Notes under the pieces: model-generated
Database searches by the model: none
Told to the model about the DNA's origin: nothing
Seen by the model: the letters and a program-made list of their open reading frames with translations, nothing else
Made by a program: the position numbers and the translations under genes
In this document: positions 1-64,000 of the stretch, piece after piece
Layout: each line of letters starts with the position of its first letter
How positions within the stretch are numbered: the first letter of the stretch is position 1
Virus record (IMG/VR): IMGVR_UViG_3300009104_001827
Location: 147,118 to 211,117 of that record
Length of the DNA: 64,000 nt
Direction: 5' to 3' (one strand)

Positions 1-2
1 TC

Positions 3-569
3 AATAGCGTAACACAAGCTGACGCAACAGACATTAGTTCTATCGATACTCGTGTCTCTAAAGAAACATCCCTAAGGGACTCAAAGGTTAAAAGCATTGA
101 CACTCGTGTTTCCACGGAAGTCTCAACCAGAGGAAAAAAAATCGACAGCCTCGATATTAGAGTTTCTCTTGAAACCTCTACCAGAGGAAAAAATATCGAC
201 AGCCTCGACACTAGAGTTTCTCTTGAAACCTCTAATCGTGGAGTGGCAATCAACAGCATCGACACAAGGGTGTCTTCAGACATCAAAAGTCTCGACGAGC
301 GCTTGACGGACGAAGAAAATACGACGAAGATTTTAGCGAATCAAGACGTAACGAACGGCGCTTCAAGCCAAGCAGTAAGCCTTGTCGGCCTTGGATTTGT
401 AGAAAATTCGGAACCAGTGGTCGTTGGAATGCTTCGAAGCACCGACTCCGACGATCCTATCGTTGCTTGCATGCTCTCAGGAGCCGCATCGCACTCAACT
501 GCAACATTCTTGTTCTCAGACGAGATTCCTTCCAATAATTATAAGTTAGACGTTATCCTAACAAGATAA
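3..569 (+). CDS. 5'-truncated fibre/coiled-coil structural protein with 18-aa repeats and a C-terminal globular domain
   Basis: The frame of ORF 243..569 is open back to the window edge: NSVTQADATDISSIDTRVSKETSLRDSKVKSIDTRVSTEVSTRGKKIDSLDIRVSLETSTRG... The motif S[IL]D[TI]RVSxExSxR repeats every 18 aa. Confidence 0.7.
   Translation, partial: NSVTQADATDISSIDTRVSKETSLRDSKVKSIDTRVSTEVSTRGKKIDSLDIRVSLETSTRGKNIDSLDTRVSLETSNRGVAINSIDTRVSSDIKSLDERLTDEENTTKILANQDVTNGASSQAVSLVGLGFVENSEPVVVGMLRSTDSDDPIVACMLSGAASHSTATFLFSDEIPSNNYKLDVILTR
126..233 (+). repeat. 54-bp coding tandem repeat (two near-identical copies, more degenerate copies flanking)
   Basis: accagaggaaaaaa.atcgacagcctcga.a.tagagtttctcttgaaacctct begins at 126 and again at 180. 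Confidence 0.9.
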
Positions 570-581
570 CCTTAAGTTTCA

Positions 582-1859
582 ATGGCCAGTAAAATACTAG
601 CAGAGGAACTTCAGTCGGGCTCTTATAGCCTGAGTACTAACGAAAGTAACGGAGGGACAGATATAGGCGCTATCGAAGAATTCGACAGCACCTCAGCCTA
701 CTCCGCTAACGATAAAGTTAAATACCGCCCTAACGCCAGCACGGCATATTCCGTATACAAAATCAATTACGACATGCCCGCAGACAAGCTTCCCGCAAAT
801 GCGCCGGAGGCTGACGAATGGACCGGAGCTAACACCTATGACGCAGACTCGGCGTACTCCGCAGGAGACAAAGTCAACTACTTAGGAAGAGGCTATATGG
901 CTCACGCTGATCATGACGCAAGTAACCACAACATTTCGAACGCTGCCCACTGGGGGCTGGCGAGCGCAATGTTTACCAACATTACCTTGCGTATAGATGG
1001 GTTTAACGATGGAGATATTGCCGATACACGGACAGTTGAAAGTCTTAACGTTAGAATTGCGAATGAAGAATCAGCGGACGGCGTAGCCAAGGAGGTATTC
1101 TCCACAGAAGATGGCTTCGCAACAAATAAGACCAGCATCGACGTACGGGTTGCGCTCGAAAAGACCACTCGCGAAAGTGAGGTCAGCAGTACAGAGGACG
1201 ACATCGAAGCTGAGAAAACCGCTCGCGAAAGTGAGGTCAGCAGTACAGACGACGACGTCGAATCCGTCACGAGCAATCGTGGCAGCAAAGTGACCTCGGT
1301 CGATAACCGGTGGTCATCCGAAGTGTCAACATGGAATTCTTCCCTTTCTGAAGAAGAGGGTACAATGACGTACATCGAGGGCATTCCCTTGACTAAGCCT
1401 GACTCAAGCCCCAGCAATGGGACAACCTTAGGGTCTGGATCTGACGACTACTCAATCAACGCTGACGGGAACGTGGTTACTATCACCTATCCCTCCAGGA
1501 CCTTTGGGGTAGATCCAACCAGCCTTACCGCCTTCGATGATGAAGGAACTTACGTCAAAGGCGACCAGGTTTCCTACGACAGCAAGTCATGGCAGGCCCT
1601 AAGCGACCATGACGGATCACAAGGAACCACTCTCGATAACCCAGGCGACACCGCCGGGGAATGGGAAAACATCACCAATAAAACGGTTCCCGCCGCAGTT
1701 GCATCCTTAAGGATGACTGCCGCTGGGTTCGCCGCAGGTGCACCAATGCTTATGTGCATGGGGCAAGGAACCCCTACAGCGACACAGGCAAGCTTTGTTC
1801 TTTCGGCCGCGCCGGAAGAAGACAGCCACTACGTGATGGATGTAGCAGTTGCTATGTAA
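582..1859 (+). CDS. Fibre/adhesin-like structural protein with three CBM5/12-like modules and 18-aa coiled-coil repeats
   Basis: Modules AYSANDKVKY, AYSAGDKVNYLGRGYMA and TYVKGDQVSYDSKSWQAL; repeat EKTxRESEVSSTxDD; C-terminus resembles that of the upstream protein. Confidence 0.65.
   Translation: MASKILAEELQSGSYSLSTNESNGGTDIGAIEEFDSTSAYSANDKVKYRPNASTAYSVYKINYDMPADKLPANAPEADEWTGANTYDADSAYSAGDKVNYLGRGYMAHADHDASNHNISNAAHWGLASAMFTNITLRIDGFNDGDIADTRTVESLNVRIANEESADGVAKEVFSTEDGFATNKTSIDVRVALEKTTRESEVSSTEDDIEAEKTARESEVSSTDDDVESVTSNRGSKVTSVDNRWSSEVSTWNSSLSEEEGTMTYIEGIPLTKPDSSPSNGTTLGSGSDDYSINADGNVVTITYPSRTFGVDPTSLTAFDDEGTYVKGDQVSYDSKSWQALSDHDGSQGTTLDNPGDTAGEWENITNKTVPAAVASLRMTAAGFAAGAPMLMCMGQGTPTATQASFVLSAAPEEDSHYVMDVAVAM
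1164..1262 (+). repeat. 54-bp coding tandem repeat
   Basis: acc.ctcgcgaaagtgaggtcagcagtacaga.gacgac at 1164 and 1218. Confidence 0.85.
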
Positions 1860-1900
1860 TAGTCTCACTAATTAGAATATAATTAAATTCTAACATTTTT

Positions 1901-1925
1901 AGCCCCCCATTGGGGGGCTTTTTTT
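1901..1925 (+). terminator. Rho-independent terminator after the fibre genes
   Basis: Stem agcccccc/ggggggct followed by a T-run. Confidence 0.85.
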
Positions 1926-1930
1926 GTGTA
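1926..1930 (+). promoter_or_regulatory. GTGTA motif (candidate late promoter)
   Basis: GTGTA 9 nt before ATG 1940, directly after the terminator. Confidence 0.55.
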
Positions 1931-1939
1931 AACCCAACC

Positions 1940-2593
1940 ATGGGCATATTTGACATTTTCCGCAATTGGCAAAAAAATGAGCTCGGCCAGTTCTCCGAGA
2001 AGAAGGGACAAAAGAAAAAGAGCAAGAAATCCTCAAGCATAGACCCCGAAAAAGCAAAGATCATGCGAAAACTCAAACATAAATCGAAATACCTTGAGCT
2101 AGAATACGAGGAAGCGAAAGAGATTCTAGAGATCGCTAAAACCGAATTCTTTACAAGCATACAAGAGTATTGCCAAGCCAACCCCGAGGCAAAGAACCCT
2201 CTTTGTCCCGTCGAGCCCAACAAGAAAAAAGACAAAACAGACATGGATTTCCCCGACGAACTAAAAACAATCTATCGTGAAATAATTAAAGCGACACACC
2301 CAGACCACCACCAAGAGGGTGACGAAGAGGAGCTAACAGAAACATTGATTAGCGCAACACACGCAAAACAAGAAAACAAAATAGAAGACCTAATCAATAT
2401 ATCCTTCGACCTAGATATTGATATATCAAACATTAGCCTAGACCTTATAGAGGAAGTGGAAAAGGGTTTAAGAAAAAAAGAAATTAAAATAAAGAAAATG
2501 AGAAAAAATAATGCGGTAGTTTGGTATTATGCTCCGCCGGACCAACGGAAAATATTTATCGAACGCATTTGCCCCATTAAAAAAGAAGAATAA
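1940..2593 (+). CDS. J-domain (DnaJ-like) co-chaperone
   Basis: ELKTIYREIIKATHPDH is J-domain helix II plus HPD. ATG 1940 is preferred because TTG 1910 lies inside the terminator. Confidence 0.7.
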   Translation: MGIFDIFRNWQKNELGQFSEKKGQKKKSKKSSSIDPEKAKIMRKLKHKSKYLELEYEEAKEILEIAKTEFFTSIQEYCQANPEAKNPLCPVEPNKKKDKTDMDFPDELKTIYREIIKATHPDHHQEGDEEELTETLISATHAKQENKIEDLINISFDLDIDISNISLDLIEEVEKGLRKKEIKIKKMRKNNAVVWYYAPPDQRKIFIERICPIKKEE

Positions 2594-2599
2594 TTTGCC

Positions 2600-2628
2600 T
2601 TGACATTTATTCCATTTAATGCTAGAAT
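2600..2628 (+). promoter_or_regulatory. Sigma70-type promoter, leaderless nrdB
   Basis: TTGACA-17 nt-TAGAAT with TGn extension; GTG start 7 nt after the -10. Confidence 0.8.
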
Positions 2629-2634
2629 CAACGC

Positions 2635-3648
2635 GTGAATGACAAAACAGGAGAACTTTTAAGCGACAATATCGCTGGAGTGAACAGGATCTTGCCCCAT
2701 AAACACAAGTACGCCTGGGATCTCTTTATAACTAGCTGCGCCAACAACTGGATGCCTACAGAAATATCCATGCAGGGCGACATACAACAATGGAAAAATG
2801 ACGAAATCACAGAAGATGAAAAACTCCTCGTCAAGAGGTGCCTCGGATTTTTTGCTGGAAGCGAGTCTTTGGTTGGGAATAACCTGCTGCTTTCTGCTTT
2901 CAGATTTGTTACGGACGCTGAGTGTCGCCAGTATATTTTGCGCCAGGCTTTCGAGGAAAGCCTTCACAACCTTACTGTCGTTTATATATGCGACAGCCTG
3001 GACCTGGACATTGAAGAGGTTTTTACTGCCTACGAAACAATCCCAAGCATTAAAGCAAAGGACGATTTCCTCCTAGAAATTACAACCGACATCACAAGGC
3101 AGGAACTTAACTACAAAACAAAAGAAGGCAAACAGGAAATACTCAGAAACCTTCTTACTTATTATATAATTTGCGAAGGAACCTTCTTTTTTAGCGGATT
3201 TGCCATGATGCTCGCACTAGGCAGGCAAAATAAACTCCAGGGGATATCCGATCAAATAAAATATACTCTAAGGGACGAAAGTTCCCATATTGCGTTTGGT
3301 GTTTATTTAATAAACACAATCATAGAGCAGAATCCCGGAATCTGGACTAAGGCAATACAAGAGGAATTCGTAGACCACATGAAAAAGGCTGTGGACCTGG
3401 AGATTGCATATGCTCACGACGTATTGCCTACGGGCATTTTGGGTCTCAACGCAGAAATGTTCATTGACTACATGCATTACATAGGCAATCGGCGACTGGA
3501 AGCTATCGGCTTAGACTATCGGTTTCCCGGAGACAAGAACCCATTCCCCTGGCTAGGAGAGGTAGTAGACGTGCAGGCTATGGGCAATTTCTTCGAAAGA
3601 AGGGTCAGAGAATACCAGCAGGCAGGAACGCTTGAAGATGATTTTTAG
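2635..3648 (+). CDS. nrdB: Ribonucleotide reductase small subunit, class Ic (R2c, Mn/Fe) type
   Basis: Ferritin-like ligands (FFAGSE, EESLH, ICEGTFF, RDESSH) and C-terminal NFFERRVREY; colinear with Chlamydia-type NrdB as recalled. Confidence 0.95.
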   Translation: MNDKTGELLSDNIAGVNRILPHKHKYAWDLFITSCANNWMPTEISMQGDIQQWKNDEITEDEKLLVKRCLGFFAGSESLVGNNLLLSAFRFVTDAECRQYILRQAFEESLHNLTVVYICDSLDLDIEEVFTAYETIPSIKAKDDFLLEITTDITRQELNYKTKEGKQEILRNLLTYYIICEGTFFFSGFAMMLALGRQNKLQGISDQIKYTLRDESSHIAFGVYLINTIIEQNPGIWTKAIQEEFVDHMKKAVDLEIAYAHDVLPTGILGLNAEMFIDYMHYIGNRRLEAIGLDYRFPGDKNPFPWLGEVVDVQAMGNFFERRVREYQQAGTLEDDF

Positions 3649-3669
3649 TTAGACAAAAAAGGCATCAAG

Positions 3670-3674
3670 GTGTA
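3670..3674 (+). promoter_or_regulatory. GTGTA motif
   Basis: GTGTATATAACATACATC-ATG(3688). Confidence 0.55.
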
Positions 3675-3687
3675 TATAACATACATC

Positions 3688-4146
3688 ATGAGTCACATAG
3701 ATTACCCCAATAATAACAACCCCAACAATTCGCCCGCGCCCAATTACTCAAGCCAATCGGCGTTTGTTCCCGGGCTTGCTAAAGGTGACAGGGGTTACTA
3801 CGGTAACGATAATGGAGGGGCTTATTCAAACTCAAACAGCGCAATAGCTCTTTTTGCGGCCGTGCAAAACCTAACCGCTGGAGATCACTCCCCCCCAGGA
3901 AGCAAATTAAACGAATGGTTGGACGTCACGAATTCCGACACATGGGCCGACATTGGGATTGCGCCCCCAGCCAACTGGAGAGAGGTTACCCCTACGTATA
4001 GCCATACAACAAACTACCCCCCGGCGACATTAGTTCAGTACGTTGAGTCCAGAGGCAAAACTGGATGGTTCGATAGGGACGAAAACGGAAACCTAGTTAC
4101 TAGACTTCTTAAAAACAAGCCCGCAAACTCAAACTTAAAAATATGA
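3688..4146 (+). CDS. Hypothetical Asn/Pro-rich protein
   Basis: Open frame with ATGA overlap into the next gene; no motif recognised. Confidence 0.6.
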   Translation: MSHIDYPNNNNPNNSPAPNYSSQSAFVPGLAKGDRGYYGNDNGGAYSNSNSAIALFAAVQNLTAGDHSPPGSKLNEWLDVTNSDTWADIGIAPPANWREVTPTYSHTTNYPPATLVQYVESRGKTGWFDRDENGNLVTRLLKNKPANSNLKI

Positions 4147-6116
4147 TTTTTTCATTTGGATATTTAATTTCAGCGCTAGCAATTTCCGGAATTGCTGCAT
4201 ATTTCAGCGTTGTTGGGCTGGCAACCATTTTTCCCGGGGCAATCGGAGCTGTCATAATCATGGGGGGAGTACTTGAAATAGGAAAAATCATAACGGCCAT
4301 CTGGTTACATAGAAACTGGAAGACAGCACCACTTCTAATTAGAAGCTACCTTTGTTTTGCGGTATTTACGCTCATGGGAATTACTAGTATGGGAATCTTT
4401 GGTTTTCTCTCTAAGGCCCACATAGAGCACCAGGTTACAACCGAAAAGACCCAGGCCCTCGCAGCCCAAGTAGAAAATAAAATATCACGAGAGAAAGACT
4501 ACATAGCCAGGCAAAAAGAATATATTGAAAACCTTGAGTCCAGAACAAGCGAGAGCGCCTCTGACATTCGCATCGACATTGATCAAGAAAACGCCAGAAT
4601 TGCAGACATCACCGAGCAAATGAATAAGGATATAGCATTCGAACAGGGAAGGATTGATGCCGCGAACAAAAAGATTGCAGAGATGAAAGCTGAACTTGCA
4701 GAGCTAGAAGATAAGGCCGGAGGACTATTCAGCAATAAAAAGAAAAAAGTAGAAGAACTCAAGGCCCTCCAAAAGGAGCCACTAGAAAGTCTGGCCTCAG
4801 AGATAGCGACATACAATAAAAACATCACAGATTTTAGATCCGAAGCCCAAGCGGCTATAAAGAAAATCGAAGATAAAAAAGACGCCTTCAGACAAAAAAC
4901 CGAAGTAAAAGGCGAAAGCTTGGCGCCGGAAATAGAAGAGCACAGTAGAAATATAGCGGCAGCATATAATAAAATAGATGACCTTGAAAAGGAAAAGTTC
5001 AATTATCAAGATAACGCAAAAAATCTCGAGGCAGAGGTTGGTCCCGTTAAATACGTCGCAGAACTAATTGCTGACCTTACGGGAGTTGAATTCGATATAT
5101 CCCAGGCAGTCAGAATAGTCATTGTTATCTTAATTTTTGTCTTTGATCCGCTAGCTATCCTCCTGGTTATCGCTGCCAACATCAGTATAGCCAAGCATTT
5201 TCCGCAACATACTAAAGAACTTAAATCCCTTCAGTCTGAAGTCGACAAGCTAGATTCCCTAAAGCTGGAACTCAACGAAAAGAATGACGAAATCACAAAA
5301 GAAAAAGAACGTCTAGCGTCGGAAGAACACGCGCTTTCTAAAGAGGAAAAAAGAATAGAGAAAGACCTCTGCATGGCGGGAGAAGTTCTCTTGGCGCTTA
5401 AAACAGACATTGACAACCAAACGCAAAAAAAAGAAGACATAAACAAGGATATCCTTGCTGCAAAAAACTCCCTCAAGGAACTTAAGTCTAACGCCGATAA
5501 AGCCAAATCAGACCTTTCCCAGCAGGAGCAGGAAATAAAGGCCAAGTCCAAGGCTATGGCAAACAAAACTCAAAAATTAAAAGAAGACAAAGCCGCCGCC
5601 ATTAAGGCTGAGGCAAAAATTAACGCCATTACAGCGAGCACAGAATCCCAGCAGAAAGAATACCAGTCCAAGATAGACGGACTGCAAGAAACAATCGATG
5701 AGCTCATGGCAAGCAAACTCAACATAAAAGAAGAAAAGCTTCAACTAGAAAAAGAGCGCGACGCAATCAAGGCAGACATAAAGATTCAACGAGACCTAAT
5801 TTCCTCACTAGAGAAAACCTATAAAAAGGCATCCAAGACAGGAGGGATTAAAGACGCTTTCTCTAACTACGACCTCTATGAAGTCGTCACAAACATGGAA
5901 GACGGCAACAAATTACTATCGATCAAAGACTCAAGGGAGCGCGTACATCAGTTCATTATCCCCACCATGTATGCAAAGGTAACGCACGAATACTTCCATC
6001 GCGTGGTAGAGTCGCTAGAATCAATTTTGGACCCCGACGATCTACCACACGAATACGCAATAGAGATTGCAAAATACATTAGAGGCCCACGCCCGAAATA
6101 TAAATGCTTGACTTAA
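4143..6116 (+). CDS. Membrane protein with long coiled coils
   Basis: Three N-terminal hydrophobic helices, a coiled coil, an internal TM (IVIVILIFVFDPLAILLVIA), then a second long coiled coil. Confidence 0.8.
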   Translation: MIFSFGYLISALAISGIAAYFSVVGLATIFPGAIGAVIIMGGVLEIGKIITAIWLHRNWKTAPLLIRSYLCFAVFTLMGITSMGIFGFLSKAHIEHQVTTEKTQALAAQVENKISREKDYIARQKEYIENLESRTSESASDIRIDIDQENARIADITEQMNKDIAFEQGRIDAANKKIAEMKAELAELEDKAGGLFSNKKKKVEELKALQKEPLESLASEIATYNKNITDFRSEAQAAIKKIEDKKDAFRQKTEVKGESLAPEIEEHSRNIAAAYNKIDDLEKEKFNYQDNAKNLEAEVGPVKYVAELIADLTGVEFDISQAVRIVIVILIFVFDPLAILLVIAANISIAKHFPQHTKELKSLQSEVDKLDSLKLELNEKNDEITKEKERLASEEHALSKEEKRIEKDLCMAGEVLLALKTDIDNQTQKKEDINKDILAAKNSLKELKSNADKAKSDLSQQEQEIKAKSKAMANKTQKLKEDKAAAIKAEAKINAITASTESQQKEYQSKIDGLQETIDELMASKLNIKEEKLQLEKERDAIKADIKIQRDLISSLEKTYKKASKTGGIKDAFSNYDLYEVVTNMEDGNKLLSIKDSRERVHQFIIPTMYAKVTHEYFHRVVESLESILDPDDLPHEYAIEIAKYIRGPRPKYKCLT

Positions 6117-6136
6117 TTTAAAAAATAAGCTAAACT
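6108..6136 (+). promoter_or_regulatory. Sigma70-type promoter, leaderless
   Basis: TTGACT-17 nt-TAAACT; GTG 6143 is 7 nt downstream. Confidence 0.75.
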
Positions 6137-6142
6137 ATAACG

Positions 6143-6472
6143 GTGAATAAAAAGAAGGTTCTAGAGAGGCTATTACCAAAATCAAGCCTCACTTCTCGCG
6201 GAGACTACTTCAAGCAATACGCAATCTTTAACTCTCTATTTAAAAAATACAACAATGAGAGGTTTTGGTCTGTGGTAAATTTCGGAGATAAACTAACAAG
6301 TCTTTATTTTTTCAAAACCCCATTCGGAGGAGAACTTCTCTTAAAAAAATACCAAGAGTTCTGCTATAGGCCCAAGGGCAAGGATCAAAAGTATTCCCTT
6401 GGAAAAAAATCCGGCAAAGATGTTTCAATCCCAATAGTCAACAAAACAACCCGAAAGTTTCTTAATGAGTAA
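6143..6472 (+). CDS. Hypothetical basic protein upstream of recA
   Basis: ORF overlapping the recA start and preceded by a promoter. Confidence 0.65.
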   Translation: MNKKKVLERLLPKSSLTSRGDYFKQYAIFNSLFKKYNNERFWSVVNFGDKLTSLYFFKTPFGGELLLKKYQEFCYRPKGKDQKYSLGKKSGKDVSIPIVNKTTRKFLNE

Positions 6473-7562
6473 AGTAACCGCACTAAACCAGATACAATCG
6501 TTTCTGGACGATAAAAATAATAAAAAATACCACTTCAACAACTTTGAAGAATTGGACTACAAAATTCCATCTGGAAGCCTAAACCTAGATATAGCACTGG
6601 GAGGAGGGCTAACGTCTGGCGCACATAGGTTTACAGGAGTTAATGAGGGAGGAAAAACAAGCTGCGCACTCTCCTTCGCAAGGAACTTCCAGAACTTATT
6701 TGAAAAAGACGGAATGGTAATCGTGATTAAAAGCGAGGGCCGCCTAAGTAAAAGCCTACTAGATCGCAGCGGCATAGACACATCTCCCTCGAAATTTTTT
6801 GTATTAGACTGCAATATATTTGAAAAAGTATTTGAACTTATACGGGACCTAGTTTACAATAACGAAGAAAATAAGAGGTATATGTTTATAGTGGACAGCG
6901 TTGATGCCCTTTGTAGGATTAACGATATAGATAAATCTTTCGATGAGCCAGAACAGGTCGCCGGAGGAGCTCTTATTACTTCGGTCTTTCTAAAAAAAAT
7001 GGTACTCCCAATAAGTAAAATGGGGCATACCCTAATCCTTACTTCTCAAGTAAGAGTGGAGGTTTCAACCAATCCTTACGCATCAAGGGGAGGGCCAAAG
7101 GTTAAACAGGCGGGCGGAAACGCGATCAAACATTATGCTAATTTTATTCTTGAATTCGAAGAAAGATACAATTCAGATATAATGTTCACAAACCCCTCTG
7201 CATCAAAACTAGAAGACAAAGGGGACCCAATAGGTCATTATTGCAAGATTCGATTTCGCAAAAGCGTTAATGAAAAAACTGGGGCTCAAGTTAGGTATCC
7301 CATTAAATATGGAAGAACGGACGGAAACTCTGTCTGGAAGGAAAGGGAAATCGCAGACATGATGTTTGTTTTTCAAATGGCAATAAAGAAAGGCGCATGG
7401 ATATCCTTCTCAGAGGACCTCGTAAAAGAACTTGAGTTAAATGAAATTGAACACGAAGCCAAATTCCAAGGTGAACAAAAGTTCTTACAATACCTTGAAT
7501 CCAATGAAAAGCTTTGTGATTTCCTCTACGAAGAGTTCAAGAAATTTAGCAATGCGATTTAA
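6465..7562 (+). CDS. recA: RecA/UvsX-family recombinase
   Basis: IPSGSLNLDIALGGG, Walker A GVNEGGKTS, Walker B FIVDSV, GGNAIKHYA, KKGAW. Confidence 0.93.
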   Translation: MSKVTALNQIQSFLDDKNNKKYHFNNFEELDYKIPSGSLNLDIALGGGLTSGAHRFTGVNEGGKTSCALSFARNFQNLFEKDGMVIVIKSEGRLSKSLLDRSGIDTSPSKFFVLDCNIFEKVFELIRDLVYNNEENKRYMFIVDSVDALCRINDIDKSFDEPEQVAGGALITSVFLKKMVLPISKMGHTLILTSQVRVEVSTNPYASRGGPKVKQAGGNAIKHYANFILEFEERYNSDIMFTNPSASKLEDKGDPIGHYCKIRFRKSVNEKTGAQVRYPIKYGRTDGNSVWKEREIADMMFVFQMAIKKGAWISFSEDLVKELELNEIEHEAKFQGEQKFLQYLESNEKLCDFLYEEFKKFSNAI

Positions 7563-7959
7563 AACCATCCAAGGGTCTCTTAAAAGGCTATCCAAGCCTC
7601 ACAAATACATAATTGACTGGGAAAAAGAAAGCAGAAGCAAACTACAATTCCAAGTCAAACAATTACTGAAGAAACACTGGAAGTCTCATGTGGTTTTCGA
7701 AGAATTTCCAGTCGCAGGAACCAAAATGTCCCTCGACTTTTATAATGCAAACAAGAAAATAGCGATAGAGGTCCAGGGGAAACAACACACAAATTACACC
7801 CCTCACTTCCACGGCGGCAACCAAGCAAACTTCCTATCCCAAAAGAGAAGGGATTATCATAAAAAAATCTTTTGCGAAAAAAACGAAATTAAACTTATTG
7901 AGATACATGAAGGAGAAGATATTGGGGAAAAACTTATCAAAAGTGTATTATATAAATAA
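7552..7959 (+). CDS. DUF559/Vsr-like PD-(D/E)XK endonuclease
   Basis: SLDFYNANKKIAIEVQGKQH...QKRRDYHKKIFCEKNEIKLIEI; likely start ATG 7552. Confidence 0.8.
   Translation: MRFKTIQGSLKRLSKPHKYIIDWEKESRSKLQFQVKQLLKKHWKSHVVFEEFPVAGTKMSLDFYNANKKIAIEVQGKQHTNYTPHFHGGNQANFLSQKRRDYHKKIFCEKNEIKLIEIHEGEDIGEKLIKSVLYK
7943..7947 (+). promoter_or_regulatory. GTGTA motif
   Basis: GTGTATTATATAAATA-ATG(7959). Confidence 0.55.
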
Positions 7960-8225
7960 TGAGCAACGAGGATTTAAACCCTAACGCACTACCCGAATTC
8001 CAAATGCCAAGGAATTTATTAAATCAAATCTATGAATTCACAGGCTCCACGGAGCAAAACAAAGGATTCATTCTTGGCTTTGTGGACCAAACAGGATCTC
8101 CTCAGATAATCTCACATGCATCTTCGCCTATTATTGAAATGGGAATCAGGAAGGCTGTCGAAGAATATTTATCTGAGTTTGGCGGCATAGTTTTGCCGGG
8201 AGTGGACCCAGAAGAGCAAGAGTAA
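7959..8225 (+). CDS. Hypothetical acidic protein
   Basis: Compact ORF with TAATG overlap. Confidence 0.7.
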   Translation: MSNEDLNPNALPEFQMPRNLLNQIYEFTGSTEQNKGFILGFVDQTGSPQIISHASSPIIEMGIRKAVEEYLSEFGGIVLPGVDPEEQE

Positions 8226-8230
8226 AAATC

Positions 8231-8259
8231 TTGACACAGGGCCCACTTTGTGATACCAT
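8231..8259 (+). promoter_or_regulatory. Sigma70-type promoter of the dnaB operon
   Basis: TTGACA-17 nt-TACCAT with TGn; ATG at 8270. Confidence 0.8.
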
Positions 8260-8269
8260 ATAAAACAAT

Positions 8270-9790
8270 ATGATTTATTCCTATGAATGCGAGCAACAAT
8301 TACTTGCCGGCTTAATAAAACATCCAAAAATTTATTCAGAGATTGCCACCTTCATTTCCGAAGAGGACTTCTTCAGTCAATCCAGCCTAGTTAACAAAAC
8401 TATTTTTTGCGTCCTAAGACAGTCCCTTAGCGCAGGAGAGCAAATAGATGAAGTGATCCTCTCCGAAAGGGTTCAGTCGCTCGGAATATCATTTGAGGAC
8501 AACCTAAACCTCTCGGACTATATCAAGGCTCTTGCAATGAGAAAAGTTTCTGCGTCTTCCCTTATGGACACCGCTAGAGAGCTAAAGAAACTAACCGTCA
8601 AGCGAGGACTGTGCGACGCGGCAACGGATATTGTTGAAAAAATAACAGCCCTACCCAATACCACTCCTTACGACGAAATCGTACAGTCCGCAGATCAAAT
8701 TTATAACGATAAAATTAATCTATATCAAGAGGGGTCTGACGCCCCCGAAAATATTTTTGAAGAAATGGAGCAAACCATAGAGGCTAGAGGGAACGATCCC
8801 GTATCCGAATTTGGTTTCTTGGGTCCCCACGACTCCATAAACAATCTTTATGGATCACTCCTTAGGCCTGGAAACATCACTGTCCTTGTCGCTCGCTCAG
8901 GGGTGGGCAAAACCCAGTTTTGCATGGACTTCTGCACAAAAACCTCTGCAAAATACGACAACCTTACAGTGCTCCATCTAGACAATGGGGAAATGAGTAA
9001 AGAAGAAATCATGAATCGACAGTGTGCCTCCATGTCTGACGTTCCGCTAAACTTGCTTGAGACGGGACAATGGAGACAAGCCGGAGCTGAGACGGTCAAA
9101 AAAGTAAGAGACACATTCAAGAAAATCAAAAACATGAAATTCTTCTACTATAACGTCGGGGGAATGTCTGTGGACAGCATGATAAATACGGTTAGAAGGT
9201 TTTACTATTCTAGCGTCGGAAGAGGAAACAAGATGATATTAAGTTTTGATTATATTAAAACTACCTTTGAAAAATTTAACACCAAATCGGAATGGCAAGT
9301 TGTAGGAGAAATGGTAGATAAGTTTAAACGCCTAGTTCAAAAAGATATAGTATTCGAAGGAGAACCCATGATAGCCATGATGACTAGTGTTCAAAGCAAT
9401 CGGGCAGGCATTGTCGGAAACAGGAACTCAGACGCTTTAGTTGAAGATGAAAGCATAGTCTCCCTATCGGACCGCATCATACAATTCTCCTCCCACCTCC
9501 TCAGTCTCAGGCAAAAAACCACAGACGAACTTCAAACTGAGCCCGCAGGATTCGGCTCGCATAGGCTTACATGCCTCAAGCATAGACACTTAGGTCCAGA
9601 AGTGTATCGAGCGCTCAACCCCATTGAGCTCCCAGATGGATCAAAAAAGAAAAACTTCATCAATCTTGAAATATCAAACTTCAACATAACAGACAAGGGA
9701 GATCTTCAGGACATGTCAGATCATATGCTGTTAAATAACGTAGAACTCGAACCCGACAACAACTTCTTTCGTGCGCCAGAAATATCATGA
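8270..9790 (+). CDS. dnaB: Replicative DNA helicase
   Basis: DnaB N-domain (EQQLLAGLI...EEDFF), Walker A ARSGVGKT, DNGEMS, FDYIK. Confidence 0.92.
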   Translation: MIYSYECEQQLLAGLIKHPKIYSEIATFISEEDFFSQSSLVNKTIFCVLRQSLSAGEQIDEVILSERVQSLGISFEDNLNLSDYIKALAMRKVSASSLMDTARELKKLTVKRGLCDAATDIVEKITALPNTTPYDEIVQSADQIYNDKINLYQEGSDAPENIFEEMEQTIEARGNDPVSEFGFLGPHDSINNLYGSLLRPGNITVLVARSGVGKTQFCMDFCTKTSAKYDNLTVLHLDNGEMSKEEIMNRQCASMSDVPLNLLETGQWRQAGAETVKKVRDTFKKIKNMKFFYYNVGGMSVDSMINTVRRFYYSSVGRGNKMILSFDYIKTTFEKFNTKSEWQVVGEMVDKFKRLVQKDIVFEGEPMIAMMTSVQSNRAGIVGNRNSDALVEDESIVSLSDRIIQFSSHLLSLRQKTTDELQTEPAGFGSHRLTCLKHRHLGPEVYRALNPIELPDGSKKKNFINLEISNFNITDKGDLQDMSDHMLLNNVELEPDNNFFRAPEIS

Positions 9791-10833
9791 GCCCATCAAA
9801 AATACAAGAAACGCTTATATCCTTGGGGTACAAGCTCTCAGACAGAGGGGTGTACTGGCAGACCAACGCCGTATTCAGGAACGGAGACAACCAAACCGCG
9901 CTACAAATATACAAAAACACTGGAGTCTGGAAGGACTACGTTCAGGACACCGCCTTCTCCCCCTTCAAGAGGCTGATTGAGGCTACGCTCGGGACTAACG
10001 ATAAAAGCGTTGTAGATAAATATATCAACGATGAGGATGCCGGCCTACTCTATCTAAAAAAAACCACCGCAGCACCAAAGATAGAAATGGAAGAAATCTA
10101 CGGAGACGATATGCTAGAGAGGCTACTTCCTCATTATAAATTTTATAACAACAAAGGTATATCCACTGAAATTTTACAAGAACTTAAGGGCGGTCTCGCG
10201 ACCTCGGGCCAACTCAATCAAAGATTTGTTTTTCCTATTTTCAATGATTTAAACCAAATCCATGGATTCTCCGGCAGGGATATGTTAGCGAACCCAAGCA
10301 AGAGCAGACCAAAATGGAAACACATAGGAAAGAAGAAGAATTGGATTTACCCATTTTACGCAAGCGACAAAACAAAGGAAGCCATAAGCGCTAGCAGAAC
10401 AGTAATACTGGTCGAAAGCATAGGGGACGCATTAAACCTAAAAGAAAACTCCATTGACAATTGCCTAGTTGCCTTCGGTCTCAATCTCTCAGGAAAACTG
10501 ATATGCCACTTAGTATCGCTATCTTTAGATCAAATTGTGATTGCCTTTAACAACGACTCCGACAAGGCAGACAACAGAGGGCTAACTGCGGCGGTCAAGA
10601 GTTACCTTACCCTCCTACAAGTATTTGAAGCCGATAAAATCAAAATCTGCCTGCCGACGAAAAACGATTTTGGAGATATGAATAAAGACGACTTTGCCGA
10701 GTGGAAGGCAAAAGCCAAGAATGTCACGAACGTCGATCAAAAACCGAACATCATAAACCTTATATCTGAGCTTGCCCCTCAGGGCAAGATTCCCAAAAAG
10801 CTACTTGCACGAAAAAAACTTTTAGAAAAATGA
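9787..10833 (+). CDS. dnaG: DNA primase (Toprim)
   Basis: RFVFPIFN...GFSGR...PKWK, VILVESIGDAL, IVIAFNND; coupled to dnaB. Confidence 0.85.
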   Translation: MSPSKIQETLISLGYKLSDRGVYWQTNAVFRNGDNQTALQIYKNTGVWKDYVQDTAFSPFKRLIEATLGTNDKSVVDKYINDEDAGLLYLKKTTAAPKIEMEEIYGDDMLERLLPHYKFYNNKGISTEILQELKGGLATSGQLNQRFVFPIFNDLNQIHGFSGRDMLANPSKSRPKWKHIGKKKNWIYPFYASDKTKEAISASRTVILVESIGDALNLKENSIDNCLVAFGLNLSGKLICHLVSLSLDQIVIAFNNDSDKADNRGLTAAVKSYLTLLQVFEADKIKICLPTKNDFGDMNKDDFAEWKAKAKNVTNVDQKPNIINLISELAPQGKIPKKLLARKKLLEK

Positions 10834-11903
10834 GCGCCAAGAAGGTATATCTCTCAGCCAGCAGAATTAAGACCGCACAACAATGCTCTTGGACCTATTG
10901 GTGCAAATATATCCTTAAACTGCCAGACAAATCCAACGACGGCGCCAGCAAGGGGTGGATCTGTCATTTAATTTTTGAGGTGCTTGGAAGAAAAGATCGA
11001 AACGACATTTTAAATCTAATACTCTCCGATGGCTCAATATGGGGCGTTCCGGCTATCGAACGTCTAGTACTATACCACGCCAAAAGATTAAACGTTAACA
11101 CCGACGAACACCTCGGAGAGATCGACAGGATGATACTAAACGGCCTCAATTACGACTTTGGCGGGCAGCACAAGCCGGGACTAGAAAAAGAATTCTCCGA
11201 AAAAGACTTCCAACTTTCAGTGGACGAGGAAGGCATTAAGTATAACATAAGAGGCTTCATAGACAAGCTATTCCTCTACGAAGATAAGCGGGCTATAATT
11301 AGGGACTTTAAAACCAGTAAGCAAAAATTCAAAGGGAAAGAGCTTACGGACAACATGCAGGACCTAATGTATTGCCTCGCCGTAAAAAAGATGTTTCCAG
11401 AATACAAGAGCGTATCAGAATTTCTTTTTCTTAAATTCGATCTAGATCGAGATTTATTCGGGAGCCCCGGCACAGGAGTAATCAGGATGGACGATATTAG
11501 CGATGACGCCCTAGAGGGGTTTGAGTATGAATTAACAGAAATCCAAAAATACCTAGAAACGTTTGACTCAAGCAAGGCCACCAGCAATTTTGCGGGGGCA
11601 CAAGATTACCCCAAGGATGGAACCTTTGGCGGGCCGCTAGCGTGCGGGAAAGATGGATTTAAAAAGTGCAAAGGAGAGAACGTGCTAGATTCCTCCGGAA
11701 ACCCAATTAAAGCCTTCATATGTGCCTTCAGGAAGCCCTTTAAGTATTATTCTCTTGTAGACGAAGGGGGGAATATTAAAAAAAGTGTATTTATTGATGA
11801 CCTCGAAGGACTAAAGGAGTCCGCACTCGAAGGAGAAACTATCAAGGAAAAAGAATATGAAGGATGCCCATACTGGAAAAGAAAAGACAGGGGAGAACTA
11901 TGA
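10830..11903 (+). CDS. PD-(D/E)XK exonuclease, Cas4/RecB/AddB-like
   Basis: LSASRIKTAQQCSW, G..CH, IRGFIDKL, IRDFKTS, Q..MY, and C-terminal Cys residues. Confidence 0.85.
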   Translation: MSAKKVYLSASRIKTAQQCSWTYWCKYILKLPDKSNDGASKGWICHLIFEVLGRKDRNDILNLILSDGSIWGVPAIERLVLYHAKRLNVNTDEHLGEIDRMILNGLNYDFGGQHKPGLEKEFSEKDFQLSVDEEGIKYNIRGFIDKLFLYEDKRAIIRDFKTSKQKFKGKELTDNMQDLMYCLAVKKMFPEYKSVSEFLFLKFDLDRDLFGSPGTGVIRMDDISDDALEGFEYELTEIQKYLETFDSSKATSNFAGAQDYPKDGTFGGPLACGKDGFKKCKGENVLDSSGNPIKAFICAFRKPFKYYSLVDEGGNIKKSVFIDDLEGLKESALEGETIKEKEYEGCPYWKRKDRGEL

Positions 11904-12303
11904 ACAAGCCCCTTATGTTGGCACCGCGCTCCTATTCAAGAACCTTATTCTTTTAGCAAAAAGAATAGAGATATGTCCACATACAAAAGAACGAGTCAAA
12001 TACGGCGGGTATTGGTCGATTTTTTGCGGAGCAGTAGAAGAAAATGAAGCCCACTATATCGCTGCACACAGAGAGGTCTTCGAGGAGACTGGCCTAAATC
12101 TAGATAAAAAAATGTTTGTGCATCAAGAATTAGTTGAAGACCTACGCCTATATACTTATGAACTTGATGAAATGGTCCACCCTACATTGAATTACGAACA
12201 CACAGAGTGGGGGTATTTCAAAATAGATCAAATCAAAATAAGCCCCACCCCAATAGACGAAAAAATTGCGGAGAGGATACAGGGCTTCAGGCGGTCTGTG
12301 TAA
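11857..12303 (+). CDS. Nudix hydrolase
   Basis: Nudix box GAVEENEAHYIAAHREVFEETGL; LNYEHTEWGY. Confidence 0.88.
   Translation: MKDAHTGKEKTGENYEQAPYVGTALLFKNLILLAKRIEICPHTKERVKYGGYWSIFCGAVEENEAHYIAAHREVFEETGLNLDKKMFVHQELVEDLRLYTYELDEMVHPTLNYEHTEWGYFKIDQIKISPTPIDEKIAERIQGFRRSV
12298..12302 (+). promoter_or_regulatory. GTGTA motif
   Basis: GTGTAATTATAAATA-ATG(12313). Confidence 0.55.
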
Positions 12304-12312
12304 TTATAAATA

Positions 12313-13587
12313 ATGAAAAGGAGAACCTTTATAGAGGTTGGCGCAGCAACTGGAATTGGCAGTCTCACCTTGCCCCAATTGCTTGCGTCAAATAAAAGAG
12401 CACTTAATGATAATAAATCGATTATCGTTGTTTGGATGAATGGAGGGCCGTCACATCACGAAACCTTTGACCCTAAACCATACGCACCCCAACCATTCAA
12501 GGGGCACTTTGAGGCGATCCCTACAGTTGCAGACGGGATACAGCTCCCCGAGCATCTAGTTAAGTGCGCGGACTGCATGGACAAATGGGCCATAATTAAG
12601 GGGCTATACCACGACAACAACAACCATAGCTCTGCGCATGAAATTATGCACTCTGGCTACAAAGCCAAGGAGCCTAATCAGCAACAAAATTTTTACCCCA
12701 GCATAGGATCAACAATTGCGGAACATGCCAAGAGAGACGGCGAAGTTCCCCCATATGTTGTTATCCCCAACCACAGCAGAGGAACTCGTCCCGGATATTT
12801 GCCTCATGAATTCGGGCCTTATGAAACAAAGACTCGCCCTTCTTCTAGCGAAACATACAAAGACACGAATTTCACACTCAACGAATCACTAACCATTAAT
12901 AGAGTTGACAATAGAGGAGATTTATTAAAATCCTTCGATAACTTTAGGTCGGTTTTAGATAAATCTGGAATGACGAAGTCCATTGATGAATTCAACATAA
13001 AAGCTCAAGGACTACTTACTAGCGGGCAAGCAGCAAAGGCCTTCGATATTGAAAAAGAATCTACATTCACAAAAGATTTGTATGGCCCAGGATTCGGCCG
13101 TGATTTACTACTCGCAAGGCGCTTAGTTGAAAACGGCGTAAAAATGGTTACCGTAAAAACTCCCTTTGGCTGGGACACTCATCAAGCGAGCGACAAAAGC
13201 ATGGGAAACAAGAACCTGCCCCAGTTCGACGTGGCGTTTAGCGCGTTAATTAACGACCTTCATTCCAGAGGCATGATGGAAGACGTTATGGTTGTAGCTT
13301 GGGGTGAATTCGGTAGAACCCCAAAGATTAATGCCAATGGAGGCAGAGACCATTGGTCTCGCTCAATGGCTGCCGCCATCGCAGGAGGAAAGGTGAGCGG
13401 GGGCGTTGTCGCCGGAGAAAGCGACAAAACTGGCTCAGAGCCCATAACAGGAATAACCCCTCCAGACGTACTAGTTACGCTTTATGACCACATGGGAATA
13501 AACCCAAAACACAATTACTATGATCACAGCGGGAGACCTCACCCAATAATTAACTCAGGTAGAATACTTACAGAATTATTCGTATAA
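12313..13587 (+). CDS. DUF1501 family protein with twin-arginine (Tat) signal
   Basis: MKRRTFIE signal; MNGGPSHHETFDPKP, ARRLVENGV, GWDTH, WGEFGRTPKINANGGRDHW. Confidence 0.9.
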   Translation: MKRRTFIEVGAATGIGSLTLPQLLASNKRALNDNKSIIVVWMNGGPSHHETFDPKPYAPQPFKGHFEAIPTVADGIQLPEHLVKCADCMDKWAIIKGLYHDNNNHSSAHEIMHSGYKAKEPNQQQNFYPSIGSTIAEHAKRDGEVPPYVVIPNHSRGTRPGYLPHEFGPYETKTRPSSSETYKDTNFTLNESLTINRVDNRGDLLKSFDNFRSVLDKSGMTKSIDEFNIKAQGLLTSGQAAKAFDIEKESTFTKDLYGPGFGRDLLLARRLVENGVKMVTVKTPFGWDTHQASDKSMGNKNLPQFDVAFSALINDLHSRGMMEDVMVVAWGEFGRTPKINANGGRDHWSRSMAAAIAGGKVSGGVVAGESDKTGSEPITGITPPDVLVTLYDHMGINPKHNYYDHSGRPHPIINSGRILTELFV

Positions 13588-13596
13588 TATAAACAA

Positions 13597-15561
13597 ATGA
13601 AAAATAAAAAACTCAAACAACTATCCATTATTAATTTAATTATAGGATATATAACATTAATGCTATTTAGCTTATTAGTAATACTGAACCAACCGACAGA
13701 ATTGATGGCTGAAGATCAAGACCTTACAGTGGTCAAGGCTTCTGACGAAGATAAAACGGAAGCCCTAGAGCCGCCAGACGAAGTTAGCGCAAAAGAAAAA
13801 GAAATAATCTATATAGACGGGCACCCAACAACATATATTAGAGACAATAGTATAGGCGTAGATAGGCTATCAGGTGTAATTATTGATAACGTACCCAACA
13901 GACTGGTCGAAAGGGACGACCTAAGGGGTAATATCGCGATAGCAAGAGACACTAGAAATGAAAACCTATTAATAGATAGGCGCGATAATATAATTATTGA
14001 TGAAACAATTGATAGACACAATTATAGCAATAGGACTGGCGCTAGCGTCGGTGATAGGCTATATGGGGTTCGTAATAACTCTTTTGTTGATAATAAAAAC
14101 AATAGAAGAGATCGGTTGGTTGAAGACATTGATGCTGGAATTCTAGATAGGAGGCTAAATGAGGCAAACCCCTTCGAGGAAAACACTGAAGAAGTCGGCG
14201 AAGACTTTGGATTAGACGGAAACGATTTCGCTGGAGTTACGCTAGCAGAAGACGATGAAGGTGAGTTAGATTTTGATATTGACGATTTCAAAAATGCAGA
14301 AATGGGCTCAAAAGGCTACGGAGTCGATAAAGGAAACCTGTACGCCTACAACTACCCCAGCCAGGGCGTTGGAGCTGGTATTGGAAATGCCGGTGTTGGC
14401 GCCGCAGCAGGATTTGCGGGCATTGGCGCCGGAGTTGGACAGGCAGTACTCAACGGAGAAACCGTCCCTACCCTAGGAGGAGTAGGAACATCTCCCATCA
14501 TTCCCGGCAATCTGGAAGTTACCCCCGAAAACGACAGAGACGGAGATGGGCTTCCCGCCTCAGTTGAATCTCAAATTGGAACCAACCCAAACAATGCCGA
14601 TACAGATGGTGACGGCCTAAGCGATGGAGACGAAGTGTTTAGCTATTCTAACCCCCTAGATAAAACAAGCACCCCCCTCGATTCCGGCTCGGCTCCCCTC
14701 CCCCAATTTGGCGGGGTTGGCGGCTTAGTCAGTGGAGCAGGATCAGGTGTTGCGGCCGGCTTGGTAACCGGCATGGTTAAGAAGCAACTCGGAATTGGAA
14801 TTGCCCCCAAGGGGTGCGCCGAGTGCGGAGGTGAGTGCAAAGGGCACGGACACGGGCACGGACACGGAAAGCACGAATACGATTTGCCGCCCGATGGAGC
14901 GTTGCACATTATGATCCATGTCGACGGAAGTGGGAGTATTCTCGCAACCAGGCGCCAGCTGGACATCATGAAGGACACTCTTATGAAGGACGCGCTACTT
15001 CCCTACTATAATAATGACGAGTCTCTATACAATAAGAGGGTGACCATTATAGATAACTCGGGAGAACGAACGCTGAGATTCTATACGGAAGCAGCAAAGA
15101 AAGACAATGTTCTAGCGATTGCGTTCCAAGATGAAGCGGCCCCCGATTATCACCTACCCAATTTTAATAAGACCCCACAAAATGCGTATAGCGCAGACTT
15201 GGGCAAGCTTAGATCGAACCTGAACGGATACGGCGGATTATACAGAGGCATAATGTTCCAAGTGGACAGGGGACGCACTTTTGCAAAGTCGTTCAAGGAG
15301 CTTGTCGAGTGCGCGTGGAATGGAGAGGGGTACCTGGAAAAACCGGGGACGAACCTCAAGAAGTATCACAGAGACAACAACCTGCACAATATCAAGAATA
15401 AGAACGGAATCGTTTTCAGTGATGAGTATCACGCGAAGTCTGAGGGTGATCCACAATACTATTTGGACTTGATCTTCAAGGCTTCGAAACGAGTGGGTCT
15501 GGACCTTCAAGCAAAGGGCGCTGGACTTACGGACGGTAAATATAACCAAAAGATTGATTGA
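13597..15561 (+). CDS. Membrane-anchored protein with Ca-binding DGDG repeats, Gly-rich region, CxxC/His-rich linker and VWA-like C-terminal domain
   Basis: N-terminal TM; DRDGDGL and DTDGDGLSDGDE; CAECGGECKGHGHGHGHGKH; IMIHVDGSGS (MIDAS-like DxSxS). Confidence 0.65.
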   Translation: MKNKKLKQLSIINLIIGYITLMLFSLLVILNQPTELMAEDQDLTVVKASDEDKTEALEPPDEVSAKEKEIIYIDGHPTTYIRDNSIGVDRLSGVIIDNVPNRLVERDDLRGNIAIARDTRNENLLIDRRDNIIIDETIDRHNYSNRTGASVGDRLYGVRNNSFVDNKNNRRDRLVEDIDAGILDRRLNEANPFEENTEEVGEDFGLDGNDFAGVTLAEDDEGELDFDIDDFKNAEMGSKGYGVDKGNLYAYNYPSQGVGAGIGNAGVGAAAGFAGIGAGVGQAVLNGETVPTLGGVGTSPIIPGNLEVTPENDRDGDGLPASVESQIGTNPNNADTDGDGLSDGDEVFSYSNPLDKTSTPLDSGSAPLPQFGGVGGLVSGAGSGVAAGLVTGMVKKQLGIGIAPKGCAECGGECKGHGHGHGHGKHEYDLPPDGALHIMIHVDGSGSILATRRQLDIMKDTLMKDALLPYYNNDESLYNKRVTIIDNSGERTLRFYTEAAKKDNVLAIAFQDEAAPDYHLPNFNKTPQNAYSADLGKLRSNLNGYGGLYRGIMFQVDRGRTFAKSFKELVECAWNGEGYLEKPGTNLKKYHRDNNLHNIKNKNGIVFSDEYHAKSEGDPQYYLDLIFKASKRVGLDLQAKGAGLTDGKYNQKID

Positions 15562-15586
15562 CTTTTTGCCTCCCCGACAACACAAT
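15558..15586 (+). promoter_or_regulatory. Sigma70-type promoter, leaderless clpP
   Basis: TTGACT-17 nt-CACAAT; ATG at 15594. Confidence 0.65.
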
Positions 15587-15593
15587 ATATTGT

Positions 15594-16331
15594 ATGTCAA
15601 ACAAAAGTAAGGACCGAACACCAGAAGAGATAGAGGCTAATGTCGAAAAATTAAAAGCCGAAGCATCAAAAGCTCAGGCTGAAGCTCGGAAAGTTATAGC
15701 TGAAGCGGATACCGCAGAGACAAGAGCTCAAAAGGAAAGGTTTGAGTTCGAAAGGTATCAGGAAGAAAGAAAAAAAAGGCTTTCCGTTGATAGGGAAAAT
15801 CGCGTATATCGATTCAGTGGTGGGGTAGATAAATCCTCAGTTGAAAAATGCAGAGACGCCCTAACTGAATGGTCGAGATGCTCTCCAGGGTGTGATATAG
15901 AAATTGTATTTGCCTCCCCTGGCGGAGGAATAACTGCGGGGTTTGAATTATTTGACTACATCCAGCAATTAAGATTTGCGGGTCACAAAATCACAACAGG
16001 ATCTTTAGGTATGGCTGCATCTATGGCGGGCATATTGCTTCAAGCTGGCGAACATCGCTGGATTGGGCACCAATCTTGGATACTAATACATCGGGCAGCC
16101 TTTGGGGCCATTGGTAAAACTTTTGAAATTGAAGATGAGGTGGAATTAATTAAAAGAATTGAAGAAAGGATAATTGAAATTTTCACCTCTAGATCAAATC
16201 TTACAAAATTAAAAATTAAAAGAAATTGGAACAGAAAAGATTGGTGGATAAATGCAGACGAAGCGCTAGACATGGGTCTTGTTGACGAAGTTAGAGGCAA
16301 ACTGCCAGAGGGAAAAAACATCGGCGGCTAG
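15594..16331 (+). CDS. clpP: ATP-dependent Clp protease proteolytic subunit with N-terminal coiled-coil extension
   Basis: ASPGG, GMAASMAG (catalytic Ser), ILIHR, DWWINADEALDMGLVD. Confidence 0.88.
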   Translation: MSNKSKDRTPEEIEANVEKLKAEASKAQAEARKVIAEADTAETRAQKERFEFERYQEERKKRLSVDRENRVYRFSGGVDKSSVEKCRDALTEWSRCSPGCDIEIVFASPGGGITAGFELFDYIQQLRFAGHKITTGSLGMAASMAGILLQAGEHRWIGHQSWILIHRAAFGAIGKTFEIEDEVELIKRIEERIIEIFTSRSNLTKLKIKRNWNRKDWWINADEALDMGLVDEVRGKLPEGKNIGG

Positions 16332-16427
16332 CGGACGATTCCGTTCTAAAGTCCATTCCTAAAACACACGCCCCAGCAGACAGGGGCAACAAAAGCCAAG
16401 GTTTCCTCACCTAGACATACATTAACC

Positions 16428-16456
16428 TTGACAATTAAGCTTAAATCGGGTAGACT
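16428..16456 (+). promoter_or_regulatory. Sigma70-type promoter of the polymerase operon
   Basis: TTGACA-17 nt-TAGACT; ATG at 16476. Confidence 0.75.
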
Positions 16457-16475
16457 ATATACAATTCCGATTAAG

Positions 16476-17201
16476 ATGATTCCTCTATTTACTTCTCACT
16501 ACAGCATTGGCAAAAGCATATTAACGCTCGACCACCCAGACAAGCAAACCGAGGGCGGCTCAACCAGCGTATTTAGTATCGCTCAAAAGAACAACCTAAA
16601 AGAAATATTTTTGGTAGAAAACTCACTGACCGGATTTCCTCAGGCGCTCACGATATCAGCGGAGCTAGGAATACAGTTATGCTTCGGCCTTTTGCTCAAA
16701 ATCTGCGAGCAAGACCATAAGATTATCGTCTTCGCAAAAAACTCAAAAGGATGCAAAAGATTAAATCAAATATACAGCGAAGCGTTCGCGGGAGATAAAG
16801 AATGTATCTCAACCGAAAACTTAAAAAAATTCTGGAACAGTAAGGAGCTTATGCTCTGCATACCGTTTTACGACTCTTTTATATATAAAAATATAATGAC
16901 GTTTGACAGTTGCACGCCAGACCTGTCCGCGTTCAGTCCGCTATTTTTTCTCGAAGAAAACAACCTACCTTTTGACAATCTCGTTCGCCAGAAGGTCGAA
17001 GCATATGCCGAATCAAGAGGGCATGACACGCAGTTAGTTAAATCCATTTACTACGAAAACCAAGAAGACGCAGAAGCCTTGCAGGTCTATAAATGCATAT
17101 GCAGCAGAAGGTTCGGAAAGAGCTCTCTGTCAAAACCGAATCTAGACCACTTCGGAAGTGATGAATTTAGCTTCGAGAGCCTACTTAAGAAGAAAAAATG
17201 A
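16476..17201 (+). CDS. Stand-alone PHP domain of DNA polymerase III alpha
   Basis: PLFTSHYSIGKSIL, KIIVFAKNSKGCKRL, IYYENQEDAEA; usual PHP metal ligands look degenerate. Confidence 0.8.
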   Translation: MIPLFTSHYSIGKSILTLDHPDKQTEGGSTSVFSIAQKNNLKEIFLVENSLTGFPQALTISAELGIQLCFGLLLKICEQDHKIIVFAKNSKGCKRLNQIYSEAFAGDKECISTENLKKFWNSKELMLCIPFYDSFIYKNIMTFDSCTPDLSAFSPLFFLEENNLPFDNLVRQKVEAYAESRGHDTQLVKSIYYENQEDAEALQVYKCICSRRFGKSSLSKPNLDHFGSDEFSFESLLKKKK

Positions 17202-17710
17202 AATACAAGCTATACAATTCAGGGAAAACCTTCCTTGACAGATCCCCTATTTCAGGCAGGGGCGTTTTCGCCTCTGAACCCTTTCGCAGGGGAGAACTCA
17301 TAGAGCAATGCCATTTCATTATACCAGAACAAGATAAAGGCGGCAGAGATAAGGAACTCTTGAGATACATGTTTGCCATAACCAATGAAGAATCAATAAA
17401 ATCCTCCAAGGAAACATTCCTTAAGATTTTTCTAGGAAATCTAATCGACAACAAGAAGGACGCGGGCAGCGAGCGCTCACAAGCAATAAAGAACTGCGTT
17501 GAGCTTGGATATAAATCGCTAGACAAACTATTCGATTCGGCAGTTGTACTCGGAAACGGAATGATATTTAATCATTCAGACAAACCAAATATTGATTATT
17601 GTTTTAATGAAGACGACTTCTGCTTCGACTATAATGCATCTAAAGATATACAACAAAACGAAGAGCTCGTAATTAATTACGGCAACCCAGAAAGGGGAGA
17701 TATAAAATGA
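17198..17710 (+). CDS. SET-domain protein-lysine methyltransferase
   Basis: SPISGRGVFASEPFRRGELI, IFNHSDKPN, ASKDIQQNEELVINYG. Confidence 0.88.
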   Translation: MKYKLYNSGKTFLDRSPISGRGVFASEPFRRGELIEQCHFIIPEQDKGGRDKELLRYMFAITNEESIKSSKETFLKIFLGNLIDNKKDAGSERSQAIKNCVELGYKSLDKLFDSAVVLGNGMIFNHSDKPNIDYCFNEDDFCFDYNASKDIQQNEELVINYGNPERGDIK

Positions 17711-18348
17711 AAGAATCGCTATTAAGATTTAAAGACAAACAGAAATATCTTATTTTTGATTATGAAACCTGCAACCTCAACCTCATGTCAAAAGATAATA
17801 AACCTTGGCAGCTTGCATTTCTTTTAGTTCAGGGCAATAAAATATTAGACAAAGCCGACTACATACTCTCTTGGCCAGACATCAACGTCTCTAAAGACGC
17901 AGCCAGAATAACAGGCTTTTCCTACGCCAAGTATAATAAGAGAAAAAGCTGCCCGCTGAAGGCGTTAGATCACTTCGAAAAATATTTATACGATAAAAAA
18001 ATCCTAACCGTCGGACACAACATACTCGGATTCGACTTATATATCCACAATATCCACCGCAAGCTTTGCGGGAAAACCTCCGACTACTCATATATAGAAA
18101 ATACGCTAGACACCGTGTGCCTTGGGAGGGCTATTAAAGCGGGTATAAAGAGGCAGAAGGGGACAGACCTACTATCGTGGCAGTATAGGCTATTAAACCA
18201 CCGCCAAAAAGGCCTGAAGGTAACACTAAAGCAATGCTGCAAGGACTACGGAATAAACTACAATCCGGAAAAATTGCATGATGCGCTTTACGACATAGAG
18301 AAAAACAACGAAGTATTTCAAAAAATGCTATGGGAGGTGGAGGTATGA
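17707..18348 (+). CDS. dnaQ: DEDDh 3'-5' proofreading exonuclease (epsilon-like)
   Basis: ExoI IFDYET, ExoII GHNILGFD, ExoIII HDALYD. Confidence 0.85.
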   Translation: MKESLLRFKDKQKYLIFDYETCNLNLMSKDNKPWQLAFLLVQGNKILDKADYILSWPDINVSKDAARITGFSYAKYNKRKSCPLKALDHFEKYLYDKKILTVGHNILGFDLYIHNIHRKLCGKTSDYSYIENTLDTVCLGRAIKAGIKRQKGTDLLSWQYRLLNHRQKGLKVTLKQCCKDYGINYNPEKLHDALYDIEKNNEVFQKMLWEVEV

Positions 18349-20900
18349 TATCCAACTTCAAAAAATACAAAGACTGCATGCCCCCAGGTGTACTGCTTCC
18401 GAATATTAAGATCAATAAGAAATATTACGACGAGCTCGAAATCCCGAGCGATTCATCCAATTTCGACTTCCTTAGACACTTATGCCTAAAGGGAGTAAAA
18501 GAAAAAAATATTAACAAGAAAAACGATGACGAAAAGCAGACCTATTATTCTAGAGCAAAAATGGAACTCAAAATCCTTGACGAGCTTGGGTTTATCGACT
18601 ACATTTTACTTAACTGGGATATTCTTGAGTATTGTCATAATAACAATATTCCTACTGGGCCTGGCCGTGGCTCGGCGGCTGGCTCGCTTGTTCTATATCT
18701 GATAGGCGTAACAAAAATAGATCCGGTAGAACATAATCTCTTTTTTGAGAGATTTGTCTCTAAAAGCAGGGCAAAATCCACAGAACATAAGGGAGTAAAA
18801 TACCTTGACGGAGGACTACTGGCGGATATTGACAATGATATAGCCTACGAGCATAGGCAAGAAGTAATAAAATACATCGAGGGAAAACACCCAAATAGCA
18901 CTGCAAAGATATTAACTTTAAATACGCTTAGCAGCAAACTCTGCCTTAGGGAATGCGGGAAAATAGTAGGAGAATTAGACGAGCAGGAAATTTCACTAAT
19001 TACGGACGAGATTCCTAAGCAATTTGGCAAAGTAGACCCTCTTAGCGATTCCTATAATAAAAGCGAAAAAATTAAGGAATGGGCCGACGCCAATCCGCGC
19101 ATATTCGGTGTTGCGAAAAAACTTGAAAACCTGAACAAGAACACGGGAGTTCATCCCTCCGGCATCGCAATTGCCGCAGAAAATATCTCAAACATATGCC
19201 CAATACAAAAGACGAAAGACGGAAGCCTTATTACCGGGTACGATATGAATTGGGTTTCAGAATTAATGGTTAAATTCGACATACTCGGACTTCGAACATT
19301 AAGCGTTATCAATACGACCTGCAAGCGAGTGGGCATATCGGCTGAGGACATAGACATAAATGACGAAGGGGTCTATCTCCCGTTGCAAGACCTTCGCCAC
19401 CCTCATGGGCTTTTCCAAATTGAGGCAGATACAGACTATAAGGTTTGCAAGAAAATTCAGCCCAAAAATATAGAAGAGCTGAGCGCAGTACTGGCAATCG
19501 CTCGCCCAGGTGCATTGGACTTCTTAGATAATTATCACAATCACGTTTCCACGGGCAACTTCCAAAGCATACATCCCTTCTTCGACGACATCCTCTCGCA
19601 CACCGGCGGCATCCCACTGTATCAGGAGCAGTTAATGCAAATGGCCGTAAAGGTTGGATTCACGCTTGACGAATCGGAGCAAATAAGAAGAATAGTGGGT
19701 AAAAAGAAAATCAAAGAAATGCCGATATGGAAAGAAAAAATTAAAGATAAAATATCCGAAAACGGAGTTGATAAAGAAGCCGGAGACGTCCTATGGAGAG
19801 TGGCAGAAGATAGCGCAAACTATTCGTTCAACAAGAGTCACTCAATCGCATACTCCACTCTATCAGCCTGGACAACATATCTAAAATTCAAACACCCCCA
19901 ACAGTTCTTCTTGTCATTGCTTCAGATGACTAGATTTGAGCCCTGCCCTCAAGACGAGATTGGCAAAATCAGTCAAGAGCTATCTTCTTTTGGCATTAAA
20001 CTATTGCCTCCAAATTTGGCAAAGTCAAAAATGGACTTCTCGATAGAGGGTCCAGATATACGCTATGGATTAAATAGCATTAAGGGAATTAGCGAAAAGT
20101 CGCTTAAGTCTTTAATGGAATTCAGAAAAGAGAGCGGAACCTCAAAATATGACATGTTCATGTCTGCCAAGCAGGCCGGACTGAATATAGGTACGGTTTG
20201 CGCCCTCATCCAGGCCGGAGCTCTCTCCAATTACAACGGCAGCAGGCCGCTGCTAGTATTGGAGGCTCAAGTATTCAACTCCCTGACAGAGAGGGAGAAA
20301 AGAAACTTTGTCGAACTAGGCCCAAAGTTTGAGTATAGATTGCTAGATTCTATAGTCCACGCAAGAGACAACGATCTTGTCGGGGACGACGGGAGACCCC
20401 TCTTTAAGGAGTCTAGATTTCAGACCTTCAAGAAAAAGTACGAGCCCTATAAGCAAATTTACATAAAAAATAGCAAGTCTCAGAGTTTCGCAGACTGGTA
20501 TTTTGAGAATCAGCTATTAGGATATTCTTATAGCCAAAACCTAAGGTCTGTATTCTCAAGAAAACCTGAAACATTTGTAAATTATAGCGACTACGAATTA
20601 ATGGGCAAGAATTCCGCAGGAAGAATTATAGGGATGGTGCAGGATTCTTTTGTGAGGACCAGTAGAAGCGGAAATAAGTATATGAAAATTGAAATTGCAG
20701 ACGAGAGAGGAGTATTTCAATGCATGCTATGCAATAGTCGAAGAGGTAACAGGCTGGACGAATTCTTGGAAGACAACGACGTTCCAGATAAAAACAGTAT
20801 AGTAATTGCCTATGGCTCCAAAGGGGAAGACGCCTTCTTTCTGGAAGACATGAAAATTATGGATGAGCAAATTTACATGAAGCTCGCAGACCTCAAATAG
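18345..20900 (+). CDS. dnaE: DNA polymerase III alpha catalytic part (no PHP domain)
   Basis: GPGRGSAAGSLV, LFFERF, DIDND, KFDILGL, YQEQLM, YSFNKSHS, C-terminal OB fold; SD GGAGGT before ATG 18345. Confidence 0.95.
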   Translation: MISNFKKYKDCMPPGVLLPNIKINKKYYDELEIPSDSSNFDFLRHLCLKGVKEKNINKKNDDEKQTYYSRAKMELKILDELGFIDYILLNWDILEYCHNNNIPTGPGRGSAAGSLVLYLIGVTKIDPVEHNLFFERFVSKSRAKSTEHKGVKYLDGGLLADIDNDIAYEHRQEVIKYIEGKHPNSTAKILTLNTLSSKLCLRECGKIVGELDEQEISLITDEIPKQFGKVDPLSDSYNKSEKIKEWADANPRIFGVAKKLENLNKNTGVHPSGIAIAAENISNICPIQKTKDGSLITGYDMNWVSELMVKFDILGLRTLSVINTTCKRVGISAEDIDINDEGVYLPLQDLRHPHGLFQIEADTDYKVCKKIQPKNIEELSAVLAIARPGALDFLDNYHNHVSTGNFQSIHPFFDDILSHTGGIPLYQEQLMQMAVKVGFTLDESEQIRRIVGKKKIKEMPIWKEKIKDKISENGVDKEAGDVLWRVAEDSANYSFNKSHSIAYSTLSAWTTYLKFKHPQQFFLSLLQMTRFEPCPQDEIGKISQELSSFGIKLLPPNLAKSKMDFSIEGPDIRYGLNSIKGISEKSLKSLMEFRKESGTSKYDMFMSAKQAGLNIGTVCALIQAGALSNYNGSRPLLVLEAQVFNSLTEREKRNFVELGPKFEYRLLDSIVHARDNDLVGDDGRPLFKESRFQTFKKKYEPYKQIYIKNSKSQSFADWYFENQLLGYSYSQNLRSVFSRKPETFVNYSDYELMGKNSAGRIIGMVQDSFVRTSRSGNKYMKIEIADERGVFQCMLCNSRRGNRLDEFLEDNDVPDKNSIVIAYGSKGEDAFFLEDMKIMDEQIYMKLADLK

Positions 20901-20904
20901 TGTA
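20900..20904 (+). promoter_or_regulatory. GTGTA motif
   Basis: GTGTAAGTTATC-ATG(20912). Confidence 0.55.
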
Positions 20905-20911
20905 AGTTATC

Positions 20912-23440
20912 ATGATGGAGCACAAACCAAACTTTACCCCCAGAGCGCAGAGGGCAATAGAAATATCAAAAAAAACCGCCAAAGACATGGGCTCGAAGAC
21001 CGTTGCGCTCGAGCATCTTTTCCTGGGCATACTGCACCTCAAAGCAGGAGTAATCCACGAAGTGCTCTTGGGAGTGGGAATCAGCCCTGCTAATCTTATT
21101 ACTGCCATTTCCAATAGAATAAAGGAAGAGGCAGTCTTCCACGCCTCTGAAGACACTCCCGAATTTGATCCAAAATTCAAGCAGGTACTAGAAATAGCTG
21201 CACTAATTAGCAAAAATTTTGGGCATGATTATGTAGGGATAGAGCACATGCTTTTAGCAATGCTAAAATATGACGGTTCTCCGATTAATGAGTATTTCAA
21301 ACTCCTCGACATACCCGAAGATCTGATTATTGAACAAATTAAAAACTATTTTCAGCTTACAGTGCCGGAGGTCCCGATCATAGGAGGGTTCCACCCTTTC
21401 TTTATAAATCCCCAAGGAAACCCCCAGAACCAAGCAGGGGCAGAGCCCTCCCAGAGTAAGCCCCGGCGCCAAACGATGATCGATAAGTACGGGGTTAATT
21501 ATGTGGAAATGGCGGCAGATAATAAATTTGACGAAATAATAGGAAAAGAATCCGAAATCCTGGAGGTATGTGAAATTTTATGCAGGAGAATAAAAAACAA
21601 CCCAGTACTCCTGGGAGACCCTGGCGTTGGGAAGACTGCAATCGTAGAGGGCCTCGCGCAGTCTATAGTAAAAAGCTCCGCACCAGAACACCTGCTTGAT
21701 AAGCAGATATACGGGATAGATCTAGCCTCTATGATTGCGGGAACCAAATACAGGGGGCAATTTGAAGAAAGGCTCAAAGGAATGCTTGAAGAAGCGATAG
21801 AAGACGATAGGATAATTTTATTCATTGACGAGCTGCACACCTTAGTCGGCGCTGGCAGCGCAGAAGGAACAATGGATGCGGCAAACATATTAAAACCCCT
21901 CCTTTCAAAAGGAGCCATAAGATGCATTGGAGCGACAACAAACAAAGAATACAAAAAAAGCATACTTAAAGACGGTGCGCTTGATCGAAGATTTCAGCCC
22001 GTAACATGCAGGCAACCAAGCGAAAAGGAAACCCTAGAGATACTTAAGGGGGTAAAACATAAATATGAGGAATTCCATTACGTAGACTACGACCAAGAGT
22101 GCCTTAAGCTCATAGTAGATTTGGCAGCAAGATACATTCCGTCAAAGCAATTCCCTGACAAAGCGCTAGACATATTAGATCAAGTAGGCGCAAAAGTAAA
22201 AATAAAATCTTTTGTCCGGCCTAAGAAAAGCAAGGCAATGGAGCTAGAACTGGAAGACCTCATGAGAGAAGAAGATATCCTACGAGGTCAAGGAATAGAT
22301 TGCTCAGGAGTAAACAAAAAACAAGAAGACCTTCTAGAAAAATACTCAAAGTCCCTGCAGAACTGGGCAAACAAAAACTTTAAAAACAGAAAACGAATAA
22401 GGCCTCAGGATATTTACAGAACCGTCTCCCAACTCACCAACGTGCCCATGGCAGAACTCTCAAGGACTGACGCCCAGAGATTTCTCAACCTTGAAGATAA
22501 AATGAAATCAAAGATTATTGGGCAAGACCATGCGGTCGCGACAATCTGCAAAGCAATACTACGCTCAAAATCTGGACTCAGAAATGAGAGCAAACCAATC
22601 GGCAGCTTTCTGCTTCTAGGTCAGACCGGTTTGGGTAAAACCTATACCGCAAAAACGATAGCCTCATCCCTTTTTGGGAGTAGTTCTGAAATAATTGCGG
22701 TAGACATGAGCGAGTATTCTGAAAAAATTTCCAGCACAAGACTATCGGGCGCTGCACCAGGCTACGTTGGCTACGAAGAGGGTTCCGCGCTAATAGACAA
22801 AATCACAAAAAACCCATATAGCGTAGTATTATTTGATGAAATAGAAAAGGCACACCCAGACGTAATCCAGTCTCTACTACAGGTCCTCGAGGAGGGTAGA
22901 TTAACAGACGGACTAGGAAGGGTTGGCGATTTTACAAATAGCATAATTATCCTAACAGGCAACATAGGCTCGGAAATTGCCGGACAGGGCGGTAGTATGG
23001 GATTCGCAGCAGCAGAAGACCAGCATTCTATTATTGTTGACAAAATTACCGAAAAGGCGAGCCAAGCACTTAGGCCAGAGTTTGTAAACAGGATAACAGA
23101 AGTTATAGTTTTTAATTCATTTAGTAAAGAAGATTTTTCCAAGATATTAAACTTAGAGCTCAAACCATTAAGGAAGAAACTCAAGGAAAGAGACATATCC
23201 CTACGCATAGGAAAGAATCTAAGAAGTTCAATTATAGAGAAAACTCAAGATTCAAACTATGGCGCCAGGCCTGTAGCAAGAATAATTCAAAAAGAAATAG
23301 AGGACGAACTGGCTGAACTCCTAATTAACGGGAAGCTCAAAGACGGCGAAAAAATCTCTTTCACTGGGTCCGTCGGAGAAGTAAGTTATTCCATTACGGC
23401 AAAACCGGCTTCTGAGGATCAAACGCCTCCTCTTCCTTAA
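20912..23440 (+). CDS. clpC: ClpC-type AAA+ unfoldase
   Basis: Two Clp-N repeats (EHLFLG, EHMLLA), NBD1 GDPGVGKT/FIDE, NBD2 GQTGLGKT/LFDEIEKAH, and a ClpP-docking-type loop GSMGF. Confidence 0.9.
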   Translation: MMEHKPNFTPRAQRAIEISKKTAKDMGSKTVALEHLFLGILHLKAGVIHEVLLGVGISPANLITAISNRIKEEAVFHASEDTPEFDPKFKQVLEIAALISKNFGHDYVGIEHMLLAMLKYDGSPINEYFKLLDIPEDLIIEQIKNYFQLTVPEVPIIGGFHPFFINPQGNPQNQAGAEPSQSKPRRQTMIDKYGVNYVEMAADNKFDEIIGKESEILEVCEILCRRIKNNPVLLGDPGVGKTAIVEGLAQSIVKSSAPEHLLDKQIYGIDLASMIAGTKYRGQFEERLKGMLEEAIEDDRIILFIDELHTLVGAGSAEGTMDAANILKPLLSKGAIRCIGATTNKEYKKSILKDGALDRRFQPVTCRQPSEKETLEILKGVKHKYEEFHYVDYDQECLKLIVDLAARYIPSKQFPDKALDILDQVGAKVKIKSFVRPKKSKAMELELEDLMREEDILRGQGIDCSGVNKKQEDLLEKYSKSLQNWANKNFKNRKRIRPQDIYRTVSQLTNVPMAELSRTDAQRFLNLEDKMKSKIIGQDHAVATICKAILRSKSGLRNESKPIGSFLLLGQTGLGKTYTAKTIASSLFGSSSEIIAVDMSEYSEKISSTRLSGAAPGYVGYEEGSALIDKITKNPYSVVLFDEIEKAHPDVIQSLLQVLEEGRLTDGLGRVGDFTNSIIILTGNIGSEIAGQGGSMGFAAAEDQHSIIVDKITEKASQALRPEFVNRITEVIVFNSFSKEDFSKILNLELKPLRKKLKERDISLRIGKNLRSSIIEKTQDSNYGARPVARIIQKEIEDELAELLINGKLKDGEKISFTGSVGEVSYSITAKPASEDQTPPLP

Positions 23441-23939
23441 CCATAGGATCTTCAAATTTTTCCCCAGGATTCTCGGTGGCCTCTTCCGGGGCGTCGTTAA
23501 AGATTAACATGCACGCCATAAATCTATCGCTCTGCTCGGGGTATCTCTGCTTCATGTTTGGGTCCGTTATACATCTCCCCATAAATCCGTCGCCGGATTC
23601 TCCCTCAGATGGGGTGGGGTATCGCTTGTCTTCATTAGATAAAAAGTTATTCTTGTCCTTTTGCTCCTCTTCGTCTGTTGACGGCAACTCTGGAGCTGGC
23701 GCAGAGGGGTAGAGCTTTTCGTACTCTACGAACTTAAAGGCCTCTTCTATCTGGTCATAAGAAGTCATGATCCTTTGTTGCACCCAGTCTTCCAAAACAT
23801 CGCCATCCTGCAAGAGCTCAAATAGGCCCTGCGCGCATTTTGCAATTTGATACAACTGAGATTTGTACATCCGAATGGAGTTCGAGTCCTCCGCCTCAGA
23901 CTCCATTCTGGAGAATTTAATATCCTCTAGATCATTCAT
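23394..23939 (-). CDS. Hypothetical acidic protein
   Basis: ORF with two small helical domains, one FMGRCITDPNMKQRYPEQSDRFMAC; preceded by GTGTA. Confidence 0.7.
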   Translation of the reverse strand: MNDLEDIKFSRMESEAEDSNSIRMYKSQLYQIAKCAQGLFELLQDGDVLEDWVQQRIMTSYDQIEEAFKFVEYEKLYPSAPAPELPSTDEEEQKDKNNFLSNEDKRYPTPSEGESGDGFMGRCITDPNMKQRYPEQSDRFMACMLIFNDAPEEATENPGEKFEDPMVKEEEAFDPQKPVLP

Positions 23940-23949
23940 CCTATTTAAT

Positions 23950-23954
23950 TACAC
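23950..23954 (-). promoter_or_regulatory. GTGTA motif
   Basis: Minus strand GTGTAATTAAATAGG-ATG(23939). Confidence 0.55.
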
Positions 23955-23961
23955 CAAAAAA

Positions 23962-24423
23962 TTAAGCCGGAGCGTCATCGCCTGAAATTTGTCCAGGCCT
24001 CGCGGCATACATATTATAACTATGTACCAGTGCATCCAGTTTTTGCTGAGTGTGAGAAATTAAGCTTCTGTAGTTTTTTGCTATTTCGCTTTTATTTGTG
24101 CGGGTGATAACCGAATCCCCTTCTCTGATAGTATGGAAATCCAACTCCCCTTGAGATCCATCAACAAGCCTAAGCACATTCCTGCTCTGTCGCCTATAGT
24201 ATTGAAGCAAATACATTTCCCTAAGGATAGATTTTTCCTCCTGAAGAATAAGAGATAAATCCGTTAACTCGAAATTTGTATTTATGAGGGTGTTGAGCTC
24301 CCCCAAGTGAGCCTCAAGCCATGCAGTAATTAATGCTATTTCCGCTGCACGTTCTTCCGCAGACTCCGAGAAACATAATTCCGAGTCATAAATTTGCGTT
24401 GCCAGATCAGATAAAGCGGACAC
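23962..24423 (-). CDS. Putative head-tail adaptor/neck protein
   Basis: Helical 153-aa protein downstream of the capsid gene; TIREGDSVIT hairpin typical of adaptors (positional inference). Confidence 0.45.
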   Translation of the reverse strand: MSALSDLATQIYDSELCFSESAEERAAEIALITAWLEAHLGELNTLINTNFELTDLSLILQEEKSILREMYLLQYYRRQSRNVLRLVDGSQGELDFHTIREGDSVITRTNKSEIAKNYRSLISHTQQKLDALVHSYNMYAARPGQISGDDAPA

Positions 24424-24428
24424 TATGG

Positions 24429-24890
24429 CTATTCCTCCAGAATTTCGATAAGCTTTTTATGCTTGGGGTTATTTGGGTCAAGCTCAAACGGTGGCCCATT
24501 ATCAATTACAACATTTGTGCCAAGATTCTCAGACTTAAAAGCCTTTGTGAGTTTGTTTTTCAAGATTGTCCTATTCCCCGAAGGAAAAACCCCTGCGCGC
24601 ACAGCAACCTCCTGGAGTTCGGTCAGACTCATTCCCGCCATATTCTCCTCAAATATCCTGGCGTCATTCGTTCCGTACGGATTGCTCTTTCTTACCTCCA
24701 GAATCTCCTCTAGCTTTTTAACGTACTCTAAGTTCTGCTCGTACGTTTTTCCTGTGGTTTGATTTAAATCTTTTAATTCCGGCTTCCTGGCGGCCTTGGC
24801 GGCCTTAGCTCGCTTAGCTGGCTTAACCCCTCGGGCGGGCTTACCCTTACTAGAGGCAGCTCTCTTCTTGTTTGTTTTTTTAGTACTCAT
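24429..24890 (-). CDS. Hypothetical protein with Lys/Ala-rich N-terminus
   Basis: ORF; basic low-complexity N-terminus; MSLTELQEVAVRAGV helix pair. Confidence 0.7.
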   Translation of the reverse strand: MSTKKTNKKRAASSKGKPARGVKPAKRAKAAKAARKPELKDLNQTTGKTYEQNLEYVKKLEEILEVRKSNPYGTNDARIFEENMAGMSLTELQEVAVRAGVFPSGNRTILKNKLTKAFKSENLGTNVVIDNGPPFELDPNNPKHKKLIEILEE

Positions 24891-24915
24891 ACTTCCTTAT
24901 ACCTTTCTTAGGAGA

Positions 24916-24920
24916 TACAC
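24916..24920 (-). promoter_or_regulatory. GTGTA motif
   Basis: Minus strand, just after the capsid terminator and 25 nt before ATG 24890. Confidence 0.5.
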
Positions 24921-24940
24921 ATATATATGGTGTGCGTGAA

Positions 24941-24978
24941 AAACAAAAAAATCCACCCATAAGGTGGATTTTTTGTTT
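24941..24978 (-). terminator. Rho-independent terminator after the major capsid gene (bidirectional form)
   Basis: aaacaaaaaaatccacc-cataa-ggtggattttttgttt inverted repeat. Confidence 0.85.
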
Positions 24979-24999
24979 AAAAACTAAGGTTTTAAAGCC

Positions 25000-26181
25000 T
25001 TATACAATTATGCCTGTGAGAACCTTGTCGTCAAGGATCATGCGACCCTCTTCGATAGCGCCATAGTAACCAATCTTTTGTGATCGGGATACCCATTGGT
25101 CGTCAACGACGAGATCGAACTCAGAACCACTTTCCGCGTCGGTTGCGACAGCGCGAAGCATGGATTCCTTGGATAGATCGATACCGAGGCAGATTTCCTC
25201 TTTGTCTCCGTCGAACGTTTCGTCGGTGGCGTTTTTAACATCAGCATCGCCGACTCCGCCATCGCCGTGCTTGTCCCAGTCCTTATCGCCAGAAGCAGTG
25301 TCAAACACTGTGTTCCACTTTTGCTCCTTACCCATTTCGTTGATTTCCATGATGGAAACACCATAGAACTCAGGAATGCCAGCGGAATTAAAGATCTTAT
25401 CTCTAAAGCTGTCGGTTCCAGCAATGTCTCCGCCGCCCGCGATTTTACCGCCGCCGCCATCAGAATGAGTTACATTACTTCTTGTGTTAATTGGGTTATA
25501 AGCCAATCCACGCAGTTCCTCAACGATTTCGGGAGAAACGATGAGGTCAGTAACCCCACGACCCCTGCGGTCGGCAGGAGTGCCTTTCGTCCACGAAGTG
25601 TTAATTCTCTTAGCGAGAGTAAACAGTTTGTTAAGGTCTGCCAAAAGGAAGCGATCCTTCGAATGCGACCGGAAGACATGCTTCAGTCCATTCGTTTCGG
25701 CATTGGCCAAGGCAGTCATAATCATAACCGCAGAAGTCTTCTCTTGCTTGAGAAGGATTTCCTGGGCAATTCTTGTAAATGTCTTACTAACGACATCAAG
25801 CCTGGAACGTTGAGCGAATCTCTTGTCAAAAGAAACCGCACTATCCAAACGATAGGTCGTAAATTTCATTTCCTGTTGGACAGGAGCCACGTGATTGGTC
25901 GGAAGGCCGCCAGGGGAGTTTTGACTCCAGATCTGGATGTAGTCTTCGTCTGTAATATCGTGGTAAAGGTCCAACGGAATACTAGCGTTGTCTTCAGAAC
26001 CAAACTGAAGAGAGCTAAATAGGTTGCTCAGCGTAGGAGCCGTGTTAACGACTTCGGCCAAAAGAGGTCCGATGAAATCGCCGAGGGCCGCTTGGGCTTC
26101 ATAAGCTACATCGCGGTTCTTGGAAGCCATAGCTTTAATAAGCTCGACTTGCTCTGGAGTTCTTTCGATTTTTATTTCCAT
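25000..26181 (-). CDS. Major capsid protein (HK97-fold expected)
   Basis: 393 aa, strong SD (GAGGAG), followed by a terminator, last of the protease-decoration-capsid series; DLIVSPE and FYGVSIMEI motifs. Confidence 0.75.
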   Translation of the reverse strand: MEIKIERTPEQVELIKAMASKNRDVAYEAQAALGDFIGPLLAEVVNTAPTLSNLFSSLQFGSEDNASIPLDLYHDITDEDYIQIWSQNSPGGLPTNHVAPVQQEMKFTTYRLDSAVSFDKRFAQRSRLDVVSKTFTRIAQEILLKQEKTSAVMIMTALANAETNGLKHVFRSHSKDRFLLADLNKLFTLAKRINTSWTKGTPADRRGRGVTDLIVSPEIVEELRGLAYNPINTRSNVTHSDGGGGKIAGGGDIAGTDSFRDKIFNSAGIPEFYGVSIMEINEMGKEQKWNTVFDTASGDKDWDKHGDGGVGDADVKNATDETFDGDKEEICLGIDLSKESMLRAVATDAESGSEFDLVVDDQWVSRSQKIGYYGAIEEGRMILDDKVLTGIIV

Positions 26182-26199
26182 GTTGTTATTCTCCTCAAG

Positions 26200-26832
26200 T
26201 TAGAAAGAAATCTTGCAAAGCCACTTGGTTCCGTCCTCATTCTTGGCGATAATTCTGCCAACGTCACCCGCTGCGGCATCGTCGACCTTAAATAGGCCTT
26301 CCTTGCCAGCACCACCAACGGTAAGTCCCTTTCCAACTCCACCATCTCCATCTAGGGCGTCGTTCGTGAGAAGGACCATGCCTCTAGTTAGAATGGGAAC
26401 AGTTTGTCCAGGAAGTACGCATTGAAGTTCGTCTTTCTTTACGGGATAACGAAGAAGATTTTCTCCGTTTTCGTCGTAAGCCAATGTTTCCTTAAGTGTG
26501 ATACCTAAAGCGGGGTTGCCCGCTGCAGATGATGCCTTAACGACATTCATATCATTCACTGGATACGCGTTATAACCAACATAGGCGCTCGAAGGTTCGT
26601 TGCCTAAGTATGCTCTAAACGGAGCTCCAGTACTCGCTAGGCCAGAGGGGAGATCACCTGGTAACTGGGCGTTATCTTCCGCCGCAACCACAACTCCCGA
26701 GTCCCAGTCTTTATCGGCAGTACCTCCTGGCACCAACGCTTGAAAGTTGGCCAGTCCGTCTACCTTCAACGAAAAGAGGTTAATAACCTCGTGCTCGCTA
26801 TAATCTCTGAATGGTTCTAATCTTTTTGCCAT
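26200..26832 (-). CDS. Head decoration/cement protein
   Basis: Between scaffold and capsid; LGITL...PGQTVPILTRG beta-rich pattern; SD GAGG. Confidence 0.6.
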   Translation of the reverse strand: MAKRLEPFRDYSEHEVINLFSLKVDGLANFQALVPGGTADKDWDSGVVVAAEDNAQLPGDLPSGLASTGAPFRAYLGNEPSSAYVGYNAYPVNDMNVVKASSAAGNPALGITLKETLAYDENGENLLRYPVKKDELQCVLPGQTVPILTRGMVLLTNDALDGDGGVGKGLTVGGAGKEGLFKVDDAAAGDVGRIIAKNEDGTKWLCKISF

Positions 26833-26850
26833 TATTTTATTCCTCTAAAA

Positions 26851-28437
26851 TTAATATGTCACCTTCACACTGTCCCGAAAAGCTTTCGCGAATCTCTCGC
26901 GGAGGCTCTCTTCAGTTTCAATGGATTCTCCATTGTTATTAGGAAGGCTTGCGTCTTCAGAAGTCGCTTGGTCGAGGGACTGCTCCACATCTGCGGTAGC
27001 CTCAGCCTCTTCAACAGCTTCTTCTTTAACGCTTTCTTCGGTAGTAGCCTTAGATTCCAATCTCTTGGTAACTTCGGCCTCGATCTTGGCTTCCATTTCG
27101 TCGGCCAATTTTTGTAAATACTCTTTATTCTTTGTCTTGAATAATACCGCAAGCTTTTCTTGATATTCTGCGAAAGCTTCGTCGGCTAGATCCAGAGAAG
27201 AAACTTCCGATGCGACGATCTTCTTGTCTTCGCTGTCAAGCTCATACAATTCCTCAATCGCCTCCATACGGGAATCAAATCTCGCACGCGCTTCTCTTTC
27301 AGCATTCTCTTCCTCGAGACCTTCTAGCTTGGTTTCGGTTTCGGTAAGCTTCTCCTGAAGTTCCGAGAGTGTTTTTGCCAGCTCATCTTTCTGAGTCTGG
27401 GCTTCGGCTTGGTCAGCTTTTGCTTGTTCGATCTGGTCGACATACTCTTGGCTTTTCTCGCGAATGGCGTCATGAAAAACCTTAGTAATGTTGGCAATAG
27501 CTTCATCCGAAAAGTCCTTCGCAGCCGCCTTTTCAGAAAGGAGCTGTTCAATATCTTTTAATAGTTCTTGCTTTTCCATAGTATTAAGAAAAAATTCGTG
27601 GTCAGATTGTATTACATTAGTGGATTCTAAATGAGAACTTTTTTCTTTATCAGTATAATGCTCCCTAACGCGTTGATCGTCAACTTTTTCTTTATCCTCC
27701 GCCAAAGATTCTTTAGTTAGGACTCCAGTAACATCTGCTGCGGGGGTATTAGTGAACCCTATCCCCAAGGGGTATATCTCACCAACAATAAGCCTATTGA
27801 CCTTTTGCCCATCTTCAAGTTCGCCGCTACCACCAAATGATTTTAAATGAGGGGTCAAGGCTTCCACCTCAGCAGGATCAGTAATAACCTCCGAGTCCCC
27901 AATGTTACCGTTGCCGACGGCAACAGCAAATTCGTTAAAGCCTATCTCCCAACTTGCGGAAACACTATTATATGATTCGCTTTCAGGATCAGAAGAAGCG
28001 AGCAGTACATCCGCAAACTCCGGCGACGCAGTCTTATATACTACTGCCCCCAAAGATATGTTGAACGGATCGCTTGAGCTTGCATCCACTTCGCTTAAGA
28101 TTTCTCCCTCACCCTTGTACTCGGAAAACTCTGCAGACACGATATGGCCAACGATATTGTCCTTTTGGTGTTCTATGTTTGTGGGCTTATGAATAAAATA
28201 ATCCTTAATTGCCATCGCCGACATAGTGTCAATCCCATCCCCGTTTTGATTAAATTTATTAACCACCGCAGCATTAAATGCCACACCGACCAGATCGATA
28301 TTTCTGTCTAGATCTATACTATCCGGAATTAATTCCTTAAGGGGCTCAAGCGATGCAGTCGAAATATTCATGTCCTCAACAACAGAAGAGGCAGTAACAA
28401 CGCTTTTGAATTTTGCAGTATATTTAAATTTTTCCAT
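26851..28437 (-). CDS. Prohead protease-scaffold fusion
   Basis: N-terminal NQNGDGI, KPTNIEH, IVGHI, SASWEI, GIGFTNTPA; acidic coiled-coil C-terminal half. Confidence 0.75.
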   Translation of the reverse strand: MEKFKYTAKFKSVVTASSVVEDMNISTASLEPLKELIPDSIDLDRNIDLVGVAFNAAVVNKFNQNGDGIDTMSAMAIKDYFIHKPTNIEHQKDNIVGHIVSAEFSEYKGEGEILSEVDASSSDPFNISLGAVVYKTASPEFADVLLASSDPESESYNSVSASWEIGFNEFAVAVGNGNIGDSEVITDPAEVEALTPHLKSFGGSGELEDGQKVNRLIVGEIYPLGIGFTNTPAADVTGVLTKESLAEDKEKVDDQRVREHYTDKEKSSHLESTNVIQSDHEFFLNTMEKQELLKDIEQLLSEKAAAKDFSDEAIANITKVFHDAIREKSQEYVDQIEQAKADQAEAQTQKDELAKTLSELQEKLTETETKLEGLEEENAEREARARFDSRMEAIEELYELDSEDKKIVASEVSSLDLADEAFAEYQEKLAVLFKTKNKEYLQKLADEMEAKIEAEVTKRLESKATTEESVKEEAVEEAEATADVEQSLDQATSEDASLPNNNGESIETEESLRERFAKAFRDSVKVTY

Positions 28438-28455
28438 AACTCTTTAGAATAATCT

Positions 28456-28460
28456 TACAC
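28456..28460 (-). promoter_or_regulatory. GTGTA motif upstream of the head operon
   Basis: Minus strand GTGTAAGATTATTCTAAAGAGTT-ATG(28437). Confidence 0.55.
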
Positions 28461-28482
28461 TTATTATATTTCTTCGAGAAAA

Positions 28483-30354
28483 CTACCCGATAAACATCGG
28501 AGTAAAAGTAGATTGGACATTATCTGCCTCAAGCTCCGTCATATCATAATATATCTTAATCATCCAATTACCAAGTACTAACGCAGAATACGAGTCTTTC
28601 CTTGCTTTCTCGGGCCCGCTTTGCCTTCGCAGGTTGTCCGGAAGATCAAAGGTTTGCGTCCCTTGTGGAGAAGTCTTGATTTGGATTAGTGCGCATTCGG
28701 ATTTAGTAAGATCTACCATATCGGTTTGATGCTCCACAAAGTCTATCATTTTTGCGGAGTCAGATTGCCGGGATTCAGACTCTGCAGTTCTTAAGAATTT
28801 GATTTTCTTAATTGGAATCTTCTTCCTCCTTTGCTCATGATACGCGTCATCCGTGGCCCTTGCGCCGAACCATATACGCTTATGATCGAAATTCGCTTGA
28901 AGTAATTCGTTGGCTATGCGAATCCATGATGAACTAGGTTTTCTTAAATAACAAATTACATTAGCTTCCGGATCGTACTCTCTCTTCGCCGCGAGCAAAT
29001 CATCCCGGTAATCTTCTTGCTTATCAAAATTAGGGCTCATAAGTCCAATCTTTCTCTTTTTCTTCTTAAACACACTACTTTCATTTACGGCATTAATAAA
29101 CTGAAGCCCGCCATTATAATCCCCAACTATGCAAACTATGTTAAAATTACTTAATATATAATCAAAATAATCTATATGTTGCTTTAGATTTGTTCCGGAC
29201 AGCGCATATCCATGGACCATAGTGCCCAATCTTTTATTGTCGTCTAGTTTAAATACCGTCATAGCAAAGTCGTCAGAACTTTCCGACTCGGCCCAGCTGG
29301 GGTCAAACGCTAAAAGGTACTTTGCCCCAACCTCCCCTTTTACCTCAACTGAAGGGGAGCCTCCATCCGAAACAGTACATTCAGACATCCTTGAAGTTTT
29401 AAAGTATCCGCTGCTGTCGTCTGTAAATATGGCTCCGAACTCTCGCTCAAACTGACTATGGCTCATTGAGCTTTTTGCTTGATTAATGAGATTCTGATCA
29501 TATAGTTGCAACGGGGCGCAATCGTAACTGAATTGCATGATCGTTCTAGCCGCATTATCCCGCTCGACATCTTCAGATAGGATTAGATCCTCAAATTGAC
29601 TATACAGTTTATACATATACTCAAATTTATAAGAAGCGGAGGATAACATGATTAGCTTATTGTTGGGCCACTGATGCCGGTCTTCCTCCTTCATTTTCCC
29701 TTCCTCTATTAAGCTGGTCTCTAACTTATACAGGTCGTCTCTTTGCGTTGGGTTTTCTACAACAGAAAGAAAGGGAACTATAACTTCATTATAAATCCTC
29801 TCAGGCATAAGGGCAAACTCATCGATTATAATCCTATGAAACCTAAAGCCCCGAAGCTTTTCTCCGTCTCCCAAGGGAAGGGCTCGAATCCTAGAGTCTC
29901 CTATCTCCATAAGCCACTCATCATTACTCTTGGATTTCCTTGTGATACATTGCGCCAGCAAAGCTGCTTCGGGCTTAGAGGCAATATCTTCAATTTTCTT
30001 AAATATCATTTTCGCCTGCCGAAAAGACTTCGAAAGTATTCCAATTTCAACCCCTTGGTTCATTATGGCGTCTAGAAATGCAAATATTCCTGTAGTAAAA
30101 GATTTTGACATCCCCCGGGACCAAACCCCCATAAAGTAATCGGTTTCAAACATGGCCTTGATTGCGGCGTGTTGAAAAGGAAAAAGTTTTATTCCTGAAA
30201 GTAGATCTGTAGCAAAAGTTACGTTTTCCCTTAGAAATTTATACAAGAGTATCCTCGCCTCTCGCTCCTCAATGAAACCCTTTTTATCTAAAAGAATTTC
30301 ATTAATATGAGGCCCCTTACTCTTTTTAAGTTGCTTTCCCGTTTCCCAGCTCAT
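28483..30354 (-). CDS. terL: Terminase large subunit
   Basis: LFPFQ, Walker A SRGMSKS, LRGFRFHRIIIDEF, SSAS, FEREF, nuclease AFDPS and RKDSYSAL. Confidence 0.9.
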   Translation of the reverse strand: MSWETGKQLKKSKGPHINEILLDKKGFIEEREARILLYKFLRENVTFATDLLSGIKLFPFQHAAIKAMFETDYFMGVWSRGMSKSFTTGIFAFLDAIMNQGVEIGILSKSFRQAKMIFKKIEDIASKPEAALLAQCITRKSKSNDEWLMEIGDSRIRALPLGDGEKLRGFRFHRIIIDEFALMPERIYNEVIVPFLSVVENPTQRDDLYKLETSLIEEGKMKEEDRHQWPNNKLIMLSSASYKFEYMYKLYSQFEDLILSEDVERDNAARTIMQFSYDCAPLQLYDQNLINQAKSSMSHSQFEREFGAIFTDDSSGYFKTSRMSECTVSDGGSPSVEVKGEVGAKYLLAFDPSWAESESSDDFAMTVFKLDDNKRLGTMVHGYALSGTNLKQHIDYFDYILSNFNIVCIVGDYNGGLQFINAVNESSVFKKKKRKIGLMSPNFDKQEDYRDDLLAAKREYDPEANVICYLRKPSSSWIRIANELLQANFDHKRIWFGARATDDAYHEQRRKKIPIKKIKFLRTAESESRQSDSAKMIDFVEHQTDMVDLTKSECALIQIKTSPQGTQTFDLPDNLRRQSGPEKARKDSYSALVLGNWMIKIYYDMTELEADNVQSTFTPMFIG

Positions 30355-31261
30355 TTTTATCTATATAGTATTGTAAGTCTACGCCCCACAGCGCCTCTCC
30401 TAGTTTTAATATTTTTGGAATAATTAACTCCGAGGCCTCCCTGCTCCCGGAAAAAACGAATTGACATGTGTCAGCAAAATCATGAGCCAAAACCCTCATG
30501 TTATGATAAATAAATTTAAGATTAGTCGAATGCGGGCCCCACCTGTTCTTTTTGTAAATTTCATTAATGGAGCTTTCTGTTATAATAAACAAATAACAAT
30601 CCATATCCCTTGCTCGCTCGAGCTCTCTCCTGAATCGGTCTAAATTATTTACGCTCAATGTCCCAATGAAGTCCCCTGCGCTTTTTCGGTCGATATAGGT
30701 ATAGTCATAATCACTTCCTGCTGCGGTATAGTCTCCGAAGTCAAGTTTCATTACGTCTGAATTACGGAAGCTCAGTGGCTTTTGTTCTCTTGTGTCAATA
30801 AAAATCTTAATATCATCAAGATCGACATCCCCAAACTCACAGGGAAGCCTTTTAGAAAATAAGGGGTCCACTCCAGCCTTCTGACAGGCCTGAGTATAGC
30901 TCCCAAAGTGATCGACATAAGTATCCACATCAGGAAGTTCAGCCAACCTTAACTCTACATGAGAAGGACCCCGCACAAGCTTTTTGTCACTTATCCTCTC
31001 CCGAAGCAACTTCAGAATATATTCCCCCACCTCCTTTTTTTCGTGAGACTTGCACCACTTAATTAATTGAGCCCTGCTATCAAAATCCTTACGGAAGTAG
31101 TCTTTTTTATTTTTAAACGGCAATGGCTCCCCTGTTAATTTATTCAATTTAGGAAAATACTTAGTATAATATTCGGCCATATTGGTGCCGTGTTGCTTAA
31201 GGTGACAATGAAGTCCCTTTTCGGAGGTAAAACCCTTGTCGCATATTTTACAATTAATCAT
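30326..31261 (-). CDS. ERCC4/XPF-family nuclease with N-terminal C2H2 zinc finger
   Basis: CKICDKGF...LHCHLKQH; IFIDTREQKP, LDFGDY, IDRKSAGDF. Confidence 0.85.
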   Translation of the reverse strand: MINCKICDKGFTSEKGLHCHLKQHGTNMAEYYTKYFPKLNKLTGEPLPFKNKKDYFRKDFDSRAQLIKWCKSHEKKEVGEYILKLLRERISDKKLVRGPSHVELRLAELPDVDTYVDHFGSYTQACQKAGVDPLFSKRLPCEFGDVDLDDIKIFIDTREQKPLSFRNSDVMKLDFGDYTAAGSDYDYTYIDRKSAGDFIGTLSVNNLDRFRRELERARDMDCYLFIITESSINEIYKKNRWGPHSTNLKFIYHNMRVLAHDFADTCQFVFSGSREASELIIPKILKLGEALWGVDLQYYIDKNELGNGKAT

Positions 31262-31929
31262 AACTCTACATCATATACTTTAAGGTTTTCCGCAGGCATC
31301 CTCCTCCGTTTCCCAAAGTATCCCAACCTTTGCCCTAGCCAAAAGACAATCAACGCGACCCTTGGAACCTTGAATATTTTTCCATCAGAATTCGTCACAG
31401 TTGGGACCTGGGAGTGCAATACCCGAGCAAGTAAGGTCCTCTCCATATCGACCATTTTACAGTCTTTAATTGAAATATTTCTCACCATCGGCCTATTCAC
31501 ATCATCGTAATCCGTCCAATTTCCCAAGTCAACACATGCCCCATCCCACCATTTTGAATAATCATTTATAAATTTACAATTCAATATAGAGATGTCCCTC
31601 GCGCCACCCTTTATGGTAATATGTTGTTTTGTGTTAGTTGATATAAATTCACAATTAACAAATTGAATATTTCCGCCCCGGACAATATCAACGCAGTCCT
31701 CCGTTCCCCCAATGATTTTTGAATCAGCAATATAAACATCATAGCAAAAAGACAGCTTAAGCCCCTCGTCGCCCTTGCTTCCGTCTATCACACAATCTCG
31801 AATTTCATAAGCAAGAGGATCCCTCCCTGGTCTCCACGAAAGCCCTAAAGCGGAAGTGTCATTAAATTTATCAACCCCCTTGGAGTGGCAATAAAATTTT
31901 TGTCCGAATATTTCTTTAGTAAACATCAC
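31258..31929 (-). CDS. Right-handed beta-helix (pectin-lyase-like) protein
   Basis: Repeating strands IRDCVIDG, IADSKIIGGTEDCVDI, NIQFVNCEF, DISILNCKF, NISIKDCKM. Confidence 0.7.
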   Translation of the reverse strand: MMFTKEIFGQKFYCHSKGVDKFNDTSALGLSWRPGRDPLAYEIRDCVIDGSKGDEGLKLSFCYDVYIADSKIIGGTEDCVDIVRGGNIQFVNCEFISTNTKQHITIKGGARDISILNCKFINDYSKWWDGACVDLGNWTDYDDVNRPMVRNISIKDCKMVDMERTLLARVLHSQVPTVTNSDGKIFKVPRVALIVFWLGQRLGYFGKRRRMPAENLKVYDVEL

Positions 31930-32984
31930 AGGGAATCAGACTTTGATATTCCAAGAACTCTAGCTTTCCAATCTGGCATTTTTTCCAGCTCATCCATTTC
32001 GTTGCTAATGAGCTTTTGTTGCATTTGAGCCATCTTTAACATGATACCCCTTTCCTCTTCCTCCTGAAACAGCTGCACTAGGTTAAGTATGCTTGCGTTC
32101 TTTGAAACCTGGCTTGCTATTCTTTTGGATCTGTCGCCCTGAAGCTTGGAGATTAAGGATTCCATTCTTTTTTCGCATTGATTGTATTCTTCGCTTTTTG
32201 TTTTTAGGATTTCAGTCAACCTAATGGTCATGTCTTGCTGCTCCTCCGCTTCATCAAACATTCTATTGAGTTTGTCCATTGCGCTTTGAATTCTTTTTAA
32301 ATGGATATAATCCATACAAACATTAATATACAGATTTATTTCGTCCGTGGTAAGATCCGGCTTATCCCAGGTAGCCCTAACAAATTCTGCCTCAAACAAA
32401 TTGCGGTCCTCAAGGCCCGTGTAAGTTTCAATTACCTGAAGAAACCGTGGTGCAGACATAAACTTCCTTAAAGCCTCTATGCATCGTTTGTATTGCACCG
32501 TCATTTTATCCTCGGAAATTTCGACGCCGACGCAATCCTGAATTTTCTTCATTATTTTGCTATCTGCCTTCGGAGGGGAATATTTAATGTTCATTGCGGT
32601 TTCATTTTTAGGAACATCTAAACCTTCCTCGTGAATAAAATCATGAACCGCCCAGAACTCTTTGCTCATGTGTTTTATTTCTGCCCCGGCAAATACGAGC
32701 CTTGCTAACGCCACGCTACTCACATCTGCGGCGGAGTTGTTTCGAATAAATTCCTTTTGCTCCTCTGTGAGCTGGATATCATCTTTTTTGCTAATGTGCC
32801 GAGTAGAATAGTCAATCCCCGCTTCCTTCATGAATTTTCTAACAAGTCGCCCCTCCCTTGTTCTGCCGTCAAGGGAGTCGTCCATAAAAACGTCTCTAGT
32901 TAATTTGGACAAATCTCCAATTATTGGAGCATTCTCTTTAATAAATGCCTTTTGATCTTCCGTAAGCTCCGGCAGCGGTTTCAT
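31926..32984 (-). CDS. Hypothetical protein (repeated N-terminal helical motif, C-terminal coiled coil)
   Basis: LTEDQKAFIKEN and LTEEQKEFIRNN repeat; ORF coupled to neighbours. Confidence 0.75.
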   Translation of the reverse strand: MKPLPELTEDQKAFIKENAPIIGDLSKLTRDVFMDDSLDGRTREGRLVRKFMKEAGIDYSTRHISKKDDIQLTEEQKEFIRNNSAADVSSVALARLVFAGAEIKHMSKEFWAVHDFIHEEGLDVPKNETAMNIKYSPPKADSKIMKKIQDCVGVEISEDKMTVQYKRCIEALRKFMSAPRFLQVIETYTGLEDRNLFEAEFVRATWDKPDLTTDEINLYINVCMDYIHLKRIQSAMDKLNRMFDEAEEQQDMTIRLTEILKTKSEEYNQCEKRMESLISKLQGDRSKRIASQVSKNASILNLVQLFQEEEERGIMLKMAQMQQKLISNEMDELEKMPDWKARVLGISKSDSL

Positions 32985-33765
32985 ATATAATAATTTCTCC
33001 TTTATCTAAAATAGACGCAGCCTTGTCTTTGAAAATTTTCTTTAAATTTTTCAATTGCTTATAGCCTGCTTTTCGACCCCTTTCGCTCGTCTTATACCCC
33101 ATCACCTTAGCGACTTCCTCTTCATCCATATGTTGGACGTAAAGCATATCGTAAACCTTGTATTGCTTCTCGGGCAACGCCTCTTTCATTGCCTTCGCTA
33201 ATTTACCCGCAGCCTCCTCAATGTCGACTTGAGTATCCTGTATGGAGCCAACCTCATGAGTGTGATGTTCTATGGTGACAGCCATCTTAATGTCATAGGC
33301 TGCCTTCTTAGTTTTGCTCCACTTTAAATACAATGGGCACTCGCTATCCTGTAGCCCGCTTGAGGTGAAGCCGCACAAACTGCCCGGGGTTATTCCTGGA
33401 TCCTTCCCGGATCTGGACTGATTAAAAGGGCAATTAAGGCAAGGTCGGACAAAATTAGAATAGTTATTACGCAAAATATTTTTCATTTGATTAGTAATAA
33501 TCTTATTGATCCACGGCCCTAGTGGGCGGCTCTGATCCCATTGGTCCCATTTTTTAAAAATATGAGCGCGTATAATTTGCTCTACATCCTCAAAATCAAA
33601 CCAGGACAGGGAGTCCAAAAACCACTTGCCCCGTCGCTTTCTTATCTCCAGATTAATGTCTTCGAATTTATCCTCAAAAGAGAACTGGGGAGCTTCACCA
33701 TCAAGATCCTTGTCTTTTGGAGGTTTTTCTTCTTTTTCTTTGTCTTTTTTTCTTGGGCGCTTCAT
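32938..33765 (-). CDS. Phage-encoded sigma70-family (group 4-like) sigma factor with Cys4 insert
   Basis: Region 2-like DFEDVEQIIRAHIFKKWDQWDQSRPLGPWINKIITNQMKNILR; CLNC...C...C; region 4-like ALPEKQYKVYDMLYVQHMDEEEVAKVMG. Start uncertain (ATG 33765 or TTG 33780). Confidence 0.75.
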   Translation of the reverse strand: MKRPRKKDKEKEEKPPKDKDLDGEAPQFSFEDKFEDINLEIRKRRGKWFLDSLSWFDFEDVEQIIRAHIFKKWDQWDQSRPLGPWINKIITNQMKNILRNNYSNFVRPCLNCPFNQSRSGKDPGITPGSLCGFTSSGLQDSECPLYLKWSKTKKAAYDIKMAVTIEHHTHEVGSIQDTQVDIEEAAGKLAKAMKEALPEKQYKVYDMLYVQHMDEEEVAKVMGYKTSERGRKAGYKQLKNLKKIFKDKAASILDKGEIIIYETAAGAYGRSKGIY

Positions 33766-34090
33766 TGGACGAATCTTCAACCGTTGCTTCCTCTATAGGG
33801 GGCAACAGGTCCCCTAAGCTTATCTTTCTATTCCCCAAGCCTCCTGAGGATACTTTACATTTAAAATCCCCTATTGTTGGGACTTCGTATATATCTGTAC
33901 CATCCAGCTCGTCCGAGCTCTCTTGGCGAAGGCGGTCGCCTTGCTTATTCTTTGCTCGAGAAACCGTTGTCCTTGGTTTAGTTGAGTCGCCTTTGCTTGA
34001 CAACAATTCTCCGCACTCCCCACAAAATTTAGGGACATCCATTGAGTATAGGTTTTTATGTCCACATGACTGACAATAAGTAAACGGCAT
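33701..34090 (-). CDS. Zinc-ribbon protein
   Basis: YCQSCG...KFCGECG at the N-terminus. Confidence 0.8.
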   Translation of the reverse strand: MPFTYCQSCGHKNLYSMDVPKFCGECGELLSSKGDSTKPRTTVSRAKNKQGDRLRQESSDELDGTDIYEVPTIGDFKCKVSSGGLGNRKISLGDLLPPIEEATVEDSSNEAPKKKRQRKRRKTSKRQGS

Positions 34091-34125
34091 ATACTATATA
34101 TAAGGCTTTTTTGTTAAAAAATCTA

Positions 34126-34722
34126 CTATATTAAATACCCAGCGATTAGCTTTGCCTGGTTTTGCATAAACTCTTCCGTCGTCATGCCCTCCACATCCCC
34201 AGGAAATGCTTCGATTTTTGAGATATAATCCACGCCCAATATTCCGATAACCTTACCATTTAAAGTCGTAATCGGAACATTATAAATTGCCTGCACACCC
34301 TTAGAGTTCAACAAGGACCTGAAACCGCTGTCTCGAATTTCATTAATATCCAAGCAAGAAAAAGACCCAACCGAGACTAATTCCGTAATATATTCGCTAT
34401 AGTTAGAAACCCTATGATCTTGAGAATGAATACATTCAGAGCTTATCCCCGCCTCCACAGTTTCGTGCGTACAGCTAAATTTTTGCTGGCCTCTTCCGGA
34501 AAAAAAATGCCCTCCATTATGAAATTCTAGAACGTAAGCCCTACCGGAGAACATCATCTGCTTAGTATACTTCAGTGCCGTATTAACGTTAGATCCCGCC
34601 CTTACGTGCCCCTCTACCGTATTCTTGTGGCGCTCAGACCATTTCTTTTTCGCCCAAACCCCAACTAAGGTAGCAACAGAAGACACGATAGTGGCAATGG
34701 CTGTGAGCAATTCAGTTTCCAT
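34126..34722 (-). CDS. Single-TM GAF-domain protein (holin-like)
   Basis: N-terminal TM; RAYVLEFHNG; GVQAIYNVPITTLNGKVIGILGVDY is a GAF-like C-terminus. Confidence 0.6.
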   Translation of the reverse strand: METELLTAIATIVSSVATLVGVWAKKKWSERHKNTVEGHVRAGSNVNTALKYTKQMMFSGRAYVLEFHNGGHFFSGRGQQKFSCTHETVEAGISSECIHSQDHRVSNYSEYITELVSVGSFSCLDINEIRDSGFRSLLNSKGVQAIYNVPITTLNGKVIGILGVDYISKIEAFPGDVEGMTTEEFMQNQAKLIAGYLI

Positions 34723-34727
34723 AATAT

Positions 34728-35042
34728 TTATTTACACTTACAAACTCCATTAATGCGCTGCTTTCTGTATACAAACGCAGATCCGAAAGTACATATAATA
34801 ACCGCTAATACAATCCATCCTAACCCAGATGTAGGCTGATCGGTATTAATTGATACAGAATTTGAATAGTACTCCTCCCTGTTTATTGTCCCATTTTTAT
34901 CTGTATCAACAGCTTCGAATGACTCTACTACATTTGGCACCGGAGCGGACGGTGCGGCGTTTCGACTTTTAAATATCTTCGGGCCACTACAGCCAGTGCT
35001 CATAAATATTAACAATATTAATAATATAATTTTATTCATCAT
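34728..35042 (-). CDS. Lipoprotein with EF-hand loop and C-terminal TM helix
   Basis: Signal peptide with lipobox STGC; DTDKNGTINREE; GLGWIVLAVIICTFGSAFVY-RK. Confidence 0.7.
   Translation of the reverse strand: MMNKIILLILLIFMSTGCSGPKIFKSRNAAPSAPVPNVVESFEAVDTDKNGTINREEYYSNSVSINTDQPTSGLGWIVLAVIICTFGSAFVYRKQRINGVCKCK
34733..34737 (-). promoter_or_regulatory. GTGTA motif
   Basis: Minus strand GTGTAAATAAATATT-ATG(34722). Confidence 0.55.
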
Positions 35043-35473
35043 CTCCTCCTACTGGGTATTGCATAAAAACCTACGACCATAAAGCATAGGTCTAAAAACG
35101 AAGAAAGCATAAGCCCCCCCGTAAGCCTCACTACATGAAAGTCCTCTCCTCCAAAAAACCAAGAAAATATACCCCACCTAGTGTTTTCGCCCTTAGGGAC
35201 AATAACATCATAACTAATATTTGGATTGTGAGCATAAAACAACATTAAATAACATAAAGTAAATGTTATAGACATAAATAATATTCGTCTAGTTATTTTT
35301 ACGAACGGATCCTTTGCTTGGGCGGCTTGACTTTTAATAGCCGCTTCAATCATCTTCTCATCCCTTGCGGCCAGCATGAGCTGATCTTGTCGCTTCTGCT
35401 CAAGCCAGGCGTTCAAGATGTTTGCTCCTATCTTGATTCCGGCGCCCAGAATAGTATTTAGAATTGCGCCCAT
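35039..35473 (-). CDS. Membrane protein, 3TM-holin-like
   Basis: Start ATG 35473 (TAATG overlap); amphipathic N-terminus, short coil, DPFVKITRR, two TMs, GFY..SRRR end. Confidence 0.55.
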   Translation of the reverse strand: MGAILNTILGAGIKIGANILNAWLEQKRQDQLMLAARDEKMIEAAIKSQAAQAKDPFVKITRRILFMSITFTLCYLMLFYAHNPNISYDVIVPKGENTRWGIFSWFFGGEDFHVVRLTGGLMLSSFLDLCFMVVGFYAIPSRRR

Positions 35474-35655
35474 TATTTTTTGTTTTTCCCTAGGTCGGCA
35501 AGCCCCTGGCCCAAGATATAGGCTATCATGGGGGTCACAATAGTCGTGATATGATCCGCATCCCAGCCCCACCCGAAATGGTGATTAAGCATAGGAACAG
35601 CGGTGGCCACTACGGCTGCCCAAAATTTCTTGCTGTGGTAGAATTGTTTTTCCAT
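35473..35655 (-). CDS. Small two-TM holin-like membrane protein
   Basis: SKKFWAAVV...AYILGQGLAD; SD AGGAGA. Confidence 0.65.
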   Translation of the reverse strand: MEKQFYHSKKFWAAVVATAVPMLNHHFGWGWDADHITTIVTPMIAYILGQGLADLGKNKK

Positions 35656-35676
35656 TATTTTTTCTCCTTATTAAAG

Positions 35677-36621
35677 TTACATTATTTCTATAATGGCCCA
35701 AAGGGCCGTAATCGCCATTGCTGCAATAATTAAATATTTTTTATTAAACTTTTTCTTCTCAGGCTTTGGATCAGGTTCTGGATCAGGTTCTGGATCAGGT
35801 TCTTTCTCCTCGGACTTAACGTCTAGATAATAGGGTCCGACGGCATTAATGATCGCATCCCGATATAAAGAATCCTCCATGAAAAAGTACCCTTTGTTCC
35901 CGAACCATCGCCCCCAGCTATTTTGAAACTCCCAATATAGCTTCCCGTCAATCTCCTTCCAGCCAATCATCGACACTGCATGCCCACCGACAACTTCGGA
36001 GGACAAAAACTTATCAGAATTCACAACGCCCGTGCTGTCGGTTTGAAAAAAATGCCTTCTGACCTTAATCGACGTCCATAGAGGCTCTTTTAATAAAGCC
36101 GACTTAATCCGGTCTGTATCTCCCTTGGGAATTACATAGTATCCATTAATCTTATACTTAAGCGCGTTCTCCGGAGCCTCAGGAGACATGGGCGCCCCCT
36201 CCTTGCGGAGGTCTGGCCAATATTTCTCTTCGCAGCACCCTTCTTTGACCAGCCCCTTGCATGCGCCACGGATGGTCGTGCCGGAATAATCTTCTCCCGG
36301 CCAAGGGTCATATAATTGCCCTTTTTTATAAATCCACATAGCACTAGGCTCCTTGTCCTTGAATTCTTCCGTCGAACCGTAAACAACGCGGCCGCTGTGG
36401 CCAACGCAAGACCCAATTGACCCTTGGTTCTTGACGCGAGGCGTAAGGTCGCGCCTGGAAAACTCCTTTAGATCAACCTCTCTGGCTCGCCATATCCTTG
36501 AAGTGATCCAGTCTCTGGAATCAACGGGGGCATCAGGCACGTTTAATTTACATCTTCCGAAATATTTAGCTCTAGCTTTTTGCGCTATCCAACTTCCCGA
36601 TAATATATTTAAGTATTTCAC
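35677..36621 (-). CDS. Papain-family (C1A) cysteine peptidase with Pro-rich linker and C-terminal TM anchor
   Basis: NQGSIGSCVGHS, GGHAV, QNSWG..FG.KGY; EPDP repeat; hydrophobic tail. Confidence 0.88.
   Translation of the reverse strand: MKYLNILSGSWIAQKARAKYFGRCKLNVPDAPVDSRDWITSRIWRAREVDLKEFSRRDLTPRVKNQGSIGSCVGHSGRVVYGSTEEFKDKEPSAMWIYKKGQLYDPWPGEDYSGTTIRGACKGLVKEGCCEEKYWPDLRKEGAPMSPEAPENALKYKINGYYVIPKGDTDRIKSALLKEPLWTSIKVRRHFFQTDSTGVVNSDKFLSSEVVGGHAVSMIGWKEIDGKLYWEFQNSWGRWFGNKGYFFMEDSLYRDAIINAVGPYYLDVKSEEKEPDPEPDPEPDPKPEKKKFNKKYLIIAAMAITALWAIIEIM
35767..35802. repeat. 12-bp x3 coding repeat (EPDP linker)
   Basis: tggatcaggttc x3. Confidence 0.85.
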
Positions 36622-37285
36622 TTCTCAGTATGTCCTCTTTTCCAAATCTAAATGCATGTATACCTCTCTTTACACTTTCCCTGTCGTTAAACAGGTCAAA
36701 CATGGCCGGAAATCCACTCTTTCCATTGATGTCGCTCTGCATAAAGTCTCCACAAATAAACAATTTGCAATTCTCCCCAATTCTAGTGACAAGCGTCGTA
36801 AGCTCCTTATAGGTAAAGTTTTGAGCTTCATCTGCAATTACGATCTTATCCTTCCAGTTTGCTCCTCTAAGATAATTTATCGGCATTGCAGAAATTCTGC
36901 CACTTTCAAGCATTTCCCTTTTGGCAGTATTGTTTTTAGGAAGCATTTCATAAAGCTTGTCCTCCAGTGGCGCCATATAGGGATTGAATTTTTCATCTAT
37001 ATCCCCAGGCAAGGCCCCAAGCCCCTTTTCTGCGCTCTCAATGACTGTGCGGACATATAGTAAATCCATCTTATCTGACGCACTCAAAAGCCTCAACGCA
37101 GAATAAACTGCCATATAAGTTTTAGTGGAGCCCGCCGGTCCGGCGACAAACATTATCTTAGTATCATCGTTGAACGCGATAGACAAAAACCTTTTCTGCC
37201 TATCCGTCAACCTTAGTGAATGGATATGAACGCTTTGTGCCAATTGTGGGATAACAAAATTTTTTTTAGACTTATCGTGAGCCAT
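36572..37285 (-). CDS. phoH: PhoH family ATPase
   Basis: GPAGSTKT, LGALPGDIDEKFNPY, YLRGANW, DEAQN, TRIGENCK, GDFMQSD. Confidence 0.93.
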   Translation of the reverse strand: MAHDKSKKNFVIPQLAQSVHIHSLRLTDRQKRFLSIAFNDDTKIMFVAGPAGSTKTYMAVYSALRLLSASDKMDLLYVRTVIESAEKGLGALPGDIDEKFNPYMAPLEDKLYEMLPKNNTAKREMLESGRISAMPINYLRGANWKDKIVIADEAQNFTYKELTTLVTRIGENCKLFICGDFMQSDINGKSGFPAMFDLFNDRESVKRGIHAFRFGKEDILRSEILKYIIGKLDSAKS

Positions 37286-37301
37286 TAGCTATATATGTAT
37301 A

Positions 37302-37327
37302 TACACACTACAGAACGATAAAGTGTA
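37302..37327. promoter_or_regulatory. Back-to-back GTGTA motifs at a divergent junction
   Basis: TACAC 37302-37306 (16 nt before phoH ATG) and GTGTA 37323-37327 (10 nt before ATG 37338). Confidence 0.6.
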
Positions 37328-37337
37328 CTTATATATA

Positions 37338-37544
37338 ATGAAAGATACCAGAGATATACTGAGCTACCTCAGCAATAATCTTAATGGGTACGAATCTACC
37401 ACTTGGCTTAAAGCGGAAAATGATCTTCTCGACGGGCTCTCGCCCGCAGATATGATACTTGACGGCGAGGCGAGAAGGGTTGGTAGGATTTTGCCGAAAG
37501 AGATAAAGAGAATTAAAGCTAAGAAAAAACAGAAGAAGGCTTAG
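37338..37544 (+). CDS. Stand-alone MbcA/ParS/Xre antitoxin C-terminal (toxin-binding) domain
   Basis: TTWLKAENDLLDGLSPADMILDGEARRVGRIL matches the WL..PN..L.G..P..L...G...V..L signature. Confidence 0.7.
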   Translation: MKDTRDILSYLSNNLNGYESTTWLKAENDLLDGLSPADMILDGEARRVGRILPKEIKRIKAKKKQKKA

Positions 37545-38259
37545 GCATTAGTTCCTTAGGCCAATATTCGCTCAGATCTAGAGCGGATTTGAAGCCTGTG
37601 GGCGAATGAAGAGGAGCCTTCCTGATTCTGGCAATTATGCCCGGCTTCTGGGCGAATGGTATATTTTCATCTTTCCTAATTTCTGAAATAGATAGCTCCG
37701 CATATAAATCTATTAGACGGTCCCATTGCTTGTGCATGGATTCAGCCTTGCTTAAAAATTTTTCAATTAATAATTCCTTGGGAACATTTATAAAAATTTC
37801 ACTACAAATCAAATCGTCTATTAGATGATTTAGCGGCACCCCCTCAGGAATAGAGCTTTCACCGGAGAAAAATTCTATTGCGGTAACCTTATGCTTGTCA
37901 TCGAGATCTTTAATTATGCCCCTGCCAAATGGGTTGGCTTCAAGAATAAACCGATCGACCTGCCCCCGCACCCACTCCTTAGACGGTTGACATTCGCCGT
38001 ATATGAGCTGCCCAGGTCGAACGCCGTCGGGGTTCTCAAAGAGCACCCCCGTGATTTCCGCTTCGTTCTCTATTTTGACAACCCTTTTTCTGAAAAATTC
38101 ATAGCAGGCAAAAAAGCTAAATTCTTTATGTCTGGCCTGCCCCTGAGGAATTAATCTCGTGCAGTTTGAAAACAGTCCCCGGGTAATGAAGCCTGCTTTT
38201 GATAGAAAATGCACCTCTACTACGGTGTTGCTCAGAGCTCCATATAATATGTTATCCAT
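37519..38259 (-). CDS. Hypothetical protein, possible fibre assembly chaperone
   Basis: Directly downstream of the giant fibre gene; C-terminal IRKAP...L..YWPKELMPKP resembles tail-fibre-assembly tails. Confidence 0.5.
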   Translation of the reverse strand: MDNILYGALSNTVVEVHFLSKAGFITRGLFSNCTRLIPQGQARHKEFSFFACYEFFRKRVVKIENEAEITGVLFENPDGVRPGQLIYGECQPSKEWVRGQVDRFILEANPFGRGIIKDLDDKHKVTAIEFFSGESSIPEGVPLNHLIDDLICSEIFINVPKELLIEKFLSKAESMHKQWDRLIDLYAELSISEIRKDENIPFAQKPGIIARIRKAPLHSPTGFKSALDLSEYWPKELMPKPSSVFS

Positions 38260-38269
38260 AATTGTATTA

Positions 38270-41200
38270 TTAGTCAGTATCTACTTTATTACCAGTATCT
38301 TCCCAGGAATCTTTCCATTTTGCAGACCCCAGTATCGACAGGAAAAGTTCCCCGTTGGGAATTATGGTTCCACCAGGAAGGGCATTCCCTATCTTCTCTT
38401 CCCATGAATCACATATTCCGCGCATTCTAGCCAGGCATTGCGAGTGCGCAGCCCCACCGATGTAAATCACTTCGCAATCACCATCTACGCCTGCGGCCCC
38501 ATATTTATCGCAGTATTCAGTTGTGATTTCAATTAGGTCTGCGTCCGTAAATCCCGGATGGCCTTTATATGGGCCGCCGGGTTGAAAAGTGTTGCTATCA
38601 CTATAATTCGATGCGACCTGCGGATTTCTAGCGAAAGCTTCAGCCTCCTCTTGGGTGTCAAAATAATCGTTGGGAAATATTGACATTGTTCCCGCTAAAT
38701 TACTGCCCTCCCGGACGCCAGCGGCGCCTTGGTGTTTAGAATTATCATGTGATCCGTCGTAATCATCAAAACCAACAACAGGTAATTTAAAAGTTCCACC
38801 CCCACTCTTTACCCACCAAGGGGGGATATGCTCACCGTCCACGTGGGGAAGAGAGTGGTTAGTATACGGAAATACCGAGTCACCCACTGGCGTACCCCCC
38901 CAACGGCCGTCAGGATTATAAGCATTCCACGGGTTCGAGGCGCCGACAACATACGAAGTTCCGGCACCAAGATGGGTAGTGAATTCATCGGACGAATTTA
39001 ACCTAAGAAACGCCTGACATTCGTAAAGCTCCCCCTTCCACCAAGCCCGGTCCCCCGGGTAATATTGCGTTCGCGGAGTCATCGTGACGTATATGTCAGC
39101 ATTATCTCCCGCGCCCTCAGGTTTCCCTCCTTCACTTAGTTCCCAGCCTCCATAATCCCAAATTCTCTCGAGATTTATATTCTCCCATAGCCAATTTCTT
39201 CCAGCAACCCATTTTCTCGTCTTATGATCGTACCAGGAAAACCCTAGTTTCTCCCTTTCTTTTGCCCTGCGTATCACCCAGTTTATCGCCGCATCGCGCG
39301 AAGCAAACATTTTAGACCCCCTACAGGTTATTGATACATCCTCAGAGTCATAAATATCCGTAGAGCCTTTCAGTATGTTGTCGCTTCCTGCTTCTGCGTT
39401 TATGTACCATTTAGTAAGCTCCTGCTTGTTTCCGGAATCTAGGTAGCTCTCTGAATAAAACGCGCCCTTCGCTCCAGTCAATAGCCAGCCCAGGGAATCC
39501 CCATTTTCACCAATGTATTCCCACTTGTTATTTGCTCCGCCAGGAGCATCATCTCCTGTTCCGTAGCCAGATGCACTTCCCCCTTCCTCATTAAATCTCC
39601 ACACCTTCCAAACGCCGCCGTCTTGGGTTTTTACTAAATCCCCCCTATAGTAGCCGGGCGGGGAATATGGACGCACCTGACAGCCGCCCCATGCCCCCGG
39701 TTCTAAGTTGTTGCCGAAACCCCAACCCGACATTTGAAGGGAGGGGTGGAGCTTTCTAAGTAATCGTTCCCATGACTTTTTTCTTAAAAGGGGCTGGTCA
39801 TAAGCCTCACCCAACCACATCGGGCCATTCGAGGAATCCGGAAGGAACTGGTTGGTGACTTTCTTCGCTCCGGACCAGTCCACCTTACCAAAAGCGTCCC
39901 CCACCTCAGTTGGGGGTGTGTTTATCGACGAATTTGCGCCCGCATCCACGTCCGCTTGCGTGGCAATACGATAGTCTCCCCACATCATCGGATGGTCCTC
40001 AGCACCCCCCATCGTTGACTCCCCGGGTACGTTGCGATATATGGGGTCCAACACGGTAGGAGATAATCCATCACTGATCTTGTCGTCATATTCCTCCTGC
40101 CACCTAGATTTACTTTCGCTAGGCGGGGGAAAGGGCTCGTAGGAGCCCAAATGCCAAAAGGCATAAATTGCGCAGGTATCCCACGCAGCTCCCACACCAT
40201 GACTGCCGCAATTTTTAGCCAAGAACAGATCTCCATCAGACAATATTACGTCTCCCGCGCAGTGAGGAAGGCTGGCGTTAGTATAAGCGCTTCTATATAA
40301 GCTTTCTCCTAGTGGTCCAGATCCAGCAGGTTGGGCGGCAGTTCCAGGCTCGCTCGCGTAATACGGCCGATACATCGCAGGCAAACCATTAGTCATAGTT
40401 TCCCAGTCGGCTGCAGACACTCTTCCATATTCCCCCCACGTCGGCCTCCAGTCGAACATTCTCCAGGGATGAAAGAACATTATGGAATTGTAAACATTAA
40501 AAAGACCCCAATCGTGGCCAACTTGACCACCGTACCAAAGGGCATCTGCACTAAGAACATTCCATCCGCTTTTCTTGGCGATAAAAGAGGAATCTCCGCG
40601 ATGCTCCAATTCGCCAATACCCAAACCTAGTTCGCTGGTCCCCGATGCGAAGTTCAGCATGTATTGCCTAATCGAGTCACCGGCACCCGTGGGCCAATAC
40701 CCATTGGGCAAGTCAAAAGTCCACTCCTCCCACTCCTCCCCAAACTCATCGACCCAATCGTCAATAGTCTCGTGAAGCTCGCCATTGACCCACTCCCGAT
40801 CCCACCCAGGGAAAACCACGGTATATCTCTTGCCCAGTTCAATATCTTTCGCCCATATTATTTCCGGGGCATAAATCGTCGATGCCAGCGGATTATATTC
40901 GTCAATTTCCTCCGCATTTATAAACCTTTCGGCAAGTTCAAACCTCAATTCTCGATTATGTCTAGCCGTATATGGCCTATCCTTCCAATTCTCAATCATA
41001 TCTTTGGCGGAATAAAGCGCGAATTTCTCAGGATTCTGGTCAGCGCCTTGATTATGAGAAGTGCAACCTCCGTCGCCGGGAGTGCCGCCGTCGGAAACCT
41101 GATTGTCGGGCCCTCCGTGATGATTGCCGATGACCCAATGCGGCTTAGTCCCTGCCCCGTCCTCAATACTGCTCTTCCAAACCCCGGTGGTCCCAGGCAT

Positions 41201-44200
41201 TGTGTCGTCCCCCCTTATACCAAGGCCTCGATTGTAGTTGTCTGTCGCAGGATCACCCCAATCACCCCAATCTTTAGCCCAGTCGTGAGGCATCAGCCAT
41301 AGGTTTCCTTTATATATAACCCTATCACCATGACGATACCACGTAGAACTGTCCCAATCAAGTATTTCCTGAAATAAATCCGTCCACCATGATTGAATAA
41401 ACTTGGTCCCGGCTTTCGGAAAATCTCCATATTTTATTGTGCCGCTCGGAATGTCGTTGTATGCCCTCCATAAGCGACGGTTACGTTTGGGGCTACGATG
41501 ATCCTGAATGGATATTATATCTCCGGCGGATATATCATTTTCCCACAACCAGTTCATACATTCCCCTACGGGGATATTAGTTAAATCCGTGACCGCCAAT
41601 TCATTGTATTGAGAACTTCGTTTCGATTGAGAGCAGTAGGAGTCCATTTGATTTTCTCGCCCACGCCAGGAATGGGCCTCATCGGGCCCAATCGTAAAAT
41701 TATTCATTCCGTGCCTTTTGAGTTGGCCGTAAGCTTCCATGACATCTGTCATCGGGCCAAACCCAAAGTCTACCGCTCGCTGAGGGAATTTATAAAAACC
41801 AGCATATCGATTGAGCGAGCCCGCTCCCTGTTGAGCAAGGAAGGCTAACCAATGCTCGTAATTAGAGATTCCGGGGGCGGTATGTGGAGCCCCCTGCGAC
41901 TGGCGTCTGTGCGGTAGTTGATTACCGGAAGAAAAGACTTGTCCCGCAAGCGTAAAGGTAGGATATGAACCAAAATTGACGCCAATCCATACCTCTAATC
42001 TCTGTGTCCAATCCCACCCTTGGCGAAGCTGATTAAGAGCAAAAACCCAATCCCAAACGCTATAACCGTTGCCCGCATCCAAGCCTTCCAATTGTTCTGC
42101 CCCAGCGGGAAGATACCTCTGCCAGTAAGTTGGAGAGGGAACCTCACGGTTAATAAAAGTATAGCCTTGAGTATCAGTCAATTCTATAGTTTCTTTATTA
42201 TCTGAGGTTCGTTGATTCCATCCTGGAACATCGAATACGTCAAATTCCCCCAATCCGGAAAAGTTGTCGGGTTGTCGTTGATCAAGGCCCGCTGAATAAT
42301 TTCGATAATCCACCGCAAGGGACACCTTGCCAGCCTTGTCGCCCCTGTCTGCCCATGCCAGCGCGCAATGGCCGCCTATTTTTTCGGCGAAACCCGTGTA
42401 AATTTGGCTATGACCAATGGAGGTGGCGTAACCTCGCAGGAACCTTTTATACGGATCGCCGCCCCACTTTTGGCCCAGCTCCATTGTTTGGTGCATTATG
42501 CCTATCTGAGTTCGCCACCTGTGCTCCTTTTCGAGGCGGTCCACAGACCACATACTACTGTAACCAGTTTTCCCAGCCCCGGCCCCGTCTTTATCGGGAG
42601 CTATGTATGTGCCGTTAGGAATGGGCGCACCACCCTCAATACCTCCTTGACCCTCTTCCACCCTCCAATGCATTCTATATACTGTTCCACCAAAGTTGAA
42701 CCTATCGCCGGGCTTCAAAAATGTATAATTATCGTGAGAAATTGCATCGCCGACCAAACCGTGATTGTGATACTTGCCCAATTTGGTCATGGTGTTGGAG
42801 TTCGGATCCAACCAACCCCAAGACACATTCTCGCCGACGCCTTGGTTTTCTTGCCCGACAAGCAAACTGAATTGCGACTTCCAACTTTGATGAGCCTTAT
42901 CCCCGAAGGGCAAAGACCACGGGTCGCACATCCAGGCCCCAAACATGGCGGTTGAGGGGAAATTTATCCTTCTATACTCCAAATGACCCTGCAAGAGCAA
43001 AGAAAATACAGAGTCAGGTATTACCTCCGGACAACCTTGAGTAAGCGCTCCGGTCTGCAGTCCCAATATTTTTGTCAGACTCCCGCGTCCTGACGCCGCA
43101 GTAAGCCTTGGGTTCTTTGGTTCGTCCTTCACTCCAAACTGAGAGCTCTCAGCTTTAGTGGTATCAAAATCGCCAACAATCCAAGCATCATCATTAAATC
43201 TGTCATTGAAATTTCCGCCGAAAATAGAGTAGCCGAAAGTGTACGCCAAAGAATCTCCAAACGAGCTATGCAAGCCCCAAGTATCGGTCGCAGCCTCTGA
43301 GTATCTCTCAATTTTGGAGTATATTGGCCATTTTATGTCAGGATGATACTCTCCTTCATTCCCTGCGGTTGCCATATCGGGCACCTCGGAAATGCTACCC
43401 GCCGGCTTCCAGCTGTAAGTTTCGTCGCCAGTAAACCGGTTCATAAATTTAAACGCATCAAGCGCGCCTCGGGGGTGGTGAGTAGGGAGTGCTGGGGCCC
43501 ATTGGGAAACGCTCATCTCCCCCATCACTTGCCACCAATTATACATGCCATCAGGAGGATTTTGTGAATTATTCGCATGATTCACTACGCCGGGAAAGTA
43601 ATAATTGTTCCATCCGTGCTCAGAAGCATTAGAGAATAAATCGATCAAGTCCAGTTGACCTGCTGTGGGCCATGATTTAAAATTGAAGTCCCGTATAAAG
43701 CTCGGCGCGAACGGATCTAGTGAACCCCACCCGCAGCTCGCGTCTCCCCACGCTAAGCTCACTACATGGGAAAGCATGTTCGTCCAGGTGACAGTTATAC
43801 CGGTCGGCGCATTGGAGCCAGACACAAAACTGCCCAATAGATTATGGGTAAAATCTATATATTCGGTGTCGAGCAAATTCTTCTCATTCACTATATTGGT
43901 ATTACTGTCGCCATAGAATGGGTTGACAGATTCTCCGAAAATCGAACCTGCCGTCCCGAGATATTCGTTGTCTTGCCCTCCATAATATAAATACATAGTC
44001 CCTGACCCCCCATAATCGACTTGACTGGTGACGCCGACGCCCGCATGGTCAAGGTCTAGGTGCCACCCTGAAATTCTTTCGTCGGCCCAGGTTGACGCAT
44101 TAGTTCGAAGGGAGGTATAGCTCTTTCCTCCAATAATATCCCCGGAGGAATCCGGGGCATACATGACCTGGAAGCCCTTGGAAAATAACTCCCCGCTCTC

Positions 44201-47200
44201 GTTTACATAACTAATTGTTGCCCATCTATCAAGCTGCCATTCCCTGTAAAAATATTGAATTGGGTTAACATTAATCATTGACGCGGAGGACTCCCTCCAA
44301 TACAATTCCCCAAGAGAACTGCCAGGTTCAAAGGAAAAGAAATGGTCTTTAATACATTGGTAAATCGTGCCTTTATGAGTTACAAAATCAGGTTCGCGAC
44401 CAATAAACGCAGAACCCGCCTGATCGGCATTGGACCCTGCTACCATATCACTACCATAACCGTGATGAAATAGTGTATTTGGTTGCCCGTTTAGGAGCTG
44501 CGAATGCCCAGAGGGAAGGCTTGTTCGGTATGATTTGTTTGATACCCATGCGTCAGCCAATCGATTAATTTCCGGGAGAACCTTGTCCCGAATATCCTTC
44601 GACCCCTTACGACACAACTTGCCATCGATAAATTGTGGCCACTTTCGAATTCGCCGCTTGGGTTTACTCCAAAAGCCAAAAGAATCCATAAATACCTGCT
44701 TTGCAATAATAGGCTCACCCTCTCGACCACTTGCGTCATCAAGAATTACCGCAGGAGCCCCCTTGAACGAGTAATTCTCTAAATAAGGACGCAAACCAAC
44801 GCCCCCACATTTGTATGACCTTCCTTCCGATATAAATGTCGCACAATCACCTTGTAAAGATATGAATTCTACATTTGGAAAAATAAATTCGGGGCCATCC
44901 AAAAATTCAGATTCCAATCCGAGCGCATTCCCAAGTGAGCGCCCCTCATATTCATCCCTATCAGAGCCCGATATTTTATTCTCACCCGTTCCAAAAAGAT
45001 TTCCCGATTGAGAAAGAATGAGAGAATTATTACCAGAGGCGGCGACAGCGATAATCTCGTCTAGTTCCACGGCTTGATTGTTGTTATTACCATGAGAAAT
45101 TAAATGCGGTTTTATAAAGATTTCCCTAGTGCAGAAATGCGTGTCACCGAATGCTTTTTTATATAATTTGAAATTTGCAGTGCGGGGCATTTTAATTTCC
45201 GACGAAGGAAAAGTGTGAGTAGCACCGTCGTTTGGCATCATTCCTAATTTTCCCAAAGGGAACCATCCAGACAAACCCGTCGACCCAAGTGTGCCACCTG
45301 CGCCATTTTCCTGATTAACAAGGGCATGCATCGCCTCACCAATAGAGCCAAACGTGAGAACCTCCACGTCAGGCTTCTGCCATTTCCCTAATTTGTTGGT
45401 ATCCGCCCAATCCGACTTGAGCGTTTCAGGGGGCAGAGTCTCAAGTCCTCCGTTCTCCGTTATGCTCGGAATGGATATTTGGAGATGCTCCTGAAGTAAT
45501 GTACCTTCTACGCCTTCGCCGGGGCCGACGTAAACGACATGAGAAACGTGGTCTATCCAAACCCGACTTCCGGGCTGATAAGTTTTACCATAGGCCCATT
45601 TTTCAGGAGGTAGTGCCGGTTGCTCTATTGCGCTCCACGAAGGATCGTAAATTGGGTTAAGGCTAGAGGGGGCGGTGCCCTCTAACTTATAAAAACCTTT
45701 GCCGGACTCCCTGCCCAATCTATCGCCTAAATCGAAATCGCTTTCGATTCCCCCGGTTTTGTTTCTCCAATCTATTTGCTGCAGGGAATTGTCCCCAACG
45801 CCGAACACTTTGCCTGAGGCAGTCCTTATTAGAATGTGGTCGGAGCCAGCCTCAACTTGCAGCGCCTTATCAGAGCCATAATCCTCGTGGTCGTATAGCG
45901 TATGAGGCTCGGGAGTAAGAGTTGTACTGCTAATCTCATCCTCTATATCTGCCAGCGAATTTGTGCTCAGGTCATAGGTTTTAGTGATCGCCTTGGGTGC
46001 GGGCATCGACCATTTTTTGCCGTCCACTCGCTCAAGGGATTCGCTAAAGCCTATATCGCTAGTATTGTCGTCCTTCATGGAAACGAACACCAGAGTACCG
46101 AAAAGGTCATCTCCATCAGCGACCTGAGCGGTAACAATGTCGCCCTCATTATAGGAAGATTTCGATATTGTACTGCCTTGATATTCTGGGTCCTCACCCA
46201 TGCCGGCAGCCGCAGTATAATCGAAAAACCCAGAAAACCCGCGTGGCGAATACTTTATATGATTTTCCCAACTTCCGATGCCAGGCAAATTGGACCCGTA
46301 AATGGCGTCGTTATCAAGTATCCAACCCGCATGAAAGACAATATCCCCACTGTCATGAAATTCTTCGTTCACGGCCGCACCACCAATTTCGGCAGAAAGC
46401 AAATACCTGAATTTTCCCTCATCGCCCAGTAACCCCCATCCAGTTGGCTGACCCCAGTCATATTCCCACATGTAAAAAGTGTGATACCCTTGAGCAAGTA
46501 CGAGCGGTGGATCGAGGTCCTCATGATGACCTCCCCCATTATTCTCGGGCCACGTCCAAGCGCTCGCTGCCATCACTTTGTCCTGATCATAGCCCGTACC
46601 TGTTTCTCCAGCAACGCCATCGGCATAAGCTCGTACGTCAGGAGGGCCGTCATCGAGAATCGACCACACAACCCTATGGTCATTATACGAAATCATCCCG
46701 TATCTTGTTTGAACAATAGTGCTCCAATCTCCAGCGGTTCTTGCATCGGTCGTTTTTCCCGGAGAATACATAACTCCCCACCTTCCTTGGGTCAAAATCT
46801 CAGGCTTAATAGTTCTTAAAACAATCCCAGAAGAAGGTCTTACGTATATATGGAAGAAAATTCCTGAATCCTTCCTCCAGCCGGTCCCAGTGCCGGTAAA
46901 AGCTAGTTTCCCTACGATCTCTCCGTCAATCACGGGGAAGAGGGCATTCCCTACGCCATAATTTTCCGCATTAGACGATATTTCAGTAAAATCAATATCT
47001 ATCCCGCTCATAAAACACTCGAAGCGCTCGCCGTCCTCCTTCTTAGTTTTCTCTGCGTCAGTAATGTAAATCCATTGTCCGTATTTAGCGGTATAATACC
47101 AATTGCCGCCGGTTTTGCCCAATGACGTCAGCTTATTGTTTGCAGCCTGGGAGGCCCTGGCAAGGAAGGTGTGTCCTAATATCGGGTCTTCCACCCAATC

Positions 47201-50200
47201 CCTCATATAGGTTTGACTGACATACTTATTACGGAACCATTCGCTTTTCGCCAGGGTCCTTCGCTCAAGGGTCGACTTATGCCTGATGGCCCCGTATCGA
47301 GTGGCTCGATCTGCTTCCGTCAGGGGCCCTGCCCAATGCAGCTTTGCATATTCTTCGCCCGTCATCCAAGGGTAGAGTTCTTCTCTAGCATCAGCTACGT
47401 CAGTCCAAACATTCATATAATAATCCCAGTCGGTTTGGTCGCCATACCAAGTATAACCGGCGTAATCCTCCTTTTGTTCGTAGTCCTCTAAGGGGTATGG
47501 AAGTATCCCGGTCACCATATCTGTACTAAGTTTTCCGGCAGCACCACCAATTCCATTTCCAGCCCGGTGCTGGATCCGATATTCAGTTTTAACCTCCGCG
47601 TCCTCAGTCCATATCTCTGCGCCATATCCTAACAATAATGGAGCGTTTATGGTAAGGTTGGTCACCAGTAGTCCTGCAGGGTTATTAACGTTCCCCGCAT
47701 TTTTCACATACATCACCAATGCATTATTTCCTGCCGCTCCAGCTCCAGCCCTAAAGATATTACTAGCCCCGATGCCCTGGGGTCCGATGTCTATGGAGTT
47801 AAGCTCCCCAAACCACCCCCCATACCAGGCTGCGGTCACAGGCTTGCAGGAAACGCTATATATAAAAGCTGTCGAGTCACTCGAGGTAGTGTGGCATATA
47901 AATTCTACGCTGTGAGAGGTATGCGTGGCGACGAAAGTAAACTTTGTTTCCGTCCATCCAGACCCCAAATCTCCGACGTCAATGGCTTGGTGCCCACTTC
48001 CTGCATAATCGTTAACTAGATTTCCTCCTTGTACCGCTTCTAAGTTGTCAACAGTCGCGGTCGGCACGCCTCCCTCCCACGCCCAAATTATTGCTCCAAC
48101 ATCAGGCTCGGAGTAGGCGGTCCGGTATGAGACAAAAAACCGCACCTCATATTTCTGGCCCACCGTCAGGGGTTTTGGATAATTCGGCCCATACCTTTCT
48201 GCACTCAGTTCAGATCCTTGATGCCACTGAGTGAAGCCTGCTCCGCCAAGCTTGTCGGGATTCCATGTTCCAAGCTGAACGTATTCATTAACCGATGGGT
48301 TGAGGGATCCGGAGTCTTTATGGCCCCCGAATCCATATGTGTTAGGCGTATAATCATACCCCCAGGGCACGAGGTGCAATCTTGCCGCGCCACTGAGGCC
48401 TCCTGTTTCAACATGAGACTGTAACCCCCAATAATAATTCGCGCCCCCGTATTTACTTCGCATCACGCCTGGCTCAGTGTCGTAGCCCAACTGGCGCGAT
48501 CCCCACGCACTGCAATTGTCCTGTATAATTACAACCTTGGCGAAATTATAAACCCCCATACAGGCCAAATCAGAGAGGCTTGGCTTATTGGAGTTGTCCC
48601 AGGTGGTCGGATGATTTGGCCGGCTATAGTCGTAGCTTTTGTCAAGCAAATTACTGAGATATTCAAAACGGTTACCGTGGTTATCCAGATGCAATTCTAG
48701 CGTCTGAGCCACGTAGTGGGTCGTTTGGTTTAATTGTTCATACGCTGGATAATGCATCCCGTGGTCGCGAAGCTCCTCATCCAAGTTTGAGCCACTCGCC
48801 CCAAACCAAGATGTTGCAGTATTCCCAAACCCGTCCCTGTCGTTATTCTCCCCCCAAAAAGTCCCCCATTTTGTAACTCCGGGTAAAATTTGTTGTTCCC
48901 CAGATTTGCGAGCATGATCGTGCCAGTATGTGGTATACTTGGGGTTGCCGTTGTTGTCCACAAAATCCGGATGATCCTCTAGCCATAACCACACGTTGGC
49001 AGTCCAGTTGTCGGGAAATAATGGTCGCCACCCAAAAAGGTACTGGTGGCCATTGCCACCAGCATAACCAAGCATAGACTTATTAAAGTCCCAATTAGTC
49101 AGGTAAGATGTTGTCTCCCATTCCTCACCAGTAACCAAGTCGGGATTTATGCTGTGCCACCCGGCCTCACTGTGGATTTGAATATCCAGCATTGTATTAT
49201 CCACTGCGAAGTCGAATGACACTGTAACCTGTGATACATCAATTCCTTCATCAAGGTGAAAGGCTTGATAGAAAACGGGAGTGGCTTGCGGCCATAAAGT
49301 CGGCACCCCACCTTGTTCACTCCACCAAACCCCCACCCAGCTACTTCCTTCTGGCGCATCCAGCCAGTTCCCCGGAATAAGATTGTTTGGTATCCAGGCC
49401 GCTGGGTAGAGGGGGTCGTTCGCCGTTGCGGGTAACACGCCGTTGGGCTGCACAGACCAAGCGGTATCCTTTTTGCTGTCGGAAGAATATTGGCCCCCAA
49501 ACTGGACCCCAGTATTATAAATGTTAATCTCTTTGTGAGATTCTCGCTGAGTCAGTACGGACCATACCGCAACATCAGCGGGGGTTTTGTCCACCGTAGT
49601 AGTGACGGCTCCCTTGGCATATTGTTTATCAAATTCGTTGGAATTATAATAGGTTGCGGTGCTCGCCCTCCAATATCCATTATAGAACCAAATTAAATTA
49701 TCTACATTTGCAACGTGCCTATATACCGGGTAACCACCGGTTGGACTGGGGAGGTCGACCTTCCGGTACGATCCCGCAATCCCCACGCTGGGGTCACTGA
49801 TGGTTGTGCCGTCCTGACGGATTACATTTCCACCAAAGAACTCAATGGAACCCCAGTCTTCTTCAGCGATCCTTTTAACATCTGGATTTAAACCATTGCT
49901 GTCCGTAGCAACATAGGCTGGCCCCGTGTTTGGCCAATATTTATGGAGATAATTATTGTTTAAATTATCGAAATTTGTGCTGGCTGCATCCTGGGTAACC
50001 AGCGGGGTGATACTCTCGCTTACGCTATTCCACTCGCCAGGAATAACTCCAGGAAAGGTGTGGGCTCCAGCGCCTTGATCCCCAATTTTACTCCAAAGGG
50101 AGCCCGAGTAGGATACATATTGACCGTTAACATAATCTATATGTTCTATATATGGCTCCCAGGTTTCTCCGTAGGCAATATTGCCTTGTATTAGCGATCC

Positions 50201-53200
50201 ATATTTTACGGCTTCCCCACCCGCAAATGGGTCGGGATCGCGGTCCGTCATATGATGAATCAGGCCCCAGTTGTCATTTTGCCAAAGTTCATTTACCGTT
50301 AAATCTCCGAACGAATCAAAGGTATCGCTCCCACCATGGAACATAACATTATCCGCTCGCCTGACCTCGCCATGGGTTGCTTCGCTGTGGAAATCCAAGC
50401 CTTGCACCGGGATGTCCTTGCACCCTATAATTGACCCTAGGATTTTTACATCGCCGTCTTCTGTGACGTAGATCGTAGAATGCTCATTTGTTGACGCCCA
50501 AACAACATTATCATCTGTTAATTTTACCGGAAACGGGACCGCCGGAGCATTGCGGTTTGCAGCCAATTTAAGGCAGTTCGCCCTAAGATTATTGTCATCG
50601 TTATTATTGAGAGAGTGCTGACTCGGGCGATCCATGTATGAATAATTTGCTCGATCCTTAAGCCTATACATCGCAAGGGCGAGGCATTCAGTGCCAGATA
50701 CCGTCATGGTCTTGCTATCGTGGAAGTAATCTATAACGCAATGATTTTTGTGCGATCCCCCGTAAGGCAGGTCTAGATCTGGCCAGCCTATGTACTCCCA
50801 TTTGGGACTAATCCCCGGCTCGTCTTCCGGAAGGGCGTTTTCGATGGAGACCCATCGTTCGCCCAAATGCTCCCTTTCCTTAAACCAACTAATGGACTCA
50901 TTATCGGTCCACGGAGCTGCTTCGCGGGCTCCATTGTATTTCTTGTCGTGCCCCCACCAGCTCCGCTCATTCCAATCCGGGGTGCCCCATTCGCGCGTAG
51001 TGTTAAAGCGGTCCCCATCGTCCCATTGAGACGTTGGGTACAAATTCTGAAATTTACCATGTGGCCACGAGATGCCGTTCCAGGAAGTGAGCTTGTTGGA
51101 AATTTCCGCATTATCCCGATACGGAAAAAGCCAAGCTGGAACCATCCACCCTCTGTCATTTTGTACGGCCGCCCCCGCCATATGTCGCTCTTTGCTCCCC
51201 TCAAACCCTGCGACAACAAAATGTTCCCTCTTCTTCGTCGCAGAATTATCGGTATCTGTGCCGCCATAAAATTCCCAAGCGGGCTTTATCATCATGGTAG
51301 AAAGACTCTTAGCGTACTCCGATGTACCATCGAGAGAGAACGAGACATCATAAGCACCCTCCGCTCCGGATCGAGCCTGTCTTGCGAATGGAATATAGTC
51401 CTCAGAGTTGAGAATAAAATGAGTATTTACGACCTTGGGAACGCCCCGGTTGTCAGGCTTATCAAACCCGACGCATTCAATCCCCCCTTCTTTCCAGAAG
51501 TTTATATTGTCGTACCACGGAAGAATTCTTCCTGCGATTTTTAATTGCTCCTGAGAGGCCCACCAAGGTGTCACGCCAGCAGGATATAACTCTTCCTCCG
51601 GAATCCATGTTACATTATTATGCAAATAGGAATCTTGCTCGGCGCTAGTCTTATCGAACCAGTCTAACGGAAATGTGGCCCATGCCATCCTCTCCCATTG
51701 CGGGGCAGGGTTAGCCCGGTTATGATCTTTTGTTAGGTACGTCGCCCACCCCGCAAGGTGGGGGTCGTTTTTATTGCTTGCAATTGGGTCGCCTGCGGCG
51801 TGGTTAAAGTTGGCATATGATAAAAGGTCGAATCTGTCTTCGGCATCAATCAAATCATGAGACCAATCTCCCCAGTCTTCGGGATCGTCGCTAGAGCTAT
51901 TGAAGCTTTTATCTGTGATGCCTAGGGAGTTGTTTTCGTTCTTCCCGAATCCATATAGCTTCTTGTCTGTAGTAATAAATACGGTATTACCTCCCCCAGA
52001 CCTAACGAAATCTATGTCGGGTTCTGGGTCTAATAAGGTATCAGTCGTGCCGTTCGCGTATATTTTTACCCTTTGCAGCTCGTCGTCTTGTGCGTCCTTC
52101 AATGGGGCACACATATTATGCTTTCCAAACGTATCTAAGTTCCATTCTAAATTTGAACCGTAATATGTTTCAGGTTTGCCGTCAATTTTCTTATAATTAC
52201 TAATTCCGAGGTACCCCAACTCGGAGCTGTCCATTCCAGAGGCATACAGCTTATTATTTGAGATCATGAATCTATTTTGCCAGCCCAAACCAGCAGAAAC
52301 GGCATAGGTTTTGCTAACGGCATTATTTACGTCAAGATACGTATCTGCGTCCACATCCGGAGCCGCGCCACTTACGTTTGTAATCTTAACTGACATTGGG
52401 AGGATCGCCGTGTTCTGTAGTCCCGCAAATGAATTGCCCAATTTAAATTCTGAAACGAACCCTAAATTCCCCCTCAAGACCGTGGGCGAATTAAAGGCAT
52501 AATTAAATAAATCAACATCTTTCCTTTGTGTGCCCCCAGGGTTCTCATTAGAGAAAAGGGATAACGTCAATTCTTTTGTTGAACTCATATAGCTCTGGCC
52601 ATCAACGGCTTGCATCTCGAATGAGATATTAATATTCAAGCCGGAATTGGTAAATATATTTGACATGTTATCAAATGGCCTCAAAAGATATTCGCTTTCG
52701 CCATGAGTGGAGTCGAGTATATTTTCTGCGCTGGGACTAACTCCTCCCGCTGGTTCGCCTGAAGCATTATGAGCGTCTAAGCATGAATAAAATACCATTA
52801 CGTCATTTGATTGGCTCAGCTCGTTTTGCGTCGGCAAACTTCCGGAATCCTCATTGGAGTTCCACACCACACCTCTTTCCTTCGCGTAGACTATATCTCC
52901 CAATTCATAGGGTAAGTTATTTTTCCATTCATCCACTCGCTGCCACATGGATTCAAACAAAGACGGCTGAACGCCAGAAGACGCGCGCCGAGCGTAATAT
53001 AATATATTTAGTTCCTTTGTGAAATCTCCGGTGTCGAATGATTGATCGTGGGTCCAGGGAGCAATCTCTCCCTCTGGTCCGCTGATGTTTTTCCATTTTG
53101 GCATTACCTGCAATTTATCTCCAAGCTGCTCAAGCAGTCCTATATTAGATCCGTTGTTTTCTATTTTGAGTATTGAAGAATTTTTATGGGACACTTCATC

Positions 53201-56200
53201 GTATTGGTATTCAATTTTACTATTCATGCCGCCCAACAAAGAATCTGAATCGAGGAGCGACTCACTAATAATCCTTGATGCATACTCCACAGGTCGAACA
53301 AATACCCAAGATTCACTCACGCCAGGTACTTGGCCTGCGGGGATATCAGTATCGGCTTGCCACACATAGGTGCCATCGTGCACTGCCTCGTCAGCGGAGT
53401 AGGCCTGGTTGGAAAGCCACTGAGATGGTTCGCCGATCCTTATGTAGGGACTTTCCATAATCCCTGCGTATGTCAGTCCAAAATCAGAATAAGAATCGCC
53501 GGTGTTTATCGGCAACCTTAGGTATCTTCCTAAAACATTAGCATTGGACATAGAGGAAATAAACCCAGAGTAGGTCGTAAAGTTATTCCCGTCCGCCCCC
53601 TTTAGCTGGGGGATTAGTTTAATTGTTTGATTGGAATTGATGCTGATTTCCCCACCATCATATATTGCGCCATGATTTGGATGGCCAGTATCGGCGTTTC
53701 CTCCAGTATATATTTCAGTTGTTAACTCTATTGTTGGAGGGTATGACTCATCCTCTTTAACGAACTTAATTGGATTTACATCGCCCACTCCTCGACTATC
53801 GAGATTAAATCCTGCGTCGAGATTGAAGTCGATATCACTATCAATCGAGTCCACCCAACCCCTGAAGGCCCGTATGGCAGGATGCCTATCTTCATCTTGA
53901 TTATTCTCGTTAAGTGGGTGTGGAAGGTCTCCCGAAGAAAGGGTGTCGCCTTCTGCCCTCAGATCAACGTTCCAGTCCTCATAGTTAACACTTACATAGT
54001 CAAGCGATGCCAAAAACAAAGGGCTATCTGCATCCGGAACGCCGCCGACCCAAGTATCTATCATATGTGTTGTGGGATATTTTATTCTTGGAGTCCAGAA
54101 CTTCGCATTGTTGCCGGAGGCATCATAGGTTTTTAATCTTGGCCCAAAAATATCCAGCCTAGAGTTGAAGGCTTCAGACACGGCGTATTCGCTTGAACCT
54201 TCGGCCTTATGTATAAAATCAAAATCTCCTTCAGTTAAAAAGTATTGTGGCTCCACGCCAGCAGCGATCTCCTCTGAAGATGGATAGGTGCGATCAAGGT
54301 CAAATTCCCTACGCGCCACCGGCTGCCAATATTCACTAGGACGAATAACCAATGTATAGTTGCTCGTAAATCCACTCATAGTCCCGGAATTTATCGACAC
54401 GGGGAATTCGTAGATTTTTTTACCGACATACCCGGAAATGTCAGCCTTATATTGAAGGCCCTCTATAACGGTTGAGTTTTGCAAGTTCCCTTCCAAAACA
54501 AAATTATCATCCAATAGGGGAGTTGCATCCGAGACATAACAGAACTGTTTAATTTTAACCCGCCATTCATTGTCGTCCATTTTTACGGCGTCACCAATTC
54601 GATAGTAATTTTCATAGGTAAGATCATATGAATAATTATCCGAACCAAAGAGGTCCCTCTGTCGAATTTTGAATTTTCCATCCAATTCCTCCAACCCGTA
54701 ATATTGAGCGTAAGCCCTTCCTCGATTGTCATTATTTGCGGGATCGACATTAGGGTCAATGCGCTCTGCGGTAAATTCGTTCTCGGTAATTTCGAGCCAA
54801 GTCGTTTCGGCATATAAGTTCTTTCCTCTAAATCTGGAATATTGTAGATCTTCTACTAGGTTCGATAAAAAATACGCCGTCTCACTTGCGGACTCTTTTG
54901 GAAATATCCCAGGAACAATCCCCACACCGGCCGGATCTGCAGGAGAATCTGTATCCTTTATGCACTGAAAGCAATATGAGGCGACCGCTGCGTCTGCCTT
55001 AAGAAATAAAAACTCAGCACTATCCAAAAGGTTCGTATTCTCATCTGTGGGATAGCGCCCGGCCCACTCCTGGTAGGTCAGGCTTTCCCCCGAATTCGGG
55101 TCGACCATAGTAGGGGTTTTCTCCTTAAGTGTGACAAGATCTCCGACCTTGTAATTTTCGGCCTGCTCCATATCCCACGGAGCTATATCATACAATCTTT
55201 CAGACATTAATCCAAGTCCGCTTGCTCCATCAAGAGAATTAAACCACTGAAGTCCTAGCGTAATCCCCGATTTGTTATTCGGGGGAGAAGTAGATAGGCC
55301 CGTCTGTGACGACTTAAAGATTTTAACCCAACCATCGTAGAGGGTAATCTGAGTAACCATGGATAATGGTGAAATCGCGGTATTGCTGAGAATACTTAGC
55401 CTGGTCCACTTCTCTTTGTTTAAAATTGGATCGTTATCTGCCGATGCCCCCATCGAGACATTAGCCTTAAAGAATAAATTTAAATGTAATGGAAAAAAGT
55501 TTTCATTATCATTCTTTAGGGATTTGTAATATATTTTTGCTCCGTCGTCTTGATATACGTATACTGTGTTATGCTCGTTTCCCGGAGAAACCCATTCAGA
55601 ATATACTTTCTCTTGTCTCCAGGCATCACACGCGATTGCTGTGGTCACCTCCCACCAATCTTCCCGTGGGACCCTAGTCATATTGCCTCCGGAATATTCC
55701 TTGGTATCATTCCATTCAGGTATATTTGCCAAGGTCTGAACGTTGCCCTGGGGATTTCCCGTACGATCAACAGTTAAACTGAAAATAGATTCCTGCTGGA
55801 GGTCCGATCGCCCCAAATCTATAAAGTGTTTTGCCTCAAATAAATTTTGCGATGTATCCGCATCAATCGTAGTCGACAAAACCTGATTGCCATCGGCAGT
55901 AAGATCTTTAAACTTACTACCGTCAAAACCCTTAAAGCCAGTCTGAAGCAACCCTAATGCTGCACTAAACTCTGAATCCGACATCTCGTCAGTTCTTTTT
56001 AGAATAGGCAGAAAAGCGGCGTCAACGTGAGAATTGATAAATTTCTTGCCTTCATTCTCGATCTGATCTGCCCTGCCGAGCTTGTTGCCTAATATTAAAT
56101 AGTGACAGGGGTTGTCTCCACTAACCGAGGCGCTACCGGTTATAGTCTTAATTGAGAGCAATTTGGTCAAAGCCTGATCCTGGGTGCTGGACTCAAGTTC

Positions 56201-58039
56201 GTAGTCATAATCTACATTCGTTTTTGGTTGTCCATGATCTAAGCTCATCGAGCCCAGCGCCCCATGCCCGCCGACATACATATTGCCATTACTGAAAATT
56301 TGGGGCGTTACGAATTCGATTCTCTGCCGAGAAAGCACATCCTCGACCATCATGATATACTTGCCTAACTGTGTACTGCCCTTATTGGAGCCGGGGTGAA
56401 CACCCCCTCTTCTCCTCGCGTGAACATAGCCCCTCCTCATATAAAAAAATGGCGTAAGATCTCGATATTGAAAATGTAGAAGATCTCCCTCGGAGGCCAG
56501 GTCAGTATTAATATTGTTGGGGTTCAATATTCCCTGAAGATAACGATTTATGTCGGATCTGGATATTTGGGATGTAGAATATGTGCTAATCCCTGACGTG
56601 GAGCTGTAGGAGCTTAACTTTGTGGTCCTTCCAAAGGTGACCGCCAATCTAGGCTGCCCCCCATGATCCTTTCGGAGGGTTTTTGTATAAATAAATATAT
56701 CATATCCGCCATCTTGGTACGGGCCGCTTTCACTGCTGGCGCCAGAATACCATGACCGGCACTTATCCCTGCTATATCTTTTTAAGGGTTTTGCGAATTT
56801 CACCAATAAGTGACCGAAGATATTGGAAGACCCAGTAAAGTCTGCCATTCTTATGCGGCCCGCTTCTCGCTGTACGGGTTGGCCTGCTAGGTTTGTTTGG
56901 CCTTGGTACGAGCTATTATGGGCAAACTTTTTGATTTCAAATTTTTTCTCAGAGAAATATTTGTATATTGATGCAAGCGATGAATTTGGGCGATTAATTT
57001 GAGAGTCATACTTAACCCAATACTCATTAATCTCACCGCTTTCCGAACCGTACCATGGGGTTCTTTCGGAATTCCATGATCCGTTCGCATTAGAAGCGCT
57101 CGAGGGGTAAGTTTTAGCGGCCCCAACCTCTTTTTTGCACATGGCTAAGGAGGGAAATCCAATTAAATTAAACGTTTCCGTCCAGTTGGTTAAATCATCG
57201 ATGTTTGCCAGTCCAGATGGGGGATTATAGCTAACTATATCGCCAGGAAAATAAGTTAGGCCGGAATTCCACTGGCTAGACCCAGATATGTTGTCCTCGG
57301 CACTCATTTTTGCATCTAAAAAATCGAAGGAAGCCCCCATAACAGCATTAAGCGAAGTTGACGAAAATCCAAACCTCCTGTCGGGGAGCGCACTTATATC
57401 ATTGTCCCCAAACCCGTATTCAGGATAATCCACAATATATCTATCTATTATCTGCCCATCTTGCCCAGTTGCCGGTGAGGCCGTTCTTGCGGATCCGCCC
57501 CCAAAAGAAATTTCCGAAACGGGCCTTAATTGAATCGGGTTCTTAGATGAACCAGATTTGGGAATTAGACAAGAATAACACACTAGATATTTCATGTCAA
57601 TAAACTCTGATAAATTTAAACAAATTTCATTGTCGTGCATTATTCCTCCCGTCGCCCATTCACTCTTGGCATCAACCTCCCTCAAGCTCCCGGCCTCGCT
57701 AATTGAGTAGTCTTGTGCGAGTTCAGCGAAACTCTTAAAATAGGTATTAAAGTTTGCGTCAGATACTCCTGCTCCGGCACTCTTCAGGACGCAGACATAT
57801 AAATTAAATTGACTTGGTTTTGATCTAGATTTTCTATCCAAGAAATCGTCTGCGCCAGAGACCTTGTGAACAACCTGCCCCAAATCATAGTTTTTGTACG
57901 GCCTGAACCTTGCGTACCACACGGGGAGCGCCCCAGGAAGCCCAACCCTTGAAGCGCCGAAAAGTGTTCTTGTTGTCGATATGGTCGTGGGATCGGCAGA
58001 AAGAAAGTTTAAATTAAAATCTATGTTTACGCCACCCAT
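38270..58039 (-). CDS. Giant (6589 aa) fibre/adhesin with many CBM5/12-like modules, RCC1-like blades and galactose-binding-like domains
   Basis: Uninterrupted 19.8-kb ORF; about 15 W-x4/5-Y-x2-GD-x-V modules; RCC1-like repeats such as VEAGSDHILIRTASGKVFGVGDNS; Trp-rich. Confidence 0.85.
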   Translation of the reverse strand: MGGVNIDFNLNFLSADPTTISTTRTLFGASRVGLPGALPVWYARFRPYKNYDLGQVVHKVSGADDFLDRKSRSKPSQFNLYVCVLKSAGAGVSDANFNTYFKSFAELAQDYSISEAGSLREVDAKSEWATGGIMHDNEICLNLSEFIDMKYLVCYSCLIPKSGSSKNPIQLRPVSEISFGGGSARTASPATGQDGQIIDRYIVDYPEYGFGDNDISALPDRRFGFSSTSLNAVMGASFDFLDAKMSAEDNISGSSQWNSGLTYFPGDIVSYNPPSGLANIDDLTNWTETFNLIGFPSLAMCKKEVGAAKTYPSSASNANGSWNSERTPWYGSESGEINEYWVKYDSQINRPNSSLASIYKYFSEKKFEIKKFAHNSSYQGQTNLAGQPVQREAGRIRMADFTGSSNIFGHLLVKFAKPLKRYSRDKCRSWYSGASSESGPYQDGGYDIFIYTKTLRKDHGGQPRLAVTFGRTTKLSSYSSTSGISTYSTSQISRSDINRYLQGILNPNNINTDLASEGDLLHFQYRDLTPFFYMRRGYVHARRRGGVHPGSNKGSTQLGKYIMMVEDVLSRQRIEFVTPQIFSNGNMYVGGHGALGSMSLDHGQPKTNVDYDYELESSTQDQALTKLLSIKTITGSASVSGDNPCHYLILGNKLGRADQIENEGKKFINSHVDAAFLPILKRTDEMSDSEFSAALGLLQTGFKGFDGSKFKDLTADGNQVLSTTIDADTSQNLFEAKHFIDLGRSDLQQESIFSLTVDRTGNPQGNVQTLANIPEWNDTKEYSGGNMTRVPREDWWEVTTAIACDAWRQEKVYSEWVSPGNEHNTVYVYQDDGAKIYYKSLKNDNENFFPLHLNLFFKANVSMGASADNDPILNKEKWTRLSILSNTAISPLSMVTQITLYDGWVKIFKSSQTGLSTSPPNNKSGITLGLQWFNSLDGASGLGLMSERLYDIAPWDMEQAENYKVGDLVTLKEKTPTMVDPNSGESLTYQEWAGRYPTDENTNLLDSAEFLFLKADAAVASYCFQCIKDTDSPADPAGVGIVPGIFPKESASETAYFLSNLVEDLQYSRFRGKNLYAETTWLEITENEFTAERIDPNVDPANNDNRGRAYAQYYGLEELDGKFKIRQRDLFGSDNYSYDLTYENYYRIGDAVKMDDNEWRVKIKQFCYVSDATPLLDDNFVLEGNLQNSTVIEGLQYKADISGYVGKKIYEFPVSINSGTMSGFTSNYTLVIRPSEYWQPVARREFDLDRTYPSSEEIAAGVEPQYFLTEGDFDFIHKAEGSSEYAVSEAFNSRLDIFGPRLKTYDASGNNAKFWTPRIKYPTTHMIDTWVGGVPDADSPLFLASLDYVSVNYEDWNVDLRAEGDTLSSGDLPHPLNENNQDEDRHPAIRAFRGWVDSIDSDIDFNLDAGFNLDSRGVGDVNPIKFVKEDESYPPTIELTTEIYTGGNADTGHPNHGAIYDGGEISINSNQTIKLIPQLKGADGNNFTTYSGFISSMSNANVLGRYLRLPINTGDSYSDFGLTYAGIMESPYIRIGEPSQWLSNQAYSADEAVHDGTYVWQADTDIPAGQVPGVSESWVFVRPVEYASRIISESLLDSDSLLGGMNSKIEYQYDEVSHKNSSILKIENNGSNIGLLEQLGDKLQVMPKWKNISGPEGEIAPWTHDQSFDTGDFTKELNILYYARRASSGVQPSLFESMWQRVDEWKNNLPYELGDIVYAKERGVVWNSNEDSGSLPTQNELSQSNDVMVFYSCLDAHNASGEPAGGVSPSAENILDSTHGESEYLLRPFDNMSNIFTNSGLNINISFEMQAVDGQSYMSSTKELTLSLFSNENPGGTQRKDVDLFNYAFNSPTVLRGNLGFVSEFKLGNSFAGLQNTAILPMSVKITNVSGAAPDVDADTYLDVNNAVSKTYAVSAGLGWQNRFMISNNKLYASGMDSSELGYLGISNYKKIDGKPETYYGSNLEWNLDTFGKHNMCAPLKDAQDDELQRVKIYANGTTDTLLDPEPDIDFVRSGGGNTVFITTDKKLYGFGKNENNSLGITDKSFNSSSDDPEDWGDWSHDLIDAEDRFDLLSYANFNHAAGDPIASNKNDPHLAGWATYLTKDHNRANPAPQWERMAWATFPLDWFDKTSAEQDSYLHNNVTWIPEEELYPAGVTPWWASQEQLKIAGRILPWYDNINFWKEGGIECVGFDKPDNRGVPKVVNTHFILNSEDYIPFARQARSGAEGAYDVSFSLDGTSEYAKSLSTMMIKPAWEFYGGTDTDNSATKKREHFVVAGFEGSKERHMAGAAVQNDRGWMVPAWLFPYRDNAEISNKLTSWNGISWPHGKFQNLYPTSQWDDGDRFNTTREWGTPDWNERSWWGHDKKYNGAREAAPWTDNESISWFKEREHLGERWVSIENALPEDEPGISPKWEYIGWPDLDLPYGGSHKNHCVIDYFHDSKTMTVSGTECLALAMYRLKDRANYSYMDRPSQHSLNNNDDNNLRANCLKLAANRNAPAVPFPVKLTDDNVVWASTNEHSTIYVTEDGDVKILGSIIGCKDIPVQGLDFHSEATHGEVRRADNVMFHGGSDTFDSFGDLTVNELWQNDNWGLIHHMTDRDPDPFAGGEAVKYGSLIQGNIAYGETWEPYIEHIDYVNGQYVSYSGSLWSKIGDQGAGAHTFPGVIPGEWNSVSESITPLVTQDAASTNFDNLNNNYLHKYWPNTGPAYVATDSNGLNPDVKRIAEEDWGSIEFFGGNVIRQDGTTISDPSVGIAGSYRKVDLPSPTGGYPVYRHVANVDNLIWFYNGYWRASTATYYNSNEFDKQYAKGAVTTTVDKTPADVAVWSVLTQRESHKEINIYNTGVQFGGQYSSDSKKDTAWSVQPNGVLPATANDPLYPAAWIPNNLIPGNWLDAPEGSSWVGVWWSEQGGVPTLWPQATPVFYQAFHLDEGIDVSQVTVSFDFAVDNTMLDIQIHSEAGWHSINPDLVTGEEWETTSYLTNWDFNKSMLGYAGGNGHQYLFGWRPLFPDNWTANVWLWLEDHPDFVDNNGNPKYTTYWHDHARKSGEQQILPGVTKWGTFWGENNDRDGFGNTATSWFGASGSNLDEELRDHGMHYPAYEQLNQTTHYVAQTLELHLDNHGNRFEYLSNLLDKSYDYSRPNHPTTWDNSNKPSLSDLACMGVYNFAKVVIIQDNCSAWGSRQLGYDTEPGVMRSKYGGANYYWGLQSHVETGGLSGAARLHLVPWGYDYTPNTYGFGGHKDSGSLNPSVNEYVQLGTWNPDKLGGAGFTQWHQGSELSAERYGPNYPKPLTVGQKYEVRFFVSYRTAYSEPDVGAIIWAWEGGVPTATVDNLEAVQGGNLVNDYAGSGHQAIDVGDLGSGWTETKFTFVATHTSHSVEFICHTTSSDSTAFIYSVSCKPVTAAWYGGWFGELNSIDIGPQGIGASNIFRAGAGAAGNNALVMYVKNAGNVNNPAGLLVTNLTINAPLLLGYGAEIWTEDAEVKTEYRIQHRAGNGIGGAAGKLSTDMVTGILPYPLEDYEQKEDYAGYTWYGDQTDWDYYMNVWTDVADAREELYPWMTGEEYAKLHWAGPLTEADRATRYGAIRHKSTLERRTLAKSEWFRNKYVSQTYMRDWVEDPILGHTFLARASQAANNKLTSLGKTGGNWYYTAKYGQWIYITDAEKTKKEDGERFECFMSGIDIDFTEISSNAENYGVGNALFPVIDGEIVGKLAFTGTGTGWRKDSGIFFHIYVRPSSGIVLRTIKPEILTQGRWGVMYSPGKTTDARTAGDWSTIVQTRYGMISYNDHRVVWSILDDGPPDVRAYADGVAGETGTGYDQDKVMAASAWTWPENNGGGHHEDLDPPLVLAQGYHTFYMWEYDWGQPTGWGLLGDEGKFRYLLSAEIGGAAVNEEFHDSGDIVFHAGWILDNDAIYGSNLPGIGSWENHIKYSPRGFSGFFDYTAAAGMGEDPEYQGSTISKSSYNEGDIVTAQVADGDDLFGTLVFVSMKDDNTSDIGFSESLERVDGKKWSMPAPKAITKTYDLSTNSLADIEDEISSTTLTPEPHTLYDHEDYGSDKALQVEAGSDHILIRTASGKVFGVGDNSLQQIDWRNKTGGIESDFDLGDRLGRESGKGFYKLEGTAPSSLNPIYDPSWSAIEQPALPPEKWAYGKTYQPGSRVWIDHVSHVVYVGPGEGVEGTLLQEHLQISIPSITENGGLETLPPETLKSDWADTNKLGKWQKPDVEVLTFGSIGEAMHALVNQENGAGGTLGSTGLSGWFPLGKLGMMPNDGATHTFPSSEIKMPRTANFKLYKKAFGDTHFCTREIFIKPHLISHGNNNNQAVELDEIIAVAASGNNSLILSQSGNLFGTGENKISGSDRDEYEGRSLGNALGLESEFLDGPEFIFPNVEFISLQGDCATFISEGRSYKCGGVGLRPYLENYSFKGAPAVILDDASGREGEPIIAKQVFMDSFGFWSKPKRRIRKWPQFIDGKLCRKGSKDIRDKVLPEINRLADAWVSNKSYRTSLPSGHSQLLNGQPNTLFHHGYGSDMVAGSNADQAGSAFIGREPDFVTHKGTIYQCIKDHFFSFEPGSSLGELYWRESSASMINVNPIQYFYREWQLDRWATISYVNESGELFSKGFQVMYAPDSSGDIIGGKSYTSLRTNASTWADERISGWHLDLDHAGVGVTSQVDYGGSGTMYLYYGGQDNEYLGTAGSIFGESVNPFYGDSNTNIVNEKNLLDTEYIDFTHNLLGSFVSGSNAPTGITVTWTNMLSHVVSLAWGDASCGWGSLDPFAPSFIRDFNFKSWPTAGQLDLIDLFSNASEHGWNNYYFPGVVNHANNSQNPPDGMYNWWQVMGEMSVSQWAPALPTHHPRGALDAFKFMNRFTGDETYSWKPAGSISEVPDMATAGNEGEYHPDIKWPIYSKIERYSEAATDTWGLHSSFGDSLAYTFGYSIFGGNFNDRFNDDAWIVGDFDTTKAESSQFGVKDEPKNPRLTAASGRGSLTKILGLQTGALTQGCPEVIPDSVFSLLLQGHLEYRRINFPSTAMFGAWMCDPWSLPFGDKAHQSWKSQFSLLVGQENQGVGENVSWGWLDPNSNTMTKLGKYHNHGLVGDAISHDNYTFLKPGDRFNFGGTVYRMHWRVEEGQGGIEGGAPIPNGTYIAPDKDGAGAGKTGYSSMWSVDRLEKEHRWRTQIGIMHQTMELGQKWGGDPYKRFLRGYATSIGHSQIYTGFAEKIGGHCALAWADRGDKAGKVSLAVDYRNYSAGLDQRQPDNFSGLGEFDVFDVPGWNQRTSDNKETIELTDTQGYTFINREVPSPTYWQRYLPAGAEQLEGLDAGNGYSVWDWVFALNQLRQGWDWTQRLEVWIGVNFGSYPTFTLAGQVFSSGNQLPHRRQSQGAPHTAPGISNYEHWLAFLAQQGAGSLNRYAGFYKFPQRAVDFGFGPMTDVMEAYGQLKRHGMNNFTIGPDEAHSWRGRENQMDSYCSQSKRSSQYNELAVTDLTNIPVGECMNWLWENDISAGDIISIQDHRSPKRNRRLWRAYNDIPSGTIKYGDFPKAGTKFIQSWWTDLFQEILDWDSSTWYRHGDRVIYKGNLWLMPHDWAKDWGDWGDPATDNYNRGLGIRGDDTMPGTTGVWKSSIEDGAGTKPHWVIGNHHGGPDNQVSDGGTPGDGGCTSHNQGADQNPEKFALYSAKDMIENWKDRPYTARHNRELRFELAERFINAEEIDEYNPLASTIYAPEIIWAKDIELGKRYTVVFPGWDREWVNGELHETIDDWVDEFGEEWEEWTFDLPNGYWPTGAGDSIRQYMLNFASGTSELGLGIGELEHRGDSSFIAKKSGWNVLSADALWYGGQVGHDWGLFNVYNSIMFFHPWRMFDWRPTWGEYGRVSAADWETMTNGLPAMYRPYYASEPGTAAQPAGSGPLGESLYRSAYTNASLPHCAGDVILSDGDLFLAKNCGSHGVGAAWDTCAIYAFWHLGSYEPFPPPSESKSRWQEEYDDKISDGLSPTVLDPIYRNVPGESTMGGAEDHPMMWGDYRIATQADVDAGANSSINTPPTEVGDAFGKVDWSGAKKVTNQFLPDSSNGPMWLGEAYDQPLLRKKSWERLLRKLHPSLQMSGWGFGNNLEPGAWGGCQVRPYSPPGYYRGDLVKTQDGGVWKVWRFNEEGGSASGYGTGDDAPGGANNKWEYIGENGDSLGWLLTGAKGAFYSESYLDSGNKQELTKWYINAEAGSDNILKGSTDIYDSEDVSITCRGSKMFASRDAAINWVIRRAKEREKLGFSWYDHKTRKWVAGRNWLWENINLERIWDYGGWELSEGGKPEGAGDNADIYVTMTPRTQYYPGDRAWWKGELYECQAFLRLNSSDEFTTHLGAGTSYVVGASNPWNAYNPDGRWGGTPVGDSVFPYTNHSLPHVDGEHIPPWWVKSGGGTFKLPVVGFDDYDGSHDNSKHQGAAGVREGSNLAGTMSIFPNDYFDTQEEAEAFARNPQVASNYSDSNTFQPGGPYKGHPGFTDADLIEITTEYCDKYGAAGVDGDCEVIYIGGAAHSQCLARMRGICDSWEEKIGNALPGGTIIPNGELFLSILGSAKWKDSWEDTGNKVDTD

Positions 58040-58554
58040 TACTTGCTAAAAATTACCTTTGAATATTTATCGTCTATGGGTTCTATTTTTCCACCCATAA
58101 ACTTTAGCCATCTAATACCGAGGCTATTATCCGCCTCAACAATATTAACCAAATGATCAAATTCTTCCCCAAACAGCCAATCAAAATGCTCTCTGGATAT
58201 TCTCATAAATTCATATACTGCAAACATAGCTTTAAGGTTGCCAAATGACTTAAAAAAGTCGCTCTTAGATTTAATCATGTCCAGAGAATTCCTAGAGCCG
58301 AGCACCCAGACCTGACCTATGCGTTCTTGAGGGGAATGGGCGACCCCGGTGGAGCCGATATATGTTTCGTCTTTTAAGCAAAAGCTAATTGTTCGAATTG
58401 ATCTGTTGAAGGTTTCATAAACATGCTTTTCGTGGTTTGGCCACCCGAGATAATCCGAATGTCGCGAGTCCACGTTCCTTGGATTCAATGATAGCTCGAT
58501 AATATCTGAGTCGATGACATCCCTGACATAACCGTGTTTTCCTAATATTTTCAT
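58039..58554 (-). CDS. GNAT-fold acetyltransferase, DUF2833/T7 gp13-like
   Basis: GQVWVLGS, LVNIVEADNSLGIRWLKFMG; TAATG-coupled to the giant gene. Confidence 0.7.
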   Translation of the reverse strand: MKILGKHGYVRDVIDSDIIELSLNPRNVDSRHSDYLGWPNHEKHVYETFNRSIRTISFCLKDETYIGSTGVAHSPQERIGQVWVLGSRNSLDMIKSKSDFFKSFGNLKAMFAVYEFMRISREHFDWLFGEEFDHLVNIVEADNSLGIRWLKFMGGKIEPIDDKYSKVIFSK

Positions 58555-58573
58555 GCCTTTTTCCTATAGTTTA

Positions 58574-58611
58574 TACACTAAATAGTTATAGGTCCCAACA
58601 ATATAAGTGTA
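58574..58611. promoter_or_regulatory. Back-to-back GTGTA motifs at a divergent junction
   Basis: TACAC 58574-58578 (19 nt before ATG 58554) and GTGTA 58607-58611 (44 nt before ATG 58656). Confidence 0.55.
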
Positions 58612-58655
58612 AAGAAGTTAAGCGCGCATGGAGCGTCATATCATATAAAATAAAA

Positions 58656-59255
58656 ATGAGAATTTCGCACAAAAACAAATGGATCTTCCTGTCGTCATCC
58701 AGAACCGGCTCCACTTCTACTCGTAAAGCATTAGATAAATTTAGTGACATAAAGTCGGTGCATTATTCTAAATGCGAAGAAGAGCAAAATCCATTCTATA
58801 ACCATATAAGCTTAAGGGAGGTTCAATCTATATTCAAGCATGATAATATAGACTTCAAATCATACACAACATTTACTGCGGTACGCAATCCATGGGACAG
58901 GGCGTTATCTTTGTATTTTCACTCTCAACAAATTATGCATAATCCTGCCCCCACCGCATTTAGCGATTGGATAAAAAAAGTACAAGCCAGAGGCCCTTTA
59001 TATGGTCAAATTTACAACCAGTGCTTAGATGATAAAAATCAATATGCGATAGATTCTATAATCAGGTTTGAGCATATGCAAAAAGACTTCAATGTTGTTT
59101 GCGACAAAATAGGGATCTCAAGACAACAACTTCCACACGTAAATGCAACCAAACACAAACACTACACCGAATACTATAACTATGAAACCCATGAAATCGT
59201 TGCCGAAAAATACGCAAAAGATATTGAACATTTCGGATATGAATTTGGAGATTAA
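58656..59255 (+). CDS. Sulfotransferase family 2 protein
   Basis: ISHKNKWIFLSSSRTGSTS (5'-PSB), VRNPWDRALSLY (3'-PB), IIRFE. Confidence 0.85.
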   Translation: MRISHKNKWIFLSSSRTGSTSTRKALDKFSDIKSVHYSKCEEEQNPFYNHISLREVQSIFKHDNIDFKSYTTFTAVRNPWDRALSLYFHSQQIMHNPAPTAFSDWIKKVQARGPLYGQIYNQCLDDKNQYAIDSIIRFEHMQKDFNVVCDKIGISRQQLPHVNATKHKHYTEYYNYETHEIVAEKYAKDIEHFGYEFGD

Positions 59256-59257
59256 AA

Positions 59258-59842
59258 ATGATAAGTCACAAACATAAATTTATTTTTGTTCATATCAATA
59301 AAACTGGAGGTACGAGTATTGAAGTGTTATTAAAGAAGTATTCAAACAAATTTGAAAAACATCAATCAATTATTGACTTAAATAAAGAAGCATCTTCTAA
59401 CGATTATTTTAAATTCACTTTCGTAAGAAACAGTTGGGATAGATTCTTATCCTTGTACAAATACCGAATAAAAACAAACCAAACAAAGCTTGGTAGTAAT
59501 CCCATACCCTTTAAAGAATGGGCAAAACATATCTATGATAAGAACCCGAAATATTACAATACTCCTAACAAATTTAAACTTCTTATGTTATCAGATCAAC
59601 TTGACTGGATCACAGATGCAAATGGTAGTGTGAACATGGATTTCATCGGAAGATTTGAAAACCTCCAAGAAGACTTTAATATCGTGTGTGACAATATTGA
59701 AATTCCACATTCACAACTTCCACATATAAACAAAACTGAACACAAACATTATACCGAATATTACGATGAAGAAACAAAGCAAATCGTTGCCGAAACATAC
59801 GCAAAAGACATTGAGTATTTCGGATATAAATTTGGAGATTAA
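59258..59842 (+). CDS. Sulfotransferase family 2 protein
   Basis: FVHINKTGGTSI, VRNSWDRFLSLY, FIGRFENL. Confidence 0.88.
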   Translation: MISHKHKFIFVHINKTGGTSIEVLLKKYSNKFEKHQSIIDLNKEASSNDYFKFTFVRNSWDRFLSLYKYRIKTNQTKLGSNPIPFKEWAKHIYDKNPKYYNTPNKFKLLMLSDQLDWITDANGSVNMDFIGRFENLQEDFNIVCDNIEIPHSQLPHINKTEHKHYTEYYDEETKQIVAETYAKDIEYFGYKFGD

Positions 59843-60478
59843 ATGATTACTTTTATTCACATAGGAAAATGCGGCGGCACTACAATCAAAAGAACACTGA
59901 TAGATAATGCTGTTAAATTTAGGCATATTCACCTTAAACGTCCTGAGCATGAGCCTGACTCAAAATATCTTATTGCATTGAGAAATCCAGTAGAGCGTTT
60001 TATTTCAGCGTTCTATTGGCGCAGATTTTTATTACTCAGCGGTCAAGAAGCTGGAGGAAAAGAGCTAGAATTTTATAAAGAGTATAAAGATTTGAACAAC
60101 GTATGCGAGCATCTTTTTGACGAGAACAGCAACTTAAATCCATTGATTGACTCGAAAATTCACCAACATTATACATGCGGACACCCCTCTCATGTAGGCA
60201 TGGGCATCGATTATTATATTGGAGGCATAACAAGAGAACTGACTCCGAAAAATGTTTTTGGCGCGATATGCACTGAAACACTCTCTCAAGATATGAAAAG
60301 ACTGTTTGACGTTGAAGTTACCAGGCATGCTAGAAAAAATTCTGCGAACAAGTTAGAAACAACACAGCAATCAAGATTTCTCTTAAAGAAATATTTAGCA
60401 AAAGACTATCAATGTATTGATAAATTATATTTATCGAATATCTTATCCGAAGAGCAATACGAAATATTAAAAACATGA
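59843..60478 (+). CDS. Sulfotransferase family protein
   Basis: FIHIGKCGGTTI, LRNPVERFISAF. Confidence 0.82.
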   Translation: MITFIHIGKCGGTTIKRTLIDNAVKFRHIHLKRPEHEPDSKYLIALRNPVERFISAFYWRRFLLLSGQEAGGKELEFYKEYKDLNNVCEHLFDENSNLNPLIDSKIHQHYTCGHPSHVGMGIDYYIGGITRELTPKNVFGAICTETLSQDMKRLFDVEVTRHARKNSANKLETTQQSRFLLKKYLAKDYQCIDKLYLSNILSEEQYEILKT

Positions 60479-60484
60479 AAAAAA

Positions 60485-61816
60485 ATGATTAGCCATAAAC
60501 ATAAATATATATTTGTCCATATCCCTAAATGCGGAGGAAGCAGCACGGAACTATCCCTGCTTGAGGCGGAGGGCGTGGATTGTAGCGATGCCAACGAAAT
60601 AAACCAATTACCCGAAGATATACTGAGTACATATTTCATGAACAATGATCTTGCCATGGAACCCCAACACTATACGCTTGAAGAATATCCGGAGTATTTT
60701 CAAAAAGAATATTTTTGTTTTACAATAATAAGGAATCCGTGGGAGATTTGGGTTAGCGAGTACCATCACGAATTGAGGGTCAGGAAAAGACTGGGCAGAC
60801 CTAAAGTCACTTTTGAGGAGTTTATACGGAAGAATAAAGGCTTCAAGTATCACCTTCGAAGCCAAATGGATTTCATTAATCAAAACATGGACTATGTAGG
60901 TAGAATGGAGAGTATAGATTCTGACTTTATGGAAATATGCGACAAATTAGGTATTGACGCTCAGCTGAAACACAGAAACAAAGGAAAATACGAAAATCAT
61001 TACAGCGAATACTACAACGAAGGGATTCTATCTCTTATAAATTCACACAATTCCCTCCTAGGATCAACTGGAAAACTTGATGCGCAACTTATGGGGTACG
61101 AGAGTAATCCCGGCAATCCAAAGAGTGAAAACGAAGAAAATCCCCACGAAGCAACAATGGACAATGTCTTCTTTATTAATCTCGACAGTAGAAAAGACCG
61201 AAAAGAGCTCGTAGAGAATGAACTCAACGAGCTAAATTGGTCTTATGAGAGATTCCCCGGAACCAAAACTTCTGACGGAAGAATAGGGGCGACGATAAGC
61301 CACATAGGAGCGCTAGAGTTGGCTGCGGCGAGAGATCTGGATTACGCCGTAATTTTAGAGGATGATATCCACTTTAGGGATAAAGCTTTATTTTTGCGCC
61401 AGCTCAAAAAATGCCTAAAGGAGATCAATGACTTTGATGTATTACTTCTTGGGGGGCAGATTGGGCCAAAAGACGAGAGAATTACCGAATACGCGTTTAA
61501 ATTAAAACACTGCGTAACCGCAACGGGCTATATAGTTAACAAGCATTACTACAAGCGATTCCTTGAGCACTCGAAGAAAGGGCTTAATTTATTAATTGAA
61601 AACCCATCAGGGATCCGAAGTCAAAATCAATATGCATTTGATATTTATTGGTGGGAATTGCAGGAAAGGGATAAATGGTACATGGTCGCTCCCGCCTGCG
61701 TAGAACAAAGGGATGGATTTAGCGACATCAGAGAACAATATACTGACCACAGAAAATTATTCACAACCGCCTGGAAGGAGAAATCTCACCTAATTAATAC
61801 AAAGGGATATTGCTAA
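60485..61816 (+). CDS. Sulfotransferase-GT25 glycosyltransferase fusion
   Basis: N-half HIPKCGGSS and IRNPW; C-half FFINLDSRKDRK, GATISH, VILEDD, TGYIVN, QRDGFSDI. Confidence 0.85.
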   Translation: MISHKHKYIFVHIPKCGGSSTELSLLEAEGVDCSDANEINQLPEDILSTYFMNNDLAMEPQHYTLEEYPEYFQKEYFCFTIIRNPWEIWVSEYHHELRVRKRLGRPKVTFEEFIRKNKGFKYHLRSQMDFINQNMDYVGRMESIDSDFMEICDKLGIDAQLKHRNKGKYENHYSEYYNEGILSLINSHNSLLGSTGKLDAQLMGYESNPGNPKSENEENPHEATMDNVFFINLDSRKDRKELVENELNELNWSYERFPGTKTSDGRIGATISHIGALELAAARDLDYAVILEDDIHFRDKALFLRQLKKCLKEINDFDVLLLGGQIGPKDERITEYAFKLKHCVTATGYIVNKHYYKRFLEHSKKGLNLLIENPSGIRSQNQYAFDIYWWELQERDKWYMVAPACVEQRDGFSDIREQYTDHRKLFTTAWKEKSHLINTKGYC

Positions 61817-61818
61817 TT

Positions 61819-62532
61819 ATGAGTAAAATCTGCATACCCAAAGTAGCCTGGTTATACTGGGACAAGGGCTGGAGCAATGCCCCAACCATAGTTCGAGCGT
61901 GCAGAAATAGGCTAACCAGAATCAACCCCGACTGGACCTTTCATTTTTTGTCCGACGAAAATTTAGATGAATTTATTAATTTAGATGGACTTGGGAATAT
62001 TCCTGTGCAGGCGAAGTCTGACGCGATAAGAATCCTTCTTCTTGAGAAGTTTGGGGGAATATGGCTAGATGCAACATTGTACGTTAATCTACCCCTTGAT
62101 GAGTGGCTGTGGGATAATTTAGGGCAGGAGTTTTTTGCTTTTAGCAATCCTCGTAAAAACTTCGGCAGGATTGTCTCGAGCTGGTTTCTTGCGGGAAGAA
62201 ATGACAACTATATTATAAATAAATGGAAGATCGAAACCTTAAAATATTGGGAAAATAGAGAAGAGGCCGATCAATATTTTTGGTTTCATAATCTATTTAA
62301 AGAAATGTACGATAAAGATGAAAAATTCAGCCTCCTTTGGGATAGGACTAACAAGATTGATTGCGATGTTGGCACAAGACAAGGGCCTCATTTTTTTGCC
62401 CCATATACAGACGAAATACTTAAATCAATAGCGTCGCAGGAAGTCCCCGCTTCTCCAGTATTTAAATTGACCTGGAGAGTAGACCTATTGAAATCTCCTG
62501 TCATTCAAGAATTATTCAAAGATGATATGTAG
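61819..62532 (+). CDS. GT32/capsular polysaccharide synthesis-type glycosyltransferase
   Basis: IPKVAWLYWDKG, SDAIRILLLEKFGGIWLDA, YFWFH, VFKLTW. Start may be 61810 or 61819. Confidence 0.85.
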   Translation: MSKICIPKVAWLYWDKGWSNAPTIVRACRNRLTRINPDWTFHFLSDENLDEFINLDGLGNIPVQAKSDAIRILLLEKFGGIWLDATLYVNLPLDEWLWDNLGQEFFAFSNPRKNFGRIVSSWFLAGRNDNYIINKWKIETLKYWENREEADQYFWFHNLFKEMYDKDEKFSLLWDRTNKIDCDVGTRQGPHFFAPYTDEILKSIASQEVPASPVFKLTWRVDLLKSPVIQELFKDDM

Positions 62533-62616
62533 AATAAACGCAATGCGGGTAGGTTAAAAATATTATATATAATATGCACATCTATTCAAAGAAAGCAACC
62601 TACCAATCTTCGATTA

Positions 62617-62621
62617 GTGTA
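62617..62621 (+). promoter_or_regulatory. GTGTA motif
   Basis: GTGTAATATAAATTTATAGAA-ATG(62638). Confidence 0.55.
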
Positions 62622-62637
62622 ATATAAATTTATAGAA

Positions 62638-63360
62638 ATGAAGGTCCTACAATATTCATATCCCCGCAGCGGCTCTACCGTAGTCTGGAATATTCTAGAG
62701 GATCTCCTCTCCCCCGAGAACACAGAAAATAAAGATAGATTCTTTTATCCAGCGAACGTGATTAAGACACATGACCTAAGGTACTTTAGACAATTCTATG
62801 CATTCAAAGGAAAAATTAAATTCTACAATATTGATTATAAATGTGGCCTCCTGGTATCTACGATTCGACACCCAATAACAAATTGTCTTTCACTGTTAAG
62901 GGTAGGAATGGTAGGGGCGTCCCCAGATAAACCTTCTGTATCAAAAGCACAAGGAAAAGAAGAAGTTACAAATGAAACAATTACATTAAAATTACAAAAC
63001 TATATTAACCATTACGAATGGATGTTAAAACAATTAAAAGAAAAATCAAGCAAAAGAAATACAATCCTCTTTGATTATGACCAACAAATAAAACCAATTA
63101 AGCCTATACTGAATACATTAGAGGGGAAGCTAGGAATACTCATTTTAAATAAAGAAGATAAAATTAAATACTTCCTACCGCCGACCTTAATGGATCATGG
63201 ACTCGATAAATTTGACCAACAAGACAATTCCACCTTAATGCACGGAGAGCATGTAAAATCAAATAAATACCCAATTGAGCACGAAATTTTAGCTTTAGAA
63301 AATCCTTTAATTGAAAAAGCGACAGAACTCTATCTTGAGCTTCGCGAACAATATACTTAA
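62638..63360 (+). CDS. Sulfotransferase-like P-loop protein
   Basis: SYPRSGSTVVWNIL, VIKTHD, TIRHPITNCLS. Confidence 0.72.
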   Translation: MKVLQYSYPRSGSTVVWNILEDLLSPENTENKDRFFYPANVIKTHDLRYFRQFYAFKGKIKFYNIDYKCGLLVSTIRHPITNCLSLLRVGMVGASPDKPSVSKAQGKEEVTNETITLKLQNYINHYEWMLKQLKEKSSKRNTILFDYDQQIKPIKPILNTLEGKLGILILNKEDKIKYFLPPTLMDHGLDKFDQQDNSTLMHGEHVKSNKYPIEHEILALENPLIEKATELYLELREQYT

Positions 63361-63364
63361 CACT

Positions 63365-64000
63365 ATGGAATATACACTTATATTAAATTATTACAATAAG
63401 TCAAAAGAATTATTGATCAAACAACTTAATGCTGTATCAAAACAAACCATTAAGCCCAAATTAATATGGGGCTGCTTCATGGGGTGTGAAGATGACGAAT
63501 TATTGCACACATATCAAGAAATAACAAAAGACTGGGATAATGCCTGCTTTATAGATTCCGATTATAATTTTAAATATATAGGAAGATATCAACTAGCCCT
63601 TACAGCTCCTACGGAAATAATCGTTATGCTTGATGACGACAGAATCCCTAATCCACAATATTGCGAATGCATGATCAAGATTGTTCGCAATGAGGAATGT
63701 CTTGTACAGCAGTACGGATGGCAATTGGATAAAAGGCCAGGTGGAGAAATACAACTTAAAAAACAAAAAATCCCCCGCCCAGTAGATTTTGTAGGTAAAT
63801 ATTCAAGCCCATACGAAGAATGCAATTCAAGATACAGGAAAGAAACGCCTATACTTGCTCAAGCGGATTACCTTTGTGGAGGAATGGTTTTTAGGAAATC
63901 TTCATTAAAGTACCTTTTTCAAGAAGATATATATACCACAGCAACAGGAGAAGACATTATGTTTTGTCTAAGATGTAAAAAAAATAACATCCCTGTTTAT
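63365..64000 (+). CDS. GT-A (GT2-like) glycosyltransferase, 3'-truncated
   Basis: Not in the ORF track; reads MEYTLILNYYNK...LNAVSKQTIKPK...NFKYIGRY...IVMLDDDRIP...ADYLCGG...TGEDIMF to the window end. Confidence 0.8.
   Translation, partial: MEYTLILNYYNKSKELLIKQLNAVSKQTIKPKLIWGCFMGCEDDELLHTYQEITKDWDNACFIDSDYNFKYIGRYQLALTAPTEIIVMLDDDRIPNPQYCECMIKIVRNEECLVQQYGWQLDKRPGGEIQLKKQKIPRPVDFVGKYSSPYEECNSRYRKETPILAQADYLCGGMVFRKSSLKYLFQEDIYTTATGEDIMFCLRCKKNNIPVY

What the first reader, a model, noticed from the sequence alone, without database searches (positions are those of the whole stretch)
1926..62638. GTGTA motif upstream of structural/accessory genes: candidate phage late promoter read by the encoded sigma factor
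Seen: GTGTA followed by a mostly AT-rich spacer lies 7-25 nt upstream of 13 start codons. On + these are 1926, 3670, 7943, 12298, 20900, 37323 and 62617; on - they are 23950, 24916, 28456, 34733, 37302 and 58574. A 14th copy at 58607 is 44 nt from its ATG. Two copies directly follow terminators (1926, 24916) and two pairs sit back-to-back at divergent junctions (37.3 kb, 58.6 kb). None shows an obvious TTGACA. The genes served include the head operon, giant-fibre operon, ClpC, DUF1501, PhoH and a sulfotransferase. A rough expectation for a 5-mer in a ~19-nt window over ~50 genes is about one hit. Inference: this is a -10-only late promoter, analogous to T4 TATAAATA/gp55, recognised by the sigma at 32938-33765. 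I do not know this motif-sigma pair from characterised phages.
Basis: partly seen in the sequence, partly recalled or inferred. Interest (0 to 1): 0.85.

Follow-up and report, generated by a model that had tools for sequence, protein, structure and literature searches.

The report
GTGTA promoter of marine jumbo phages
A strictly conserved five-letter signal, GTGTA, sits about ten bases before the start of some forty genes in this uncultured 211-kb marine phage and in hundreds of its relatives.

Summary
All 14 GTGTA copies are where stated. GTGTA is depleted overall in the window (30 found, 58.6 expected), yet it is the most enriched 5-mer before gene starts in the whole 211-kb phage genome (38 of 250 genes, 1.9 expected). 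Across relatives it lies exactly 9-10 nt before an ATG 203 times against 1.4 expected. One-mismatch variants are not enriched.

The geometry fits a -35-less, -10-type promoter with the start about 10 nt after GTGTA:
- There are no sites at 8 nt and 129 at 9 nt.
- The 9-nt spacer is G-poor.
- Shine-Dalgarno-like blocks occur only when the spacing is 19-30 nt, and they begin 9-12 nt after GTGTA.
- A second promoter class of the host type (TTGACA-17-TAnnnT) also puts the start on the ATG.
- One marine metatranscriptome contig ends at the ATG below the 28456 copy, with no RNA upstream.

The sigma assignment is not supported. The sigma at 32938-33765 lies behind GTGTA promoters itself. It has no homologue in two complete relatives that keep the motif. 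A second sigma outside the window is driven by a host-type promoter and is present in all five genomes analysed in full, so it is the better candidate. The closest known case is phiEco32 gp36 with AATGTA. This is a new member of a known kind.

The parts
1926..1930 (+). GTGTA promoter core. ATG at 1940 (9-nt gap, leaderless geometry). Serves a 217-aa gene, then the RNR small chain at 2635-3648. Abuts the terminator at 1901-1919.
3670..3674 (+). GTGTA promoter core. 13-nt gap to the ATG at 3688 (152-aa gene, then a 657-aa gene).
7943..7947 (+). GTGTA promoter core. 11-nt gap to the ATG at 7959 (88-aa gene).
12298..12302 (+). GTGTA promoter core. 10-nt gap to the ATG at 12313 (DUF1501 protein). 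It overlaps the stop codon of the upstream gene.
20900..20904 (+). GTGTA promoter core. 7 nt to the ATG at 20912 and 10 nt to the adjacent in-frame ATG. Serves the ClpB/ClpC-type ATPase.
23950..23954 (-). GTGTA promoter core. 10-nt gap to the ATG at 23939 (181-aa gene).
24916..24920 (-). GTGTA promoter core following the terminator at 24974-24946. 25-nt gap containing an AAGG...TAAGGA Shine-Dalgarno-like leader before the ATG at 24890.
   Evidence: An RNA contig ends at 24914. That is ambiguous, because the contigs in this stretch are fragmentary.
28456..28460 (-). GTGTA promoter core of the three-gene operon 28437->25000 (528, 210 and 393 aa; probable portal/decoration/capsid genes). 18-nt gap to the ATG.
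   Evidence: Metatranscriptome X1 gives one contig of depth 95 covering 25012-28435 (plus 2 unaligned nt), with zero depth over 28601-29000.
34733..34737 (-). GTGTA promoter core. 10-nt gap to the ATG at 34722. The operon runs on through the sigma gene 32938-33765 to the terminase at 28483-30354.
37302..37306 (-). GTGTA promoter core. 16-nt gap to the ATG at 37285 (PhoH). Divergent partner of the copy at 37323.
37323..37327 (+). GTGTA promoter core. 10-nt gap to the ATG at 37338 (68-aa ORF). Divergent partner of the copy at 37302.
58574..58578 (-). GTGTA promoter core. 19-nt gap with an AGGAAAAAGG leader before the ATG at 58554 (171-aa gene, then the 6589-aa ORF 38270-58039).
58607..58611 (+). 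GTGTA copy 44 nt before the ATG at 58656 (first of four sulfotransferase-family genes). Divergent partner of the copy at 58574. The leader is long and A-rich.
62617..62621 (+). GTGTA promoter core. 16-nt gap to the ATG at 62638 (240-aa gene, no family hit).
32938..33765 (-). Sigma-70-family gene ('sigma 1'). It has sigma2 and sigma4 domains and an invariant four-cysteine insertion in the linker. It is a member of the GTGTA regulon. It is not shown to read the motif.

Best explanation
GTGTA is the invariant core of a phage-specific promoter class with no -35 element. It occupies roughly -14 to -10. It is flanked by A/T-rich DNA and followed by a G-poor stretch of about 9 nt that would melt. Transcription starts at about the 10th or 11th nt after the motif. 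In more than half of the pooled copies that have an ORF-opening ATG within 50 nt, that nucleotide is the A of the ATG or lies 1-3 nt before it (leaderless mRNA). In the rest it opens a short purine-rich leader of the AGGAATAAGG type. The class drives the middle/late part of the programme: tail fibres, the terminase operon, the probable capsid operon and a set of auxiliary genes. Early genes and the main replication operons (DnaB, RecA-like, SSB, DNA polymerase III alpha) use a host-type TTGACA-17-TAnnnT class.

The best candidate is the 208-aa two-domain sigma at genome 133960-134586 ('sigma 2', outside the window), which is made early from a host-type promoter. The sigma at window 32938-33765 is expressed from GTGTA promoters and is not needed for the motif to persist.

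Shown: enrichment, strictness, geometry, conservation across the clade, one RNA boundary, and the positions of both sigma genes relative to the two promoter classes. Inferred: the exact transcription start, sigma dependence, and which sigma reads the motif.
For: Enrichment and strictness:
- 38 of 250 genes carry the motif against 1.9 expected.
- Pooled over three genomes and 76 loci, GTGTA lies 9 or 10 nt before the ATG 203 times against 1.4 expected. Every one-mismatch variant is near 1x except GTATA at 4.5x.
- GTGTA is about two-fold depleted in the window overall.

Geometry:
- Gap counts are 0 at 8 nt, 129 at 9 nt and 70 at 10 nt.
- Shine-Dalgarno-like 4-mers occur in 3% of 9-10-nt gaps (5% of 11-13-nt gaps) and in 62% of 19-30-nt gaps.
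- In the long gaps the purine block starts 9-12 nt after GTGTA in 37 of 48 cases, and G is nearly absent before that point.
- Host-type promoters place TTGACW 29-30 nt before the ATG in 30-36 genes per genome, so leaderless starts are the norm in this system.
- No -35 element is present. The only enriched upstream word is TACAC, which comes from divergent partner promoters.
- Among 30 divergent junctions, 7 are two-sided against 0.85 expected.

RNA: the X1 contig of depth 95 ends at the ATG below the 28456 copy, with no coverage over 28601-29000 in the terminase gene.

Sigma logic:
- Sigma 2 lies behind a class-1 promoter in G000, G001 and G002 and in 53 of 80 loci.
- Sigma 1 lies behind GTGTA in nearly all relatives examined.
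- G004 and G005 lack the sigma 1 family but keep sigma 2 and the motif.
- Both proteins are sigma-70-family by profile and by fold.

Precedent: phiEco32 gp36 reads AATGTA centred at -11.5 (PMC12276001).
Against: - No 5' end has been mapped at nucleotide resolution. The one usable RNA boundary comes from assembled contigs and stops 8-10 nt short of the predicted start.
- A second contig ends at 24914, which is 9 nt upstream of the predicted start of the 24916 copy. The contigs there are fragmentary, and read-through from the upstream operon is possible.
- Both phage sigmas keep a highly conserved sigma4 recognition helix, yet no -35 motif exists.
- G004 and G005 carry a different second ECF-like sigma, so the test for whether sigma 1 is dispensable is not clean.
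- No genome was found that has the motif but lacks sigma 2, or the reverse. The link to sigma 2 therefore rests on co-occurrence and expression order.
- The host is unknown, so a host sigma cannot be excluded.
Confidence: 0.55

Rival explanations
1. One reading: GTGTA is a -10-only late promoter read by the sigma encoded at 32938-33765 (sigma 1), possibly with positive autoregulation.
For: Sigma 1 is a genuine sigma-70-family protein. It is the more conserved of the two (59-100% identity among the 120 best of 868 relatives), which fits an invariant motif. ECF-type sigmas commonly drive their own operon, and this one sits behind GTGTA.
Against: It is expressed only from GTGTA promoters, and no host-type promoter lies before it. 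Something else must therefore fire the class first. Two complete relatives with the motif have no homologue at E <= 10.
Confidence: 0.15
2. A host sigma holoenzyme reads GTGTA as an unusual extended -10-like element. The holoenzyme could be primary or alternative, and phage RNAP-binding proteins might redirect it, as gp39/gp76 of Thermus phage P23-45 do. The phage sigmas would then do something else.
For: P23-45 late promoters are of the extended -10 class and are read by host sigma A (PMC4124052). The motif contains TG next to TA. The host is unknown. No third motif was found for a second phage sigma to read.
Against: The register differs from TGnTAnnnT, and the -7 position is not conserved. 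The 5-mer tolerates no mismatch, unlike host promoters. It stays invariant in phages of 33-43% GC that probably have different hosts. About 385 kb of Planctomycetota/Verrucomicrobiota-type DNA shows no GTGTA 9-10 nt before starts.
Confidence: 0.2
3. GTGTA lies at or in the 5' end of the RNA. It would be an initiator for an unrecognised phage RNA polymerase, or an RNA-processing or leader element, rather than a -10-type element.
For: One RNA contig ends 2 nt after the 24916 copy. Some copies have a TATAAT 2-4 nt upstream. Several giant ORFs of unknown function could hide a polymerase.
Against: No RNAP beta-type domain was detected. The region upstream of GTGTA carries no positional -10 signal. 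The sharp lower bound of 9 nt, the G-poor 9-nt spacer, and the leader blocks anchored to GTGTA rather than to the ATG all fit a start 10 nt downstream. Divergent partners only 11-50 nt apart leave no room for other promoters.
Confidence: 0.07
4. GTGTA is a non-canonical ribosome-binding signal.
For: It lies at a tight distance from the ATG, similar to Shine-Dalgarno spacing.
Against: - Ordinary AAGGA/AGGAG elements are separately enriched before internal genes.
- These elements occur between GTGTA and the ATG when the gap is long.
- Only about 15% of genes carry GTGTA, preferentially at operon heads and divergent junctions.
- GTGTA has no complement in the conserved 16S 3' tail (my own knowledge).
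Confidence: 0.03

Closest known systems
phiEco32 middle/late promoters read by the phage sigma gp36 (consensus AATGTA centred at -11.5; PMC12276001)
   Same: A single short conserved element around -10 that contains TGTA. No conserved -35 consensus. Early genes use host -10/-35 promoters.
   Different: The consensus is GTGTA, not AATGTA, and sits about 1 nt further upstream by inference. Neither sigma here matches gp36 by sequence or fold search. No gp79-like co-factor was identified. Here the class is coupled to leaderless mRNAs. The genome is a 211-kb marine phage with two sigmas.
T4 late promoters (TATAAATA) read by gp55 with gp33 and the sliding clamp
   Same: A -10-only architecture, a strict motif, and a phage-encoded specificity factor.
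   Different: The sequence is different. gp55 is a sigma2-only fragment that needs gp33 and gp45, whereas both proteins here have sigma2 and sigma4 domains. T4 late mRNAs are leadered.
Thermus phage P23-45 late promoters (extended -10 class, host sigma A plus gp39/gp76; PMC4124052)
   Same: A switch from -10/-35 promoters to promoters without a -35 element.
   Different: P23-45 encodes no phage sigma, and its motif is the host's own extended -10. Here the register and the -7 position do not fit TGnTAnnnT, and two phage sigmas are encoded.
Leaderless expression from a -10 region adjacent to the ORF (Deinococcus-Thermus, Actinobacteria; PMC12340547, PMC3160421)
   Same: The promoter element lies at a fixed short distance from the start codon, so that +1 coincides with the A of the ATG. 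This is seen here for both promoter classes.
   Different: Those are host TAnnnT promoters. Here one class uses a phage-specific GTGTA core.

Membership tests
Phage-specific -10-only promoter read by a phage-encoded sigma (T4 gp55 / phiEco32 gp36 type) | A short conserved element centred near -10 relative to the transcription start | tested here: inconclusive
   The geometry places +1 about 10 nt after GTGTA. One RNA contig boundary agrees to within about 10 nt. No nucleotide-resolution 5' ends are available.
Phage-specific -10-only promoter read by a phage-encoded sigma (T4 gp55 / phiEco32 gp36 type) | No conserved -35 element | tested here: met
   Information content is <= 0.3 bit at every position from -50 to -1 over 337 non-redundant sites. 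No spaced k-mer is enriched apart from the divergent partner TACAC.
Phage-specific -10-only promoter read by a phage-encoded sigma (T4 gp55 / phiEco32 gp36 type) | The phage encodes a sigma-family protein | tested here: met
   Two Sigma70_r2 matches lie above the cut-off (26.8 and 26.7 bits). Folds and profiles hit only sigma factors.
Phage-specific -10-only promoter read by a phage-encoded sigma (T4 gp55 / phiEco32 gp36 type) | Transcription from the motif depends on that sigma | not testable with these tools
   This needs in vitro transcription or genetics. The only indirect evidence is expression order and co-occurrence.
Host sigma-70 -10/-35 promoter | TTGACA-like hexamer 16-18 bp upstream of TAnnnT | tested here: not met
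   Absent at GTGTA sites. It is present as a separate class at 30-36 other genes per genome.
Extended -10 promoter (TGnTAnnnT) | TG one base upstream of a TAnnnT hexamer, with conserved -11A and -7T | tested here: not met
   TG abuts TA with no spacer base. The fourth base after GTGTA (the would-be -7) is A 43% and T 43%.
T4 late promoter | TATAAATA at -10 | tested here: not met
   The invariant word is GTGTA. The downstream A/T stretch is not positionally conserved.
Shine-Dalgarno ribosome-binding site | Purine-rich element complementary to the 16S 3' end, 5-10 nt before most starts, including internal operon genes | tested here: not met
   AAGGA/AGGAG are separately enriched and lie between GTGTA and the ATG in long-gap sites. 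GTGTA occurs at only about 15% of genes and rarely at tightly coupled ones.
Sigma-70 family (protein at 32938-33765) | A sigma2 domain (region 2) and a sigma4 domain (region 4) | tested here: met
   Pfam r2 scores 24.1 bits (cut-off 24) and r4_2 scores 17.9 bits. The six-frame hit scores 26.8 bits. The AlphaFold model is confident over residues 30-110 and 180-255. All top Foldseek hits are sigma factors, including M. tuberculosis SigH at probability 0.96.

The most novel reading that the evidence does not exclude
A cosmopolitan, wholly uncultured clade of 140-210-kb marine phages runs a three-tier programme on leaderless mRNAs. The host sigma reads TTGACA-type promoters placed so that +1 is the ATG. 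An early phage sigma (sigma 2) then reads a five-base, mismatch-intolerant, -35-less GTGTA element. That regulon in turn produces a second, highly conserved sigma with a four-cysteine (probably zinc-binding) insertion, whose target is still unknown.
Probability: 0.35. Interest if true: 0.65.

Novelty: new member of a known kind. Interest (0 to 1): 0.55.

Why it matters
The motif gives a simple, nearly error-free rule (GTGTA, then 9-10 nt, then ATG) for finding operon heads and true start codons in hundreds of uncultured marine jumbo-phage genomes, where most genes have no annotation.

It pairs a minimal, mismatch-intolerant promoter with small phage sigma factors. That pairing can be tested directly in vitro without culturing the phage.

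The five-base element with an orthogonal sigma could also serve as a compact expression switch.

It also shows that both the host-type and the phage-type promoters of this clade are built for leaderless translation, which says something about the unknown host.

Tried and rejected
- **Third promoter motif for the second sigma.** K-mer and positional enrichment on 1341 upstream regions lacking both known classes found nothing comparable.
- **A -35 element with variable spacing upstream of GTGTA.** None was found. The only enriched word is the divergent partner TACAC.
- **Cultured relatives.** The sigma has no hit in 50,697 phage records, and the terminase finds only hits of about 27% identity in Bacillus phages.
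- **Literature.** No paper links GTGTA to a phage promoter.
- **Host inference.**
  - The best cellular hits for DUF1501 are Opitutia at 43% and Planctomycetota at about 37%.
  - Homologues sit in MAGs labelled Halobacteriovorax, Actinobacteria, Dehalococcoidia and Paracoccaceae, which contradict each other and are probably mis-binned phage contigs.
  - No WhiB is present.
  - The tmRNA tag begins like cyanobacterial tags (the comparison rests on my memory).
  - The host remains unresolved.
- **GTGTA in 385 kb of Planctomycetota/Verrucomicrobiota-type DNA.** There is no positional signal.
- **Extra 5'-end evidence from contigs of about 3.35-3.4 kb encoding the first gene of the 28456 operon.** These contigs run 120-1200 nt upstream of the gene and are not truncated at a start.
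- **Homology of either sigma to phiEco32 gp36.** It was not detected by sequence, profile or fold search.
- **Multisubunit RNA polymerase in the genome.** No RNA_pol_Rpb2_6 match was found.
- **The RNA contig end at 24914.** I did not use it as evidence for a start, because the contigs in that low-depth stretch are broken every few hundred bases.

Full report
**What the window is.** The window is the last 64 kb (147118-211117) of a single 211,117-bp IMG/VR virus record that CheckV rates complete. Its GC content is 43%. No cultured relative exists in 50,697 phage records: the sigma finds nothing and the terminase finds only hits of about 27% identity. Relatives are abundant in marine metagenomes and metatranscriptomes. 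The sigma in the window has 157 IMG/VR loci and 868 protein relatives.

**The observation.** All 14 GTGTA copies are at the stated positions and strands, with the stated gaps to the next ORF-opening ATG. The two terminator-promoter junctions are real (1901-1919 before 1926, and 24974-24946 before 24916). So are the two back-to-back pairs.

GTGTA is under-represented in the window (30 against 58.6 in dinucleotide shuffles), yet nearly half of the copies sit just before starts. In the whole genome it is by far the most enriched 5-mer upstream of genes, at 38 of 250 against 1.9 expected (z = 26). In 78 related loci it precedes 384 of 1719 genes against 18 expected (z = 85).

I pooled the three complete genomes (211, 205 and 184 kb) with 76 loci. 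In that set the word lies exactly 9 or 10 nt before the first ATG of an ORF 203 times against 1.4 expected. Every single-base variant stays near background except GTATA at 4.5x.

Some gene labels were wrong. The + strand block 582-23440 holds RNR, RecA-like, DnaB, primase, nuclease, DUF1501, DNA polymerase III alpha and ClpB/C genes, not a head operon. PhoH and the sulfotransferases are right.

**Anatomy.**
- Aligning sites on GTGTA shows no information upstream beyond A/T richness, and no -35 element, whether fixed or variably spaced.
- The one enriched upstream word is TACAC, the partner promoter on the other strand. It is present at 28% of sites. Of 30 divergent junctions in three genomes, 7 are two-sided against 0.85 expected, and 10 are one-sided.
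- The gap to the ATG has a razor-sharp lower bound. The counts are 0 at 8 nt, 129 at 9, 70 at 10, 20 at 11 and 34 at 12, followed by a thin tail.
- Short-gap sites have essentially no Shine-Dalgarno-like element: 3% at 9-10 nt and 5% at 11-13 nt. In 19-30-nt gaps, 62% have one.
- In those long gaps the purine block (typically AGGAATAAGG) begins 9-12 nt after GTGTA in 37 of 48 cases, while its distance to the ATG floats. G is almost absent in the first nine positions after the motif and rises sharply at positions 10-14.

Together these features place +1 at about the 10th or 11th nucleotide after GTGTA. The motif then sits at about -14 to -10, followed by an easily melted spacer. The RNA begins either with AUG or with a short leader that carries its own ribosome-binding site.

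**A second promoter class calibrates the geometry.** Thirty to thirty-six genes per genome carry TTGACW 29-30 nt before the ATG, with a TAnnnT 17 bp downstream. This is canonical sigma-70 geometry that puts +1 on the A of the ATG. It shows that leaderless initiation is the rule in this system.

This class dominates the left arm of small genes. It also heads the DnaB, RecA-like, DNA polymerase III and SSB operons. GTGTA heads the tail-fibre genes, the terminase operon, the probable capsid operon, the giant ORFs and several auxiliary genes. GTGTA is therefore a middle/late class. It is not purely structural, and about ten copies lie among the small genes.

**RNA evidence.** One marine metatranscriptome (X1) holds 53% of the sampled words of window 20000-29000. 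When it is laid on 23001-29000, a single contig of depth 95 covers 25012-28435, with two further unaligned letters. That span is the three-gene minus-strand operon up to its start codon at 28437. Depth is zero over 28601-29000 in the terminase gene and 12-30 over the next operon.

This is a transcript 5' boundary within about 20 nt downstream of the 28456 copy, and 8-10 nt short of the predicted start. A 218-nt contig ends at 24914, two bases after the 24916 copy, which would be upstream of the predicted start. The contigs in that low-depth stretch break every few hundred bases, so I give that end little weight. Only one such call was allowed, and the data are assembled contigs rather than reads.

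**Who reads it.** The genome has two sigma-70-family genes.

It has confident sigma2 and sigma4 domains, and all of its top Foldseek hits are sigma factors. An invariant four-cysteine insertion sits in the linker.

Sigma 2 (genome 133960-134586, 208 aa) has sigma2, a linker and sigma4. It carries a clear region 2.3/2.4 block, and its profile hits FliA and SigA.

Three observations separate the two:
- Sigma 1 lies in an operon fed by the GTGTA copies at 37302 and 34733, and the same arrangement is seen in nearly all relatives examined. No host-type promoter lies before it.
- Sigma 2 sits between a dNMP kinase and SSB in an operon headed by a TTGACA promoter 830-900 nt upstream. This holds in all three genomes and in 53 of 80 related loci.
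- Two complete relatives (150,766 and 139,273 bp) encode sigma 2 homologues but nothing matching the sigma 1 family, even at E <= 10. They still place GTGTA 9-11 nt before the ATG of their large genes: 12 sites at 9-10 nt in one and 8 sites at 9-11 nt in the other.

The last test is not clean. Those two genomes carry a different ECF-like sigma of about 180 aa, behind host-type promoters. Even so, the only sigma family common to all five genomes analysed in full is sigma 2, and it is the one made before the class fires. No third motif for sigma 1 was found.

**Rivals.** A host holoenzyme could read GTGTA as an odd extended -10 element, perhaps after phage remodelling as in Thermus phage P23-45 (PMC4124052). 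Four points argue against this:
- The register and the -7 position do not fit TGnTAnnnT.
- No mismatch is tolerated.
- The word is invariant in phages of 33-43% GC.
- There is no positional signal in 385 kb of Planctomycetota/Verrucomicrobiota-type DNA.

The host is unknown, so this rival keeps about 0.2.

An initiator or RNA-level role conflicts with the geometry, and no phage RNA polymerase was detected.

A ribosome-binding role conflicts with the separate AAGGA/AGGAG signal and with the long-gap sites.

**Comparison with known systems.** The architecture is that of phage middle/late promoters read by a phage sigma. The nearest case is phiEco32. Its middle and late promoters have AATGTA centred at -11.5, read by the 214-aa two-domain sigma gp36 (PMC12276001). 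The shared TGTA lies within about one base of the same register.

Homology of either sigma here to gp36 was not detectable. T4 TATAAATA/gp55 shares only the -10-only logic.

Three things are new here:
- the word itself;
- its strictness and its spread across a cosmopolitan uncultured clade;
- its systematic coupling to leaderless mRNAs, together with two phage sigmas arranged as a likely cascade.

I class it as a new member of a known kind.

**Verdict.**
- Observation: confirmed.
- Promoter interpretation: well supported (about 0.85 for 'promoter element'). This is my estimate for the promoter reading alone. It is not meant to add up with the figures filed for the best and rival explanations, which were set separately.
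- 'Late': partly supported.
- Named sigma: not supported.
- Best overall statement (a phage-sigma-read promoter, most likely read by sigma 2): 0.55.

Noticed in passing
window 6108-6136, 8231-8259, 15558-15586, 16428-16456 (and 30-36 sites per genome): A second promoter class of the host type (TTGACW, 17 bp, TAnnnT) lies 29-30 nt before the ATG, so that +1 coincides with the start codon. Leaderless early and replication transcripts therefore appear to be the norm in this phage clade.
   Followed up: partly
genome 133960-134586 (L193:13960-14586), outside the window: A second sigma-70-family gene (208 aa, sigma2 plus sigma4). It lies in an early operon with a dNMP kinase and SSB behind a TTGACA promoter. 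It has 361 IMG/VR relatives and is the better candidate reader of GTGTA.
   Followed up: yes
window 32938-33765 (-), residues 109-143 of the protein: The sigma in the window carries four invariant cysteines (C109, C112, C131, C143) in an insertion between the sigma2 and sigma4 domains. This is probably a zinc-binding module. The AlphaFold model has low confidence in this region.
   Followed up: partly
genome 55016-55391 (L189:15016-15391, -) and L188:16773-17239, L189:10188-10264: The phage encodes a one-piece tmRNA (Rfam RF00023, 128 bits; tag ANNIVRFEDFTACGEELALAA) and four tRNAs (Leu, Ser, Thr, Arg). From memory, the start of the tag resembles cyanobacterial tags. This was not tested.
   Followed up: partly
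window 38270-58039 (-): A single 6589-aa ORF is co-transcribed with a 171-aa gene from the GTGTA copy at 58574. Other giant ORFs (3032, 3810 and 1649 aa) lie elsewhere in the genome. Their functions were not examined.
   Followed up: no
window 58656-62532 (+): A run of four sulfotransferase-family genes, one of them fused to a GT25 glycosyltransferase, plus a capsular-polysaccharide-synthesis-type gene. This cluster modifies glycans or surfaces and sits in a phage.
   Followed up: partly
window 12313-13587 (+); L107: The phage DUF1501 gene is 79% identical to one on a 23.7-kb contig of a MAG labelled Halobacteriovorax. Homologues of other phage proteins sit in MAGs labelled Actinobacteria, Dehalococcoidia and Paracoccaceae. 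These are probably phage contigs binned into bacterial MAGs. True cellular relatives are Opitutia (43%) and Planctomycetota (about 37%).
   Followed up: partly
window 63373-63377 (-), 11785-11789 (+), 13874-13878 (+): Three further GTGTA copies have A/T-rich flanks like the functional ones but no ORF-opening ATG at 9-30 nt. They could be internal or antisense promoters, or chance copies.
   Followed up: no
G004:122350-122895 and G005:116713-117252 (relatives): Relatives that lack the four-cysteine sigma carry a different ECF-like sigma of about 180 aa (Sigma70_r2, 44 and 39 bits) behind host-type promoters. The second sigma slot of the clade has therefore been exchanged.
   Followed up: partly
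window 33780-33690 (-) and the matching region of related loci: The N-terminal part of the sigma in the window and its relatives is lysine/arginine-rich, with a KKRGRPRK-like stretch in several relatives. It overlaps the end of the upstream ORF, so the true start codon is uncertain.
   Followed up: no

What the first reader, a model, noticed from the sequence alone, without database searches (positions are those of the whole stretch)
32938..34090. Phage sigma factor with a Cys4 insertion between regions 2 and 4, paired with a zinc-ribbon gene
Seen: region 2-like and region 4-like segments are separated by RPCLNCPF...SLCGF...ECPLY, and the overlapping upstream gene is a CxxC...CxxC zinc ribbon with an acidic/basic tail. 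Established: sigma70 group 4 proteins usually have a short plain linker. Inference: the zinc module may sense metal or redox or dock a co-activator, and the zinc-ribbon protein could be a gp33-like co-activator or an anti-sigma. The pair sits three genes upstream of terL.
Basis: partly seen in the sequence, partly recalled or inferred. Interest (0 to 1): 0.65.

Follow-up and report, generated by a model that had tools for sequence, protein, structure and literature searches.

The report
Phage sigma factor with zinc-type module
A 211-kb uncultured marine phage encodes an RNA-polymerase sigma factor with four invariant cysteines, probably a zinc-binding mini-domain, between its two DNA-reading domains, always preceded by a small zinc-ribbon gene; this layout has not been described for sigma factors and occurs in hundreds of related ocean phages.

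Summary
Window 32938-33780(-) encodes a 275-280 aa sigma-70-family protein. It has an ECF-like sigma2 (residues 33-112) and a sigma4 (187-262). The connector is about 73 residues long. Its first 48 residues form a confidently modelled mini-domain around C114, C117, C136 and C148.

- These four Cys and W154 are the only 100% invariant columns in 137 family representatives that are at most 50% identical to each other.
- The gene just upstream (33701-34090, -) encodes a 129-aa protein with an N-terminal CxxC-x13-CxxC zinc ribbon. This gene, the sigma gene and a ~350-aa gene form an overlapping trio in about 70 related viral contigs.
- The family appears only in viral records and in probably mis-binned MAG contigs. 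No Pfam, NCBIfam or PDB entry covers the module.
- The phage has no recognisable RNA polymerase. It has a second sigma gene and host-type TTGACA/TATAAT early promoters.
- A clade-conserved GTGTAA element lies 6-9 nt before many structural-gene start codons and before the block containing this sigma. It is a candidate phage-sigma promoter.

Metal or redox sensing, and a co-activator or anti-sigma role for the zinc-ribbon protein, remain untested. The complex prediction gave no verdict. I rate this a new variant of a known kind, of moderate-to-high interest.

The parts
32938..33780 (-). Sigma-factor gene, 280 aa from TTG 33780. The alternative start ATG 33765 gives 275 aa.
   Evidence: ORF. Pfam Sigma70_r2 and r4_2. 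TIGR02937 at 1.5e-9. PHROG 1740. Fold matches are all sigma factors. More than 868 homologues.
33445..33684 (-). Sigma2 domain (residues 33-112), with the ECF-like motifs D65-x2-Q68 and W90...N101..R104.
   Evidence: Model pLDDT is 91-98. It superposes on sigma2 of RpoE and SigE at rmsd 2.1-2.3 A over 73 residues, Z 7.9-8.4.
33301..33444 (-). Cys4 mini-domain (residues 113-160). Cys codons: C114 at 33439-33441, C117 at 33430-33432, C136 at 33373-33375, C148 at 33337-33339. Invariant W154 lies in the helix that follows.
   Evidence: These are the only invariant columns in 137-140 diverse members. The model has pLDDT 89-96 except in the variable loop 121-130. Predicted order is a knuckle at 113-116, short strands, then helix 149-157. 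No Pfam match when the module is scanned alone.
33223..33300 (-). Variable connector (residues 161-186), the likely sigma3.2-like segment that threads the RNAP cleft and RNA-exit channel.
   Evidence: Low conservation and lower pLDDT of 72-81. The role is inferred by analogy with the ECF sigma2/4 linker (PMC6372665).
32995..33222 (-). Sigma4 domain (residues 187-262), with an unusually long, invariant basic loop (residues 228-239, YKTSERGRKAGY) inside the helix-turn-helix.
   Evidence: Pfam r4_2 over residues 198-228. Model pLDDT 93-98. Alignments to RNAP-bound SigL, SigH and SigE span both domains. Invariant columns G228, E233, G235, R236, A238-Q242.
33701..34090 (-). Zinc-ribbon gene, 129 aa. 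The N-terminal ribbon C6-x2-C9-x13-C23-x2-C26 is encoded at 34001-34090. An acidic, probably disordered middle follows, then a conserved 'P-x-I-x-K-L-x-Y' motif near residue 71 and a basic tail.
   Evidence: ORF. Alignment of 29 orthologues. Found immediately upstream of sigma in about 70 loci. Only weak generic zinc-ribbon matches.
33701..33780 (-). Overlap of the zinc-ribbon gene's 3' end with the sigma gene's 5' end (sigma in the +1 frame), suggesting translational coupling.
   Evidence: Sequence. Relatives overlap by -1 to 164 nt, measured from the first possible start codon and so upper bounds. No indel in the independent contig. An RNA-library contig covers 33646-33801.
34732..34737 (-). 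GTGTAA element 9 nt upstream of the ATG of the first gene of the 198aa-ZnR-sigma-352aa block. It is a candidate phage-sigma promoter (-10-like), and the only promoter-like signal found near the block.
   Evidence: Position. Genome-wide enrichment. No good sigma70-type promoter in 31800-37400.
34126..34722 (-). 198-aa gene with an N-terminal hydrophobic segment and weak GAF-like matches; a conserved upstream neighbour of the pair.
   Evidence: Pfam GAF_2 at E 0.04 and PHROG 14038 at 5.6e-7. Synteny.
31926..32984 (-). 352-aa gene overlapping the sigma gene's 3' end by 47 nt. It is the conserved third member of the trio. It has a tandem 'TE(D/E)QK-FI-N' repeat at the N-terminus and a charged, helix-favouring C-terminal half that looks like a coiled coil by eye. 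It may be a small terminase or a DNA-binding factor.
   Evidence: ORF. Present downstream of sigma with a -47 to +2 nt junction in nearly all loci. No significant family match.
28455..28460 (-). GTGTAA element 17 nt upstream of the 528-aa gene that follows TerL (portal position).
28483..30354 (-).
   Evidence: Pfam Terminase_6N at 2e-10 and PHROG 2 at 2.6e-26.

Best explanation
The gene encodes a phage sigma factor of the sigma-70 family that redirects the host's RNA polymerase to phage promoters.

Architecture, shown by sequence and model:
- an ECF-like sigma2 (residues 33-112);
- a 48-residue mini-domain built on four invariant cysteines (113-160), with a CxxC knuckle, short strands, and the last Cys at the start of a helix, which is a treble-clef or zinc-ribbon-like order;
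- a variable connector (161-186);
- a sigma4 (187-262).

Inferences:
- The four Cys most likely hold one structural Zn2+ that keeps this small module folded.
- The module cannot thread the RNA-exit channel. It therefore probably sits where sigma3 sits in larger sigmas, at the upstream edge of the -10 region, while residues 161-186 act as the sigma3.2-like thread.
- The zinc-ribbon protein encoded by the overlapping upstream gene is made together with the sigma (translational coupling). It most likely acts as an accessory factor of this sigma-RNAP complex, with its basic or AT-hook-like tail on DNA. Its sign (activator or inhibitor) is unknown.

Proposed programme: host sigma70 reads the early TTGACA-N17-TATAAT promoters. 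Phage sigma(s) then read GTGTAA elements placed 6-9 nt before start codons, which would give leaderless or near-leaderless transcripts of structural genes and of the block that holds this sigma. Which of the two phage sigmas reads GTGTAA is not settled.
For: Sigma identity:
- Pfam r2 passes its cut-off and r4_2 is sub-threshold. TIGR02937 scores 1.5e-9 over residues 54-232. PHROG 1740 matches.
- The deep-alignment AF2 model has pLDDT 86 and pTM 0.66.
- Every top PDB match is a sigma factor: SigL Z 8.7, SigH 8.5, SigE holoenzyme 8.1 at rmsd 4.0 A over 145 residues spanning both domains.
- Atlas and BFVD neighbours are sigma factors.

Cys4 module:
- The four Cys and W154 are the only invariant columns in 137-140 representatives.
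- Typical spacing is C-x2-C-x8-C-x9/11-C. 78 of 137 carry a fifth Cys in the module; in 57 of 137 the last Cys is part of a CxxC.
- The module is confidently modelled.

Sigma3-position argument:
- The model aligns to three-domain sigmas over 183-206 residues (SigB 200, sigma28 202, SigB/F/G clusters 183-194).
- In SigL the ECF connector threads the cleft and exit channel in a fully extended conformation (PMC6372665).

Pairing:
- The ZnR-sigma-350aa order holds, with overlapping junctions, in about 70 loci whose zinc-ribbon proteins fall to about 20% identity.

Dependence on host RNAP:
- No RNAP beta or beta' family hit in a genome rated 100% complete.
- Canonical sigma70 promoters are concentrated at 1-62 kb.

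GTGTAA:
- 15 of 44 copies end 6-9 nt before a start codon.
- It is the top hexamer of all 4096 at that position in three genomes with 43%, 36% and 34% GC.
- It is under-represented elsewhere in the window.
- It precedes this block.
- It resembles the phiEco32 gp36 element AATGTA at -11.5 (PMC12276001). It also contains GTAA, the first four bases of the GTAAAA oligonucleotide bound by an engineered SigE region 2 (PDB 5or5 title).

Presence in RNA libraries: contigs cover 33282-33441 and 33646-33801.
Against: - No metal has been measured. Cys4 could bind an Fe-S cluster or form disulfides.
- I could not inspect model coordinates, so the proximity of the four thiols is inferred from the order of secondary structure and from conservation, not measured.
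- Sequence scores to curated sigma models are marginal: r2 at 24.1 against a cut-off of 24, r4_2 below its cut-off, TIGR02937 at 37.7 against 42.9.
- Foldseek E-values are only about 0.03. VIA Z values of 8-9 lie in the range the tool calls common for helical proteins. The case rests on the unanimity of the hits and the two-domain coverage.
- No prediction supports ZnR-sigma contact (no verdict), and no ZnR-sigma fusion exists among longer homologues.
- GTGTAA could belong to the second phage sigma, which sits in an operon with a host-type promoter and is also conserved in the clade. Given its fixed distance to ATG, it could instead be a translation signal.
- The RNA-library contigs may derive from contaminating DNA.
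Confidence: 0.6

Rival explanations
1. The Cys4 module is a regulatory sensor. Loss of Zn, oxidation of the thiols, or a redox-active [4Fe-4S] or [2Fe-2S] cluster would switch the sigma on or off. This is the way metals act on CorE-type sigmas and the way clusters act in WhiB-like sigma partners.
For: Four invariant thiols in a transcription factor are compatible with sensing. CorE-like ECF sigmas use a CxC in the sigma2/sigma4 linker plus a C-terminal Cys-rich domain to respond to Cu, Cd or Zn (PMC8999054). 78 of 137 members carry a fifth Cys in the module.
Against: - No member lacks any of the four Cys, and the module is modelled as a compact fold. This pattern is typical of structural sites.
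- There is no C-terminal Cys-rich domain: the protein has only these four Cys.
- The spacing C-x2-C-x8-C-x9/11-C does not match the C-xn-C-x2-C-x5-C pattern that I recall for WhiB-like proteins (from memory, not tested).
- A phage that makes this sigma only during infection has less obvious need for a redox switch.
Confidence: 0.15
2. The Cys4 module is mainly a docking platform, and the zinc-ribbon protein is its ligand. That ligand would be either an anti-sigma that holds the sigma inactive until a late signal, or an appropriator like phiEco32 gp79 that displaces host sigma and stabilises the phage sigma on RNAP.
For: - The pair is strictly syntenic with overlapping reading frames.
- The zinc-ribbon protein looks like a largely disordered protein with short conserved motifs. 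I recall disordered anti-sigmas such as FlgM, but this was not tested here.
- phiEco32 sets a precedent for a small phage protein that binds RNAP and the phage sigma's C-terminal domain (PMC12276001).
Against: - The complex prediction scored 0.00, which counts as no verdict.
- The zinc-ribbon protein has no ZAS motif.
- Its sequence diverges quickly while the sigma is 55-90% conserved, which is unusual for a tight interface outside the ribbon and the P71 motif.
- No fused ZnR-sigma proteins were found.
Confidence: 0.3
3. The pairing is only positional. The zinc-ribbon protein and the 352-aa protein serve DNA packaging or another late function, for example as small-terminase-associated DNA binders, and merely share an operon with the sigma upstream of terL.
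For: - The trio lies in the packaging and structural block, three genes from TerL.
- The basic or AT-hook-like tail (KRGRPRK in relatives) indicates DNA binding, not necessarily binding at promoters.
- No interaction evidence exists.
Against: The ZnR stop and sigma start overlap or abut in about 70 loci, while other neighbours vary: a methyltransferase, SNase and nuclease come and go between sigma and TerL.
Confidence: 0.25
4. The protein is not a working sigma factor. It would instead be a sigma-derived DNA-binding regulator or a decoy that binds host RNAP or a host anti-sigma without directing initiation.
For: Sequence scores are marginal. Sigma4 has an atypical 12-residue loop in its helix-turn-helix. 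No -35 element accompanies the candidate promoter.
Against: - Both domains are present. In the model they sit in the relative arrangement seen in RNAP-bound ECF sigmas, at rmsd 4.0-5.5 A over 142-147 residues.
- ECF-type sigma2 motifs are conserved.
- The phage lacks its own RNAP and has a non-sigma70 promoter-like class to be read.
Confidence: 0.08

Closest known systems
ECF (group 4) sigma factors, e.g. M. tuberculosis SigL and SigH, E. coli SigE
   Same: The sigma2 and sigma4 folds are shared, and so is their relative placement as seen on RNAP (Z 8.0-8.7). The sigma2 sequence signature is shared (TIGR02937 at 1.5e-9; alignment to SigR region 2). Region 1.1 is absent, and Pfam finds no sigma3.
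   Different: ECF sigmas have a short sigma2/4 linker, fully extended in SigL (PMC6372665). Here the connector is about 73 residues with a folded Cys4 module. The score is below the TIGR02937 cut-off. No downstream anti-sigma gene is present. The family is found only in viral sequences.
Coliphage phiEco32 gp36 (phage sigma) with gp79 (RNAP-binding co-factor)
   Same: Both are phage-encoded two-domain sigmas that redirect host RNAP to middle and late promoters defined mainly by a -10-region element with a TGTA core: AATGTA at -11.5 in phiEco32 against GTGTAA here. A small phage protein cooperates with gp36 (PMC12276001). The fold matches gp36 chain 9m7y_F at Z 7.2.
   Different: [quoted passage not shown] No zinc ribbon is mentioned for gp79 in the passages read, and adjacency of the gp36 and gp79 genes was not checked. 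The phiEco32 genome is 77.5 kb, against 211 kb here.
CorE / CorE2 metal-responsive ECF sigmas (group ECF238) of Myxococcus xanthus
   Same: They show that cysteines in the sigma2-sigma4 linker (a CxC motif) take part in metal-dependent activity of a sigma factor (PMC8999054).
   Different: CorE needs a C-terminal Cys-rich extension. This family has none: all four Cys lie between sigma2 and sigma4. The CorE metals are regulatory signals; here invariance and a folded model point to a structural site.
Group 3 sigmas (SigB/SigF/SigG, sigma28/FliA)
   Same: Overall length and three-part shape are similar. The model aligns over 183-206 residues, including the middle part.
   Different: Their middle domain is the helical sigma3 (Pfam Sigma70_r3), which has no cysteines that I know of. 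Sigma70_r3 is not detected here. The sigma2 sequence is ECF-like rather than group-3-like.
T4 late system: gp55 (sigma2-only) with gp33 and the sliding clamp
   Same: It is a phage late sigma that recognises only a -10-type element without a -35 element, with a small partner protein (textbook knowledge, not tested here).
   Different: This sigma has its own sigma4, so a gp33-type sigma4 substitute is not required. Neither protein gave PHROG or Pfam hits to T4-type late factors.
TFB / TFIIB zinc ribbon plus B-reader of archaeal and eukaryotic initiation
   Same: An initiation factor carries a small Cys4 zinc module next to the segment that enters the polymerase cleft. PMC6372665 lists these as functional analogues of the sigma linkers.
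   Different: There is no homology. TFB's ribbon is N-terminal and docks at the RNA-exit/dock region. The position of this module on RNAP is unknown.

Membership tests
Sigma-70 family | Sigma2 domain (regions 2.1-2.4) that binds the clamp helices and reads the -10 element | tested here: met
   Pfam Sigma70_r2 at 24.1 bits against a cut-off of 24. Superposition on sigma2 of RpoE and SigE at rmsd 2.1-2.3 A over 73 residues, Z 7.9-8.4. Conserved D65, Q68, W90, N101 and R104.
Sigma-70 family | Sigma4 helix-turn-helix domain | tested here: inconclusive
   Pfam r4_2 scores 17.9 bits, below its 25.7 cut-off. The model region 187-262 (pLDDT 93-98) is included in alignments to full-length RNAP-bound ECF sigmas. 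The turn of the helix-turn-helix is 12 residues long.
Sigma-70 family | Binds RNAP core and confers promoter-specific initiation | not testable with these tools
   Only indirect evidence: the genome has no RNAP genes and carries a non-sigma70 promoter-like element.
ECF (group 4) sigma factors | Only sigma2 and sigma4, joined by a short unstructured linker | tested here: not met
   The connector is about 73 residues (113-186), and 113-160 is modelled as a folded Cys4 module. The model spans 233 residues where SigL spans 165.
ECF (group 4) sigma factors | Score above the curated TIGR02937 threshold | tested here: not met
   37.7 bits against a cut-off of 42.9.
ECF (group 4) sigma factors | Co-transcribed cognate anti-sigma factor, usually downstream | tested here: not met
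   The downstream gene encodes a 352-aa protein with no anti-sigma family hit. The small partner gene lies upstream and has no ZAS motif.
CorE-like metal-responsive sigmas (ECF238) | [quoted passage not shown] | tested here: not met
   The only Cys are at 114, 117, 136 and 148. None lies C-terminal of sigma4, and the motif is CxxC rather than CxC. The definition is taken from PMC8999054.
Zinc-binding anti-sigma (ZAS) factors, for the upstream protein | H-x3-C-x2-C motif in an anti-sigma domain | tested here: not met
   The invariant residues are C6, C9, C23 and C26, with no conserved His. Pfam gives only weak generic zinc-ribbon hits at E of 0.007 or worse.
Zinc-ribbon fold, for the upstream protein | Two CxxC knuckles separated by about 10-20 residues | tested here: met
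   C6-x2-C9-x13-C23-x2-C26 is invariant in 29 orthologues. There are weak hits to Zn_ribbon_Nudix, RPB9, DZR and Rpb12. Metal binding itself was not tested.
phiEco32 gp36-type phage sigma | Detectable sequence homology to gp36 | tested here: not met
   tblastn against 50,697 phage records at E up to 0.01 found no match. Only fold-level similarity to 9m7y_F, Z 7.2.

The most novel reading that the evidence does not exclude
The Cys4 module is a new DNA-reading or RNAP-docking zinc domain that replaces sigma3. It would read the double-stranded 'GTG' just upstream of the melted 'TAA...' of GTGTAA promoters, so this sigma would need no -35 element and could start transcripts right at the ATG. That would make it a bacterial-type sigma that has converged on the zinc-ribbon-plus-reader design of TFB/TFIIB. 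The co-translated zinc-ribbon/AT-hook protein would be a dedicated co-activator on upstream DNA.
Probability: 0.15. Interest if true: 0.85.

Novelty: new variant of a known kind. Interest (0 to 1): 0.62.

Why it matters
All sigma-70-family structures described in the papers and PDB entries I consulted join sigma2 to sigma4 in one of two ways: through the helical sigma3 plus the 3.2 finger, or through a plain linker. An obligatory metal-type mini-domain at that position would be a third solution. It sits at the place that governs extended -10 contacts, initial transcription and promoter escape.

The family is large: at least 216 clusters at 50% identity score E below 1e-30, and 545 viral contigs carry a relative. 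It belongs to roughly 200-kb ocean phages with no cultured member, so it probably controls late gene expression in a widespread, unstudied phage lineage.

It comes with three testable items: a candidate promoter (GTGTAA), a candidate partner protein, and apparent widespread leaderless transcription. Compact orthogonal sigma/promoter pairs are also useful parts for synthetic biology. If zinc is required, late gene expression of these phages would depend on a metal that I recall being scarce in surface seawater (general knowledge, not tested here).

Tried and rejected
- **Sequencing frameshift or programmed frameshift fusing the two genes.** Rejected. An independent 148.5-kb contig has no indel in the overlap. 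About 70 relatives keep two ORFs with overlaps from -1 to 164 nt and not always the same frame relation. The longer homologues P0147, P0159, P0232 and P0200 have no zinc ribbon at their N-termini.
- **Complex prediction of sigma with the zinc-ribbon protein, using alignments A1 and A3.** Score 0.00, 'no answer'. This is not evidence either way.
- **First AF2 model from 30 close sequences.** pLDDT 70.9 and a poorly defined Cys region. It was superseded by the 140-sequence model.
- **Sequence searches for the module alone.** Pfam at E up to 10 found nothing. A profile search of the PDB with A1 gave only a weak SigR region 2 match at E 0.3.
- **Profile of the zinc-ribbon family against the PDB.** Only generic ribbons such as Rpb12 and eL37, at E of 0.07 or worse. 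The Atlas returned only unnamed viral clusters.
- **Cultured relatives.** No sigma match in 50,697 phage records. TerL is only about 27% identical to Bacillus phage terminases.
- **Host clues from genome bins.** Six hits lie in MAGs labelled Halobacteriovorax, Cellvibrionales (a 210,818-bp contig), Neomarinimicrobiota, Flavobacterium and Proteobacteria. These are mutually inconsistent, so they are taken as mis-binned phage contigs.
- **'Moraphage' paper (PMC12619734).** Read to see whether the lineage is described. Its phages are predicted to infect Bacteroidota and lack RNAP. Nothing links them to this clade, whose early promoters are TTGACA/TATAAT type.
- **Sigma70-type promoter for the block.** None better than 9 of 12 matches, and fewer candidates than in shuffled sequence.
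- **Paralogy of the two phage sigmas.** BLASTP found no significant similarity between them.
- **Model coordinates.** The tools do not expose them, so Cys-Cys distances could not be measured.


Full report
**1. What is in the sequence**

The window is the last 64 kb of a 211,117-bp IMG/VR virus record that CheckV rates 100% complete. On the minus strand, 32938-33780 is an ORF of 280 aa starting at TTG. An ATG five codons further in (33765) would give 275 aa, and that is the form held by the ESM Atlas. The ORF 33701-34090 (129 aa) ends inside the start of the first one, overlapping it by 80 or 65 nt, with the sigma ORF in the +1 frame. The overlap is A-rich, so I checked for an assembly frameshift. 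A 148.5-kb contig from a different study covers 31000-36700 with 102 substitutions, and its only gap is a 12-nt deletion at 35759. It has no indel in the overlap.

The protein has exactly four cysteines, at 114, 117, 136 and 148. The upstream protein begins MPFTYCQSCG-x13-FCGECG. Downstream lie genes of 352, 223 (beta-helix) and 311 aa (C2H2 finger plus ERCC4 nuclease), and then TerL.

**2. Is it a sigma factor?**

- *Sequence.* Pfam Sigma70_r2 just passes its threshold (24.1 against 24 bits, residues 59-106). Sigma70_r4_2 is sub-threshold (17.9 bits, residues 198-228). NCBIfam TIGR02937 (sigma70-ECF) gives 1.5e-9 across residues 54-232 but stays under its cut-off. PHROG 1740, 'RNA polymerase sigma factor', gives 6e-6. 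A profile of the family aligns region 2 to SigR of Streptomyces only weakly.
- *Model.* A first AF2 model from 30 close homologues was mediocre (pLDDT 70.9). A model from 140 diverse homologues reached pLDDT 86 and pTM 0.66.
- *Fold matches.* All leading Foldseek matches to the PDB are sigma factors. VIA re-alignment gives Z 8.7 for SigL, 8.5 for SigH and 8.1 for E. coli SigE in the holoenzyme. The SigE match has rmsd 4.0 A over 145 residues spanning both domains. The N-terminal domain alone fits sigma2 at 2.1-2.3 A over 73 residues. The BFVD and ESM-Atlas shape searches also return only sigma factors.

No single score is overwhelming, and the tool warns that Z near 8 is common for helical proteins. 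The case rests on the unanimity of the hits, the coverage of two domains in the RNAP-bound arrangement, and the conserved ECF-type motifs D65-x2-Q68 and W90...N101..R104. Together these make the assignment secure; I put it at about 0.9.

**3. The Cys4 module**

The word search found 868 relatives. The exhaustive profile search found 499 clusters at 50% identity, 216 of them below E 1e-30. I ran that costly search because the claim that the module is family-wide, and absent from other sigma families, depends on it.

In 137 full-length representatives, the only columns that never vary are the four Cys and W154. The usual spacing is C-x2-C-x8-C-x9/11-C. The window's subclade has an 18-residue loop between the second and third Cys. 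78 of 137 members have a fifth Cys in the module; in 57 of 137 the last Cys is part of a CxxC.

In the deep model the module (113-160) is confident, at pLDDT 89-96 outside the variable loop 121-130. Its predicted order is a short helix or knuckle at 113-116, three short strands, then a helix starting right after C148. That order is what a treble-clef or zinc-ribbon-like site looks like. This is an inference, because I could not read the coordinates.

Residues 161-186 are variable and less confident. Sigma4 follows at 187-262. Scanned alone, the module matches no Pfam family.

The total distance from the end of sigma2 to sigma4 is about 73 residues. The model spans 233 residues where SigL spans 165. 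phiEco32 gp36 has a 34-residue linker (PMC12276001).

**4. Where the module probably sits**

In ECF holoenzymes the sigma2/4 linker enters the active-centre cleft and leaves through the RNA-exit channel; in SigL it does so in a fully extended conformation (PMC6372665). A folded 48-residue domain cannot do that.

The model also superposes on three-domain sigmas over 183-206 residues: S. aureus SigB 200, sigma28 202, and bacterial SigB/F/G clusters at TM 0.42-0.43. I therefore infer that the module occupies the sigma3 position at the upstream edge of the -10 region, and that residues 161-186 act as the thread. This is inference, not shown.

**5. The partner gene**

In two contigs found through identical proteins and in about 70 of the 80 viral loci fetched with the family profile, the gene immediately upstream of sigma encodes a 103-164-aa protein starting with the same zinc ribbon. 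In most of the remaining loci my motif filter found no sigma ORF, and in a few the contig ended. That gene ends at or inside the sigma start, with overlaps of -1 to 164 nt measured from the first possible start codon. A 346-390-aa gene follows sigma with a -47 to +2 nt junction.

The zinc-ribbon proteins diverge to about 20% identity. Three features persist:

- the four Cys;
- a motif around P71, (V/I)P-x-(I/L)-x-K-L-x-Y;
- a C-terminal tail that is either basic (often KRGRPRK, which resembles an AT-hook) or, in more distant clades, an E-C-K-(S/P)-A-R motif.

The family has no significant match in Pfam, PHROGs, NCBIfam or the PDB and has only viral neighbours in the Atlas. Tight, conserved coupling argues for a shared function. 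The one complex prediction returned no verdict, and I found no natural fusions.

**6. Genome context and a candidate promoter**

No RNAP beta or beta' family is detectable in the genome. The T7-type RNAP family search was uninformative because its controls were silent.

A second sigma-like gene (G000 133960-134586, 208 aa, Pfam r2 at 24.8 bits) lies in an operon behind a good host-type promoter. It is unrelated in sequence to the Cys4 sigma. It is conserved at 34-42% identity in three related complete genomes.

About 30 A-tract + CTTGACA-N17-TAnnnT promoters cluster at 1-62 kb. In 19 of 41 sigma70-like matches an ATG that opens an ORF of at least 40 codons lies 4-9 nt after the -10 box, and in 11 cases exactly 6 nt after it. 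This implies leaderless early mRNAs.

The hexamer GTGTAA occurs 44 times in the genome:

- 15 copies end 6-9 nt before a predicted start, and 5 more end 15-21 nt before one. Of the other same-composition hexamers, the overlapping AGTGTA scores 7 and the rest at most 2.
- In an unbiased count of all 4096 hexamers at that position, GTGTAA ranks first in this genome. It also ranks first in two related genomes with 36% and 34% GC, whose Cys4 sigmas are 71% and 59% identical to this one.
- It precedes the largest structural genes (1439, 3032, 1649, 842 and 637 aa) and the gene after TerL (window 28455-28460).
- It precedes the first gene of the 198aa-ZnR-sigma-352aa block (window 34732-34737). That block has no decent sigma70 promoter.
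- No -35 element accompanies it.

Two known elements look similar. The phiEco32 gp36 element is AATGTA, centred at -11.5. GTGTAA also contains GTAA, the first four bases of the GTAAAA oligonucleotide bound by an engineered SigE region 2 (PDB 5or5 title).

I read GTGTAA as a -10-type promoter for a phage sigma. Its ECF-like flavour mildly favours the Cys4 sigma. However, the second sigma sits behind a host promoter, so it could equally be the one that switches on GTGTAA genes, including this block. A translation-signal reading is not excluded either.

**7. Presence elsewhere**

Metatranscriptome contigs from two runs cover 33282-33441 (inside the Cys module) and 33646-33801 (the overlap). They also cover parts of the 198-aa gene. 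The tool cautions that DNA can be present in such libraries.

The stretch is found in four runs that may be its source and, at about 98% identity, in another study. Among 185,579 species genomes, relatives occur only in six MAG contigs with inconsistent taxonomic labels, one of them a 210,818-bp contig. I take these to be mis-binned phage contigs.

**8. Comparison with known systems**

The sigma works like an ECF or phage sigma such as phiEco32 gp36. It fails the ECF definition on linker length, on the curated score, and on the anti-sigma arrangement.

It shares with CorE-type sigmas the use of linker cysteines (PMC8999054) but lacks their C-terminal Cys-rich domain.

The zinc-ribbon protein is not a ZAS anti-sigma.

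The review of non-canonical ECF sigmas lists N- and C-terminal extensions in at least 26 groups. In the passages I read it describes no folded inter-domain module. My other literature searches found no sigma with such a module.

**9. Verdict**

This is a real, strongly conserved, virus-restricted sigma subfamily. It has an invariant Cys4 mini-domain, most likely binding Zn, at the sigma3 position, and it is encoded in a fixed trio with a zinc-ribbon gene. It is a new variant of a known kind. The sensing and co-activator ideas are open hypotheses.

Noticed in passing
G000 1-62000 (outside the window); in the window e.g. 2599-2640 and 8230-8272 (+): About 30 host-type promoters (A-tract, CTTGACA, 17-nt spacer, TAnnnT). 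In 19 of 41 matches an ATG opening an ORF follows the -10 box by only 4-9 nt (11 at exactly 6 nt). Many early mRNAs of this phage would therefore be leaderless.
   Followed up: partly
window 12298-12303(+), 20900-20905(+), 23949-23954(-), 28455-28460(-), 34732-34737(-), 36670-36675(-), 58607-58612(+), 62617-62622(+): GTGTAA lies just upstream of same-strand gene starts. It is the top-ranked hexamer at 6-9 nt before starts in this genome and in two related genomes, and it is under-represented elsewhere (13 in the window against 19.3 expected).
   Followed up: yes
G000 133960-134586 (+) = L007:13960-14586: A second, unrelated sigma-like gene (208 aa, Sigma70_r2 at 24.8 bits). It lies downstream of a dNMP-kinase-like gene and a TTGACT-N17-TATGAT promoter, and it is conserved in three related genomes. 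Together with the Cys4 sigma it suggests a two-sigma cascade.
   Followed up: partly
window 38270-58039 (-): A single ORF of 6,589 aa. The genome also has ORFs of 3,810, 3,032, 1,649, 1,606 and 1,439 aa, which is unusually large for a 211-kb phage. The 995-aa protein ends in a Peptidase_S74 chaperone domain, typical of tail fibres.
   Followed up: no
window 33061-33096 (-), sigma residues 228-239: The sigma4 helix-turn-helix has a 12-residue, almost invariant basic loop (YKTSERGRKAGY) where the usual short turn would be. It may be a second unusual DNA or RNAP contact in this family.
   Followed up: no
window 31926-32984 (-): The 352-aa protein overlapping the end of the sigma gene has two tandem N-terminal 'TE(D/E)QK-FI-(E/R)NN' repeats and a long charged, helix-favouring C-terminal half. 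It has no family match but is as syntenic as the zinc-ribbon gene. It may be a small terminase or a further transcription factor.
   Followed up: no
window 34126-35572 and 35677-36621 (-): Upstream of the pair are four small genes:
- a 198-aa protein with an N-terminal hydrophobic segment and faint GAF similarity;
- a 104-aa protein with a lipoprotein-like signal (…STGC) and an EF-hand-like DTDKNGTINREE loop;
- a 177-aa hydrophobic protein;
- a 314-aa protein with a C-terminal PEPD repeat and a hydrophobic tail.
This may be a lysis or envelope cassette. An independent strain differs by a 12-nt deletion in the PEPD repeat at 35759.
   Followed up: no
window 30326-31261 (-): A fusion of an N-terminal C2H2-type zinc finger, a homing-endonuclease-associated repeat and an ERCC4-type nuclease, directly upstream of and overlapping TerL.
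   Followed up: no
L094-L099 (genome contigs): Phage contigs of this clade sit in public MAGs labelled Halobacteriovorax, Cellvibrionales (a 210,818-bp contig), Neomarinimicrobiota, Flavobacterium and Proteobacteria. These are probably binning errors and should not be used as host evidence.
   Followed up: partly
P0232 (metagenomic homologue): One family member carries a partial duplication of the sigma2 N-terminal segment ahead of the complete protein.
   Followed up: no

What the first reader, a model, noticed from the sequence alone, without database searches (positions are those of the whole stretch)
38270..58039. 6589-aa single ORF with ~15 divergent CBM5/12-like modules
Seen: nearly a third of the window is one ORF with dispersed modules such as WNSGLTYFPGDIVSY, WLSNQAYSADEAVHDGTYVWQA, WKNNLPYELGDIVY, WAYGKTYQPGSRVW, WDSSTWYRHGDRVIYKGNLW and QYYPGDRAWWKGELYEC. 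It is Trp/Gly/Asp-rich, has no signal peptide, and shows no DNA-level repeats that I could find. The same module occurs in the 582-1859 fibre. Inference: a multivalent glycan-binding virion appendage, possibly for host capsule or for attachment to polysaccharide particles. It is very large for a phage protein.
Basis: partly seen in the sequence, partly recalled or inferred. Interest (0 to 1): 0.65.

Follow-up and report, generated by a model that had tools for sequence, protein, structure and literature searches.

The report
Giant 6589-aa marine phage protein
A real, conserved 733-kDa gene of an uncultured marine jumbo phage, paired with a small acetyltransferase-fold gene, is most likely a fast-evolving sugar-binding virion appendage, but this is unproven and there are far fewer recognisable sugar-binding modules than first thought.

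Summary
The ORF is real: window 38270-58039 (-), 6589 aa, 733 kDa. It is not an assembly artefact. Two other IMG/VR contigs and an independent 148.5-kb contig carry it, and four lineages of ~200-kb marine siphovirus-like phages have collinear 5.9-6.05-kaa orthologues.

All six quoted motifs are present. "~15 CBM5/12 modules" is too many:
- Every Pfam CBM_5_12 hit is below the cut-off (7 of 87 tiles).
- A profile comparison with the phage's own true CBM5/12 domains supports two modules clearly, one marginally and about five weakly.
- RCC1 repeats are the only Pfam family above its cut-off.

The rest has no detectable relatives. Residues 1-1200 find only 7 proteins among 1.84 billion.

New findings:
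- The gene lies 65 kb from the tail-fibre module, at the head of the operon that holds terminase, putative portal and putative capsid genes.
- It is always preceded by an overlapping T7-Gp13-family gene, which I show has a GNAT acetyltransferase fold.
- A conserved ~730-aa N-terminal module with an invariant Met-Gly-Gly start also occurs as stand-alone ~1-kaa proteins.
- The Trp-rich distal part evolves at least as fast as the bona fide tail fibre.

Best reading: a virion adhesin anchored by its N-terminal module (confidence 0.45). Rivals: an internal or ejected protein, or a non-virion protein.

The parts
38270..58039 (-). Giant ORF, 6589 aa, 733 kDa, pI 4.83
   Evidence: Orthologues of 5875-6050 aa. 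In an independent strain 23 of 40 listed differences are synonymous.
58039..58554 (-). 171-aa T7-Gp13-family ('internal virion protein A') gene with a GNAT fold. Its stop overlaps the giant's ATG (TAATG).
   Evidence: phrog_308 E 2.4e-10. A profile search retrieves PF11090 members. AF2 pLDDT 86.7. Fold matches: GNAT Z 13.5, Foldseek 391 GNAT hits, TM 0.71-0.77 to phage 'Internal virion protein A'. The overlap is seen.
55850..58039 (-). N-terminal module (residues 1-~730). It is the most conserved part, has an invariant Met-Gly-Gly start and normal Trp content (1.1%).
   Evidence: Conservation profile. Alignment with the stand-alone proteins P0010 and P0011. Composition.
57140..57292 (-). CBM5/12-like module inside the N-module (residues ~250-300). 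Its position is conserved in the whole family, including P0010 and P0011.
   Evidence: hhalign probability 66% against the phage's own CBM5/12. Alignment.
51860..52297 (-). First group of RCC1-like blades (residues ~1915-2060)
   Evidence: RCC1_2 and WD40_RLD hits at residues 2009-2044. Blade motifs.
44780..45916 (-). Second group of RCC1-like blades (residues ~4042-4420), with a CBM-like motif at residue 4148
   Evidence: RCC1_2 41.5 bits (cut-off 22), two stretches. Five tiles hit. Blade motifs.
44270..44437 (-). Best-supported CBM5/12-like module (residues ~4535-4590)
   Evidence: hhalign probability 91-94% over 32 columns. Pfam sub-threshold hit at residues 4551-4566.
41225..41356 (-). CBM5/12-like motif at residues 5562-5605, inside a hypervariable region
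   Evidence: Pfam CBM_5_12 18.7 bits, below the cut-off. hhalign 5%.
38273..38554 (-). Conserved C-terminal ~90 residues (6496-6589), containing four Cys
   Evidence: BLASTP 36-39% identity to all lineages. Conservation profile. Cys positions.
37519..38259 (-). Conserved 246-aa ORF directly downstream. It is 246 aa in relative G001 too, at 42% identity. It is a candidate assembly factor.
   Evidence: No family hit.
582..1859 (+). 425-aa protein with a bona fide CBM_5_12 domain (residues 318-361)

Best explanation
The gene encodes a late-expressed, virion-associated adhesin, a very long appendage built as beads on a string.

Proposed steps (all inferred):
1. The conserved ~730-aa N-terminal module docks the protein to the particle.
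2. The co-translated Gp13-family GNAT-fold protein, and possibly the conserved 246-aa downstream protein, act as assembly or modification factors.
3. The long, acidic, Trp/Gly/Asp-rich and fast-evolving distal part exposes RCC1-like beta-propeller blades and several CBM5/12-like aromatic hairpins. These bind polysaccharide on the host envelope, or on particles where the host lives, and so raise the encounter and adsorption rate.
4. The host is probably a marine member of the Planctomycetota or Verrucomicrobiota.

Shown: the gene is real, under purifying selection and conserved as a cassette; which domain types it contains; and its pattern of evolution.
Inferred: its location in the virion, glycan binding and the role of the GNAT partner.
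For: - A real coding gene. Independent assemblies agree, and 23 of 40 listed strain differences are synonymous.
- Native composition. GC3 is 0.476 against 0.439 +/- 0.047 for the genome; GC2 resembles that of the tail fibres.
- The cassette of GNAT gene, giant gene and 246-aa ORF, followed by PhoH ... TerL, putative portal and putative MCP, is syntenic in relative G001. The GNAT-giant pair is also present in L017.
- Fibre-like conservation. The N-terminus is 45-66% identical between lineages. The distal part is full of indels and partly unalignable.
- Divergence from G001: giant 35% (N-terminus only), side fibre 31-47%, J-like protein 54%, TerL 76% and putative MCP 75%.
- The N-module exists as a separate ~1-kaa protein, followed in L004 by another large ORF. 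That resembles split proximal and distal fibre genes.
- CBM5/12-like motifs are enriched.
- The same domain occurs in this phage's proven fibre-class proteins.
- RCC1 repeats score above the Pfam cut-off.
- There is no TM segment, and the protein is acidic and Trp-rich like secreted carbohydrate binders.
- Language-model features of the last 400 aa point weakly to CBM_5_12 clusters.
- The DUF1501 gene points to a PVC host.
Against: - There is no direct evidence of virion location or of glycan binding.
- The gene is not in the tail or fibre module.
- It matches no tail-fibre PHROG and has no Peptidase_S74 domain.
- It has no trimer-type periodic repeats.
- All CBM_5_12 hits are below the Pfam cut-off.
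- Its constant partner belongs to a family annotated as an internal virion protein of T7-like phages.
- The structure of the N-module could not be predicted (pLDDT 36.5), so its docking role is a guess.
Confidence: 0.45

Rival explanations
1. It is an internal (capsid-packaged) protein that is ejected into the host, as T7 gp14-16 or the N4 virion RNA polymerase are. The Gp13-family protein would play the same, still undefined, role that it has for the T7 core proteins.
For: - The upstream gene belongs to the T7 Gp13 / 'internal virion protein A' family by profile and by fold.
- In Autographiviridae this gene directly precedes the internal core genes.
- The cassette sits with the head and packaging genes rather than the tail genes.
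- Internal proteins also evolve fast.
Against: - No similarity to any internal or ejection protein family.
- No TM or hydrophobic segments, which channel-forming ejection proteins usually have.
- The recognisable domains, RCC1 blades and CBM5/12-like hairpins, are of the extracellular-binding type.
- A 733-kDa chain of presumably beta-rich globular domains would have to unfold to pass a tail. From the 3032-aa tape measure, that tail is several hundred nm long (inference).
Confidence: 0.2
2. It is a non-virion protein made late in infection. It could be a cytoplasmic or lysis-released scaffold or binder, for example one that aggregates progeny or debris onto polysaccharide particles or remodels the host envelope from inside. 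The GNAT would be its modifying enzyme.
For: - No signal peptide.
- No structural-protein family match.
- Neighbours include non-structural genes: PhoH, a peptidase, a sigma-like factor and a nuclease.
- Short contigs of the gene occur in a metatranscriptome library, which is compatible with expression but no proof of it.
Against: - A fifth of a late operon and 9% of the genome is a high cost for an accessory function, yet the gene is kept in every known member of the clade.
- A conserved N-terminus with a variable distal part is typical of parts that plug into a larger assembly.
Confidence: 0.2
3. It is an artefact: an assembly chimera, a pseudogene or a chance open frame.
For: Only its unusual size.
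Against: - Three or more independent assemblies agree.
- The only indel in the strain variant is in frame, and synonymous changes are in excess.
- Full-length collinear orthologues at 35-46% identity have no stops.
Confidence: 0.01

Closest known systems
Long phage tail or side fibres carrying carbohydrate-binding modules (here the phage's own 3810-aa fibre with CBM_5_12 and a Peptidase_S74 chaperone)
   Same: - Very long and acidic.
- Conserved N-terminus with a variable distal part.
- CBM5/12-type aromatic hairpins.
- The fastest-evolving class of genes in the genome.
   Different: - Not in the tail module.
- No fibre PHROG match, no S74 chaperone and no periodic trimer repeats.
- Three times richer in Trp than the true fibres (3.45% against ~1.1%).
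- Preceded by a GNAT-fold gene.
T7-like gp13 - gp14/15/16 cassette (internal virion proteins)
   Same: A small Gp13-family GNAT-fold gene directly upstream of one or more large virion proteins. The next protein starts with Met plus a small residue (MC... in RHEph01 and HTVC309P, MGG... here).
   Different: - The downstream protein has no similarity to gp14-16 and no hydrophobic segments.
- It is 6589 aa long and carries binding-type domains.
- The phage is siphovirus-like (tape measure and lambda-like J), not a podovirus.
RCC1-like-domain and CBM5/12 (ChtBD3) proteins of bacteria
   Same: RCC1_2 repeats score above the cut-off. The W-x(3-5)-Y-x2-G-D-x-V core of CBM5/12 is present.
   Different: The blades are few and separated by long unrelated sequence, and no complete seven-blade propeller is detectable. 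The CBM matches are below the cut-off.
RTX/MARTX toxins with their small activating acyltransferase
   Same: A ~170-aa GNAT-superfamily gene lies directly upstream of a giant acidic protein. This resemblance is recalled from memory and is a lead only.
   Different: No GGxGxD repeats at all, no match to HlyC or RTX families, and the context is a phage late operon.

Membership tests
Pfam CBM_5_12 (PF02839) | Score at or above the gathering cut-off (26.2 bits) | tested here: not met
   Best scores are 18.7 and 18.0 bits. Seven of 87 tiles hit at E<=0.1, best E 0.0095.
Pfam CBM_5_12 (PF02839) | Profile similarity of single modules to bona fide CBM5/12 domains (this phage's own two) | tested here: inconclusive
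   hhalign gives 91% (residues 4535-4590), 66% (250-300) and 29% (4142). Other candidates score 0.4-10%; controls mostly 0.1-0.5%, with one at 4%.
Pfam CBM_5_12 (PF02839) | Binding of chitin, cellulose or another glycan | not testable with these tools
   This needs a binding assay.
RCC1 repeat (PF13540) / RCC1-like domain (PF25390) | Repeat score above the cut-off | tested here: met
   RCC1_2 scores 41.5 bits (cut-off 22) with two stretches at residues ~4042-4090. A second locus at 2009-2044 scores 19.8 bits.
RCC1 repeat (PF13540) / RCC1-like domain (PF25390) | Complete seven-bladed propeller | tested here: not met
   WD40_RLD scores 24-28 bits against a cut-off of 150. Only about 6 blade-like motifs were found, and they are scattered. 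No usable structure model exists.
Phage tail fibre / receptor-binding protein families | Match to a fibre family or a C-terminal chaperone, and location in the tail module | tested here: not met
   No PHROG match and no Peptidase_S74. The tail module lies at G000 62-120 kb and the giant gene at 185-205 kb.
T7 Gp13 family (PF11090, phrog_308), for the upstream 171-aa gene | Sequence-profile and fold membership | tested here: met
   phrog_308 E 2.4e-10. The profile search returns 138 proteins, many carrying PF11090 or named Gp13. TM 0.71-0.77 to 'Internal virion protein A' models. A direct Pfam scan at E<=0.01 gave no hit.
GNAT acetyltransferase superfamily, for the upstream gene | GNAT fold | tested here: met
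   VIA-align Z 13.5, 145 residues aligned, rmsd 3.1; 173 chains at Z>=8. Foldseek gives 391 hits at E<=1e-3.
GNAT acetyltransferase superfamily, for the upstream gene | Acyl-CoA binding loop (Q/R-x-x-G-x-G/A) and catalytic activity | tested here: inconclusive
   By eye no canonical loop follows strand 4. A motif-B-like N...G-F is conserved (N143 invariant). Activity cannot be tested here.
T7-like internal core / ejection proteins (gp14-16) | Sequence similarity, hydrophobic or helical channel-forming segments | tested here: not met
   No PHROG or phage tblastn match. The maximum hydropathy window is 1.36.

The most novel reading that the evidence does not exclude
The Gp13-family GNAT-fold protein would be an N-terminal acyl- or acetyl-transferase, and the protein encoded next to it would be its substrate. 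After removal of Met, the invariant N-terminal Gly of the giant protein would be modified, and this would be needed to mount the 733-kDa protein on or in the particle. The same logic could apply to the conserved N-terminal Cys of gp14-like proteins in T7-like phages. If so, the long-enigmatic T7 gp13 family would gain a biochemical function, and a conserved enzyme-substrate cassette would span podoviruses and jumbo siphoviruses.

What the evidence allows:
- Met-Gly-Gly is invariant even in relatives only 27-29% identical.
- MC... starts occur after the gp13-like genes of RHEph01 and HTVC309P.
- The top fold matches include protein N-terminal and lysine acetyltransferases.
- A complex prediction gave no verdict.
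Probability: 0.1. Interest if true: 0.8.

Novelty: new variant of a known kind. Interest (0 to 1): 0.55.

Why it matters
At 6589 aa this is, to my knowledge, among the largest phage proteins; I did not check that rank against the literature. It is the signature gene of an uncultured clade of ~200-kb marine phages with very long tails that probably infect Planctomycetota or Verrucomicrobiota, hosts for which few phages have been described.

If it is an adhesin, it would show how much coding capacity (9% of the genome) a phage invests in finding hosts, or polysaccharide particles, in dilute seawater.

About 90% of the protein has no detectable relative or predictable fold, so it is a large reservoir of unknown domains.

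The constant pairing with a GNAT-fold Gp13-family gene links it to an unexplained component of T7-like phages and makes the function of that family testable.

Tried and rejected
Searches and predictions that gave nothing:
- PHROGs on the whole giant: no family.
- NCBIfam: none.
- phmmer against PDB sequences: nothing at E<=1 apart from one chance-level hit at E 0.43 (aldo-keto reductase 3wcz).
- megablast and tblastn against 50,697 GenBank phages with the giant, P0010 and P0011: no match.
- AlphaFold2 of residues 1-760 with the 7-sequence family alignment: pLDDT 36.5, unusable, and not used for any fold claim.
- ESM-Atlas feature search: no usable hit for the N-module, and only a weak CBM_5_12 lead (0.81) for the last 400 aa.
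- Complex prediction of the GNAT protein with giant residues 1-110: no verdict (score 0.00). This counts neither for nor against binding.
- Promoter and terminator scans around the cassette were no better than shuffles.
- Pfam sheath family in the genome: none, consistent with a non-contractile tail.
- Literature searches found no description of this family or of a function for the gp13 GNAT fold.
- The look-up of encoding contigs refuses proteins over 5000 aa, so context for P0004 and P0005 was obtained through the search for related loci instead.

Ideas rejected:
- An RTX-like toxin with its acyltransferase: there are no GGxGxD repeats.
- Horizontal transfer as the cause of the higher GC: the excess lies in codon positions 1 and 2, as in the tail fibres, and GC3 is within 1 SD of the genome.

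Full report
**1. The observation**

The window is the last 64 kb of a 211,117-bp IMG/VR virus record. Another contig bridges the two ends of that record with ~694 extra bp, so the genome is essentially complete and circularly permuted.

An uninterrupted ORF runs on the minus strand from 58039 to 38270: 6589 aa, 733 kDa, pI 4.83.

Composition:
- Trp 3.45% against 1.28% in the rest of the genome and ~1.1% in the true tail fibres; Gly 10.2%; Asp 7.3%.
- No hydrophobic stretch of TM quality.
- No internal repeat by BLASTP, no RTX nonapeptides and a single short Gly-X-X run but no collagen-like domain.
- The higher GC of the gene lies in codon positions 1 and 2, as in the tail fibres. GC3 (0.476) is within one SD of the genome (0.439 +/- 0.047), so the gene is native.

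**2. It is not an artefact**

- Two other IMG/VR contigs from other samples carry the region at 100% and 99.95% identity. The only indel between them lies in a neighbouring peptidase gene.
- Runs from seven marine studies hold the N-terminal 6 kb.
- In an independent study a single 148.5-kb contig spans it at 98% identity, with 121 substitutions and one in-frame 3-nt deletion.
- Of the 40 substitutions listed, 23 are synonymous, which indicates purifying selection.
- A metatranscriptome library holds eight short matching contigs. That is compatible with expression but does not prove it.

**3. Relatives**

A word-indexed search found full-length relatives of 5875-6031 aa. An exhaustive HMMER search of 1.84 billion representatives with residues 1-1200 found only seven proteins:
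- three giants;
- two fragments;
- two stand-alone proteins of 1027 and 1075 aa (P0010, P0011).

There are four giant lineages:
- the window's own, which includes an NCBI MAG contig of 207,716 bp labelled Verrucomicrobiales;
- P0005/P0006/G001;
- P0004;
- P0007 = L017.

They are collinear. Identity to the window's protein is 45-66% over residues 1-100 and 400-700, and 25-40% over 1000-2100, 2400-2800, 3500-3600, 3950-4700, ~5400-5500, 6200-6300 and the last 90 residues. The regions 2200-2400, 2800-3500, 3700-3900, 4900-5400, 5500-6200 and 6300-6500 are indel-rich or unalignable. P0010 and P0011 align with residues 1-~720 only and share the invariant N-terminal Met-Gly-Gly.

**4. Domains**

- Pfam finds RCC1_2 above its cut-off (41.5 bits against 22) around residues 4042-4090, and a weaker locus at 2009-2044.
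- CBM_5_12 reaches only 18.0-18.7 bits against a cut-off of 26.2.
- Scanning 87 overlapping 150-aa tiles gave CBM_5_12 in 7 tiles and RCC1 in 5; nothing else recurred.
- A loose motif regex gives 13 hits against 4.4 +/- 2.1 in local shuffles.
- hhalign of family sub-alignments against the phage's own two true CBM5/12 domains gave 91-94% for residues ~4535-4590, 58-70% for ~250-300 and 29% for ~4142.

'~15 modules' is therefore too many: two or three are supportable and eight to ten are candidates.

PHROGs, NCBIfam, PDB sequences and GenBank phages gave nothing. AlphaFold2 on residues 1-760 failed (pLDDT 36.5). About 90% of the protein has no assignable fold.

The N-module has ordinary composition (Trp 1.1%). 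The distal part becomes steadily richer in Trp (2.6% rising to 4.4%) and is acidic.

**5. The phage and the gene's place in it**

The genome encodes:
- a 3032-aa tape measure, lambda-like minor tail proteins and a 1649-aa J-like central fibre;
- a 3810-aa side fibre with a Peptidase_S74 chaperone and a true CBM_5_12;
- further fibre genes at 62-120 kb of the record.

No sheath family was found. The phage is therefore siphovirus-like with a very long tail. Its terminase is only ~27% identical to any isolate.

The giant gene lies 65 kb from that module. It is the second gene of a minus-strand unit that starts after a ~100-bp divergent intergenic region. The order is:
1. a 171-aa gene;
2. the giant;
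3. a 246-aa ORF;
4. PhoH, a peptidase, a sigma-like factor and an ERCC4 nuclease;
5. the terminase, the putative portal and the putative capsid protein.

The same order is found in relative G001 (204,906 bp), and the small-gene/giant pair is also found in L017.

Identity between the two phages:

| Protein | Identity |
|---|---|
| PhoH | 81% |
| TerL | 76% |
| MCP (putative) | 75% |
| portal (putative) | 59% |
| small gene | 58% |
| J-like | 54% |
| 246-aa ORF | 42% |
| side fibre | 31-47% |
| giant | 35%, N-terminus only |

The giant belongs to the fastest-evolving class, together with the receptor-binding fibre.

**6. The partner gene**

The stop codon of the 171-aa gene overlaps the giant's ATG (TAATG). 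In the relatives the overlap is 23 nt.

- It matches phrog_308, 'internal virion protein'.
- By tblastn it matches the gene that follows tail tubular protein B in the Autographiviridae phages RHEph01 and HTVC309P, which is the position of T7 gp13.
- A profile search returned 138 proteins, many carrying PF11090 or named 'phage protein Gp13 family' or 'Internal virion protein A'.
- With a 120-sequence alignment AlphaFold2 gave pLDDT 86.7.
- The model is a GNAT fold: Foldseek finds 391 PDB hits at E<=1e-3, all acetyltransferases. VIA-align gives Z 13.5 to protein acetyltransferases such as PAT, PA4794 and Ard1/Nat.
- It superposes at TM 0.71-0.77 on predicted 'Internal virion protein A' structures.
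- By eye I see no canonical acyl-CoA loop, but a motif-B-like N...GF is conserved.
- Homologous small genes also precede P0010 and P0011.

A complex prediction of this protein with giant residues 1-110 gave no verdict.

**7. Interpretation**

The best-supported reading is a virion-associated adhesin (confidence 0.45). It would be anchored by the conserved N-module, with a long variable distal part carrying RCC1-like and CBM5/12-like binding modules. The arguments are:
- the fibre-like conservation pattern and rate of evolution;
- the recurrence of true CBM5/12 domains in this phage's proven fibre-class proteins;
- the existence of the N-module as a separate gene followed by another large ORF in other viruses;
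- the position at the head of the morphogenesis operon.

Virion location and glycan binding are inferred, not shown.

The main rival (0.2) is an internal, ejected protein. It rests on the Gp13 neighbour and on the head-gene context. Against it stand the binding-type domains, the absence of hydrophobic segments and the sheer size. A non-virion late protein (0.2) cannot be excluded. An artefact is excluded.

**8. Host hint**

The window also carries a DUF1501 gene (291 bits). Apart from a 79% match on a 23.7-kb contig binned as Halobacteriovorax, which is probably a fragment of a related phage, its closest cellular homologues are almost all from Planctomycetota and Verrucomicrobiota, at 31-43% identity. 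That fits the Verrucomicrobiales label of the MAG contig. It suggests a particle-associated, polysaccharide-degrading host and fits an adhesin reading, but the evidence is circumstantial.

**9. Novelty**

Phage fibres with carbohydrate-binding modules are a known kind. This one is a new variant in four respects:
- its size;
- its location outside the tail module;
- its near-complete lack of detectable homology;
- its fixed pairing with a GNAT-fold Gp13-family gene.

The most novel reading still allowed is that the GNAT modifies the invariant N-terminal glycine of the giant. By extension it might modify the conserved N-terminal Cys of gp14-like proteins, seen as MC... in two T7-like phages. I give this a probability of about 0.1. 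It would be testable by co-expression and N-terminal mass spectrometry.

Noticed in passing
window 12313-13587 (+): A phage-borne DUF1501 gene (PF07394, 291 bits). Its closest cellular homologues are almost all Planctomycetota or Verrucomicrobiota, at 31-43% identity, which hints at a PVC host. A 79% match on a 23.7-kb contig binned as Halobacteriovorax is probably a fragment of a related phage.
   Followed up: partly
window 13597-15561 (+): A 654-aa protein with bacterial thrombospondin type-3 (TSP3_bac) calcium-binding repeats, directly downstream of the DUF1501 gene and upstream of the head protease.
   Followed up: no
window 58656-59255 and 59258-59842 (+): Two adjacent ~195-aa genes are tandem paralogues (77% nucleotide identity over 178 nt). 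They are transcribed divergently from the GNAT-giant cassette.
   Followed up: no
G000 87476-96574 (L010:5476-14574): A tape measure protein of 3032 aa, which implies a non-contractile tail several hundred nm long. Next to it lie lambda-like L, K/I and J genes and a 3810-aa side fibre with Peptidase_S74 and a true CBM_5_12.
   Followed up: partly
G000 62436-65240 (L009:436-3240, -): A second Trp-rich ORF (934 aa, Trp 3.43%, Cys 1.9%) beside the fibre genes. It has no family match and no BLAST similarity to the giant.
   Followed up: partly
L003:1-4100 against G000 ends: Contig IMGVR_UViG_3300007515_000003 joins the last base of the record to its first base through ~694 bp that the record lacks. 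The genome is therefore closed or circularly permuted, at ~211.8 kb.
   Followed up: yes
L007:9446-9988 and L008:9347-9850: The gene after the gp13-like gene in Rhizobium phage RHEph01 and in Pelagibacter phage HTVC309P starts with Met-Cys. The giant family starts with an invariant Met-Gly-Gly. In both cases a small N-terminal residue follows a GNAT-fold gene.
   Followed up: partly
window 35767-35778: A 12-nt in-frame indel distinguishes contig IMGVR_UViG_3300013113_000869 from the window. It lies in the 314-aa peptidase-like gene. That gene is also the one member of the operon with no detectable counterpart at the same place in G001.
   Followed up: partly
L004:1-8914 and L005:1-12062: The stand-alone N-module genes (P0010, P0011) sit beside glycosyltransferase (GT2, GT25), sulfotransferase and HSP20 genes on short uncultured contigs. 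In L004 a further ORF of more than 971 aa follows directly.
   Followed up: partly
window 16428-20900 (+): The DNA polymerase appears to be split into separate ORFs: a 257-aa N-terminal piece, a 213-aa exonuclease subunit and an 856-aa polymerase. A 170-aa ORF lies in between.
   Followed up: no
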